This document shows positions 1-64,000 of a stretch of DNA of 64,000 nucleotides, one piece after another; the stretch's first letter is position 1, and every line of letters begins with the position of its first letter. Source of the stretch: Eledone cirrhosa (Eukaryota); the NCBI GenBank assembly GCA_964016885.1, contig OZ024743.1, forward strand, positions 307,272,001 through 307,336,000, written 5' to 3'. The notes under the pieces are model-generated. The model did not search any database, was not told the DNA's origin, and worked only from the letters and a program-made list of their open reading frames with translations. The position numbers and the translations under genes are program-made.

Positions 1-96
1 ATTTTAGAATATAAAACAAATATAAGACAAGAAAAGATAATGGCGCAAATCTTCTAAACTTTTCTCTGCCGGTCGTGTCTGTCTCCTATTTCATTC

Positions 97-133
<37 letters not shown>

Positions 134-300
134 GTATATATATATAATAAGACAAACGACCTGTAACACACCTTTCGCAGATGGTTGGCCCAAGGTCACC
201 CATGAAAGTTGTGGACCTGACTCCAGCATCGATCTGCTCATCAGACTAGTGGTTCAACAAAAAATAAATTCACTAAATCACATACACTAATAAATATATA

Positions 301-376
<76 letters not shown>

Positions 377-383
<7 letters not shown>

Positions 384-890
384 CGTGTATACGAACAGCA
401 ATGTTACAGGTAGTGAGACGTGGGCGCTGTCTGTTGAAGACTTGCGTAGATTAGAAAGAAACGAAGCCTGCATGCTCCGATGGATGTGTAATAGTAATAT
501 ACGCGAATGGCAAAGCATAAATGAATTGAGAGAGAGACTGAGCATAAGAGGAATCAAATGCTGTGTGCAGGAGAGGAGGTTGCGTTGGTATGGACATGTG
601 ATGTGTATGAAGGATGACAGCTGCATAAAAAGGTGCAGAGCACTAGAAGTCAATGGAAACCTTGGAGTGGGGAGACCCAAGAAGACCTGGGATGAAGTGA
701 TAAAAGCCGACCTTACTGTAAATGAGGTTGGTGTTAGGAAGGGCATCCAGCTGTAGAAATCAAGCCAGAATCAGTTCCCGTATGAGCAAGACATGGTCAG
801 CCGACCGGACACTGCCCACAACAGGACAACCCGTCTAACCCATGCTAGCGTGGAAGAACGGACGTAAAACGGTGATGATGATGATGATGA
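377..890 (+). mobile_element. RTE LINE 3' fragment (divergent subfamily) with (GAT)n tail
   Basis: GSETW...RLERNEACMLRWMC...RRLRWYGHV...GRPKKTW, shared 3' UTR core and GAT tail. Flanked by (TA)n. Confidence 0.85.
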
Positions 891-1029
891 TATATATATA
901 TATATAGACACGCACACACATCTAAAGAGAGAGAGACACAGAGGAAGAGGCAGAAAGAGAGAGGTAGGCCGTTATACAGAGAGAGATACAATTAAAGTGT
1001 TAAATATTTAGAGAGAGAGAGAGTGACGT

Positions 1030-1505
1030 CCCACAGAGAGTGACAGTCTAGAATCGGCTTAAACTATAGATCCTTTGATCTATAGGAAGGTTTAACAATA
1101 TTGCTTTAGCTTTTATAAAGTCGTTTTACAGTCTTTGATTTCACAGAACAAAGAAAAATTGATACTATTTGAAATTAATCTACCCTCCAGCTTTTATCCA
1201 TATACTACTTACAGAGACCGTACTAATGAAGCTAAACACTTCAGAAGCAATTTTATACAGTAAAAGATCAATCTGACTATGGTTTTTTTCACATTTAAAA
1301 TCCAAGGCCAATGCTACCATTTAATCGGCAGTTTACTCGGCCCCAGCCTAATAAGGAAGTTTTATGATTGTTTTGTTTTTTTTGTCTCTCTCTCACACAT
1401 ATTACGGTCTCACCTCATACTAGACAACACATCCAATACAGTCATTTTCTCTTTTATCCATCTTCTCTTAATTATTCTCCCGGGGGAAGCTGGATACCTA
1501 AGCTA

Positions 1506-1506
<1 letters not shown>
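1030..1506 (+). mobile_element. Helitron-derived non-autonomous remnant
   Basis: TFKIQGQCYHLIGSLL (1291-1338) resembles the Helitron Rep/Hel N-terminal FKIQGQxYHxIGSLLP motif. Ends in a GC-rich subterminal segment plus CTAG (1503-1506) followed by T. 5' boundary approximate. Confidence 0.6.
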
Positions 1507-1540
<34 letters not shown>

Positions 1541-1543
<3 letters not shown>

Positions 1544-2472
1544 CAAAATAAGCAGTGGGGGAGGGCGCTCTGAAAGTACAGTAGCTAGAGTCAGAACTGG
1601 ATGGAAAAAGTTCAGAGAGCTTATACCACTATTAGCTGCTAAAGGGTTCTCCCTAAAAATGAAAGGCAGGTTGTACGATACCTGCATACGAACAGCAATG
1701 TTGCATGGCAGTGAGACCTGGGCATTGTGTGCAGAGGATATACGCAGACTAGAGAGAAACGAAGCTTGCATGCTCCGCTGGATGTGTAATAGTAATATAC
1801 GTGAACGACAAAGCATAAACGAACTAAGGAAAAAATTAGAAATAAGAGGGATCAGATGTTGTTTACTCGAGAGAAGGCTACGTTGGTATGGTCACGTGAT
1901 GCGCATGAAGGACGATAGCTGTATAACAAAGTGCAGGGCAATAAAGATAGACGGTAGCCACGGAATAGGCAGACCCAGAAAAACCTGGGACGAGCTGATA
2001 AATTCCGACCTCACACACTTACACCTCACCAAGACAATGTCACTGGACCGAGAACTTTGGCGGTACTCAGTAATAGAGAAGACCGGCCTTACCTAAATAC
2101 AAAGTAAAACCTACTACAGTCAGTAGGCATCTCTAACAAAATACACCCCCGTCCCACCCCATCCACACCGCCCCTTTCAATGTAAAGTTATGTTGGTGCC
2201 ACAACATCCAGGCCGAAACAAATGAGATCGTGTAGGTGTCACGTCAAAAAAACACACAGTTCACGCTGTAATGTGGCCATGTAGGCAACACAGTAAAAAC
2301 CTCCCAGCCCCACACTGTAAATGTGGTTGGTGTTAGGAAGGGCATCCAGCTGTAGAAAACCCGCCAGACAGTCCTATGCGAGCAAGATAATCACTCTTGC
2401 CTCAAGTGGGAAAACCCCCGTCCAAACCCATGCAAGCGTGGAACACGGACGTTAAACGTTGATGATGATGAT
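1541..2472 (+). mobile_element. RTE LINE, 5'-truncated copy inserted in (TA)n
   Basis: ORF C-terminus (DKISSGG...RRLRWYGHV...GRPRKTW), 3' UTR and (GAT)n tail. TA repeats on both sides. Confidence 0.92.
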
Positions 2473-2510
2473 ATATATATACACACACATACATACATGC
2501 ATGCATACAT

Positions 2511-2545
<35 letters not shown>

Positions 2546-4104
2546 TACATACATACATACATTCATACATACACACATATATATATACATACACACACCG
2601 ACAGATTTATATACAACTGCATTGTGGATAATGGTTACAACAACAACAACACCATTTACAATAATGAAGATGATGATGGTGATTTTTTTTGTTAATGTTA
2701 TTATCATTATTATAATTACTACTACATTTGGATCCAATAGAATTGTCATCTCTTTATAGGTACCTATATTAATATATGTCAGGTCACCAGTTGGTGCTAC
2801 TGGTAACATGTATCCCAGTACAACCTGTCTCATGGTCGGGTCGTTGGCGACTAAACTGGCAACCCCACCAAGGTTTCTTGGTGAGGAGAGTGACTTTGGA
2901 CATCCTGCGGGACTAAAAACAAAACCTGTCAAAGGGCAAAGGAGTTCTTAAGAGTCAATGGCCATCCAAAATCACCGTGAGAGATGACCCCTTAGCCTTT
3001 GTCAAGGCAGAATTCTAGGAGAAGGAAAACTCTGATATAATACCTGCAACCCTGATGATATCCAATGATGTTGACTTGTTCTTCTTTTTGGTAAATATCA
3101 TCTTGGTTAAGAGAGTGGGACTGGCTTTGGGCAGTGCCTTTGCTCACTATAAAAGCTTCACGGCACAGGCATTGCTTTATATCTGGAGATCTCTCTGCAC
3201 TTGTCGTTACATGGTACCATTTGCCCAGCACTATGTGTCAATAATTGTCACAAGTGTAGTGTTTGTACCAGAGTTTTCAAGTCGCTGGCTGGACTAAAAA
3301 GTCACACTCATTCAGCGTATCGGTAGGGGTTCTCCTACGTGGATATAAAGTAGTGGCCATACTCGAAAACGAGTTGGCAGCCACCATATTATTATATAGT
3401 CATAAACCATCCCATACCTGGTTGATTGTACTCTTACCGTACTTTGAGTATTAACTATTATTATCAAATCCCGCCGAGGTTAACTTTGCCTTTCATCCTT
3501 ACAGGGTCGATAAAATAAAGTACCAGTAATGTACTGGGTAATTGCTGGCCTTGTGCCAAAAAGTAGAAACAATTATTAATTCATCTTTCATAATTCTCCA
3601 TTAATATATTAACTTTAATCCCTAGCTGTTAAACCCATTATATTCCCATGTACCAACATTACTAGTATGACAGCCATTATTATTTTTGTTTTTAATTCTT
3701 TACTTCATATGAATGTATATGTATATATGTATATATAAATGTATATGTATGTAACATATATATGTGTGTCTGTGTGTGTGTATGTGTCTAGGTGTGTGTA
3801 TCTGTGTATGTAAACATATGTTTAATGTTTCTAGCATCACTATTATTGTCTTCACTATTGTAAATTGTGTTGTTGTTGTCATGGTAGTCGTAGTGCTGTA
3901 GCGATTGTCCACAATGTATATGTGTGTTTGTATATAAATGTATGTATGTGTATATATATATATATATTAGAAAGTGAGGTGTTTTTTACAAAATGAAAAA
4001 TAACCGAGATGTCCTACACGAGTGAAAGTATAAAGAAAAAGAGATGAAATCGAAAATGCAACTGAAGTCTTATTTTTTAAAAAAATATATATATTTATTT
4101 GGTT

Positions 4105-4142
4105 CCTTTACCGGTTTCGCAGTTCTTCTGCTTTTCAAATGG
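4105..4142 (-). ncRNA. Minimal type I hammerhead motif, U3-A8 core variant
   Basis: Minus strand reads CCAT-TTGAAAA-GCAG-AAGAA-CTGC-GAAA-CCGG-TA-AAGG. Confidence 0.55.
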
Positions 4143-4449
4143 CGAGTTGAGATGGAGGGTCTGTGGTTTTTCTCACATATATATATACTAATAAAGCTGA
4201 CGGCCATATGTATGTAACAAACTTTTCGCCAAACGGCTGAACCAAACAGCACCAAATTTGCACCATAGATGTAACTTTTTCCAAGTAAGAAAGTGAGGGT
4301 ATTTTTGTCTACTAAATTTTGTTAAAAGATTAAAGATATTATTTAAATATTCATTTCTTTAAAATTTTCAAATGTCAAGTCTGGCTGTCTGCATCTGTAC
4401 ATTGACTTCGCTATCTGTGCGTGTGTGTATATATGTATATGTAGTGTGT

Positions 4450-6311
4450 GTATCATTAACTGCTACAAGGGTAAAGGAGATGCCCTAGATAGGAGTAACT
4501 ATAGAAGCATTAAATTAATCGACCAGGTCATGAAGGTCACAGAAAAAGTAATAGCGCAACTCATCAGAGAGAGAATTGATCTAGATGAAATGCAGTTCGG
4601 GTTTGTGTCAGGTAAACGTACCACAGACGCTCTTTTCATTGTACGACAACTACAGGAGAAGTACCTAGCTAAAAGTAAACCCCTATACACTAGCTTTTGT
4701 CAACTTGGAGAAAGCCTTTGACAGAGTCCCCCGTTCCATTATCTGGTGGGCTCTTAGAAAACTAGGTGTTGATGAATGGCTTGTGAGAGCTATACAAGCC
4801 ATGTATAAAGAAACAGTCAGCAAGGTTAGAATTAACAACGAATATAGTGAAGAGTTTAGCGTAAAAGTTGGTGTTCATCAGGACTCCGTTCTTAGCCCCC
4901 TACTATTTATTATTGCCCTTCAGGCTATAACAGTGGAGTTCAAGACCGGCTGCCCATGGGAACTCCTAAACGCAGATGATCTAATGCTCATAGCTGAATC
5001 AATGGCTGAACTAGAGAAGAAATTCCAAACATGGAAGCATGGCCTAGAATCAAAAGGCCTTAAAATTAACCTGTCTAAGACTAAAGTTCTAGTTTGTAGG
5101 AAGGAAAATAGGGCGCCGGTCCCATCCGGGAAATGGCCATGCTCAGTGTGTAGGAAAGGAGTAGGTAGAAACTCCATTTTATGTCCCAAATGCAAAGTAT
5201 AGGTGCATAAAAGATGTAGTGGGATCACAGGTAAGCTAACTAAGAACATAGATTTTATATGTGGCCGGTGCTCTGGTGCAATAAGTAGCAGCAAGTGCCC
5301 ACAGAATACTAGCTCATTCCATTGCACAGATGGTTCTATAGAAATAGTGGACAGCTTCAGTTACCTGGGTGACAAAATCAGCAGTGGGGGAGGGCGCTCT
5401 GAAAGTACAGTAGCTAGAGTCAGAACTGGATGGAAAAAGTTCAGAGAGCTTATACCACTATTAGCCGCTAAAGGGTTCTCCCTAAAAATGAAAGGCAGGC
5501 TGTATGATGCCTGCATACGAACAGCAATGTTGTATGGCAGTGAGACCTGGGCATTGTATGCAGATGATATATGCAGACTGGAGAGGAACGAAGCTTGCAT
5601 GCTCCGCTGGATGTGTAATAGTAATATACGTGAACGGCAAAGCAAAAACGAACTAAGGGAAAAATTAGAAATAAGAGGGATCAGATGTTGTTTACTCGAG
5701 AGAAGACTACGTTGGTATGGTCACGTGATGCGCATGAAAGACGACAGCTGTATAAAAAAGTGCAGGGCAATAAAAATAGATGGTAGCCACGGAGTAGGCA
5801 GACCCAGAAAAACCTGGGACGACTTGATAAATTCCGACCTCACACACTTACACCTCTCCAAGACAATGTCACTGGACCGAGATCTTTGGCGCTACACAGT
5901 AATAGAGAAGACCCGCCTTACCTAAGTACAAAGTGAAACCTACTACAGTCAGTAGGCACCTCTAACAAAATACACCCACGTCCCACTACCCCCACCCCAT
6001 CCACACCACCCCTTTCAATGTAAAGTCATGTTGGTACCACAACATCCAGCCCGAAACAAATGAGGTCGTGTAGGTGTCACGACAAAAAAAACACACAGTC
6101 CACGCTGTAATGTGGCCGTGTAGGTAACACGGTAAAAACCTCCCAGTTCCACACTGTAAATATGGTTGGTGTTAGGAAGGGCATCCAGCCGTAGAAAACC
6201 AGCCAGACAGTCTTATGCGAGCAAGACAACCACTCTTGCCTCAAGTGGGAAAACTTCTGTCCAAACCCATGCAAGCGTGGAATATGGACGCTAAACGATG
6301 ATGATGATGAT
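4450..6311 (+). mobile_element. RTE LINE, 5'-truncated and inactivated
   Basis: RT motifs NYRSIKL, QFGF, KAFDRV, GVHQDSVLSP, NADD; PHD-type finger; frameshift near 4690 and stop at 5200-5202; GAT tail. Confidence 0.93.
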
Positions 6312-6534
6312 ATAGTGTGTATATATATATATATATAGTGTTAGTATCATAAATAAGAGACAGTTTAATTTGTACATTTTATTACAGCATTCCTTTATAC
6401 ATATATATACATATATATACATACATAAACATGTTATTTACAGTTGTATAAAAAAGAAGTATAAGTGTTTCTACTTTTGTCACAAGGCCAGCAATTATTC
6501 CAGTACATTACTGGTACTTTATTATATATAATAT

Positions 6535-6880
6535 GGAGGCACATGGCTTAGTGGTTAGAGCATTGGCCTTGCAATCGAAAGGTTGTGAGTTCAATTCTCA
6601 GACCAGGTGATGTGTTGTTTCCTTGAGCAAGACACTTTATTTCACATTGCTCCAGTTTACTCAACTGTAGAAATGAGATGATAGGGACTGGGGTCCATAT
6701 CATTCCACTGCAAAGTGGTCATGGAGGTGCTACGGCAAAAAAGCACCCAGCACTCACTGTAAATGAGGTTGATGTTAGGAAGAGCATCCAGCTGTAAAAA
6801 TCAAACCAGAATCAGTTCCCGTCCCACCCTTGCAAACAGGGAAAAAGCGGACGTAAAATGTAATGAAATGATGATAATGA
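6535..6880 (+). mobile_element. tRNA-derived SINE with RTE-derived tail (family A)
   Basis: A box TGGCTTAGTGG, B box GAGTTCAATTC, central CCTTGAGCAAGACACTTT core, then the RTE 3' UTR core and GAT tail. Confidence 0.8.
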
Positions 6881-7020
6881 ATATATATATAATACGACAT
6901 TCCTCTCTCTCGTTTTTACTCTGTCTTTTAGATAGATACCCAGCTATAGCGTCGCGCGCTTATAATATCTGTTTGTATGTTTGCCTGTCTGTATCGACTT
7001 TGTTCCTAACCAACTTTTAA

Positions 7021-7058
<38 letters not shown>

Positions 7059-7374
7059 TTAAAAGTTGGTTCATCATCATCATCATCATCACCGTTTTAC
7101 GTCCGTTCTTCCACGCTAGCATGGGTTAGACGGGTTGTCCTGTTGTGGGCAGTGTCTGGTCGGCTGACCATGCCTTGCTCATACAGGAACTGATTTGGCT
7201 TGATTTCTACAGCTGGATGCCCTTCCTAACACCAACCTCATTTACAGTGAGTGCTGGGTGCTTTTTCGTGGCGCCTACACGTCCACTTTACAGTGTGGGC
7301 TGGGTGCTTTTTTGCCGTGGCACCTTCACGACCACCTTGCGGTGGGGGGTGTGATATATATAATTATATATTTG

Positions 7375-7662
7375 TGTACATATTTTCAACAGTAATACTG
7401 TACTATATATGTTCAACAGTAATATTGTACTATATATTTTCAACATTAATACTATACTATACTATATATTTTCAACAGTGATACTATACTATATATTTTC
7501 AACAGTAATACTGTACTATATTATATATTTTCAACAGTAATACTGTACTATACTATATATTTTCAACAGTAATACTGTACTATATATTTTCAACAGTAAT
7601 AATATACTATATATTTTCAACAGAAATACTATGCTATATATTTTCAACAGTAATACTATACT
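7375..7662. repeat. AT-rich minisatellite (~27-32 bp, TATATTTTCAACAGTAATACTGTAC)
   Basis: About 10 visible tandem units. Confidence 0.9.
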
Positions 7663-8452
7663 ACACAGACGCCTTATCGTTTGTTTATCCAAGCGAAGCT
7701 AGGTACATCAGCTATCATCATCATATATCTGGATGCCGTAGAACACGCCAATCGTAGCTGGGCCCCAACCAGACGGGCCAGCTAGTATATATATATATAA
7801 GTTTGAAGAATAGTCAGAGAAAATTTACCTAATTTTTCTTCTTAGTCTGTAGAAATTAACTAGATAAATAATCATTTAAATGGAGCTAAGTCTAAAATGT
7901 AAGTTTGAAGAAATAATAGATAAATGTTACCAATATTCTTCAAGTCTCAACTGTCAACACTTTTGCTCGTACTTTGTGGAAATGTCTAATCATTGCATTA
8001 TCCATGAGGCTTCAAGCTTATCAAGAGACTCCCTCAGTTACGACCAAAATTTTCAAAGTGATTGCTGCCAGTAACGAATTCAAAAGGGGTGAAAATCATC
8101 ACGTGGCTGGCGGTCAAGTTAAAATTGTTGTGAAGGGTAAATTCATTGCTAGAAGAAGCAGTTAGTTACTGTAAGGGAGTATAGAACAAAGTCATAAAGA
8201 ACATATATTTATTAAAACATAATCATAGATACATATATGACTGTGGGCTACATTCAACGGTGTCACCCGATGAATGAAAGAATTAAATAAATAATTATTA
8301 ATCAGAGCTATATTAAAATTATAAGTTTGAAGAACAGTCAGCTAAAATTATATATGTATGTGTGTGTGTGTGTGTGTATACACATATATACACACACATA
8401 CATATATATATACACATATATATACATATATGTATATGTGTGTGTGTATATA

Positions 8453-11400
8453 TAAAACGATGTTATAAGCTTTTCTGGGTGGGAAACGACGATGGGCTGG
8501 GTGGAGTAGGAATCATGGTAGCAGAAAAGTGGGCAGATAAGATAATAGACGTAAATAGAGTGAATGACAGAATAATTAAAATACGACTTGTCCTCAATAG
8601 AACTACGGTGACAGTAATATCTGCGTACGCACCCCAATCCGGACTGCCCGGCACTATAAAAGACAGATTCTATGAGACACTGATGCTAACTACCTCCCAA
8701 ATATCCGACAGTGACTATATAATTATTGCAGGCGACCTAAACGGTCACGTTGGACAACATTGTGACGGCTACGACGAAATCCATGGAGGCTATGGGTTTG
8801 GTACTAGAAATGAGGAAGGCTCCAGAATCCTGGAATTCTGTGATGCAAATAACCTAACTATCTGTAACACTAACTTCAAAAAACGTGACAATCACCTGAT
8901 CACCTATAGATCCGGGGAACACACAAGCCAGGTAGATTATATCCTTACCAGAAGACGTGACAGAGTGTCTGTTGTAAACACCAAATCCCTCCCCCATGAA
9001 GAATGCACCTCCCAACATAGACTGATAATTAGCGACCTCATAGTCAGGACGAGACGTACTCGACAGCAGAAGAGGACTATCCTCAGGAGAAAAATATGGA
9101 AGCTAAAGGACCCCACAGCCAGGAATAAATTTCAAAGCATATTACTTGATGCTTTCGACAGTAAGGAAGAACATTTAGAGTTGGACAATATAGAGGGAGA
9201 GTGGGAATTTCTGAAAGCAAACCTGCTGTTGGCGACAGACGAAGTCTGTGGCTGGAGCAGGCCTGTAGGCAGGAGGAGAGTAACATGGTGGTGGAACAGT
9301 AAGGTGGAGGGGTCAATTAAGGCCAAAAAGCAGGCTTGGGAAGTATGGCGGGATGGGGGAAGTAGAGAAGACTATCAAGTGGCCAGGAGGGAAGCTAGGA
9401 GACAAGTGTACTTAGCAAGAAGGGAAGCAGAGGAAAGAAAGTTCAAGCATGTTCTACAACGCGATGACCAAAAACGTGAGGTGTTCAGGATTGCTAGGCA
9501 ATGCGTCAAGGAAAACCGTGATATTGTCGGGGAGAGGTGTGTACTAAACGACGATGGCACACTTGCCATCACCAACGCTGATAAGAAGGTAGCTTGGAAG
9601 TGTCACTATGAAAGGCTACTAAATGAGGAGAATAAATGGGAGAAAGACAGTCTCCCCCATATCGACCCAATAGAGGGACCAGCAGTGTTAGTCGAAGGGA
9701 GTATAATAAGTAAGGCAATCAAGGATAGGAAGACGGGTAAGGCGGCTGGGCCTTCGGAAATAGTTGCTGAGATGCTGAAGGCATCTGGCACGGTGGGACA
9801 CACCATGGTCACCCGCATAGTTAACCAAGTCGGACAGAATGGGGTTGTTCCGAAGGACTGGCATAGCAGCATCATCGTTAACTGTTATAAGGGTAAAGGA
9901 GACGCCCTAGATAGGAGTAACTATAGAGGCATTAAATTAATCGACCAGGTCATGAAGGTCACGGAAAAAGTAATAGCACAACTAATCAGAGAGAGAATTG
10001 ACCTAGATGAAATGCAGTTCAGGTTTGTGTCAGGCAAAAGTACGACAGACGCTCTTTTCATTGTACGACAACTACAGGAGAAGTACCTAGCTAAAGGTAA
10101 ACCCCTCTACTTAGCTTTTGTCGACTTGGAGAAAGCCTTCGACAGAGTCCCCCGCTCCATTATCTGGTGGGCTCTTAGAAAACTAGGCGTTGACGAATGG
10201 CTTGTGAGAGCTATACAAGCCATGTATAAAGAAACAGTCAGCAAGGTTAGAATTAACAACGAATATAGTGAAGAGTTTAGCGTAAAAGTTGGCGTCCATC
10301 AGGGCTCTGTTCTCAGCCCCCTACTATTTATTATTGCCCTTCAGGCTATAACAGAGGAGTTCAAGACCGGCTGCCCATGGGAACTCCTATACGCAGACGA
10401 CCTGACACTCATAGCGGAATCAATGGCCGAGCTAGAGAAGAAATTCCAAACATGGAAGCACGGCCTAGAATCAAAAGGCCTTAAAATTAACCTGGCTAAG
10501 ACTAAAGTTCTAGTTTGTAGGAAAGAAAATAAGGCGGCGGTCCCTTCTGGGAAATGGTCGTGCTCGGTGTGTAGGAAAGGTGTAGGTAGAAACTCCATTT
10601 TATGTCCTAAGTGCAAAGTATGGGTGCATAAAAGATGTAGTGGGATCACAGGTAAGTTAACTAAGAACATAGATTTTACATGTGGCCGGTGCTCTGGTGC
10701 AATAAGTAGCAGCAAGTGCCCACAAAATACTAGCTCTTTCAATTGCGCAGAGGGTTCTATAGAAATAGTGGACAGTTTCCGTTACCTGGGTGATAAAATC
10801 AGCAGTGGGGGAGGGTGCTCTGAAAGTACAGTAGCTAGAGTCAGAACTGGCTGGAAAAAGTTCAGAGAGCTTATACCACTATTAGCTGCTAAAGGGTTCT
10901 CCCTAAAAATGAAAGGCAGGTTGTACGATGCCTGCATACGAACAGCAATGTTGCATGGCAGTGAGACCTGGGCATTGTGTGCAGAGGATATACGCAGACT
11001 AGAGAGGAACGAAGCTTGCATGGTCCGCTGGATGTGTAACAGTAATATACGTGAACGGCAAAGCATAAACGAACTAAGGAAAAAATTAGAAATAAGAGGG
11101 ATCAGATGTTGTTTACTCGAGAGAAGGCTACGTTGGTATGGACACGTGATGCGCATGAAAGTCGATAGCTGTATAACAAAGTGCAGGGCAATAAAGATAG
11201 ACGGTAGCCACGGAATAGGCAGACCTAGAAAAACCTAGGACGAGCTGATAAACTCCGACCTCACACACTTACACCTCTCCAAGACAATGTCACTGGACCG
11301 AGACCTTTGGCGGTACTCAGTAACAGAGAAGACCCGCCTTACCTAAATACATAGTAAAACCTACTACAGCCAGTAGGCATCTCTAACAAAATACCCCACC

Positions 11401-11710
11401 CCATCCACGCCACCCCGTTCTATGTAAAGTTGTGTTGGTGCCACACGATCCAGGCCGAAACAAATGAGATCGTGTAGGTGTCACGACAAAAAAACACACA
11501 GTCCACGCTGTAATGTAGGCAACACGGTAAAAAGCTCCCAGACCCACACTGTAAATGTGGTTGGTGTTAGGAAGGGCATCCAACTGTACAAAACCTGCCA
11601 GACAGTCCTATGCGAGCAAGACAATCACTCTTGCCTCAAGTGGGACTACCCCCGTCCAAACCCATGCAAGCGTGGAACACGGACGTTAAACGTTGATGAT
11701 GATGATGATG
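8453..11710 (+). mobile_element. RTE LINE, near-full ORF (APE endonuclease + RT + PHD-type finger), 5'-truncated within APE
   Basis: About 928 open codons: YAPQ, GDLNGHVG, QVDYIL, SQHRL (APE); NYRGIKL, FVDLEKAFD, GVHQGSVLSP, YADD, YLG (RT). TGG>TAG at 11236-11238. GAT tail. Confidence 0.95.
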
Positions 11711-14700
11711 TGTGTGTGTGTGTGACTATGTATACATTTATTTAATGTTTGATTATAATGTAGTATTATTTCTAGCATCATCATCATCATCTTCATTATT
11801 GTAAATGGTGTTGTTTATTGTTGTTGTTGCCTTTGATCACAACAGCATCATAAAAGAAAGCAGCAAATACCACCTTCATCACTAGACATTCTGGTGCTAG
11901 TCTGGGCAGGGGCAAAGGAACTGACAATTGCAGAGGAAGTAATGGATCACATGCTGAGATTTAGTGGTAAATATGTCAACAATTAAGTATTGGAACCTTA
12001 TCCAAAGCCTACAAAAATCAACCAATCAGAAGGCTGATATATCTACTACTAGAACCTAATAAATATAGAGATTCATATGCCTGCTGCCATCACAACAGGA
12101 TAGTAATACATGGCCAGCAACATATCCCATAGATTATATAACTGCACCTATGATCATGTAAGAATCTGATGAAGTCACATGCATAACCAAGTAACAGAAA
12201 TATATATCATGCAATAAAACAATTATGGTGAAATAATCCTGTTTTAACTATTAATCAACAACTCTTAGGTGGGATAAACTACTGACATGAAGTGCTTTTG
12301 GATCGCTCGGACCGGTTTATCATCAAGAAGTTACAAAGTAACAACTGTGAATAAACAACTTATATATTGCAAAGTTGGACCAACCATGTAAACTCTCATA
12401 TCTGAAGAAATGTCAATTAAGAGTTGGGATCTGAATCACATGATCAAACCCGAGCTGATCGATATGGAAACAATTTGTAATCATCATCATCATCATTTTA
12501 CGTCCGCTTTTCCCTGCTTGCAAGGGTTGGACGGGTCCTATTCAGCACAGCATCTCTCCACTTGTCACAGTCCTTCATCATCTCCTCTGTGAGTTTCAGC
12601 GATCTGTGGTCTGCTCTCACCACCTCCGCCCATGTTTTTCGTGGTCTACCTCTACTGCGTCTTCCTTCTACTGAGATTTCTTGGCACTTCTTTACCCAGC
12701 TGCAATTCTTAGTGTCCCTCTCTATATATATAGTGTATGTGATTCAGTGAATTTATAAGTTGTTGCTTATCATTTAGTCATTCCATTTAGTTAACCATGA
12801 TGTAATAGTATGAAAAGCACTCTACATTATGTAACTCATCCATCATTGATGTTGAATCCCGTGGCTGGCGCAGGAATGGAGTTAAATATCAATTTGATTA
12901 AAACAACAGGAGGCCAGACTGGTAACATTCTATATATATAATTCAATAGCCTGGTTACGTAAGATCCTGGCAACATCACCAGGTTTAGATTGCATTATTA
13001 GTTAATCACTAGAGGAATTAGAGCAAACATAAACAGAAAATATTGAAAATATTTGTTTCGAAGATGGCCTGCAAAATAGGTGTTATTGTTGCTGCAGACC
13101 ATCTCCAAACAAATAGCTCATCAATACAAAGCTTTGTGGGTTTGGTAGGTGCAACCAAGATGGGTGGTGGTGACATATATCCTGCTGTTCAAAGGTGAGG
13201 GACAATAAATTCTGTGTGAATACATACTGGCCAAAACCAGCTAAATGTGACAGTGGAGAAGATCAGATTAAAGGAGATATGTTCTAGGAGGGGTATACAA
13301 ATTTATAAAAAATTTAATAAAAAATAATAAAAATTTACCAAATTTAATAAAAAGTAATGAAAGTTGGGTTGAATGTCATGTTAAGTAAATGAACAAAAAT
13401 GAATTACGAAAAATATATTATGTAAAACTACATTAAGAAAAAAGAATACATACAAACAAAATATAAAATTTCTATTTTTTTTTTCTGAAATACAATCAAC
13501 TGCTGCTGTAGGAATCAAACAATATTATGATATAATCTAACAACTTAACCATCAGGCCATACACCTTCATACATACACACATATGTCATAATGACTGTTT
13601 AACGTCTATTTTCCATGTTTGTATAGGTTAGACAGTTGTCGCATGTTGAGGTCAGATAACTAGGTCTTGTTCATACACTTTGTTTTGGCTTGTTTTCTAC
13701 AGCTGGATGCCTTTCCTAATGCCAGCCACTCTACAGAGTGTACTGGGAACTTTTGTAGTGGCACATACACACACACACGTGCACACACATATATATATTA
13801 ACCCATGCTACCATGGAAAAATGGATGTTAAACGGTGATGATGATGACTCCATGAACATAGCTTTGTTACAGCTATTTACACAACAATACAAGATGGAGA
13901 GTACCTGTAATTCAAAAGGCCAGCCTTAATATTCCCTGTGTAATGCTGAATCTTCTTGACAATTACTTTAAGGGCACACGTGTCTGTGGAATGCTCAGCC
14001 ATTTTCATGTTCCACTCATCGAACCCCTGGAACATTCATTTTCAAAACCAAAGGAGATCAATTCACCTAGATCTTGTGGTACTCCAGTATGGTCATAGCT
14101 ATGGTAGCTGAAAAAACGAACAATGGATACAAACAGAGAAATAGACTAAAAGAGAATTTCATAAACAACTAGGGAAAAAGTAGGGAATGGTATTTAAATC
14201 ATTAATATTATTTGATTGATCTTTACTTATTAAAAATATCATGGTTGATGAAAGTTTATAGGCTGAGAAAGATACTCTCCTGGAATGACCAAATGAGGCT
14301 TACTTTTCAACATAATCCCTGGAAATAAACAATGCAGTTATTAATAAGAGTTGAAATTAATGCATGCAAGATTTCACAGCTCTAGCATCACTCCTTCATA
14401 GTTAGTCAACCTATGAACTTTTTAGCTGACCCTCGTCACTACAACCATCGAAAAATCTTTCGTGTAAAATATTTCCCATTCACAGCTAGTGTCAGATTTA
14501 GGACAAATGAGGCCCTGTGCTAGTTAAGTTATGAGGCCTCTTACTTGGACCCTGAAGGAGATTAAAAAAATGTTTCACCCACCCCCACATTGTGCCAGGG
14601 TTATAAATCAATAAATTATTTAGAATTTTAAAATATTTGTAAATGTTTTTATTTTACTCTTTCTATAATAGTCCAAATCTTATCCATCATCATCGTTTAA

Positions 14701-15302
14701 CGTCTATTTTCCATGTTAGCATGGGTAGGACAGGCTATCCCATTGTGAGAGATCCAGGTCAAAGGACATGATCACTCACACAGAACTGATTTGGGCTTGA
14801 TTTTTATGACTGGATGCCCTTCCTAACGTGAATCACATTTACAGTGTGTGGCGAATACTTTTTGTAGTGACACCTACATGACGACTTTACAGTGTGGCCT
14901 AGGTACCTTTGGTCATGTCGCCAACACAACCACTTTACAGTGTGTGCTAATAATCAATAAAGTGGTTGGTGGTAGGAAGGGCCTCCAGCCCACAGTAAAC
15001 TTGACAAACAAAGGGCTAAGAGGACTCTTCAGTTGTGTTAAAAACATGACAAACTCTGTAGAGTAATGCCATGAATGAATACATCCAGTACATTCTATAG
15101 AGTGCAGGGAATGTATGTAAGCAAGATATGGGGGCCCCTCAACTGTCTGAGAGGTCAGTAGGTCTAATTAAGTATTAACTTGGTCTGTGATGACTCGTCC
15201 TACCCTTGTTAGCAGGGTAAACGGATATTAAATAACAATGATGATGATTTCTATAATACTTCGATTTTTTATTAAATTTCTTATATTTTCTTTTTTTTCC
15301 AG

Positions 15303-15413
15303 TTTCCCTCCTAATTATGTGCAAGGTCCAAATTCTATAAACTGGTTATATTCTGCTCTCAACGAAAGTTGGTCAAACTGGCTTCCTCAAAACACATATA
15401 ATACCATTGCAAA
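15303..15413 (+). CDS. SMPD1: Acid sphingomyelinase-like gene, first exon found in window (FPPNYVQGPNSINWLYSALNESWSNWLPQNTYNTIA)
   Basis: Polypyrimidine+AG at 15301-2 and GTAAG at 15414. Translation matches human ASM [29 protein letters not shown]. Upstream exons (saposin domain, GNHE motif) not found in the window. Confidence 0.9.
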
Positions 15414-16164
15414 GTAAGTTTAAACTGTTAATTTCATTTACATATATGTAACCGATCTCAGACTTTTACGAAGGGTTAGTCCAATAAATTTACATTTTAA
15501 AAAAACTGCGATTTTGCTATCTAATTTAAGATGGTCGGAGTTGTTATGGTCCATTTTGGAACCATGGTAATGGCTGATCAAAGATCTTGATAAAATACCA
15601 TTATGGATTCCTCACTCCTGGAGAGAGTTTGAGCATAAATGGAAAATATAATCAAAGAACAGCTGTGTAGTAAGGTAACTCTGAGGACCATGACTCTGTC
15701 ACTAACACCATAGGGTTGTTCTAGATAGCTGATTAGCCAAGTTTCTGATCCCCATGTGAATACATACCACATGATCATTTCACTACTTCCAGAGCTTAAA
15801 AAATTATCAGTTTCAGAGTAAATAATGCTAACATAAGAACAACACAAGGTATTCAGCTTCAACTTAGTTTCCTTAACTTGTCTTTTGATGAAGGGATTTT
15901 ATCCTGAAATATTAAGGACTAATTAAATACTTTCAAGGTAACATTCCTACAACTTTGTTATCATTATTTTTAACATTTAATGTCCTTGTAGCATTGCTGT
16001 AGACCTCCCTCTAAAAAAACACTCTATGTAAACATTTATAATGAAACAATTTTGTATCATAGAACCAGGAGCTGTTTCAGGACATTCATATTAAAAGGTT
16101 TAAATGTAAACACAAACACTTGTACTACTTTGTATCTTCATTTATTTGTTATTTTCTTCTTCAG

Positions 16165-16245
16165 TGGTGCTTTTTACACAGTTTCTCCCTATCCTGGATT
16201 CAGAATTATATCCCTTAATACCAATTATTGTAACAATCTAAACTG
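16165..16245 (+). CDS. SMPD1: SMPD1-like exon (GAFYTVSPYPGFRIISLNTNYCNNLN)
   Basis: ttcttcAG / GTAAG boundaries. Matches ASM [22 protein letters not shown]. Phase consistent with neighbouring exons. Confidence 0.93.
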
Positions 16246-17167
16246 GTAAGTTGTCCTTAATTATTATGTCTTTAATGCTTTCAGTCATGAGATTGTGGCC
16301 ATAATGGGACACCATTACCATGGATAAATTTGATCAATCATATCAACCCAACTACTAAGTTATGTAACATAAACATTGACACAAACACAAGCGTAAACAC
16401 ACACACACATATACAAATATATATATATACACAAAGGGCTTATGTTAGTTCCATCTGCCATAGTTCACTCACAAAGCATTATAAGTTACCTCCAAGGTAT
16501 AGTAGAAACACTTGCCCAAGGTTCCTCAAAGTGGTACTGAACCTGAAGTTATCTGGTTACAAAACTAACTCCTTAATCATACAGCTATGCCTAATGGAAA
16601 GGAAGGGAAGCCAATAATATTGACCCAGTACATGACTGGTACTTCATTTCATTGTCCCTGGAAGGATGAAAGGCAAAGTTGACCTGGACAGGGTTTGAAC
16701 TCAGAATGGAGAAAGTCATTACAAAACACTGCAAAGAATTTTGTCCACTGCTCTACTGACTCTGTCAATCTAACCCCAGACAGATACAATAATAACTCTT
16801 TCTAACATTTGCAATAAGAACTGATACAGGTTGAAGAAGACTCTTGAGTTCAGTAAAACAACTTCTCTAGTGCTGGTGTCACAAATAATGCACCCAGTCC
16901 ATGTTGTAAAGTGGTTGGTGATAGGAAGGGCATCCAGCCAGAAGAAAACCTTTAAAAATATCAGCAATTTGGGGGAAAAGAAAGTCAATTTCATTGACCC
17001 CAGTATTTAACTGGTACTTTAATTTATCGACCCCAGGAGGATAAAAGGCAAAGCTAACTTTGGCAGGATTTGGAATCAAAATGTAAAGAGCTGAGCCAAA
17101 TACCACAAGGCATTTTGTCTGACTTGCTTACATGTCTGCCAATCCAGCAACAAAAACAATAATAATG

Positions 17168-17216
<49 letters not shown>

Positions 17217-17479
17217 TCCTCCTCCTTCTTCTTCTTCTTCACAAAGGTTCTTATATAAACAATTTAAAATAAACATTATTGTATCATAGACCCAAGGGTG
17301 GTTTGGTATTAAAAGGGTGAAGTATTTTCGTTCTTCATTCTAAATATATCATGCTGCCTGTCTTAAGGAGTCATGCTATCTCTCTAAAAGTGCCATGTTT
17401 TTTGAAGGTCAGTTAATATACGTGTCATAGGGCAATACTTCATTTCAATATTGTTATAGTGTGTGGTCAACAGGATTTA

Positions 17480-18140
17480 TAGAGTTCTTCTTCAATCACT
17501 TATTCCTGAGAGGCTCGTTGGTGCAGGGTCTTCAAACACTCCTTCCTCAAGTTCCTGTCAGAAGCAACTATCTCCAATTGATCTGGCTGGATCCCCAAGT
17601 GAGACCAGCCAAGTTCATCTTGCTCTGGGTCTCATGCTGGTTTGTTTTGTCTGTAAAAGCTGTCCAGCAATTCTTTCCTGGGGCATTCTAAGCACATGCC
17701 CATAGTAATGGAGCTGTTATCTCTCAGTTTGGAGAAACAGCAGCTCTACCTGGAGTGACTTTGATATCAGAGTTACACACTCTATCAAGTAATGTTACTG
17801 CAAAAACCCTTTGGAGGAACCTCATTTCAGCCTTTTGTATTCACGATTGTATTCTTTTGGTCATTACCCAAGATTTATAACCATAGGTAAGAGTTGGCAT
17901 AAATACCAAATCGAAGGTAGCAAGTTAGGCTTTTACACCTACTTCCTTTCTTTCGATGACTGAATGCTGAAGCTGGTGCATTACTGCACCAGCTCCTGTA
18001 ATTCTTGCATTTAATTCAGCCTCCTGTTTTCCATCACTCATGAACAAGGCCTCAGGATACTTGAACTTCATCTGCTTCAGTGGAATTTCACTCACATATA
18101 GAGCACACTGTGCAGGCTTTCTTGAGAGGACAAGTGGCAA
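17480..18140 (-). mobile_element. Rex3/Expander-like RTE 3' fragment with (GAA)n tail
   Basis: FKY...ELNARI..AGAVM.QL. Homologous to 36690-37290, 41225-41347 and 60040-60622. Confidence 0.7.
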
Positions 18141-18204
18141 TAATAATAATTTAGTGTTCAGATTTTGAATTGAAATATTAATGTATTTAAATTGGTTGAG
18201 ATAT

Positions 18205-18613
18205 ACTATATATACTTAAATATAAGCCAAAGAATATATGACCAAAAACATCAATGGTAAAATGGGAAGGCTGGCTCAAAATTGCACTATCTAACCATGT
18301 GTTGATTAGTTGCCTCAGCTTATAACAGGGTTTGGATTTTTGCCAATTTCTCACACATAAAATAGAATGGCTTATACTCAAGTATATATAGTAATTGTCA
18401 TATTTATTCATGTATAATAAACACTTCTTTTTCTAGATTTGTAAACCTAGAAATTTGATGTGTACATTATACTCAAGAGGTATATGTCACCTATTTTTTC
18501 TTGGTTCTAAATATGGGGGAATATTTGGGATGGCATAAGTAAGTTATATCTATTGTCAGATGATGATAATGATGAAAATACAGGAGTCAACTTATATTCG
18601 AGTATATACAGTA
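18205..18613. mobile_element. pogo/Tigger-like non-autonomous element(s)
   Basis: Degenerate TATATACTCGAGTATAAG-type ends. Homologous to 52190-52280 and 54640-54820, where the CR1 copy appears nested. Confidence 0.5.
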
Positions 18614-18634
18614 AATGTATGTTATTGTTATTAG

Positions 18635-18722
18635 GTGGCTCCTGATTAATATGACTGATCCAAATAGTGAATTATCGTGGCTCATGAATGTCCTTCAAAA
18701 AGCTGAAGTCAGAAATGAAAAG
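18635..18722 (+). CDS. SMPD1: SMPD1-like exon (WLLINMTDPNSELSWLMNVLQKAEVRNEK)
   Basis: ttAG / GTAAG boundaries. Matches ASM [29 protein letters not shown]. Confidence 0.93.
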
Positions 18723-19181
18723 GTAAGTAAAAATTTTAATTTACTTTTATTGTTTTGATATTTTCATTTTATGAAGCTTAGTGGTTAGGGTATTTAGCTT
18801 GGGATTATAAGGTCATCAGCTCAAATACCAGCAGTGCATTGTTCTTGAGCAAGACATTTTATTTCACATTGTTTCCTTGAGCCACACACATTGCTTTAAT
18901 CCATTCAGCTGGAAAAAAATGAATTATATCTATAATTCAAAGGCTCAGCCATGTCACACATTGTGTTATGCTGAATCTCCCTGAGAATTATGTTATTGGT
19001 AGGCATGGCTTTAAAATGCTCAGTCATTTGCATGTTAAGTTCATTTCATGAGCAGACTGTTCTTTTGATCATATCAACTGAAGCACTTGCCATCAGAACT
19101 GACAGAGGCCCAACAGACACAACACCTTCTGTCTATTAACTCTTTACTATTGTAATTCCTAATTTGAACAGCTTGTCTTAA

Positions 19182-20649
19182 CCCTTTAGCATTCAAAGCG
19201 TCAAAAACCGACAAGATTATGTCCCCTTTCATTTATTCAAACCGACAAAAACCGACATTTAATACCACACGGAGATTTCCTTCTAAAAATAAACATTGAC
19301 ATCATCGAAATCTCGTCAATTCGAGATTACTGCGAGATAAAACCCTTACGCGCGAAAATTAACTCTTAGTATAGTTAAAGAACTTGCGATAACACGTGTT
19401 TTTAACGTTGAAAGTGTAACATGGCTTCCGAAAGTAGCGACAACGAATTTGAAGGTTTTACGTCCGACGACATTCGAGATAAAAAAAAACAGAAGATAAT
19501 ATCAGTGATTTATCTTCAAACGAATCAGATATATTTATTTCTGATATATCTGATAATGATGATAGTTACTTTGAAAGTGAAAGAGAAGATTTGACTGACA
19601 CCATTGAAAAAATAGCAACGTGGTTGAAAGAAACAACATCGATACATGTTTCGGATTTTACTGAAAATATTGGACCACAACACACATTACCACCCGATGC
19701 TAAAGCACTGGATTATTATTTTTTATTTTTACCACAATCTTTCTTCGAAGTTGTGGCAAATCGCTATGCACAACGACAAATTTCTAATATCGGAAAACCC
19801 GATCTGTTATGTTGTCCGACAGATTCTGCCGAAATGAAAGCGTTTTTTACCATAAATATTATGTTTGGTATTAAACAATTTCCACGACTGTGGAATTATT
19901 GGAGTACTGATATAAGGTTTGGTGACCCTTATATATCTAGTATTATGGCAAAAACGAGATTCATTAAATTAAACCAGTATTTGCATCTGGTTGATATTTC
20001 AAATGCCCCTGGTAGAAATGAATCAAATTACGACCCACTGTACAAAGTACGACCATTAATTGAAATATTGTCAGAAAAATTTAAAAGTGTGTATAAACTT
20101 ATACATTGGGAACTTTCTATTACGTAATTTTACACCGTACATTTACAGAGTACATTGCCAATATTATTTTGACCGGTGAAAAGGTTTTATACATTTTTTT
20201 CAATGAAAATATTTGCCTGGAATGTAGAGAAAGACTAAAACCGTGTACTGATTAGACCTGCATTTTTAATTAATTCACCTGTTCAGAAAACTGCTAGAAT
20301 TGATGGAAATCAGCATCTAGGTCATTATTGGATTTTTTGGCAACAAATCTAACAGATAAGGCAGATAAAGTTTAAATTTTTGTGTTTATCCATGAAGTTA
20401 TTACTTTTACACCTGTTAATTAATTTCACCTGCCCATAAAAGTCAAATTTAACAAAAAAAATCAGGTAAAAATATATAATTGTAAATTATAGTTATTTAA
20501 ACATCTACTGACAAAATTTCAAGTCTGCACATAGAAAATTAAAGTAATTACAAACAAATAAAATTGATAACCCTCTTGAGTATAATTAAGTGAAAATAAT
20601 GCGAATAGATGAACATGACATTTGACAATTCAATGTGAATGCTAAAGGG
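19182..20649 (+). mobile_element. piggyBac transposon, internally deleted, in an SMPD1 intron
   Basis: TTAA TSDs (19178-81, 20650-53) and perfect 14-bp TIRs CCCTTTAGCATTCA. Acidic N-terminus from ATG 19421 (frameshifted). Partial transposase (EMKAFF.I.I..G...YWS...M...RF..L...LH...DPLYKVRPL) ends near 20100, before the catalytic Asp residues. Confidence 0.92.
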
Positions 20650-20682
20650 TTAAAATAATTCCACTGTTTTTTCTATTTATAG

Positions 20683-20765
20683 GTTCATATATTGGGCCAC
20701 ATACCACCTGGATGTGATGACTGTTTGAAGGCATGGAGCCACAATTATTACAAAATTATATCCAG
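20683..20765 (+). CDS. SMPD1: SMPD1-like exon (VHILGHIPPGCDDCLKAWSHNYYKIISR)
   Basis: tatAG / GTAAC boundaries. Contains the metallophosphoesterase GHIPP motif and matches ASM [26 protein letters not shown]. Confidence 0.95.
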
Positions 20766-21265
20766 GTAACACATTTTGATACCATCATCACCATCATTTT
20801 ATGTCCATTTTTCCACGCATGGGTTAAACGGATCTTTTTCAACACAGCAATCTCTCCACTCACTGCATTCCTTCAACATCTCCTCTATGAGTCTCAGCGA
20901 TTTGATATTGGCTCTCACCACCTCTGACCAGGTCTTTCTTGGTCTACCTCTACTGCAGCACCCTTCTACTGGGATTACCTGGCACTTCTTCACCAATTTG
21001 CCTAAAAATCACCCTGTCTCTATCATATAAGAGTGTGTGGGAGAAAGAGAGGGGGAGCAAGCAGGGGTGGAGGAGGTAGTGTCAGAGATGGGGTTAGTAT
21101 ATGTGAAAGAGAGAGGAAGACAGGAGAGAACAAACAAAAACAATATGATAGGTAAGAGACCTTTCATTAAAACCCTCAGTAAACCTCCTATGTGATGCAA
21201 CCACATAGAAGACTAACTAAACCTACATAGATGTGAACTGTAAATTTCATTTTCTTTTATTTCAG

Positions 21266-21467
21266 ATATGAAAGTACAATTGCAGCCCAGTTTTTTGGTC
21301 ACACTCATATGGATACCTTCGAAATATTTTATGATGTGTCTAATATGAAACGTCCAGTTAATGTTGCCTATATAGCTGGTAGTATTACGCCATATGTCCT
21401 CAACAAAGGTATTAATCCAAGTTATCGCATCTATGACATTGATGGGCCATATCCGAAAAGCTCCTGG
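21266..21467 (+). CDS. SMPD1: SMPD1-like exon ([23 protein letters not shown]...[19 protein letters not shown])
   Basis: ttcAG / GTGAG boundaries. GHTH metal-binding motif and NPxYR motif intact. Confidence 0.95.
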
Positions 21468-22270
21468 GTGAGTTTTTACAGTGATTTTAGTTAAATTATC
21501 ATCATCATCATCTTCATACTTCCACTTTTCCATGTTGGCAAGTGTTCAACAGGTCATCACACACCAAATCCATATATAATTAGAGCTACTGTCCTTCTAG
21601 ATAGGTAAAAGGGTTCCATTTTGGCATTGTTTCTACAGCAGGATGCTCTTCCTAGTGCCAACCACTTTACAAAGTGTACAGGGTGCATCCTATTGTGGCA
21701 CCAATTACTGGGAAGATTGACTTGTCCTTGACATGACTGAAGATTCCTCTCTACCCTTTTTGGGGTCTAGTTTCTATGGCTGGATGCCCTTCATTTAAGT
21801 GTTTATATTCATTTAAAAAGCTTCTATCATAATTTTATGTAAGAACTTTTAAGTTATGTCCCAAACACCAGCTTAACATTTTTTTATACTAAACCACCTG
21901 AAACCACCCCTGGTTCTATGATACAAAACTGTTTGCTTTAAAGTGTTTATATTTATCTAAAAACTTTCCATCATAATTTTATGTAAGAACCTTTGTTAAG
22001 TTATGTTCCAAACACCATCTAGAAGTGTTTTTATTTATCTGAAAACTTATTATAATTTTATGTAAGAACCTTTGTTAAGTTTTGTTCCAAACACCAGTTT
22101 AATAATGAGAAGTTTAGTTGTATTATTAATCAAAGGTAGTGTTTTTTATTTGGTAATAAAAGAGTTAATATTTTTCATGACAAATAAATATTTACACAAT
22201 TTAATGAAACATAAAAAATATGTTCTTTGTCAACATTAATGTTTTAAACTTTTTTTCCTACATCTTTCAG

Positions 22271-22360
22271 GCTGTACTGGACCACGAGAATTACTTTCTT
22301 AATTTAACTGCAGCAAACATCGAAGACAATCCTGTATGGCAGAAAGAATATAGTGCCAAA
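22271..22360 (+). CDS. SMPD1: SMPD1-like exon (AVLDHENYFLNLTAANIEDNPVWQKEYSAK)
   Basis: tttcAG / GTAAG boundaries. Matches ASM VVLDHETYILNLTQAN...WQLLYRAR. Confidence 0.93.
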
Positions 22361-22855
22361 GTAAGTGAACTTATCACAGAACATTGGAGTAAAATTATAG
22401 TCTTAGTTTATTCTTTTACACTTCAATCATACATATTGGCAGAGTTGTTAAGACATCAAATAGAATGCTTTATGGTATTCGTCCCACCTCATTGCACACT
22501 CTGAGTTCAAATCTTGCCGTGGTCAACTTTGCCTTTCATCCTTTTGAGGTCAATAAAAATAGTACCAATGCTGTACTGAGGTGGATTTTTCCTCTATTGA
22601 AAAATCAGCTGTGTTTTGACCTCTTGAGGGTTGGGCTCCACCAGGTTTAAAAGTGCCCTAGACATGCCATATGACAGTGCCTCTACGACCCCGTGAGGAG
22701 TTATGGGATATTTATCCTTATCCATACATGCAGCTTGCCTGTATGAAATTTGTCTGATTATTCAAAAAGAAAAGCACCATATATGGTGTCACCCATTAAA
22801 TTGTAATATATTGTTAACCTCACAAACAACATATTTTGATCTGTGTGTGTTTCAG

Positions 22856-22950
22856 GAGACCTACAATCTACCAAATTTAAATCCTGACAGTTGGAACAAA
22901 TTTATGAAAACCATGGAAAAAAATGTAACACTACTGCAACTTTTTAATAA
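22856..22950 (+). CDS. SMPD1: SMPD1-like exon (ETYNLPNLNPDSWNKFMKTMEKNVTLLQLFN)
   Basis: ttcAG / GTAAG boundaries. Matches ASM [20 protein letters not shown]. Confidence 0.9.
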
Positions 22951-24121
22951 GTAAGCATTCATCTAGCTTTGATATTCTTTATATTTCCTTTGGCTTCCTT
23001 GTGCTTGGTGCTCTTGTAAGTGATGTTGTTTAACCCAAGGCCATTTTTTTTTCAATAGACAGATCTATGATCCAGCTTGTCTTTATTTTCAGTAAGTTGT
23101 TGTGCTGCTACCATGACAAAAAGCACCCAGTCTGCCCTGTTAGGTGGTCATTTTGGTGCCACGATAATGGCATCTAGCCATTGAAACCAAGCTAAAATAC
23201 AAATCCGTTTGAACATAATATGGTCACCTGACCTGACATGCCTCATATCATGACAGTCTATCTAACCCATGCAAGTGTGGAAGATAGATTTTAAACGATG
23301 ATGATTATGATGATTGCTGTTATGAGTTAGTCTGAAAGAGAGGAGAGATGCAGAATGACAATCTGCTATATAAAATATTATTTTTAGAAGTTAGTGAATA
23401 TAAGGGGAACGTTTGTAATAGGAGCCACTCAGATTGGTCAGCTTGATATGACCAATGATCAGCTAGAACATCTGCAAGTGGAAGGAACTCTGTTTAACCC
23501 TTCTGATACCATGGTTCTATTATACTAAACCCTCCATCATAATTTTATGTAAGAACCTTTGTTAAGTTATATTCAAAACCACCCGAAACCAACCCTGGTT
23601 CTACAATACAAAAAATTGTTTCTTTTAAGGAGTTTATATTTATCTAAAAACCTTCCATCAAAATTTTCTGTAAGAATCTTTATTAAGTTATGCTCCAAAC
23701 TTAATAATGAAGAAGTTAGTTGTATTACTAAACCCATTCAAATTCTTGATTATTTTAAAAATGATTTAAAAATCATAGGCAATGTCTTTTATTAGAAATA
23801 TGGTAATGAAAAAGTTAATGACATAGGCAGTGTCCTTCATTAGAAATATGATAATAAAAAGTTTAAAGACATAGACAGTGTCTAGTAATGAAAGGGTTAA
23901 TGACATAGGCAGTGTCCTTCATTAGAAATATGGTAATGAAAAAGTTAAAGCCATAAAAAAAATTGTGGAAGATATTTACAATTCCACAAATATGCGGTAG
24001 TTTTCACCAACAATTATTAGTTAGATTCTAAGGAAAATTCCACGAATAACATTATATGATCTGATTTCAATTTGATTTTGAAATCAAATTTTTTCTCTTA
24101 ATTTTTCTGTTTGTTTTCTAG

Positions 24122-24287
24122 GTACAAGTACAAATCTATAGATAATGAAGAATGTTCTGCCAGTTGCCGTCACAATTTGTTGTGTGAATTACGTTCAGGC
24201 CGCTCACATGATCCCTCTCTTTGCAAAAACATAAGCATGACTATGGTCAACTTAACAGAAAGGATTTTTAATATTTTTAATTTTTAA
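24122..24287 (+). CDS. SMPD1: SMPD1-like terminal coding exon (YKYKSIDNEECSASCRHNLLCELRSGRSHDPSLCKNI...stop)
   Basis: tttctAG acceptor. Conserved C-terminal Cys pattern of ASM (CxxxC..LC..S.R...P.LC). First in-frame TAA at 24285-24287; an extra downstream exon cannot be excluded. Confidence 0.85.
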
Positions 24288-24639
24288 TTTTATTTTCGTT
24301 TTGAAAACATTTTAAAAGATATCTTCCCTCCTTTACCAATTATTTTTTTATATAATAAACCACATAATATTTTACAAGAAGAGAGTTGAGTTAGAAGGAA
24401 TGTATTTAAAAACTAATTGTACATACTTTCTTTAGAGAAATATCAAGAATGTTTTCATACTCTAGGCAAAGGCATTTCTGTGTAGTTAAAGAGTTTGCTT
24501 TACAACCACAGAGTTGGGGGTTCAATCCTGTTACACAGCATCTTGGGCAAGTGTCTTCTACTATACCTTCGGGTTGACAAATGTCTTGTGAGTGAAATTT
24601 TGAAATTAGAATTAATGGAAACTGTGTGGAAGCCTGTCA

Positions 24640-25925
24640 TGTTGTGTGTCCATATCAGGTGGTGGTGTGTCTCTATGTGTCCATACCTGGTGGTGGTGGT
24701 GGTGTGTGTGTGTGTATGTGTCCATACCTGGTGGTGGTGGTGGTGTGTGTGTGTGTATGTGTCCATGTCTGGTGGTGGTGTGTGTGTGTGTATGTGTCCA
24801 TGTCTGGTGGTGGTGTGTGTGTGTGTATGTGTCCATGTCTGGTGGTGGTGTGTGTGTGTGTATGTGTCCATGTCTGGTGGTGGTGTGTGTGTGTGTATGT
24901 GTCCATGTCTGGTGGTGGTGTGTGTGTGTGTATGTGTCCATGACAGGTGGTGGTGTATGTGTCTATGTCTGGTGGTGGTGGTGTGTGTGTGTATGTGTCT
25001 ATGTCTGGTGGTGGTAGTGTGTGTGTGTGTATGTGTCTATGTCTGGTGGTGGTGGTGGTGTGTGTGTATGTGTCTATGTCTGGTGGTGGTGTGTGTGTGT
25101 GTGTATGTGTCTATGTCTGGTGGTGGTGGTGGTGTGTGTGTATGTGGCCATGTCTGGTGGTGGTGTGTGTGTGTGTGTATGTGTCCATGTCTGGTGGTGG
25201 TGGTGTGTGTGTGTATGTGTCTATGTCTGGTGGTGGTGGTGTGTGTGTGTGTATGTGTCTATGTCTGGTGGTGGTGGTGGTGTGTGTGTATGTGGCCATG
25301 TCTGGTGGTGGTGTGTGTGTGTGTGTATGTGTCTATGTCTGGTGGTGGTGGTGGTGTGTGTATGTGTCTATGTCTGGTGGTGGTGGTGGTGTGTGTGTAT
25401 GTGTCCATGTCTGGTGGTGGTGTGTGTGTGTGTATGTGTCTATGTCTGGTGGTGGTGGTGGTGGTGTGTGTGTATGTGTCCATGTCTGGTGGTGGTGTGT
25501 GTATGTGTCTATGTCTGGTGGTGGTGTGTGTATGTGTCTATGCCTGGTGGTGGTGGTGGTGTGTGTGTGTATGTGTCTATGTCTGGTGGTGGTGGTGTGT
25601 GTGTGTGTATGTGTCTATGTCTGGTGGTGGTGGTGTGTGTGTGTATGTGTCCATGACAGGTGGTGGTGGTGTGTGTGTGTGTATGTGTCTATGTCTGGTG
25701 GTGGTGGTGTGTGTGTGTGTATGTGTCTATGTCTGGTGGTGGTGGTGTGTGTGTGTATGTGTCCATGACAGGTGGTGGTGGTGTGTGTGTGTATATGTGT
25801 CTATGTCTGGTGGTGGTGGTGTGTGTGTGTGTGTATGTGTCTATGTCTGGTGGTGGTGGTGGTGTGTGTGTATGTGTCCATGACAGGTGGTGGTGGTGTG
25901 TGTGTGTATGTGTCCATGACAGGTG
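24640..25925. repeat. Compound minisatellite ATGTGTC(C/T)ATGTCT(GGT)n(GT)n
   Basis: Dozens of tandem units. Accounts for the Val/Cys/Trp-rich ORFs. Confidence 0.95.
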
Positions 25926-27734
25926 GAATTAGATTATTTGGTGTTGAATTGTCTAGGGTGGTGGATTGGCAGTATCGGTAGAGGGTCGGACGCCATGTTT
26001 TCCAGCATAGTTACGTCCCTTTACGATCTGAGTTCAAATCCCGCCGAGGTTGACTTTGCCTTTCATCCTTACGGGGTCGATAAAATAAAGTACCAGTAAT
26101 GCACTGGGTAATTGCTGGCCTTGTGCCTAAAGTAGAAACAATTATTTGGTGTTGAATTAAAGTTTTATGAAACTGTTGTATATCAGGCATTGAATTGGCA
26201 GAGTTGTTAGTGTTGGATTAAATACTTTATTGTTTATTCTGGCTCTCTACACTCTGAGTTCAAATTCTGCCTCCTGTCACCTGCAAAATGATGGCTGATA
26301 ATGTCAGCAATGAAAATACCAATGAAAACTTAGTTTCCTTGTTCTAACCCCACAATTAGTTCCTTTTTATTCATGTAAATTCCCAATGCGATTGTGATGA
26401 ATAGTTATAATCCTTCCATTTACTACAGGTTGGTAAATTATTAAACAGCATCATGATCTTTTAAACTTTTTAATAGATTGTTTTATTTATGGACAGATGT
26501 ACAGACATCCAATTATTAAAGTATGACCAAACTTTGCAGTTCTTTAGTTAGCAGTTCTTGAGCAACAATATCACTGATAGACAAAAGAAATATATGCTTT
26601 ACTTAATAACAAAACTAATAGCCAAATCTCCCTCAAATTACATCTTACAGTATTAAAATATGAAAAGACTCATTGGATAATGCAGCTCTAGATACAGTAT
26701 ATAATACACAACACTCATTTTAAAACTATTTTCTCTGTTGAAGCAGGGATCAAACTTGTGGGATCCGTAAGAGACTTATTTATATACATCAAGGGATCCT
26801 TTTTGTGTAAGTGTTTTATAGCCGGATGCTCTCCTGGGGTCAACCCTTTTAGTTGACATGCAGGAATACAATATACTTATTGTATACTGGGTACAAAAAG
26901 TTGTAGCTCTAGATACAGTATCTCCGGAAACAAATGAAGGGATGGTCATAATTTGAGCACCTTTATTTGTAGTTTTGCTCAGGCAGGGATATACTTAAAT
27001 TAGTCAATAAAAACAGTGATGGCATCAAAGACTGCAAGAAGATACATTCCCTCAATCATTTAGTCTTACATATAGCAAATTATTCATATAACAATTTTAT
27101 CACATGCACATATATATATATCATCACTGTCTAACATCGATTTCACCATGCTAGCATGGGTTAGATGAGCTGTCCCATTGTGAGACAAGCCAGGTCAGAT
27201 GATCATATCTTGCTCATTACAGAACTGATTTTGGCTTGGTTTCTACTGCAGGATGCCCTTCCTAACAGCAACCACATTTACAATGTGTACTGGGCATTTT
27301 TTGTCATGTCACCAACATGACCACTTTACAGTGTGGGCTAGGCACATTTTGTCATGACACCTACACAACCACTTTACAATGTGGGCTGGGCATTTTTTGT
27401 TGTGACACCTACACGACTACTTTACAGTGTGGACCACTTTACGTGTATATATATATATATAACCTCAATTATTTAGAGTTCATTAATACACTGTTCTTTA
27501 TGAATTTGATCCCTTAAATAGTTGTGTGATTAATAATTATGGTGTGTGAGTATGTTTTACCATATATAAGGTAGGCAAAAAAGATTTTTTTTTTAATCAC
27601 AAATGTAATTTTTTAATCCCTTGATGCCCTAAGCTTGTGTTTATGTTTTTTAATGGTCAATCCAACCCGGATTGTAAAATCAGGGTTGGATTGACCATTC
27701 TTAAGAAAACACAATTAGTGTGCCATATGGAAAA

Positions 27735-28276
27735 GCCAGGAGAGTAGTGAGCCAGAGAGTTGTGATGGCTAGGAGAGTTGTAGACCAGACAGTTATGATG
27801 GCTAGGAGTATTGTAGACCAGGCAGTTGGTGTAGCTAGGAGTGTAGTGGGCCAGACTTTTGTGATGGCTAGGAGTGTTAGAGACCAGAGAGTTGTGATGG
27901 CTAGGAGAGTTGTAGACCAGACAGTTGTGATGGCTAGGAGTGTTGGAGACCAGAGAGTAGTGATGGCTAGGAGTGCAGTGGGCCAGACAGTTGTGATGGC
28001 TAGGAGTGTTGGAGACCAGAGTGATGGCTAGGAGAGCAATGGGTCAGGCAGTTGTGATGGCTAGAAGTGTTGGAGACCAGACAGTTGTAATGGCTAGGAA
28101 AGTAGTGGGCCAGAAAGTTGTGATGTCTAGGAGTGCTGGAGACTAGAGAGTTGTGATGGCTAGGAGTGTTGGAGACTAGAGTTGTGATGGCTAGGAGTGT
28201 TGGAGACTAGAGTTGTGATGGCTAGGAGAGTAGTGGGTCAGACAATTGTGATGGTTAGGAGAGTTGTAGACCAGAC
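27735..28276. repeat. 33-bp minisatellite (GTTGTGATGGCTAGGAGTGTTGGAGACCAGACA-like)
   Basis: About 16 degenerate tandem units. Confidence 0.92.
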
Positions 28277-31200
28277 TAAATGTAATATAAATTTTAGTTC
28301 TTAGTTTGGAGATACAAATAAGTACAGGTCCAACAGTTTTATGGCCCCTTTCATTCCATATCCTTGCCAGATTGTCGATTTTGTTGGACTATATAATATG
28401 AAGTCAGAAACAGTCTCTATCTATAATAATATAAAGGTACAAATATTTAGAATTAACCCTTTAGTTACCAAACCAGCTCTGGTTCTATGAAACAAAACCA
28501 CCCATTTTAAAGGTTTCCAATTTAAATTAAAGTTTCCCAACATAATTTTATATAAGAATTGTACATTGAGTTATTATATTAGTAATGAAATAGTTAATAA
28601 TTTTAGTAAATCCCTCAAAATTCTTCATCAATTAATTGAAATAGAGTGTATTTTAATAAAAATGCAGTCATGAAAGAGCTAAATCTAATGTCATGTGGTA
28701 ACCTCTGCCAGGAGTTGCAACCGGTAGATAGTATCAACAATTGAAAAGACTAATGGAAACATTGTTTCTTTGGTTCGATTTGATGAGTTCCACCGCACTC
28801 GGTAAACAAATGAGATCTGGGGTCTTGTCATTTCATATCATATATATATATATATATTAACTTTTTAACAGGAATTAACTAGTCTGGCAGTTGCAGGAAA
28901 TTTGATTGTACACTCATACCTATATCTGGATAAAAAGAGTTACACTACCATCAATTGGTGGGAAATTGGTGTTATACCTGTATTAGATGTATATTAGTGT
29001 TAATTCAATAAATTAGGCAATCTCTACAAAATAAAGAAAACATGGGTCCTTGTACCTATATAAAAAGTTGATTTTCTTGTGTTAAATTTGTGTTGATAGA
29101 AGTGCTGTAGATTAGTGGATCGGTAGATTGTCAAGAGGATGATTTGAAGTATTTATTCTAGCGCTTTATGTTTTAGGTTCAAACCCCACCAAGGATAACT
29201 TTGTTTTATCCTTCTGAGAATCAATAAAATGAAGTACCAGTTCTGTTCTGGGGGTCAGTTTAATCAACTTTCTCCCTCCCTTAATCTCCAGACTTTGTAC
29301 CTAAATTAGAAAAAATAATATTTATGCTGATGTTGTCTTATTTTTTATTATTGAATAACAAATATTAATTTGTTACCACTTGTTTATGTTGTGTTTGTGT
29401 GTGATATAGACTTTTATTCTTTATGTCTTGGTAATTTAGTACTGATTATATTCTGGTATAAGTAGTAAATAGATAGTAAAGAAGATTGATATGACCTCTT
29501 AACATGAAACCACATTAGCAAAATATTCTTGAAAAGTACAAAACAGCACTATGACTGATATTATACACTTTTGAATTAACAAACTAATTTTTAGATATTT
29601 TTTGCTAAATCATAACAAAGTGTTCAATAGTTAATTATTGATTTTTATAGTAGATAAGTATCTAAACAGTTGAAACAAAAGCTGCAATCTTTAATCATCC
29701 AATACCAGAACAAAACAAAGACAATATTTTATTATGCATTCTTGTCTTAATAATCTTGTCTTTTAATCTGTAAAAGAGAAAAAATTAAATATGTTGCAGA
29801 ATCGAATTAAATGTATAGATAAAAATAAATTTTGTTTAAACTTCTTTTTTTCTGAATATTTTCACTTTTTTCATATATATTTTTCTTCATTGTCATCATC
29901 ATGAATTTTATGTTTGGTTTTCATGGGGTGTCTCTGATATGGCTATCGTAGGATAGTCTTGCAGAAGAGGTTGGATCTAGTGGAATAAGATTCAATAAAA
30001 ATCTTGCTTGTCTCACAGTAAGCAGTAGCTCATTCAATGATCATCAGTTTAATTAGATGACCTCGGCGTCGCAAACACCAGTGGCTTCACAGATCGAGTA
30101 TTAATTTGATAATGGATTGGCACAACTGTTCCAGTTAATAAAGAAATCTATGAGTATACAGATGTGGTGAACCACATATATTCTAGGTGTTAGAAAAAGT
30201 AAAGTAAATGCTTCACCTTCGAAGAAGATATTAACAATAATGTTCTGTTGGGTTAAGATCATGGATTAGCAGAATCAGTAGAGCATTGAACAAAATGTTT
30301 TGCAGCATTTAGTTACGGCTCTTTACATTCTAATTTTTGAATCCCACCAAGATCAACTTTGCCTTTCCTCCTTCCAGGGTCAATAAAGTACCAGTCATGA
30401 ACTTGGATCAATGTAATCGACTTTCCCTTCCCCTCAAATTGTTGTTCTTGTGCCTAAATTAGAAACCATTCTTACTCTATTGATTGTCATAACTCCTGTC
30501 ATATTGCTGTAAACTGGGTCTTTTGGATTCTCTAACTATATCACTAAACATCTGTTAATTCCTTTTCAAGCCTTCATTTAAATGCAGTTAATAAAACAAT
30601 TTTTTTACCAAAATACCTAAGTGTAAATTGGTCAAACATTTCATGACATTTCTTCTTGATTATATTAATGATTTGTCTTAGATTAAAAATATATGTTTAT
30701 AAACTTTAAGCCCTAATAAATTTATAAACTCTAAACAGGAAATCCCAGTGGCAGGAAGCTCCAGCACTGTGTATTTGAGTTCAAATCTTGCCTCATTCTG
30801 CCAAGAGTTTGTGACCAGTAGATAGTTCAAGAAATAGACCAATGGAAACATTGGTTCGTCTGATGATACACTTCTTTCTTTCTTTCTAATTCCACGATGC
30901 TTTGCTTTCCAATGCATTTGTTACTTTAGTCACTATTTTCTTCATGAGGAATATCTATCAATCAGTGATCAATAACTCTTCAAAACTCATCCCCCCACCT
31001 CCCATCCCTTAAGTGGTCCACTCATAACTGGCAAAGAACACAGCCAACAATACTCAGGGAAATTACATACTTATACAAACTGGATATTTTTTAATCAATA
31101 TCACCTCTACACCCCCTTCAGACATAACTATCCCTGGATTCTCACCTGAAAAGTTATTTTCCAAGGTGCAGGTCTAGACAAGGTGTTTTGTAGAAGACCA

Positions 31201-32199
31201 GTAATCACCCATGCATACCAGTCTTTCCTCTCTGCACCACTGATCTTCATCATCAATGTTTAACATCTATTTTCCATGCCGGCATAGGTTACCTGGATCA
31301 TCATGTTTTGAGGCTAGGCAGGTCTTGCTCTTACATTTCATTTTTGGCTTGATTTCTAATGCCAACCACTTTACATTGTGTACTGAAAGCATGGTTTCTA
31401 CTGCTGGATGCCCTTCCTAATGCCAACCACTTTACTGAGTGTACTGAAAAGATATAGGGTGGACTTGGTGCTTTTGACATGGCATGAACACTACTGCCTT
31501 ACAGTGTAGGATGCATATTTTTGTTTGTGGAACCAGTATGATCATTTTATTGAGTGAAGTGGGTATATTTTTATCATGGTTATATCTTAATCTAGTATTA
31601 TACTAGGAGGTGTGTCTGGCTGACATGGATTGGTCAAGGGAGTGTATCACATATGTGAGTGGGAATTGTGGGTGGAGGGGGGGGGGTATGTTTCTTTCAT
31701 GTTATCCAAGAGAAAAGTAAAGGCTAATAAGGCTTAGCTCTACTATCACCACAACTCATTTTTTCTAGCTGAGTGAACTGGAGAATTGTGAAATAAAGTG
31801 TTTTTCTCTGACAACATTTTGCCCAATCCAGGAATCGAACACATAACCTTACCATCTTGAGCCCAACACCTTAACCACTAAGCTACATCCATTCACAACA
31901 ACCTCTAGAGGATTATTACATGAAAGATGCTGTTATTTCTAGGTTATAACGACATAGAAATAATTGAGCAGTATCTTGTAAAAAAAACACACTATTAAAG
32001 GGAACAGAAAAGGAAATAAAAAGAAAAAAGGATCAAGCTACAAAAGAAAGGAAGAGGGGGAAGACATACACTATACCCCAGTCTGAGCAGAGCCTCAGCC
32101 ACACCCCACAGACAAAATGGCAAAGGCATTACTGTGGAGAATGGCCAGAGACACCCACTGCAACAGCCACCCCACCTCACAGGGCTCCTTCCTCAATAG

Positions 32200-35100
32200 C
32201 TATGACTAGGAGGGTGTAGAAATGCTTGAACGTAAGGAGGTCGATGTTTGTTGTATTCAAGAGACCAGGTGGAGGGGTGGATCTGCTAGATACATTGTGG
32301 GTAGAAAACGATGCTATAAGCTTTTCTGGGTGGGAAACGACAATGGGCTGGGTGGAGTAGGAATCATGGTAGCAGAAAAGTGGGCAGATAAGATAATAGA
32401 CGTAAATAGAGTGAACGACAGAATAATTAAAATAAGACTTGTCCTCAATAGAACTACGGTGACAGTAATATCCGCGTACGCACCCCAATCCGGACTGCCC
32501 AGCACTATAAAAGACAGATTCTATGAGACACTGATGCTCACTACCTCCCAAATAACCGACAGTGACTATATAATTATTGCAGGCGACCTAAACGGTCACG
32601 TTGGACAAGATTGTGACGGCTACGACGAAATCCATGGAGGCTATGGGTTTGGTACTAGAAATGAGGAAGGCTCCAGAATCCTGGAATTCTGCGACGCAAA
32701 TAACCTAACTATCTGCAACACTAACTTCAAAAAACGTGACAATCACTTGATCACCTACAGATCAGGGGAACATACTAGCCAGGTAGATTATATCCTTACC
32801 AGAAGACGTGACAAAGTGACTGTTGTAAACACTAAATCCCTCCCCCATGAAGAATGCACTTCCCAACATAGACTGATAATTAGCGACCTAATAGTCAGGA
32901 CGAGACGTACTAGACAACAGAAGAGGACTATCCTCAGGAGAAAAATATGGAAGCTAAAGGACCCCACAGCCAAAAATAAATTTCAAAGCATATTACTTGA
33001 TGCTTTCGACAGTGAGGAAGAGCAATTAGAGATGTACAAGGTAGAGGAACAGTGGGAATTCCTGAAAGCAAACCTGCTGACGGCGGCAGACGAAGTCTGT
33101 GGCTGGAGCAGGCCTGTAGGCAGGAGGAGAGTAACATGGTGGTGGAACAGTAAGGTGGAGGGGTCAATTAAGGCCAAAAAGCAGGCTTGGAAAGTATGGG
33201 GGAAGCAGAGAAGACTATCAAGTGGCCAGCAGGGAAGCTAGGAGACAAGTGTACTTCGCAAGAAGGGAAGCAGAGGAAAGAAAGTTCAAGCATGTTCTAC
33301 AACGTGAGGACCAAAAACGTGAGGTGTTCAGGATTGCTAGGCAATGTGTCAAGGAAAGCAGTGATATTGTCGGGGAGAAGTGTGTACTTAACGATGACGG
33401 CATACTTGCCATCACCGACGCCGATAAGAAGGTAGCTTGGAAGTGTCACTATGAAAGGCTACTAAATGAGGAGAATAAATGGGAGAAAGACAGTCTCCCC
33501 CACATCGACCCAATAGAGGGACCAGCAGTGTTAGTCTAGGGTAGTATAATAAGTAAGGCAATCAAAGATATGAAGACAGGCAAGACGGCTGGGCCTTCGG
33601 AAATAGTTGCCGAGATGCTGAAGGCATCTGGTACGGTGGGACACACCATGGTCACCCGGATAGTCAACCAAGTCATACAGAATGGGGTTGTTCCGAAGGA
33701 CTGGCGCAGCAGCATTATCGTTAACTGTTATAAGGGTAAAGGAGATGCCCTAGATAGGAGTAACTATAGAGGCATTAAATTAATCGACCAGGTTATGAAG
33801 GTCACGGAAAAAGTTATAGCGCAACTAATCAGAGAGCGAATTGATCTAGATGAAATGCAGTTCGGGTTTGTGTCAGGAAAAAGTACCACAGACGCTCTTT
33901 TCATTGTACGACAACTACAGAAGTACCTAGCTAAAAGTAAACCCCTATACTTAGCTTTCGTCGACTTGGAGAAGGCCTTCGACAGAGTCCCCCGTTCCAT
34001 TATCTGGTGTGCTCTTAGAAAACTAGGTGTTGATGAATGGCTTGTGAGAGCTATACAAGCCATGTATAAAGAAACAGTCAGCAAGGTTAGAATTAACAAC
34101 GAATATAGTGAAGAGTTTAGTGTAAAAGTTGGTGTTCATCAGGGCTCTGTTCTTAGCCCCCTACTATTTATTATTGCCCTCCAGGCTATAACAGTGGAGT
34201 TCAAGACCGGCTGCCCATGGGAACTCCTATACGCAGATGATCTAACGCTCATAGCTGAATCAATGGCCGAGCTAGAGAAGAAATTCCAAACATGGAAGCA
34301 CGGCCTAGAATCAAAAGGCCTTAAAATTAACCTGGCTAAGACTAAAGTTCTAGTTTGTAAGAAAGAAAATAAGGCGGCGGTCCCCTCCGGGAAGTGGCCA
34401 TGCGCAGAGTGTAGGAATGGCATAGGTAGAAATTCCATTTTGTGTCCCAAATGCAAAGTTTGGGTGCATAAAAGATGTAGTGGGATCACAGGTAAGCTAA
34501 CTAAGAACATAGATTTTACATGTGGCCGGTGTTCTGGGGAAATAAGTAGCAGCAAGTGCCCACAAAATACTAGCTCTTTCAACTGCGCAGAGGGTTCTAT
34601 AGAAATAGTGGACAGCTTCCGTTACCTGGGTGACAAAATCAGCAGTGGGGGAGGGTGCTCTGAAAGTACAGTAGCTAGAGTCAGAACTGGGTGGAAAAAG
34701 TTCAGAGAGCTTATACCACTATTAGCCGCTAAAGGGTTCTCCCTAAAAATGAAAGGCAGGCTGTACGATGCCTGCATACGAACAGCAATGTTGCATGGCA
34801 GTGAGACCTTGGCATTGTGTGCAGAGGATATACGCAGACTAGAGAGAAACGAAGCTTGCATGCTCCGCTGGATGTGTAATAGTAATATACGTGAACGACA
34901 AAGCATAAACGAACTAAGGAAAAAATTAGAAATAAGAGGGATCAGATGTTGTTTACTAGAGAGAAGGCTACGTTGGTATGGTCACGTGATGCGCATGAAG
35001 GAAGATAGCTGTATAACAAAGTGCAGGGCAATAAAGATAGACGGTAGCCACGGAATAGGCAGACCCAGAAAAACCTGGGACGAGCTGATAAACTCCGACC

Positions 35101-35572
35101 TTACACCTCACCAAGACAATGTCACTGGACCGAGACCTTTGGCGGTACTCAGTAATAGAGCAGACCCGCCTTACCTAAATACAAAGTAAAACCTACTACA
35201 GTCAGTAGGCATCTCTAACAAAATACACCCCCGTCCCACCAACCCCACCCCATCAACACCGCCCCCTTCTATGTAAAGTTATGTTGGTGACACACCATCC
35301 AGGCCGAAACAAATGAGATCGTGTAGGTGTCACGACAAAAAAACACACAGTCCACGCTGTAATGTGGCCATGTAGGCAACACGGTAAAAAGCTCCCAGAC
35401 CCACACTGTAAATGTGGTTGGTGTTAGGAAGGGCATCCAACTGTAGAAAACCTGCCAGACAGTCCTATGCGAGCAAGACAATCACTCTTGCCTCAAGTGG
35501 GAATACCCCCGTCCAAACCCATGCAAGCGTGGAACACGGACGTTAAACGTTGATGATGATGATGATGATGAT
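32200..35572 (+). mobile_element. RTE LINE, nearly full-length with frameshift and stop
   Basis: ORF pieces 32222-33241, 33222-33539 and 33570-35189 cover APE (CIQETRW) through RT and the C-terminus; GAT tail. Sequence from about 32000 may be 5' UTR. Confidence 0.95.
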
Positions 35573-35596
35573 TTCTCATCATCATTATCATTTAAA

Positions 35597-35990
35597 AGGG
35601 CGGTGAATTGGCAGTATTGGCAGAGGGTCGGACGCCATGCTTTGATGCATAGAGTTACGCCCCTTGCCATTCTGAGTTCAAATCCCGCCGAGGTTAACTT
35701 AGCCTTTCATCCTTACGGGGTTGATAAAATAAGGTACCAGTAATGCACTGGATAATTGGTGGCCTTGTGCCAATAGTAGAAACAATTATCATTTAAAAGG
35801 GCGGTGAATTGGCAGTATTGGTAGAGGGTTGGATGCCATGCTTTCTAGCATAGTTATGTCCCTTTACGGTCTGAGTTCAAATCCTGCCAAGGTTAACTTT
35901 GTCTTTCATCCTTACAGGGGTGATTAAATAAGGTACCAGTAATGCACTGGGTAATTGCTGGCCTTGTGTCTAAAGTAGAAACAATTATCA
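35597..35990 (+). mobile_element. Tandem pair of SINE family B (MetaSINE-like central domain)
   Basis: Two ~200-bp units GGGCGGTGAATTGGCAG...GAGTTCAAATCC...GCCTTTCATCCTT..GGGGTCGATAAAAT.AGTACCAG...AGTAGAAACAATTAT. Other copies at about 3468, 25955, 42895 and 61650 (+) and about 16980 (-). Confidence 0.72.
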
Positions 35991-36689
35991 TTTAATACCT
36001 GTTTTTTCCATGTTGGCATGAGTTGAACAGATCCTCACAGACAAAATCAGTACTTAATTGAAGTTGCTGTACTCTCATACAGGGACACCTCATTTAAATA
36101 TTTTCTGGTTTTTGCATGGTTTCTACAGCTGGATGCCTTTACAGAGAGTACTGGGTGCTTTTTATCATGGCACAGCACCAACACTAGGGAGGTTGTTTGT
36201 ATCATTGACACAAGTGAAGAGTCTTTCAACCCTTTGTTTAGCACACAATAAACAACCAAACAAAAAACAATGTTTATCAACCATTTTATTATTCAAAACC
36301 AAAAACAAAATACAAAAATATATAAAATAAAATATAATAAAAATTGTGTAAAATATAAAAATTGTAAAAGAAAGATATAAAAAAAACCATTGTTGGTTTT
36401 GGCAATGTGGCAATGCGTGTTCCAATTATTTGATGAATGGAACAGCTTAGATGTTTAATTAGCATGTAAGTGGCCAAATATGACACATACATGAGTACCC
36501 TTATAATTCTCAGAGAAAATCGGCATGACTTGGTGTGACAAATCTGGTACTTTGACTTACAGGTACAATCCATTTGACATTCTTTCAAACAAATTTGAAA
36601 ATGTTGATATCCAAACATAGAGTCGCTACAATGATAATGATAATAGTGTTAGAAAATAAGTGGCCAACAACCACTACAGAGACTGTGTT

Positions 36690-37290
36690 TGGATTTCTTC
36701 TTCTTTGCCCACTTATTCCTGAAAGAGTTGTTGGGGCAAAGTCCTCAAACACTCCTTCCAGCAAGTCCTGTCAGAAGCAAATATCTCCAACTGATCCGGC
36801 TGGATCCCCAAGCGAGATCAGCCAGGCTCATGGATGTTATTCAACCATCTTGCTCGGGGTCTACCCTTGAGTCTCCTGCCAGTTGATTTTGCCTGTAAAA
36901 TCTGTACAGTGATTCTTTCCTGAGACATTCTAACCACATGCCCATAGTATCGAAGCTGTGATCTCTCAATTCGGAGAAATAATGGCTCTATCTAGTGTGA
37001 CTCTCTGATCTCCAAGCTATGCACTTTATCGAGTAATGTTACTCCAAAGATCCTTTGGTGGAATCCCATTTTGGCCCCTTGTATTCACAAACATATTCTT
37101 TTGGTCATTACACAAGATCCATGACTATAGGTAAGGGTTGGCATGAAAATCAAATTGAAGATAGCAAGTTTGGATTTTACGCCTACCTCCCTTCTGATTA
37201 CTGAATGCTGAAGCTGGCACATTACTGCACCAGCTTTTGCAATTCTTGCATTTAATTCAGTCTCCTGCCTTCCATCACCCCTGAACACGG
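36690..37290 (-). mobile_element. Rex3/Expander-like RTE 3' fragment
   Basis: ELNARIAKAGAVMCQL...LAIFNLIFMPTLTYSH. Tail ...ATAAGTGGGC-AAAGAAGAAG on -. Confidence 0.7.
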
Positions 37291-37739
37291 CCCGAGATTT
37301 GGATTTCAACATTTTCAAATTTCAAATCCTCCATGCACCTTGTATTGTAAGATTTGTTTAATTCCAGTTCTAGCCATTGAAGATATCCTATATAGTTCCT
37401 AATAGTGAACTATATATGATAGCTTTAGTTGATAGAATTCAAGAGATACAGAGGTTGTTTTTCTGTAGTGGTTGCTGCATACTTATTTTCTGACACTAAG
37501 GGTATACCTGATATTCTAACACTATTATCATTGGAGCAACTCTGTGTTGAGATATCGATATTTCAAACAATCCAAATAATTTTATAAATCATAAGATTTC
37601 TATCTGCCTAATATCTCTGCTATGCCTTTGTAAAATATATTTGTCCAAAATGCGGTGCAGCTAGATGGAACCTGTGACATCATCTTTATCAAGTGAACTT
37701 CTTAGTGATTCAGCCATACAAAAGTGTAAAAAAAAACTT

Positions 37740-37882
37740 TTAAAACAATTTCAAATTTACTTTCTGATCTCTGAAGTACTGAAACACTAAAATTATCAAC
37801 AACAGAAAGTTGAATAGTATAGAAACACCTTCAAATATGTAGAATGCCATGTCATAGTTCCCAGTTATATTAGCAAACACAC
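37740..37882 (-). CDS. SLC16-like last exon, TM12 (GVFANITGNYDMAFYIFEG...stop)
   Basis: tttcAG acceptor. TG.Y..AFY motif of SLC16 TM12. TAA at 37740-37742. Confidence 0.82.
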
Positions 37883-37983
37883 CTGAAATATACAAGAAAA
37901 ATGAAAGTAAATAAAGAAAAAATTCAAATGTATTCATTAATAAAATAAAAATGATATTTACATATTAAAGAATATATTGATTA

Positions 37984-38284
37984 AACTGACCAACACACCT
38001 TTTGCTGAGTTAGGTTTTGTTATTGTTTTAGCTAATTTTGAGGTGCTGATTTGAAATATGGCTTCCATTTTCCCCTAGCATCAAATTTTCATGTTTGTCT
38101 TTCGCTTGGCTATCCCATAAAATCAGGAAACACAGAGATTTTGTATACCCTCCTTGTTGGCCAAGTGAAAACTTGACATGATAGAAAAAAAGTAGTCATT
38201 TTAAAACTCAGTGGCTCCAAATTTCTCAAGAACAGGTCTCAAACTTAGATCAGCAGGAAAAAAGCAAAATATTGTTGACCAGTG
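37984..38284. mobile_element. Non-autonomous Chapaev3-like MITE in SLC16-like intron
   Basis: Right end TGTTGACCAGTG is the reverse complement of the 44070 terminus. Left end AACTGACCAACA. TTA on both flanks. Confidence 0.62.
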
Positions 38285-38658
38285 TTATTAATTGAATATT
38301 TATTGAAATTATTAAACTGACATTAAACTGATGATGACATAAAATGACATTGACCACAACGGTGATGATGATAATGATTAAGCTATAAGAAATAGACTAG
38401 ACAATGGAGTTAGGTACAGCATGTCCAAAATTTCATATTATTATCAGTATTATTAAAACTTTAACATTTCAATACTATTCACACCTGTCTTTAGTATCTT
38501 TGTATCTTGCCTCAGGTAAGTTGATATATACTAGGTGTTCTTTAGTTGTCCAGTGTGTTAATGTCCTGTCCTAGACCTTTCTGAAGGTGTGGTCTAGCCA
38601 ACAAAGTCAACAACATATCATTTCAAGTATTTTACCACTCACTAGTATTCTAAGCCAT

Positions 38659-39000
38659 GGAGGCACATGGTTTAGTGGTTAGAGCATTGGGCTTGCAATC
38701 GAAAGGTTGTGAGTTCAATTCTCAGACAGGGTAATGTGTTGTTTCATTGAGCAAGACACTTTATTTCACATTGCTCCAGTTTACTCAGCTGTAGAAATGA
38801 GATGATAGGGTCTGGGGTCCCTATCATTCCCCTGCAAAGTGGTCGTGGAGGTGCCACGGCAAAAAAGCACCCAGCACTCACTGTAAATGAGGTTGGTGTT
38901 AGGAAGGGCATCCAGCTGTAGAAATCAAGCCAGAATCAGTTCCCATCCCACCCTTGCAAGCAGGGAAAAGCAGACGTAAAATTATGATGATGATGATGAT
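38659..39000 (+). mobile_element. tRNA-derived SINE family A
   Basis: Near-identical to 6535-6880. Confidence 0.82.
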
Positions 39001-39054
39001 ATATTATGACAAATTTGTTGTTGTTGTTATAGTCCTGTCATACTACACCTTATA

Positions 39055-39335
39055 TAATTAACCCTTTCATTACTATATTTCTAATAAAAGACACTGCCTA
39101 TGTCTTTAACATTTTCATTACAATATTTCTAATGAAACATAGTCTATGTCTTTAACCCTTTCATTACTATATTTCTTATGTAGGACACTGTTTATATAAT
39201 TAACCCTTTCATTACCATATTCTAATGAAAGACACTACCTTTGTCAGTAACTCTTTCATTACCATATTTCTAATGAAAGACACTGTCTATGCCTTTAACT
39301 CTTTCATTACCATATTTCAAATAAAAGACACTGCC
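39055..39335. repeat. ~42-bp tandem repeat beginning with a piggyBac-like end (TTAACCCTTTCATTAC)
   Basis: About 7 units. An inverted homologous array lies at 23790-23950. Confidence 0.7.
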
Positions 39336-39465
39336 TTAATAAATAACGATAGTAACTGACATATGGATTAGTAGGAATCCATTAAAATAGGTGGCTTTGT
39401 TTCATAGAACCAGAGCATGTTTGACAAAGTTGATATGAAAAGAATTAAATTAAAAGTGGTCTTAC

Positions 39466-39749
39466 CTATTAGAAACCCTTCAAGAATGGTAACCAGACCA
39501 TTTGCTGTTTCAGTAATACCAATAGCAGAACTGTATTTATTAGAACCAACAAAATCCAAAATAACAATAGGATATAATCCACAGGGGCTTCCATGAAACA
39601 GACCCACAAATAAACTGCAAGTTGCTAATGATCCATAAGTGTAGAAAATGGTTGAAATACACACTGTGATACCAAATCCGATAGAGATGATTGCATATAA
39701 GTACACAAACCTCCATCCTGTAATTCTAAGTATTGCACCCACAATAAGC
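39466..39749 (-). CDS. SLC16-like exon, TM8-11 (LIVGAILR...ILDFVGSNKYSSAIG...GFLIG)
   Basis: tgtAG / GTAAG boundaries. D.VG....SSA.G motif typical of SLC16 TM10-11. Confidence 0.88.
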
Positions 39750-41355
39750 CTACAATTGAAGATAGAAAAACATATCAGCATTTAAAAGTGTATTTCGGGC
39801 AAACATTTTCAAAGAGCAAAAAAAAAAAAAAAAAAAAAAAAAATGAACAAATCTATTTCAGCCTTAAACATTTAAATCAGCCAGAATTTGTTCACCTCTT
39901 TCTGTTCAAACTGACTGTAACTGGATGGCCATACTGATAGATAATATCAAAATATCAAAATAGATAATATCAAAATTTCATAGATTCGATATTATGTAAG
40001 ATAAAGTGTTTACCATGAAACTACAATAGTATATATATAGAGTAATGTAAATGCTAAAGAGTTAATGTAAAGATTGAGCAGAAAATATCTAAAAATGCAT
40101 TTGTCAATTCAAAAGTTTATAGCATTTTTACTAGTGGACAAATCATTGTGAAATTTTACAGAATTAGAAAATATGTAAATTTCAAAAATATCTTGCTAAT
40201 GTGGTTTCAGGTAGTTTTTTAAATTCAAATCATCATCATCATCATCATCACTTATCGCCATCACCGTTTAACATCTATTTTCCATGCTAGCATGGGTTTA
40301 GATGAGCTGCCCCATTGTGAGACAAGGCAGGTCAGCTGACCATGTCTTGTTCATACAGAACTTATTTGGCTTGGTTTCTATGTCTGGATGCCCTTCCTAA
40401 TGTCAACCACATTTATAGTGTGAACTGGGTGCTTTTTGTCATGACACCTACATGATCAATTTACAATGTGGATTGGGGACTTGGTTGGGGGAGGTGCATG
40501 TGTGAGGAGTGGAGTGTTAAGACATGGGTGGGGTGTTTCGACATGGGAGGTGTATGGAAGGGATGATGGAGGGGAAGGTAGTGCATACTAGATGTATGCC
40601 TCAACTCGTGCGCATGAGAGGGCGAGTCTTCTGTATTACTGCATAACACCAGAGATCATGGTCCTGTGTGGCCTTTGAGAGGTACTATTGTTAAAGGTCA
40701 GCTTTTGTCACCTTATCCCAAGTCTTCCTAGGCCTTCCTATGCTATAGCTTCCATCAAATGTTTATAATACCTTTACTAGTGGACAGATTGTTGTAAAAA
40801 TCTGCAGTATTAGAAATATCCCATTAATCTTTAATGGTACAGGATGTTATGATTTAACAGAACTTTGGAAACAATTTTAAATTATGATGATGACACCTAG
40901 AACCCTCATAAGTATTCCCAAAAAGATTACTCAATAAGGTTAGGTTTCAAATTTTACTGTTAAAAACAAATGTTCCTAAAATCAGATGGTATAAACACTA
41001 TGATGTGAAGAGAAATAAATTTGGTGGAAAGTCACCTGATATCTGGAAAGACACCTAAGTAATGGCAATCGGGAGTGATAATCCCAATTTTTCAAAAAGG
41101 GAGACAAGAGAGATTCTTCCAATTACAGACGGATCTCCTTGTTAAGCCTCTCTGGTAAAATCTAAGCTAAGTATCTGGCAAAGAGATGAAGGGAGATTGT
41201 CAAGTCCAAGCTAGCGGATGAACACCAGTGAGGGATCCTGCTGGATTAGTTGGAGATGGTTGCTTCTGATAGGACCCGCTAGAAGGAGTGTTTGAGGACT
41301 CTGCCCCCACACTCTTCTCAGGAATAAGTGGGCGAAGAAGAAGAAGACGACTTAC

Positions 41356-41848
41356 CTGACAAAGATTGAAGCGGAACACATGATGGATAAAAGCTGAGTG
41401 GTTTCTATCAGACTGAAACCTTTGTTGTCCAAAAAACTAGCATAGATACTAGTCATAAGGTTCATATTCCCACTGCTGAGACAAAGAGGAAGTAAAAACA
41501 GGCTAAACATAATGTTCTTGAATACACTGAAATCCAGCAGCTTTTTACTGGACTTCAGTTTAATTGGTAACTGAAGAATGTTGAATTTCTTGTTGGTTTT
41601 ATCAGCTTGGATCTGACAAAACAGAAGAAATAGTCCAAAGGGACAAATATTAAAGACAAATCCTGACAAAATGAGAAGGCAGCTTTCCCAAGAATACACA
41701 TTGAGGATATATGGAATAAAAAGTGGAAATATGACTCCACCAATTGGTCCAGCTGTTGATAATATCGAGATAAAGATGGTTGCTCGGTTGCCAAAATAGA
41801 TTCCAACAACTACAAATATGGTCACATACACAAGAGAGCATCCAACTC
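41356..41848 (-). CDS. SLC16-like exon, TM4-8 (GVGCSLVY...YFGNRA...YSWESCLLILSG...LLDFSVFKN...SIFVR)
   Basis: ttttAG / GTAAG boundaries. SLC16-type motifs YF.xR.A, YxW..xLL and LDFS.FK. Phases match flanking exons. Confidence 0.88.
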
Positions 41849-43095
41849 CTAAAAAGGAAAAGAAATATGTATTAACTCTTAACATCCTGCACCACATGAA
41901 ACCACATTAGCAAGGCATTCTTGAAAAATATAAAACAGTTCAATGACTGTGTCCCATTAAAAACTTAAGCTCTTAACTCTAATACTGTCAATTTTCTCAA
42001 TGATCTGTTCTCTAGTAAAGATCTTATAAACATTTGAATTAACAAAACCATTTTTAGATATTTTCTGCAAGAATGATAAGAGCTCCACATGCCACCAAAC
42101 CAACATAAATGAAACATAAGAGTCAGTTTACTTAATGGCCCCAGTTGACAGGATGGAGAAAACATTGCCTTGGAGGATGGTCTGGAACAGTCACTCCACC
42201 TCATGGATCTCATACTTGCAAGCAGTTAGCTCCGCTCTGATAGCAGTGAGCAGGGATGTAGTCCGGGGTCAAGTTCAGCCTTATCACATGTTAATTTTGA
42301 TACAGAATTATGGTGGAAAGGAGAGAATTAAATCAATTCTCCCACTTGCCCAAATTTTGGGTTTTGTGTTAATGTTATAACATTTTTATCTATTAGGGAG
42401 TTGAACTTGCAGAATCATTAGAGTTTCAGAAGAAATCTTCTGGCTCTACATTCTGAGTTCAAATCCTGGCAAGATCAGTGTTACGTTTTATGGTGCTGGG
42501 GTCCTTAAAATAAAGTAGCAGTCAAATACTGGGGTTAATTTAACTCTTTCATGACCACATTTCTAATGAAATACACTATATTTTAATTAATTAATGAAGA
42601 ATTTTGATGGATTTACTGAAACTATTAATTATTTAATTACTAAGATAGTATCTCAATGTATGGTTCATCATCATCATCATCATCACCGTTTTACGTCTGT
42701 TCTTCCATGCTAGCATGGGTTAGATGGGAGTTCTTATATAAAATTATGTTGGAAGATTTTAATTTAAATTGGAAACCTTTAAAATGGGTGGTTTTATTTC
42801 ATAGAACCAGAGATGGTTTTGGTCAGGTTGGTAACTAAAGGATTAATCAACTTTCTCCTCCTCCTTCCCTCCCGTCAAATTGCTGGCCTTGTGCCTGGTG
42901 GATTGGCAGTATCGGTAGAGTGTCAAACACCATGCTTTGCAGCATAGAGTTATGGACCTTTACGTTCTGAGTTCAAATCCCACCAAGGTTAACTTTGCCT
43001 TTCATCCTTAAGGGGTCGATAAAATAACGTACCAGTAATGCATTGAGGGTAATTGCTGGCCTTGTGCCAAAAGTAGAAACAATTATTATACTTAC

Positions 43096-43239
43096 CGAAA
43101 GAAATGCCAACAGTAAGAAACAGATAGAAGGCACTGTCTGCAAAAGCAGAGACAAGTAACATTACTCCTTGGCAAAAACCTCCAATGATAACCACACCTG
43201 GGCCTCCAATTTTGTTAATTAAAGAACCAACAAATAAAC
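43096..43239 (-). CDS. SLC16/monocarboxylate-transporter-like MFS gene, TM3-4 exon (GLFVGSLINKIGGPGVVIIGG...LFLTVGISFG)
   Basis: AG/GTAAG boundaries on -. 144-nt phase 1-1 exon of the size and position typical of SLC16 genes (GP..S.LVNK.G.R.V...GG). Confidence 0.85.
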
Positions 43240-43363
43240 CTTTAATAAATAATACAGAAAAAGAAATAGAATCAAAGATAGTAAATGAGATTTATTAGAA
43301 TATTATATCAATAAAAACACTTTTAAGGCCTTTTAACCCATTAGCATTTACATTACTCTCTAT

Positions 43364-43615
43364 ATACCGTGTAGGTAACACGGTAAAAACCTCCCAGTCC
43401 ACACTGTAATGTGGCCGTGTAGGTAACACTGTAAAAACCTTCCAGTCCACACTGTAAATGTGATTGGTGTTAGGAAGGGCATCCAGCCGTAGAACACCCG
43501 CCAGACAGTCCTATACGAGCAGGACAACCAATCTTGCCTCAAGTGGGAAAACTCCCGTCCAAACCCATGCAAGCGTAGAAGATGGACGTTAAACGATGAT
43601 GATGATGATGATGAT
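43364..43615 (+). mobile_element. RTE 3' UTR-only fragment
   Basis: Matches the 3' UTR of the other RTE copies; GAT tail. Confidence 0.8.
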
Positions 43616-44069
43616 ACTATTGTATTTTCATGGTAAACACTTTACCTCACATAATTATTTCACATAATATTGAATCTATGAGATTTTGATATTATTTATT
43701 TTGAGAACAATAAAGTACCAGTAATACACTGAGTAATTGCTGGCCTTGTGCCAAAAGTAGAAACAATTATTTATTTTGAGAACAATACCGTAACATCAAT
43801 ATGAAGGGCTGGTTATGGCTGGTTTGAACAGAAACGAGGTGAGAGAATTCTAGCCAGATATGACTGGTTTAAATGCTAAAGAGTTAAGGCATTATAGATT
43901 AGATAACATACATAGTGGGTCATAATTGGCTTCATTAGAAATATACTGATGAAAGGCTTGAAAAGATCTTTATTTATTTAGTAGAAGTAGTCACAGCTAG
44001 TTTTACTCAAATATTTCTATGATACAAAAAATCATGTCATCTGACCCACCCTGTTAAGGACTGTGATAA

Positions 44070-45977
44070 CACTGGTCAACAAAAAAATATTCATTTCATG
44101 GTTCTGGTATAATTTAGTATGATTCTGGGGTAATCAAGTGTGCAGAATCTGAATATGACAACAGTTAAGCTGTATCGGGTCTAGTTTTCGAGAATCAGCA
44201 TATCCATGTTTATGACCTATAGCTATGTGGCTCATATTACTTCATCCAATTGTATCCACTATATTTAGTTGTTAACTAATTTATACTTACTGCTTTTGTT
44301 TCAGATCACAGAATTGTAACTATCCTCAGCTATTCTTGGATAATTCACAACAATTTTGACTAGTGGGAGAGATGGAGCGCCGGAAATGTGTAAATGACCC
44401 AGACCGATTTTGCTATATTTGTGGAATACTTACCCCAGAAAGCATAAAGAAACCAATCACAAAAGCAGTTCGAGTAAACTACAAATGCTACTTCAAATGT
44501 CCATTAAGAGATCAGGACAAGAAATGGGCGCCTCATATAGCGCGTAGGTCATCTGTTAATCACCTAAGTGAATGGAAGAATGGGAAACAAAGTTCTGGTT
44601 TGCCATTTGCCGTACCAATGGTGTGGTGAGAACCAAGAGACCACAATAACGATTGAAACTTCTGCCATATAAACATCCAAGGAATAACTGTGAAGACACG
44701 AACTACACTTCAATACCCCAATATCTCGTCAGCAATCCGACCAGTACCTCACAGTGACGAATTACCTGTTTCAGTTCTACCTGCTGAACACGAGCTAATC
44801 TCTGATTCTGATTCCAGTAGCACCCCTATTGATGATGACTATCAAGATGAACATGAGACAACTGAACCCATACCATTTAACCAGGAAGCTCTTCACGATC
44901 TCATTAAAGACCTACATTTGTCTAAAGAAAAGGCAGAGCTCCTGGGATCAAAACTGAAGCAACGAAATCTGCTGGAACCTGGTGTCCGCATTACAACCAC
45001 TCGTCATCGTCATAAACAACTTAATTAGTCTACTTCTAGGTCTTCAGACTGGTTACACAAAGCATATGTGTATTCTATGTTTGTGGAATAGTAGAGCAGA
45101 TGCGGAGCACTACATGAAGAAGGATTGGCCAACAAGACCAAAGGATGCACCCGGTAGATTCAACTGTCTGTACAAACCTCTCGTGTATCCAGAAAAAGTA
45201 TTCCTCCCTCCATTACATCTCAAATTAGGCTTGGCCAAAAACTTTATTAAAAGCATGGATCATACAGGTAATGGGTTTCAGTACTTGTGTAAGAAATTAG
45301 GTAGAGTGGTATCTGAAGCAAAGTTAAAAGCAGGGGTTTTGAATGGTCCTCAGATTCGTATGCTGGTTAATGATAGTGAGTTTACGAAAACACTAAACCC
45401 TTTGGAGATGTGACACAGAACTTTCTTAGAAACCACCGTGCAGACAACTATAAAGAAATTGTTGAAACCATGATACAAAATGATCGCGCTCTGGGTTCAC
45501 GAATGTCGTTGAAGCTTCATTTCTTCCATTCTCATCTGGATTTCTTCCCAAGTAATGTAGGAGACATCAGAATATGGAGAGAGGTTTCACCAGGACATTG
45601 CCATAATGGAGGGTAGGTATCAGGGTCGGTTCAATCCCAACATGATGGGCGACTACTGCTGGACACTGCAACGTGAGGAGAGCCAGCAAAACAAGCGTAA
45701 AAGCAAAATCCAGAATTTTTTTTAGAAATGTTTTGAAATATTTTATGTTCAGAATGTTGTTCAGTAAAAAATAAATAAAAATATGTTTATATATTTTTAT
45801 TAATAAGTTAATATGTTTATATCTAAGTCATCATATGTTACACAATGGATAAACAATGCAATACGAGGAACATATTTTCGATCTCATATTAAGGCATTCT
45901 GGTGCGATAGCAAAGTATGAATATCAAAACTGAATTTAGTGCTATGAAATTAGTAAGATGCACATGTAAGAACAGTG
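44070..45977 (+). mobile_element. Chapaev3-like (CMC) DNA transposon, pseudogenised
   Basis: Termini CACTGGTC.../...GAACAGTG with TAA 3-bp TSD on both sides. Transposase fragments CVNDPDRFCYICG, WAPH, YPNISSAIRPVPHS, LSKEKAELLGSKL, GYTKHMCILCLWNSRA, LPPLHLKLGL, MSLKLHFFHSHLDFFP, GERFHQDI. Family assignment is from memory of these motifs. Confidence 0.78.
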
Positions 45978-46431
45978 TAATCTATCAAACCCATGGTGGT
46001 GATGGCAGTGGGTGATGATGGTGTGAGAAGAAGAAGAAGAAGAAGAAGAAGAAATCCAATGGAATGGAATGTTTTATGGTATCTTGGTATTTCTCTGTGT
46101 GTTCTAGGTTTAAATCCTGACTCATCATTCTACCATGTATTGGTACTGGCAGATCATAGTAGCAATGGAATGACCAACAGAAACATATTCTCCTTGGTAT
46201 GGGGATACCGCTGTAGCAATAGAATATTCAATGATAGAGTTATCTGTTCTTGAGAAGTTGCTGTTAGTTGAATCACTGAATCAAGAGCACTGGGCCCTGC
46301 AGCTGAAATGTTGACATTTTATATATGCTATTGCCACCTCTGCACTATATATACTTCTGCTAACAACAACTTACTATACACTCACTCATTCTATATATAT
46401 ATACTCACTTATTCTATATATATCTATCTAT

Positions 46432-46925
46432 CTAGGGCGGGTAAAATTCCCAAGATCCATGGATGAGTTCTCTCCAGCGGTCTCTGTCCCTCATTATCGC
46501 TGCCATGTCCTGCGTCTCCAACAGACTAGTGTCTGTCCTTAGGGCATCAACAAATGTTAAGCTTGGTCTTCCTCTTCCAGTGTGTCCATGCAGGGGCTCC
46601 CACAGGAGCACTGTGTGCAGTGTCAACTCTGGATGTCGGTGAGCATGTCCAGCTAACGTCAGTCTTCTCTGTGTCACTTTTGAGCTGACTTTGGGAGGCT
46701 CCCATACAGCTCTGAGTTCTTCATCCTCAGTGTATACTGATTAATCCTCAGCATTCTCAGTGAGTGAGTTTCTTGGTCAGTGTCCAAGCCTCAGACTCGT
46801 ACAGCAGCACAGACTCCACTACAGCAACGAAGAGGCGGATATTCAGGTCTTTACGAAGGTCCGACTTCCACACTGATCTCAAGCTGTGGCACACTGCCCA
46901 GGCTTTGCTCTTCCTCTCGACCACA
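46432..46925 (-). mobile_element. RTE/RTEX-like LINE 3' fragment (different family)
   Basis: KAWAVCHSLRSVWKS...VESVLLYESEAWTL and RRLTLAGH..RH...GRGRP. Confidence 0.75.
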
Positions 46926-48445
46926 TCTATATATATACATTCACTCATTCTATATATAAACTATATATACATTCACTCATTCTATATATAAACTATATAT
47001 ACACTCACTCATTCTATATATACTATATATACACTCACTCACTCTATATATATATATACTATATATACACTCACTCATTCTATATATACTATATATACAC
47101 TCACTCACTCTATATATATATATACTATATATACACTCACTCATTCTATATATATATATACTATATATACACTCACTCATTCTATATATACTATATATAC
47201 ACTCACTCATTCTATATATATACTATATATACACTCACTCACTCTATATATATATATATACTATATATACACTCACTCATTCTATATATACTATATATAC
47301 ACTCACTCATTCTATATATATACTATATATACACTCACTCATTCTATATATATACTATATATACACTTACTCATTCTATATATACTATATATACACTCAC
47401 TCATTCTATATATATACTATATATACACTCACTCATTCTATATATATACTATATATACACTCACTCACTCTATATATACTATATATACACTCACTCATTC
47501 TATATATACTATATATACACTCACTCATTCTATATATACTATATATACACTCACTCATTCTATATATACTATATATACACTCACTCATTCTATATATACT
47601 ATATATACACTCACTCATTCTATATATACTATATATACACTCACTCATTCTATATATACTATATATACACTCACTCACTCTATATATATACTATATATAT
47701 ACACTCACTCTATATATATACTATATATACACAGGGCCGTCTTAACAGCATTATAGGCTCCCAGCCCCCAGGCAACTGCCCAGCGTGCCCATGTGTTAAG
47801 ACGACCCTGTATATACACTCACTCATTCTCTATATATATATTATATATACACTCTCTCATTCTATATATATACACTCACTCATTCTATATATATATATAT
47901 ATACTATATATACACTTACTCATTCTATAAATATACTCACTCATTCTATATAAATACTATATATACACTCACTCATTCTATATAAATACTATATATACAC
48001 TCTCATTCTATATAAATACTATATATACACTCACTCATTCTATATAAATACTATATATACACTCACTCATTCTATATATATATACTATATATACACTTAC
48101 TCATTCTATATATACACTCACTTATTCTATAAATACTATATATACACTCACTCATTCTATATATATACTATATATACACTTACTCATTCTATATATACAC
48201 TCACTCATTCTATATATACTATATATACACTCACTCATTCTATATATATACTATATATACACTCACTCATTCTATATATATACTATATATACACTTACTC
48301 ATTCTATATATACACTCACTCATTCTATAAATACTATATATACACTCACTCATTCTATATATATACTATATATACACTTACTCATTCTATATATACACTC
48401 ACTCATTCTATATATACTATATATACACTCACTCATTCTATATAG
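46925..48445. repeat. ~30-bp minisatellite (CTATATATACACTCACTCATTCTATATATA)
   Basis: Long tandem array with variable TA length. Confidence 0.95.
47732..47809. mobile_element. 78-bp hAT-type MITE inside a minisatellite
   Basis: TIRs CAGGG(C/T)CGTCTTAACA (15/16 match) and 8-bp TSD TATATACA. Confidence 0.8.
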
Positions 48446-48953
48446 TTACAAATATTTACCATGAGGAAGTATAATTCACTTCCGTACATAAGATAATAAT
48501 AATAATGGTTTCTGATTTAGGAACAAGGCCAACAATTTTGGGGGAGGAGAAAGTCAATGAAATCAACCCCAATGCATGACTGGTGCTTTATTTTATCAAC
48601 CACGTAAAGATGAAATGCAAAGCTAAAATAATAATAATAATAATAATAATCACCATCATCACCATTTTACGTCCATTCTTCCACACTAGCATGGGTTAGA
48701 CGGGTTGTCCTGTTGTGGGCAGTGTCCGGTCGGCTGACCTTGTCTTGCTCATACGGGAACTGATTCTGGCTTGATTTCTACAGCTGGATGCCCTTCCTAA
48801 CACCAACCTCATTTACAGTGAGTGCTGGGTGCTTTTTTGCCGTGGCACCTCCACGACCACTTTGCAGTTGAGTAAACTGGAGCAATGTGAAATAAAGTGT
48901 CTTGCTCAAGGAAACAACACATCACCCAGTCCAAGAATTGAACTAATAATAAT

Positions 48954-48986
<33 letters not shown>

Positions 48987-49456
48987 AGACCCCCCCCCCC
49001 ATTTGGTCTTGACTAACTGTAGGTTTGCACCTGGCATTGCTTCTCTATGACACAAGTCTAGGTAAGGTGGTTTGTGGAAGACTAGTAGTCACCCATGCAT
49101 GCCAGTTTCCTCTCTCCTTGTCATGGGAAACTGACCTCCAAGGGCAAAGGCCATTACAGCTTGGCAACAGTGTTGTTGCAGGTGAATGACTCCTCTTGGA
49201 TGGGATGCTAATCCATTACAGGGCTAACTCATTTTTTGTAGCTGGGTGGGCTGGAGCTACATGAAAAAGAGTGTTTGGCTCAAGGACACAATGAGCCAAC
49301 TTGTCTGATCTTGAGCTCAGTGTCACTTTGTGTAAATGGCAATTGTGTAAATGGCAATTGTTTTTGTTAGCTCATAGTCTCCTGGTGGTAAATAAATCAG
49401 TAAACAATATAAAATAGACAATAAAAACTTATTCTATAAAAATTAATATTTCTATA

Positions 49457-50647
49457 TAACTAAGAACACAGATTTTACATGTGGCCGGTGCTCTGGTGCA
49501 ATAAGTAGCAGCAAGTGCCCACAGAATACTAGCTCTTTCAATTGCGCAGAGGGTTCTATAGAAATAGTGGACAGCTTCCGTTACCTGGGTGACAAAATCA
49601 GCAGTGGGGGAGGGTGCTCTGAAAGTACAGTAGCTAGAGTCAGAACTGGATGGAAAAAGTTCAGAGAGCTTATACCACTATTAGCAGCTAAAGGGTTCTC
49701 CCTAAAAATGAAAGGCAGGTTGTATGATGCCTGCATGCGAACAGCAATGTTGCATGGCAGTGAGACCTTGGCATTGTGTGCAGAGGATATACGCAGACTA
49801 GAGAGGAACGAAGCTTGCATGCTCCGCTGGATGTGTAATAGTAATATATGTGAACGGCAAAGCATAAACGAACTAAGGAAAAAATTAGAAATAAGAGGGA
49901 TCAGATGTTGTTTACTCAAGAGAAGGCTACGTTGGTATGGTCACGTGATGCGCATGAAAGACGACAGCTGTATAACAAAGTGCAGGGCAATAAAGATAGA
50001 TGGTAGCCATGGAGTAGGCAGACCCAGAAAAACCTGGGACGAGCTGATAAATTCCGACCTCACACACTTACACCTCTCCAAGACAATGTCACTGGACCGA
50101 GACCTTTGGCGGTACTCAGTAACAGAGAAGACCCGCCTTACCTAAATACAAAATAAAACCTACTACAGTCAGTAGGCATCTCTAACAAAATACACCCCGT
50201 CCCACCACCCCCACCCCATCCACACTGCCCCTTTCAATGTAAAGTTATGTTGGTGCCACAACATTCAGGCCGAAACAAATGAGATCGTGTAGGTGTCACG
50301 ACAAAAAACACACAGTCCACGCTGTAATGTGGCCGTGTAGGCAACACGGTAAAAACCGCCCAGTCCCAGACTGTAAATGTGGTTGGTGTTAGGAAGGGCA
50401 TCCAGCTGTAGAAAACACGCCAGACAGTCCACGCTGTAATGTGGCCGTGTAAGCAACATGGTAAAAACCTCCCAGCCCCACACTGTAAATGTGGTTGGTG
50501 TTAGGAAGGGCATCCAGCTGTAGAAAACCCGCCAGACAGACCTATGCGAGCAAGATAACCACTCTTGCCTCAAGTGGGAAAACTCCCGTCCAAACCCATG
50601 CAAGCGTGGAACATGGACGTTAAACGATGATGATGATGATGATGATG
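49457..50647 (+). mobile_element. RTE LINE 5'-truncated copy with 8-bp TSD and duplicated 3' UTR segment
   Basis: TSD ATTTCTAT at 49448-49455 and 50648-50655. C-terminal ORF 49567-50145. Confidence 0.93.
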
Positions 50648-52650
50648 ATTTCTATTTCTTATACATGTCGTATTTTTGCCCCAAAAGTTTAATCAACCCT
50701 TCGGTAGACTCAGCAATCCCTGGGGGGTTGATATCAACGACTTTTGAGACCTCTAATTTAAAAACAATGCACAAAAACAACACTTTCAGTGGCAATCCAA
50801 TGAATCATTGACTTATCAAACATTTCTTCTTTTTTATTTATATATGTTTTTGTGGAGTGGGAGGGGGGTATTTAGCTGTGAGGTCATATCTTTCTAAATT
50901 CCATAATATAAGAAATACCATATAACAAATTGTCAAAAATTGTCATTGTATTTTTAATCCTATATTTACCCCGGTCTTCCATTTTCTACAGTCAATCAAA
51001 AAAATTAAAAATTGTCTATTCCAGTAATTCTCAACATGGGCCCTTAGGCCCACAAGTTGGCCTAATACATTTTTTAAATGAGCCCAAGGAAATAGGTGAG
51101 CTTATTATGAAAACACAAACTGCTTTTTTTAAAAGCAAATAATTCTAAACTTTAGAAGACGAATGTGTGTGTGACGATAGACACCAGGAGCAGTGTAGTC
51201 ACTAGTCAGGATATATATTTTCTACTACATTTTGCTTCTGTAAATAAAATGTATTTCCTGTTATATGGAATTTCTATTTGTGCTTTTGTGGACCTGAAAT
51301 ATTTTGACACCAAACATGTAAGCCTGAAATATTTTTGACACCTAAAATGGGCCACAGGGAAGGAAAGGTTGAGAACCACTGGTCTATTCTATTATTTCTG
51401 TTTCCATCATCCTTCTTCTATATTGCAACCAATAGGCAGTAAACATCAGATGTCATTAGAGCTCAGAATAAAATGTCTTGTAGTATTTGTTGACAACTTT
51501 CCTAACCTGAAAAGTTTAGAGTTCTGTTTACTCACAAAATCACAAAATCCCTATTGCAGTCACCGTGACCCGTTTGGCTTTATGAATGACACACCTAATT
51601 TCAAAATTGTCTTCAATTTTTTAGTAGTGTAGCCCACCTTATGATGAGCCACATCCTATGCGACCCACTGCTTGAAAAAGGTTGCCTGTGCCGGGTGTAT
51701 TGCATGAAATTCTATTAGTAAGACATTCTTGAAAAGTACAAAGCAGTACAATGAGTGCATTATCTTAGACTTTAAAGTTTTTACTCTAATACTCAAATTT
51801 TCACAACAATCTGTACACTATTAAATATACTGTATATATGTTTATCAATAAACCCATTTGTAGATAAATTTTTACTAAATCATTGCAGGATATTAAGAGT
51901 TAAATTTGGTGAAGATGGTGTCCAATAAGTCATTGGGATATCACTGAAAACTAGAGTGTGGTGACTCACCTCAGAACATTTCATATTTATGAGTATATCA
52001 AGATCCCAAGTTGATTGGATCCAACCATTAAGTGTGTGAAATCTCAAGAATAGAATGGAAAGATTATTATTATCAGCACTTTTACAACATTTAAAGACTA
52101 TGTCTTTAAATGCTAGATTATGAAGATGTTGTGAGTGAAAGATGTCAATTATCTTAATTGAATGAAAACATTAAAAATATTATATATATTATATATACTC
52201 ATATATAAGCCGAGAAATGTATGTGACAAAAAAATCAATGGTAAAATGGGTGGGAGTAGACTTATATTCGGAGTCAATATTTTGTCGAATTTCACTAACT
52301 TCAAATTCTATGTAAATAAGGTGCTAAAATAACTAAATTGATTATTTTACAATGAAACACTGTTTTCCTATATTTACTACATCATTATGAATATTCTCCA
52401 CAATTTTTTATAATTTGAACTTTATAATATGTAAATATCTCATACACATGCATTCCCACATACACACATGTACACACACACTACTTTTCTTACAATCTTA
52501 TGTAAGATTGAAATCTTACTTCTGACTTTTATCATATTGCTCTCACTTTCTTTCCCTTCTTACTGTCACCCTCTCTTTTTCTCACCCTGTCTCTCCTCTC
52601 TCTCTCACTTGCTGTCTCTCTCTCCCTCTTCTACCCTATGTATTATAATA

Positions 52651-54307
52651 ATAATAATAATGAAATTATTGTGTACAGTGCTCAGGTGCACTACAACTCA
52701 TCAAAGGTGCATGTATAGTACATAGAATAATGTACAAATGTCAGGAAAATAAACAGTGTATGAGTCATGATATAATAACAATAACAATAATGAAATATTG
52801 TGCACAGTGCCCAGGTGCACCACAACCCATCAAAAAAATGCATGTACAGTACATAGGGAAATGCACAAACATCAGTAAAATGAACAGTGCACGAGTTATG
52901 ATACACACATGTGTGCATGTGTATGGAAGGGGCACATCAGGTGTAGTTTTGGCGTATTTCGGGAAGCATGAGTGTCTTAAAGGATGCAGTGTCTCGGCAG
53001 CTAACAATTGACGCAGGCAGTTTGTTCCATGCCTCAGCAACTCTGAGCGTGAAAAAATGTCTGCGAAAGTCATGGGAGCTGTGCTGTTTTCTTATCTTGT
53101 AGGCATGTCCACGTGTGTTAGACACATGGAGATCAAAGAGGCGCTCAGGGTTGCAGTTGGCGAGATGGTTAAAAACTTTGTGGGTATTCACCAAGTCCAT
53201 TGCCAGACGTCGGAGCTTCAATGAATCCATGCCCAGGGAAGCAAGGCGTTCAGAGTATGGTAGGTGTCTGATGGAGGGTATGCGCTTGGTTGCACGTCTC
53301 TGAACAGTTTCCAGGAGGTCAATGTTCTGAGCAAGATAGGGGTTCCAGACTGATGATGCGAATTCCAAGTGTGGTCGCACCATAGCTGTATACAGTTTTA
53401 AATAGATGGCTGGAGAGCGGCTAACAAAGGTCTTGCTGAGTGATGCCAAGACACCCTCGGCCTTCTTGACAATCTTAGAGACATGCTTTGTCCAACGCAA
53501 ATCGTTGCTGACAGTAATGCCCAGGTCACGTTCACAAGAGGACTTTTTGATGTCAGTGTTGTGGAGGGAGTATGTGGACGCTGGATTTTTCCTTCCAAAA
53601 TGCATGGTGGTACACTTGTCCACAGCCAGCTTCAGTTGCCAGTCTGTGATCCATTGCTGCATTGTGTCCAGGTCTGATTGTAGGAAAGAGTTGTAAATTT
53701 CAGGATCAGTCCTTTTGATTTCAAGGTACAGCTTGATGTCATCTGCATATTTTAGTACCGTGGCATTCTGTAAGTTGGCATCTATGTCGTTAATATATGC
53801 CACAAACAAAAGAGGACCAAGAACAGATCCCTGTGGTACACCAGATGACATCTCATATGGTGAAGAATGCTGTCCCAGAACCGTGACTACTTCCTTTCGG
53901 CTGAGAATGAAGGATTTCAGCCAGTCGAAAAGATCATCCCTCACACCCATTGCAGAGAGTTTTGCCATAAGTCTTTTGTGTGGCACAGAATTAAAAGCCT
54001 TAGCAAAGTCAAGGTAAACAACATCCACCCATGAGCCGCTGTCAGTGATCCGGGTGATGTCCTCAAGGAACTCGATAAGCTGATCACAGCAGCTGGAGTT
54101 AGGGATAAATTCAAACTGTGAGGGCCGGATGAGGCTGTGAGAGCTCCAGAAGTTCCAAAGTGTTTCTCTGACACAGGATTCCATCAGTTTGGCCATACAG
54201 CTAGTAAGACTGACTGGACGATAGTTGACAGGTGACATGCGGTTGCCCTTTTTGAACAGGGGAATGACACTGGCAGTTTTCCACTGCTCCGGAGTAGCAC
54301 CATTGCT
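52651..54307 (-). mobile_element. CR1-type non-LTR retrotransposon, 5'-truncated, RT ORF open
   Basis: ORF 54238-52937: NYRPVSLTS, YLDFAKAF, GVPQGSVLGP, YADD, DLG, VRPHLEFASSVWNP, VQRRATK, TRGH, FFTLRV..WNKLP. Tandem repeats in 3' UTR and a (TTA)n tail. Possible TSD TGTATT(A/C)TAATA at 52639 and 54308. Confidence 0.88.
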
Positions 54308-55079
54308 TGTATTCTAATACAAAGTTCTCTTAGTAAATCCCTTGCTTTTAAATTACACCCAGCATGCGAGTGGCAAACAAAAGTTTGAGAAACTTGTAAA
54401 AACTTTGTAAAACGGATGAAATGGAAAAAATAATAACACAGTAGAGTTGTAAAACAAAAGCTATATACTCAACAACACTTAAAACCTTCTAAATATCAAA
54501 ATATTAAAGCTTCATAAATATATTTTATACGCATGAGAATTTCAAAACCACACTATCTATACATAATGTGTTGATTAGCTGCCTTGTCTTATAAATGAGG
54601 TTTGAATTTTTGCCCATTTCTCACACTTAAAATAGGAGTCGACTTATACTCAAGTATATATGGTAATTTTCTTTCTAGATTTTTACACCTAGAAATTAGA
54701 TGTGTACATTATACAGAAATAAATGTCACCTACTTTTTCTTGGTTCTAGATGTGTAGAAATATTTGGGATGGCATAAATAAATTATATCTATTGTCAGAT
54801 GATGATAATGATGAAGATGATGATGATATGTGTGTGTTGGACGTCTGTTGATTCCAAAGATGAGTGTCCTTGTTGTTTGAGAAACAGGGAAGCCTGCTTA
54901 TGAAATTGATATGTAAGTGGCTAAGCATTTCATAGATACATGTGCCCTCAACATAATTCTCAGGGAGAGTCAGCATGAGACAGTGTATGACAAGGATGGA
55001 CCTTTGAATCACAGATAAAACTCATTTTTTTTTCCAGTGAAATGATGAAATTAAATATTTATTTAGTATATTCACTGTT

Positions 55080-55715
55080 ATATACTTAGTTTGTGTATAT
55101 ACACTGCCATATACCTTAGTTTGTGTATATACACTGCCATATACCATAGTTTGTGTATATACACTGCCATATACCTTAGTTTGTGTATATACACTGCCAT
55201 ATACCTTAGTTTGTGTATATACACTGATATATACCTTAGTTTGTGTATATACACTGCCATATACCTTAGTTTGTGTATATACACTGCCATATACCATAGT
55301 TTGTGTATATACACTGCCATATACCTTAGTTTGTGTATATACACTGATATATACCTTAATTTGTGTATATATACTGCCATATACCTTAGTTTGTGTATAT
55401 ACACTGATATATACCTTAGTTTGTGTATATACACTGCCATATACCTTAGTTTGTGTATATACACTGCCATATACCTTAGTTTGTGTAAATACACTGATAT
55501 ATACCTTAGTTTGTCTATATACACTGATATATACCTTAGTTTGTCTATATACACTGCCATACACCTTAGTTTGTGTATATATACACTGCCATATACCTTA
55601 GTTTGTATATACACTGATATATACCTTAGTTTGTATATACACTGATATATACCTTAGATTGTGTATATACACTGCCATATACCTTAGTTTGTATATACTA
55701 TTATATACACTGCTA
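55080..55715. repeat. 30-bp minisatellite (ATACCTTAGTTTGTGTATATACACTGCCAT)
   Basis: About 20 highly homogeneous units. Confidence 0.95.
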
Positions 55716-56752
55716 TATCGGTGGTTGTTAACTAAATACAACAAAATTTGTAAGTAATGTTTTTATATGAGATTATCAGAAAATGTAATTGTCATCTTTT
55801 ATAAAATAAAATTGTGATCTTTTATAAAATGACTGACAGTAAAATAAAAGCGAAAGAAAATTATTTTTCACCAGTTCAATAATTCTAGAAGGATAAAAAA
55901 ATAATGAAATTCACAGCTCACACCCATACAGGTTTAATTGATGAGTTTGCCTATCATTGGATGTTTCTTTGGTATTGTAATGTTAGGGGCTCCAGTTCTA
56001 TCATGGAAAACAATGTGAAATGAGGATCTTGCTGAAGAACACAATATACCACCTGGTCCAAGAATTGAACCCACAACCTTATGATCATGAGTTCATTATA
56101 CATGAGAGATAGTCTTTATAGTATTCATTTTCCATAATTATAGGTGTACACTATACACAATAATTAGGGGTGTACATTATACGTGAATAAATGCATTGTT
56201 TATTTCCCATAATAAGGGATGTATATTATATATGAATAAATACAGTATTCATTTCCCATAATCAGGGGTGTACATTATACACGAATAATTAAGCATGTAT
56301 ATTATACACAAATAATTAGGGGTGTATATTATACACAAATAAATAGGTGTGTACATTATACGCAAATAAATACAGTATATATTTTAGGAGTAACTAAGTT
56401 CATTCTGAAGCTGACTTTGATTATGATTATTTAATACAATAAAGAGTGGATTTAGCAACTCTGGTCTGATCCTTCAAGTTATTTATTTTCAGAATAGTCC
56501 TTCATCTGAACCAAAGTTCAAGTTCTGTCACACTTTTATCTCCTCAAAGAATTATAAAATATGTAACAGAAATACACTGCGTATGTTCCATGCACGCAGT
56601 TATACAAATGAAATTCTGTATTGATGTATCTAATATAATATATTGCTTTATCAAACCACTAGAGATGCTAAATAGGACATTAAAACCATTAAAATACCTA
56701 GGAGAGCTCCTGTAAGATGTAACCTTATAGGAGGCCAGATAGACCTGCATAG

Positions 56753-56793
<41 letters not shown>

Positions 56794-56846
56794 ATTTAAC
56801 ACTTCACTGCTCGCAAGTGTTTTTTAAGCTTCATATCATGTCTCCC

Positions 56847-56917
56847 TATTTTATCTGATGAGAACGCAAATATCATCCCATGATGATATTTGTTTTTGAA
56901 ATGCGCATAATAAAATA
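56847..56917 (+). ncRNA. Type I hammerhead ribozyme motif (Penelope/retrozyme-type)
   Basis: Stem I TATTTTAT/ATAAAATA; CTGATGA core at 56855; stem II with an 11-bp perfect CAAATATCATC/GATGATATTTG helix; GAAA at 56898; palindromic stem III A-TGCGCA-T; cleavage triplet AUA. Confidence 0.75.
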
Positions 56918-57402
56918 TTTGGAACTCTTTTAACCATCTTTTGATCTTATATTATATATATATGTATATATATATATATATATATATAAATATATATATA
57001 TGTAGGATAACAATAAATCGTTAAAGGTAATCCGATAAGTGTCTGTGAAAACTACTTATCATGGACAGTTTAAGCATACGGTGCTATGTGACTCAACAAG
57101 AGGTTTACTTGGGTGACGAGTTTATGACTTCACTTGTATTCCTATGTAAATATATCTTGGAGTAATAAAATTAATAATAATTTCTGATGAAATGATTGAA
57201 CTTATATGTATTTTAAATTGAATTATGCTGTCTCCAGTGTTTAGCAATTTATAGACAACTCTATCATGGAAACAATTGTTAGACTGTAAATAAATCTCCT
57301 TGTCTGTACTGTTAACCATGTTATTCTTCACTTTTTTAAAATATATATATATATATATATAAGCCTTGTTACTCTGGAATTTCATCTGTGCACTCACAGA
57401 GT

Positions 57403-57743
57403 CATCATCATCATCATCATTTCATTTTACGTCCGCTTTCCTTGATTGCAAGGGTGGGATGGGAACTGATTCTGGCTTGATTTCTACAGCTGGATGCCCT
57501 TCCTAACACCAACCTCATTTACAGTGAGTGCTGGGTGCTTTTTTGCCGTGGCACCTCCACGACCACTTTGCAATGGAATGATAGGGACCCCAGTCCCTAT
57601 CATCTCATTTCTACAGCTGAGTAAACTGGAGCAATGTGAAATAAAGTGTCTTGCTCAAGGAAACAACACATCACCCGGTCTGAGAATTGAACTCACAACC
57701 TTGCGATTGCAATGCCAATGCTCTAACCAGTAAGCCATGTGGC
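57403..57743 (-). mobile_element. tRNA-derived SINE family A
   Basis: Reverse complement of 38659-39000. Confidence 0.8.
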
Positions 57744-57877
57744 TAAGTATATATACAAATATATATATAAATATATATATATATATATCCAAAATTAAGG
57801 GTGTCATGTCCGAGAGACATGCACCATATCCACTGTAGAATAAGCTCAAAGATTCCAATGAATAGATCTGAGCATTT

Positions 57878-58162
57878 TATATCAACTAGAAATTGATTGA
57901 CACATATATATATCTAAAATAAACACATGAAACAATCACAGGGGATAATTTGTAAAGTGTGTAAGCACACACAGCTAGGTAGGTAACTAATTAAAGTTTA
58001 ACTAGAACTTCAAATATAGATACCTTTTAAAATGATTAATCTTTCTTGTATATATTTCATTAAAGAAATATATTTCTTTAAATATTACAAATTATCCCCT
58101 GTGATTGTTTCATGTGTTTATTTTAGATATATATATGTGTCAATCAATTTCTAGTTGATATA
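57878..58162. repeat. 78-bp perfect inverted repeat with 129-bp spacer
   Basis: 57878-57955 is the reverse complement of 58085-58162. Confidence 0.9.
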
Positions 58163-58175
58163 TATATATATATAT

Positions 58176-58295
58176 ATAGGAACCAGTAAGACCCCGACAG
58201 CTGAGCTCAAGCCGTTTCGACGGCTAATTCTGGACGTCCAGAATTAGCCGTCGAAACGGCTTGAGCTCAGCTGTCGGGGTCTTACTGGTTCCTAT
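58176..58295. repeat. 120-bp perfect loopless palindrome
   Basis: The 60-bp arms were checked base by base. Centre GGAC|GTCC at 58235/58236. Confidence 0.95.
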
Positions 58296-58371
58296 TACCC
58301 ACTCTACTACCTCAAGTATTGAGTACTTTGGTGCGTTATGGTCCACCTGGTTCCTTACCACATTTCCTTCG

Positions 58372-58411
<40 letters not shown>

Positions 58412-59155
58412 TCATCATCATCATCATCATCTTCGTTTAACATCCATTTTCCCCGCTAGCATGGGTTAGACGGATATATATATATATATTATATATATAT
58501 ATATAATAACGTTTTGTTTGATATATGTGTGTGTGTGTGTATCATTTTCATCATCACAGAGATTTCAATGTATTTCGAGATGCGGGATATAATATGTTTC
58601 TTGTCTCAGTCAACTAGAATTGGAAACTATGTATTAAGAGTGTTTGAAGAAGAAAGGAATATTTTTGGCTGAATTGATGTATGATGAGAGTTATGATCAA
58701 TATACCAACATAGAGGTAAATACTGAAATATGATAGTCAAATATGATACAGATATAGATTACTTGGATGAAATGGGTGGGGTGTATATTGATTGACATAC
58801 CACCGTAGAGGTAAATATGAAAATAATAGTGAGATATTATATATAACCTTTTCTGTAAAAATGAAACATTTTTTTTTTTTGAAATGATACAAAAGTGATC
58901 ATAAATTGTTGTATGAAAACTGGCATTATGAATTGTTTTTATGGAGCAAGAGGCATAAAGAAAATTGATATATAAGCAGAGGTATAGCTGTGCAGTTAAA
59001 AAAATTCCCATTACAACCACATGGTTCAATTTGCACAGCATGGCTCCTTGAGCAAGTAACTTCTACTATATCCTTGGGTGGATTAATGCCTTGTGAGTGG
59101 AATTTGGTGAACAGAAGCTGTGTCGAAGTCCATCATATTTGTGTGAGTGTGTGTG

Positions 59156-59691
59156 CAGTGCCGGATTTACCATTGTGTGTCATCATCATCATCACCATCA
59201 CCGTTTTACGTCCATTCTTCTATGCTAGCATGGGTTAGACGGGTTGTCCTGTTGTGGGCAGTGTCTGGTCGGCTGACCATGTCTTGCTTATACAGGAACT
59301 GATTTTGGCTTGATTTCTACAGCTGGATGCCCTTCCTAACACCAACCTCATATACAGTGAGTGCTGGGTGCTTTTTTGTGGCGCCTACACGTCCACTTTA
59401 CAGTGTGGGCTGGGTGTTTTTTTACCGTGGCACCTCCACGACCTCCTTGCAATGGGAGGGTGTGGGGGCATATTGTCTATATGCTTCAGCTTGTACCCAT
59501 GGGAGGTCGGGTACTCTGTATTACTGCGTGACACCAGTGTAGATGCAGTTAAGCACAGGTCCATCCTGGCCAACAGGGTTCATCTTCCTGAACACCCAAA
59601 TTTTTTACCAGGCATATCACCTTCAGAGCCTAAGTAAAGGGCCTCGTAACTTAATTAGCACAGGGCCTCATTTGTCCTAAATCTGGCACTG
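59156..59691. mobile_element. hAT-type MITE interrupted by an RTE-tail element
   Basis: TIRs CAGTGCC(G/A)GATTTA and near-identical 8-bp flanks TGTGTGTG / TGTGTATG. A related end occurs at about 14488. Confidence 0.6.
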
Positions 59692-60039
59692 TGTGTATGT
59701 GTTTTATTACTCTATTACTTTAATACATGTTCCAGAAAACAGACTGAGGCCATGCTGGGGTTTACTATTTGTTTATGCCCCAGAACTTATTTTCCATAAC
59801 ATAATGGTTCAACAGAAAGAGAACAATAAAATATGTTCCAGATTTAAAAATAAGTACTGGTCATCGATATAACCAACTAAATCTCTTCAAGGCAGTGCCC
59901 CAGCATGGCCGCAGCCTAATGACTGAAACTAGTAACAGAATAAAACTGCAATAACTGGGGGGTCACAATCTGCTGTATGAAAGCTGGTGTTTGTAGATTG
60001 ATGTATAAAATTAGGAAATGACCCCCAAGCGTCTTTGAA

Positions 60040-60622
60040 GTAATGTTACTCGATAGAGTGCATAGCTCGGAGATCAGAGAGTTACTTCAGGTAGAGCTGC
60101 TACTTCACCAAATCGAGAGATCACAGCTCCGATACTATGGGCATGTGGTTAGAATGTCTCAGGAAAGAATCGCTGGACAGATTTTAGGGGCAAAACCAAC
60201 CGGCAGGAGACCCAGTTGTAGACCCCAAGCAAAATAGTTGGATAACATCCATGAGCTTGGCTGGTAATACTTGGAGATCCAGTTGGATAAGTTGGAGATA
60301 GTTGCTTCTGACAGGACCCACTGGAAGGAGTGTTTGTAGTCTTTTCCCCCACAACTCTCTCACAAATAAGTGGGCGAAGAACAAGAAGAGTTACGCACTC
60401 TATCGAGTAACATTACTATAAAGATCCTTTGGAAGAACCTCATTTCAGCCATTTGTATTCGCGATCGTATTCTTTTGATCATTATCCAAGATTTATGACC
60501 ATAGGTAAGGTTAGCCAAGAATACCAAATTGAAGATAGCAAGTTTGACTTTTACACCCGCCTCCTTTTTTCTGATGACCGAATGCTGAAGCTGGCGCATT
60601 ACTGCACCAGCTTCTGCAATTC
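60040..60622. mobile_element. Rex3/Expander-like RTE fragment, rearranged (plus-strand 3' part followed by inverted upstream part)
   Basis: Plus: LLDRV.SSEIRE...IERSQLRYYGHVVRM to GAA tail at about 60388. Minus 60392-60622: RIAEAGAVMRQL...AEMRFF. Confidence 0.72.
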
Positions 60623-61152
60623 TTTCACTTGAGGAAAAATTAATCAATAAAGATACTGCAATATAAAGTAGCTTTATAGTAGTGATGTCATGGTGTGTGT
60701 GTGCATGTGTTTGAGTGTGTATCTGTGTGTGTGTGTGTGTGTATCTGTGTATGTATCTCTGTGTGCGCATATATATATGTATGTGAGTGTGTCTTTGTGA
60801 GTATGTATGTGTGTAGGAGTAGATTTGTGTGAATCAGTGTGTGTCTGCGCATGTATATATCTGTATGTGTCTCTGTATGTATGTATATGTGAGTGTATGT
60901 ATCTGTGTGCATCTCTGTATGTAAGCATATGAGTACATACGTGTGTGTGTGTCTCTGGGTATATGTATGTGAGTGTGTCTCAGTGTGTATGTATGTGTGT
61001 ACGTGTATCTGTGTGGGTGTGTCTGCGCATATGTATGTGTGTGTGTGTGTGTCTGCATGTGTGTGTATGTATATATGTGTATGTGTGAATGTGCGTATTT
61101 GGATGTATTTCTGGGTGCTTGCATGTGAGTACATATGTGTGAGTATGTATAC

Positions 61153-61190
<38 letters not shown>

Positions 61191-62359
61191 CTTCATACCA
61201 ACCCAAAGACATAATAAATAACTAGGTGTGTCAAATCACCAACATTTTAGAAAGTCAGAAGCAATTCTAACAAATTTAGTGTTGAAAGAGTTGATCTATT
61301 AAATGGAAATTGTAGAAGAAACTGTGTTGGAGATGTTCTGATAATATGGACAGGATAAAAGAGCAGATAACCTATATGATAAGTATGTTTATCACAGTGG
61401 AGACATGCATATATATATATATATATATAGTCCCACCCTTGCAAGCAGGGGATGATGATGATATATAAATATATTGCAAATGTTCCGCTCACACTATTAT
61501 TAGTATTATTGTTGTATTTATCATTTCACTAGCCCCCACAACACATTTATTTTTTTACCCTCGTTTTCTTTTCCCATGCTGGCCACTATGGCTGTCTCTC
61601 TACGAAGTCATCTACTCCTTCCTCTCTCAGATTATTATTATTATTATAATAGGGCGGTGGATTGGCAGTATCGGTAGAGAGTCGGACGCCATACTTTGCA
61701 GCAAAGAGTTACGGCCCTTGCCATTCTGAGTTCAAATCCTGCCGAGGATAACTTTGCCTTTCATCCTTACGGGGTCGATAAAATAAAGTACTAGTAATAC
61801 ACTGGGATAATTGCTGGCCTTGTGCCAAAAGTAGAAACAATTATTATTATTATTGTTGTATTTACCACTTCGCTGTCTCTATGAAGTCATCTACTCCCTT
61901 CGAAATCATAACATTTCGCCTTGTCTAATATACGTACTTGTATCGGTTTATTTTGCCCTGAGATGCTATAGGCCATGATGGCTACCTATCTCACAATTTC
62001 CCTCTCGCCCACCCCCTCACACCACCATAGCCTATTCGACCAATCAAACCTTTGCATATCCCCCCCACCCATTACCAACCCCAACAAAATCTGCCATTAC
62101 TACTACTACCTACCTCTCTCCTCACCCGTCCCAGCCCCAACAAACCCTGCCATTATTACCACCACCACTGTTCTTCTAGCCCTGAATTCTCCTACCGTTA
62201 TGTATGGATGAGCTGAGAATAAATGGAACAGCCCCAAATTAATAAATGAATATGAATCCGTGAGCTACCAAGCACCCATGTGAAGCCCCAATCCAGAGAG
62301 AGGAAGCATACACACACCCCTGCAGAAATCAACCCTTTCCCACGAATGTTGACAAATGC

Positions 62360-64000
62360 CCAAACGTCCGAGTTGGAACTATCAATGTAAGCACAATGAA
62401 AGGAAGAGCAGGAGAAATTGTAGAGATGCTAGAGCGAAAGGAAATTGATGTATGCTGTGTGCAAGAGACTAGATGGAGAGGAGAGCCTGCTTGAGTCCTT
62501 GTAGGAAAAAGTCAGTTCTACAAATTTTTCTGGGTGGGAAATGACGATGGGATGGGTGGTGTAGGTATCCTACTAGCTGACAAGTGGGTAGATAAGGTAA
62601 TCTCAGTGAACAGGGTGAATGCAAAAATCATTAAACTCAGACTAGTCCTGAATAAAACAATTACCACAATAATATCAGCTTACGCACCCCAGACAAACTT
62701 AAGGATAGGTTTTACGAGTCCCTAATGCACACTACTGCTCTAACAAACGACAATGACTTCCTAATCATTGCATGAGATTTTAACAGACACGTAGGTAAAC
62801 ACTGTGGTGGCTTCTATAGAGTCCATGGGGTTGGCACAAGAAATGAAGAAGGATTCAGGCTTTTAGAATTCTGTGACGCCAATGACATGTCGATATGTAA
62901 CACAAACTTCAAAAAACCCAACAACCACCTGATCACCTATAGATCAGGGGAGCATTCAAGTCAGATAGATTTTATCCTCATCAGAGGACGTGACAGATGG
63001 ACGGTCGTAAACAGAAAAGCCTTCCCTAGTGAGGAATGTACCTCCCAACATAGCTTAGTTGTCAGCGACATCACGGTCAGAACTAGACGAACCTGGAAAG
63101 AGAAGCCAACCTGGAGAAGAAAGATCTGGAAGCTGAAAGACCCCTCAGCCAGTAACAGATTTAGAGATATTTTACTCAACGCCTACGACAGTAAAGAAGA
63201 ACAGATAGAGACATTCAATGTAGAAGAGCACTGGGAGTTCCTAAAAAATGACTTACTAAAGGCGACGGATGAGATCTGTGGCTGGAGTAAGACCACAAGC
63301 AGGAGGAGAGTGACTTGGTGGTGAAACAATAAGGTAGATGAGGCAGTTAAAGCCAAGAGACAGGATGGAAAAAATGGAAGAACGGGGGAAGCAGGGTACA
63401 TTACATAGAGACCAGGGGGGAAACTAAGCGACAAGTATACTTAGCTAGGAGGGAAGCAGAGGATAGAAAATTCAAGCATGTTTTGCAATGTGAGGACCAG
63501 AAACAGGAGGTGTTCAAGATTGCAAGGCAGTGTGTCAGAGAGAATTGCGATGTCATTGGAGAGAAGTGTATCTGGAATGATAAAGGTGAGCTTGCCCTCA
63601 CAAGTGCTGAGAAAAAAGATGTGTGGAAGAGCCATTATGATAGATTACTAAATGAGGAGAATGCATGGGAAGAAGAGACCCTACCCCAAGTAGACCCTAT
63701 AGAGGAGCCAGCAGTACAAGTCAGCAGCAGTGTAGTAAGTAAGGCAATCAAAGATATGAAGACAGGGAAGGCAACTGGTCCATCGAGTATAGCTGCCGAG
63801 ATGCTGAAGGCATCTGGGTCGGTAGGTCACACCATAACCACACGTATTGTTAACCAGGTAATACTAGAAGGTGTCATATCAAAAGATTGGTGCAATAGCA
63901 TCATTGTCAACTGCTACAAAGGTAAAGGTGATGCACTAGATAGAGGAAACTATAGAGGTATAAAGCTGATGGACCAGGTCATGAAAGTAACAGAAAGAGT
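62360..64000 (+). mobile_element. Older RTE subfamily copy with APE N-terminus, decayed, runs off the window end
   Basis: NVRVGTINVSTMKGRAGEIVEMLERKEIDVCCVQETRW..., then APE and linker to NYRGIKL. Many stops and frameshifts. C-rich upstream region (from about 61990) may be 5' UTR. Confidence 0.9.

What the first reader, a model, noticed from the sequence alone, without database searches (positions are those of the whole stretch)
135..58410. Window-wide pattern: short ORF-less islands in (TA)n tracts carry hammerhead motifs and fold-back ends
At least four sequence-unrelated 150-210 bp islands bounded by TA microsatellites contain hammerhead cores or halves (147-293, 3967-4176, 56791-56947, 58176-58372). 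The 56.7-58.4 kb block is a chain of such islands. Inference: a diverse group of small ribozyme-carrying retroelements (solo pLTRs or retrozyme-like) uses TA microsatellites as landing pads and is mobilised in trans, since no PLE RT or GIY-YIG ORF is present here. I cannot tell from the sequence whether these families are already catalogued.
Basis: partly seen in the sequence, partly recalled or inferred. Interest (0 to 1): 0.75.

Follow-up and report, generated by a model that had tools for sequence, protein, structure and literature searches.

The report
Penelope retrotransposon stubs in TA repeats
These short inserts are very common end pieces of several Penelope-type jumping genes that land in TA repeats and carry a whole or partial hammerhead ribozyme motif, not a separate class of ribozyme elements, and their fixed start points likely mark where each element's RNA begins.

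Summary
The islands are real and multi-copy, and hammerhead (HHR) motifs are enriched near (TA)n in 480 kb of genome taken at round-number positions. They are pseudo-LTR ends of Penelope-like elements (PLEs), not an independent retrozyme class. Island 58236-58372 is 137/137 identical to the end of an intact 3.54-kb tandem Hydra-clade PLE. Island 3968-4176 follows an RT + GIY-YIG ORF elsewhere. Island 56791-56947 follows a Hydra-like endonuclease remnant. No parent ORF was found for 147-293. Only 56847-56917 is a complete, well-paired HHR here; the rest are decayed or halves, and none was found between 4.2 and 56.7 kb. TA targeting, pLTR HHRs, the U3-A8 core, inverted ends and one-sided tails are published. 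I did not find this in print: copies start at one fixed place per family, 29-30 nt after a TATA-like box in 3 of 4 families, and not at the ribozyme cut. About 95% of one subfamily lacks the HHR 5' half. Likely cause: RT primes internally on both cut strands and runs off the mRNA 5' end. No RNA data could test this. The scan noted the same pattern in other windows and genomes.

The parts
147..293 (-). F1: old PLE-type end. CUGAUGA core 244-238, GAAA 176-173, stem III decayed; 269-289 is an inverted piece of the family's 3' tail
   Evidence: relatives 77-89% identical; parent ORF not found
3968..4178 (-). F2: stub of a Neptune-type PLE end. UUGAAAA (U3-A8) core 4138-4132, GAAACCGGUA 4118-4109; starts at -211, inside the family's modal start (-214..-204)
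12733..12930 (-). Fragment downstream of the HHR of a further family (no HHR in the window copy), joined to an F1-type tail
   Evidence: an HHR core lies upstream in 3 of 4 relatives, read by eye
56792..56952 (+). F3: PLE end with a complete type I HHR (56847-56917; core 56855-56861; GAAA-palindrome-UA 56898-56909); starts at the family's modal start (about -162)
57002..57340 (.). F5: decayed PLE-type end. Inverted tail piece (about 57002-57167, -) plus a direct arm (about 57180-57337, +) with CUGAUGA 57184-57190 and GAAACAAUUGUU 57269-57280, long loop II
   Evidence: relatives 70-87%; read by eye, does not pass the descriptor
57362..57747 (.). Abundant repeat without an HHR (not a PLE end as far as tested)
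   Evidence: matches in 68 held loci; no HHR
57789..58162 (.). F6: head-to-head PLE-type end. Long arm 58076-57789 (-), short arm 58085-58162 (+, 78 nt, 100% inverted); only the HHR 3' half (58058-58045, -)
   Evidence: 5' half (CUGAAGA or UUGAAAA core) read by eye in relatives L024 and L158
58176..58372 (.). F4: head-to-head stub of an intact Hydra-clade PLE. Short arm 58235-58176 (-, ends at -77), long arm 58236-58372 (+, ends at 0); both start at -137; HHR 3' half 58253-58275

Best explanation
The islands are the short 3' pseudo-LTR ends of several Penelope-like retrotransposon families inserted in (TA)n, and they are likely run-off cDNAs, made when the element's reverse transcriptase primes inside the front copy of the pLTR and reaches the 5' end of the mRNA. 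Steps: (1) Shown: autonomous parents exist elsewhere for F2 and F4, and a remnant for F3. (2) Shown: arms end at one of two fixed 3' sites per family (F4 0/-77, F2 0/-61), joined to TA. (3) Inferred from PMC11167929: these are the two internal RT initiation sites, and the GIY-YIG enzyme cuts and primes both strands. (4) Shown: 5' ends pile up in a narrow window unrelated to the HHR cut. (5) Inferred: that window is the Pol II start, 29-30 nt after a TATA-like box. (6) Inferred: the two cDNAs, read from one template, are joined head to head and give the fold-back. (7) Inferred: the HHR is a passenger in the stubs and acts, if at all, on full-length tandem transcripts.
For: F4: 137/137 identity to three units of a 3.54-kb tandem array with an open 786-codon frame. 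That protein has RLRW, DKT, YRDD, CxCx5C, VIYQC..YIG, CxxC and CxH, as described for Hydra. F2: directly downstream of an RVT_1 + GIY-YIG ORF with CGRSNCGTC, and followed by a long new frame in L099. F3: same-strand Hydra-like endonuclease remnant 1.1-1.6 kb upstream in 3 of 3 loci fetched for it. Fixed starts. F4: 28 of 49 long arms and 27 of 37 short arms start at -146..-130, and 2 and 2 go beyond -150, in 181 loci not chosen on the 5' half; 550 of 12,189 copies of two haplotypes keep the HHR 5' half. F2: 47 of 64 arms at -214..-204. F3: 15 of 43 at -165..-158. F1: 23 of 35 at -183..-164. TATAWAW: the only exact match in the 400 nt upstream lies at -30 for F1 and F2; a 1-mismatch box lies at -29 for F4. 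In F4 the stop lies in loop II, past the stem II 3' strand. 7 of 30 ORF-leading pLTRs also start at -141..-127, and in 8 of 30 rows (7 insertions) an ORF-start piece is followed by a second copy starting at the same boundary. TA follows 47 of 49 and 34 of 37 arms. In L166 and L066 each arm holds sequence that the other lacks (-1534 against -455; -938 against -420), so neither is a plain DNA copy of the other.
Against: No transcription start was observed: the one RNA run served gave a single contig outside the boundary. F3 has no TATA-like box within 45 nt, and 20 of its 43 arms are spread between -188 and -847 with 3 longer still. One F4 subfamily reads TATTCAAA. The F1 mode (-178) was chosen by me at the upper edge of a blurred cluster, so its -30 spacing is partly circular. 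The F2 and F3 loci were chosen as best hits to the window copy, which excludes shorter copies. I saw no extra cap-derived G at junctions (by eye only). The D. virilis Penelope promoter is reported as internal and TATA-less (PMC2377424, passages). Both arms share the haplotype in 41 of 43 pairs, against 30% expected at random, so they are not from two random RNAs, and self-priming or later conversion is not excluded. No parent ORF was found for F1; F5 and F6 parents were not sought.
Confidence: 0.62

Rival explanations
1. The stubs are PLE ends, but they are themselves transcribed from an internal promoter and re-mobilised in trans as SINE-like solo pLTRs.
For: It would give the same fixed 5' end. 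An internal promoter is reported for D. virilis Penelope (PMC2377424, passages), and pLTR-driven trans mobilisation for Adineta (PMC3846280, passages). Short copies outnumber long ones about 20 to 1.
Against: The two haplotypes first seen only in short copies have long counterparts. Stubs lack the TATA-like box. The same boundary recurs in ORF-leading pLTRs.
Confidence: 0.15
2. The fixed 5' end is an RT stall at an RNA structure or a bound protein near the hammerhead.
For: All boundaries lie within about 70 nt of the HHR core.
Against: The position relative to the HHR differs: about 30 nt, 69 nt and 40 nt upstream of the core in F1, F3 and F2, but inside loop II in F4, 10-20 nt past the base of stem II where a stall would be expected (inference). 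The spacing to the TATA-like box is constant in 3 of 4 families.
Confidence: 0.12
3. Non-LTR retrozymes: HHR-to-HHR monomers, circularised and inserted as tandem repeats.
For: Type I HHRs; retrozymes are proposed to derive from PLE pLTRs (bioRxiv 10.64898/2026.07.22.740005, part 1 of 5 read).
Against: No short head-to-tail HHR repeats at the islands; ends are not at the cut; most F4 stubs have half an HHR.
Confidence: 0.03
4. The fold-backs arise by self-priming of one cDNA (proposed for head-to-head palindromes in PMC3846280) rather than by priming of both cut strands.
For: Arms share the haplotype in 41 of 43 pairs; the junctions are near-perfect palindromes.
Against: The short arm stops at a fixed second site and meets TA (34 of 37). 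In L166 and L066 each arm has unique sequence. One pair (L073) differs at two diagnostic sites. PAc extends both strands in vitro (PMC11167929).
Confidence: 0.08

Closest known systems
Hydra-clade PLEs, including Hydra-1_Obim (Craig et al. 2021, PMC8557442; outline, passages, section 11, supplement search hits)
   Same: C-terminal GIY-YIG, DKT, CxCx5C linker, CxxC and CxH motifs, (TA)n targeting, HHR in the pLTR; the F4 protein resembles Hydra-1_Obim by eye from the N terminus on.
   Different: F4 is 3.54 kb (the paper says generally under 3 kb), has RWR for RWK, and has a U3-A8 HHR with a 6-bp stem III, unlike the C3-G8 HHR listed for Hydra-1_Obim; so it is a different family.
Minimal HHRs of metazoan PLEs (Cervera and de la Pena 2014, PMC4209133; parts 1-2 of 4 read)
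   Same: Type I cores, palindromic stem III, the U3-A8 variant, mostly single motifs attributed to truncated PLEs, and opposite-strand pairs 100-700 bp apart.
   Different: No fixed 5' boundary is described in the parts read; F4 has a long stem III, and the MFE fold of the full motif is the three-way junction as a monomer (z -0.08, so no more stable than shuffles).
PAc of Anolis (Frangieh et al. 2024, PMC11167929; parts 1-2 of 4 read)
   Same: Two internal RT start sites that define the tail, both strands cut and extended, AT-rich target, HHR not needed for insertion in vitro, product length set by the template's 5' end.
   Different: Poseidon clade, with a tail that corresponds to the 30-40-bp type, against 61-85 nt here; genomic run-off stubs at the transcription start are not described in the parts read.
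Inverted-pLTR Penelope insertions of Adineta vaga (PMC3846280; passages)
   Same: Head-to-head pLTRs, one-sided tail, solo pLTRs, a putative TATA box and Inr within the pLTR.
   Different: Explains palindromes by self-priming and solo pLTRs by recombination or deletion; low copy number.
Non-LTR retrozymes (PMC7229834, passages; bioRxiv 10.64898/2026.07.22.740005, part 1)
   Same: Type I HHR, 150-450 bp size range, link to PLEs.
   Different: Retrozymes are head-to-tail repeats with a complete HHR per unit; these islands are single or head-to-head and often lack half the HHR.

Membership tests
EN+ Penelope-like elements | [quoted passage not shown] | tested here: met
   F2: Pfam RVT_1 (E 1e-6, just under the cut-off) and GIY-YIG (above the cut-off). 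F4: motifs only, no Pfam or PDB hit, weak BLAST to the F2 protein (E 2e-6). F3: remnant.
EN+ Penelope-like elements | Parent ORF for F1, F5 and F6 | tested here: inconclusive
   F1: none on the right strand in 5 + 20 loci; F5 and F6 not searched genome-wide; assigned by anatomy only.
EN+ Penelope-like elements | Tandem or partial-tandem pLTRs, inverted 5' copies, one-sided tail | tested here: met
   Tandem array and 306 exact pLTR-ORF junctions; two 3' ends.
EN+ Penelope-like elements | Type I HHR in the pLTR | tested here: met
   Motif and pairing in F1-F4 relatives.
Hammerhead ribozyme | Self-cleavage | not testable with these tools
   No assay; only the F3 window copy has all the elements.
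Hydra clade (F4) | DKT, CxCx5C, flanking CxxC and CxH, (TA)n insertion | tested here: met
Hydra clade (F4) | RWK motif and length under 3 kb | tested here: inconclusive
   RWR instead of RWK; unit 3.54 kb; the paper says 'generally'.
Hydra clade (F4) | Placement in an RT phylogeny | not tested
   No tree built; published proteins were compared by eye only.
Neptune type (F2) | CX2-5CxxC linker before a C-terminal GIY-YIG | tested here: met
   CGRSNCGTC; Neptune versus Nematis not resolved, and the DKG region was not in the frame examined.
Non-LTR retrozymes | Head-to-tail repeats, each with a complete HHR | tested here: not met
Non-LTR retrozymes | Abundant unit-length circular RNA | not testable with these tools
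   No raw RNA reads served.

The most novel reading that the evidence does not exclude
Tens of thousands of stubs are a PLE counterpart of retroviral strong-stop DNA. They map both the transcription start and the two RT start sites of each family. In F4 the promoter sits inside hammerhead loop II, so the mRNA begins with half a ribozyme and only its 3' copy can self-cleave, leaving a 41-nt terminal redundancy (-138..-97) that could allow an LTR-like strand transfer.
Probability: 0.45. Interest if true: 0.55.

Novelty: new member of a known kind. Interest (0 to 1): 0.3.

Why it matters
The pattern itself is ordinary PLE debris. If the fixed starts are transcription starts, assemblies alone give the mRNA 5' end, the RT start sites and the share of abortive insertions for each PLE family. 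That makes the open question of how PLEs make tandem and inverted copies, and what the hammerhead is for, directly testable. The intact, 100%-identical F4 array is a good candidate for the first in vitro study of a Hydra-clade, microsatellite-targeting element.

Tried and rejected
Rfam found no hammerhead. DNA searches with island 4 and with its upstream sequence returned nothing because very common words are skipped. A canonical CUGAUGA upstream of the island-4 half gave 8 hits with unrelated spacers, which I rejected as mostly chance or inverted-arm junctions; the true core is U3-A8. Ends at the HHR cut were rejected. A splice acceptor at the F4 boundary was considered and rejected: starts reach -144 and no constant upstream exon is seen. 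Two random RNA templates per fold-back was rejected. PLE ORFs seen near F1 copies (L139, L142, L283) were set aside as far upstream, on the other strand or not shown to be co-linear. RNA test: one RNA run, a single contig, no information. The DNA-like runs X2 and X4 show a depth step at the same boundary, but they may be the assembly's own sample and summed contig depth is no copy number, so it was not counted as support. Pfam and PDB gave no hit for the F4 protein. Literature searches for a run-off or TSS explanation found none; subscription papers, Repbase and Dfam, and bioRxiv supplements were not searchable. The octopus repeat annotation (PMC13282606, passages) lists recently active Penelope families but has no ribozyme mention.
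Full report
Observation. The window lies in a 3.0-Gb genome that the repeat content marks as animal (inference); I did not determine the host. My type I descriptor (CUGANGA or UUGANAA core) passes only 56847-56917 convincingly. 147-293 has a decayed stem III, 3968-4176 has a U3-A8 core with a stem I mismatch, and 58236-58372 is a 3' half. Rfam reports no hammerhead among 57 matches. The 56.7-58.4 kb block holds two more ends of the same build, read by eye against relatives, and one unrelated repeat. No complete HHR was found from 4.2 to 56.7 kb, so 'window-wide' overstates it.

Enrichment. In 48 stretches of 10 kb taken at round-number positions there were 25 hits against 1, 4 and 1 in three block shuffles. 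19 of 25 had a TA tract within 260 nt downstream, against a 29.5% background. 6 of 244 TA-bounded islands carried a full HHR: about 12 times the per-kb rate of TA-free DNA (p 0.0014), with none in 20 shuffle rounds. Some hits are paired arms of one insertion, and three AT-rich hits look spurious; none were dropped from the counts.

Parents. F4: the window's 137 nt match exactly the ends of 3.54-kb tandem units with an open 786-codon frame. The protein has the Hydra signatures of PMC8557442 section 11, though Pfam and PDB give no hit. The supplement lists an octopus Hydra family with (TA)n preference and a different HHR. The full F4 HHR has a UUGAGAA or UUGAUAA core and folds as a three-way junction. 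F2 follows an RT + GIY-YIG ORF with a CX2-5CxxC linker and, in L099, precedes another long frame. F3 has a Hydra-like endonuclease remnant upstream on the same strand in 3 of 3 loci fetched for it. For F1 no parent was found. The window has no PLE ORF; its long frames look like APE-type LINE ORFs by eye.

Anatomy. Numbering runs back from the long 3' end. F4 arms end at 0 or -77 and meet TA in 47 of 49 and 34 of 37 cases. They start at -146..-130 in 28 of 49 and 27 of 37 cases, and the HHR cut at -97 attracts 5 and 0 (181 loci, 30 of them anchored on the tail; hits under 85% identity and at locus edges were left out). Genome-wide, 34,757 exact 3'-half matches compare with 2,171 for one 5'-half variant, and 12,189 with 550 for two other haplotypes. 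F2 arms end at 0 or -61, and 47 of 64 start at -214..-204. F3 has 15 of 43 at -165..-158 and F1 23 of 35 at -183..-164. All four window copies start inside their family's cluster. A TATAWAW box lies at -30 (F1, F2; the only exact one in 400 nt) or -29 (F4, one mismatch, 1 of 4 such sites). F3 has none, and one F4 subfamily has two mismatches. 7 of 30 ORF-leading F4 pLTRs start at the same boundary, while 7 run off the locus edge. Arms of one fold-back share the haplotype in 41 of 43 pairs (3 of 46 pairs were left out for rare haplotypes), yet two long insertions have unique sequence in each arm.

Mechanism. PMC11167929 showed, for an Anolis PLE, cutting and extension of both strands, two internal RT starts that define the tail, product length set by the template's 5' end, and no need for HHR cleavage. 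Applied here (inference): the start sites lie in the front pLTR of the mRNA, so most events copy only 60-215 nt and run off the 5' end; two such cDNAs on opposite strands of a (TA)n cut are joined head to head. Longer copies need priming at the rear pLTR of a read-through transcript, or a template jump. Each insertion is flanked by TA on both sides, which would give the next family a target and explain chains such as 56.7-58.4 kb. I put about 0.95 on 'PLE ends' and about 0.62 on the whole run-off mechanism; the transcription start is untested.

Known versus new. HHRs in pLTRs, the U3-A8 variant, solitary and opposite-strand motifs (PMC4209133), TA targeting, inverted copies and tails (PMC8557442; PMC3846280) are published. 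Retrozyme membership fails on tandem structure (PMC7229834; bioRxiv). The run-off reading was not found. I wrote it in the notebook before looking at earlier scan notes, which state the same for other windows and genomes; they are unchecked AI notes and are not counted as support. Verdict: new families of a known kind, interest 0.3.

Noticed in passing
window 8317-11238 (+): 973-codon open frame of an APE + RT LINE (RTE-like by eye); further broken copies at 1368-2096, 4347-5925, 32210-35189 and 49447-50145.
   Followed up: no
window 39368-39781 and 41352-41906 (-): Frames that read like exons of a membrane transporter gene (MFS or monocarboxylate-like, recalled, not tested).
   Followed up: no
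window 52937-54313 (-): 458-codon RT frame of a second LINE type (CR1-like by eye).
   Followed up: no
window 19483-20127 and 44657-45413 (+): DNA transposase-like fragments (piggyBac-like for the first, recalled).
   Followed up: no
L154 (G000:C1:91472900-91482800): Tandem array of 3.54-kb Hydra-like units, 99.8-100% identical, with open frames; likely very recent.
   Followed up: yes
L224, L225, L227, L229, L249, L251, L252: A pLTR plus 65-821 nt of ORF start is followed directly by a second stub starting at the same boundary, suggesting template jumps after run-off.
   Followed up: partly
L145, L147, L149, L156, L158, L172, L177, L178, L180, L184, L191: At least eight further unrelated type I HHR sequences, C3-G8 and U3-A8, in 480 kb, mostly next to TA tracts.
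   Followed up: no
L024, L158, L143 (relatives of window 57789-58162): The putative core reads C3-G8, U3-A8 and U3-G8 in three copies of one family, which looks like covariation of the 3-8 pair (by eye).
   Followed up: partly
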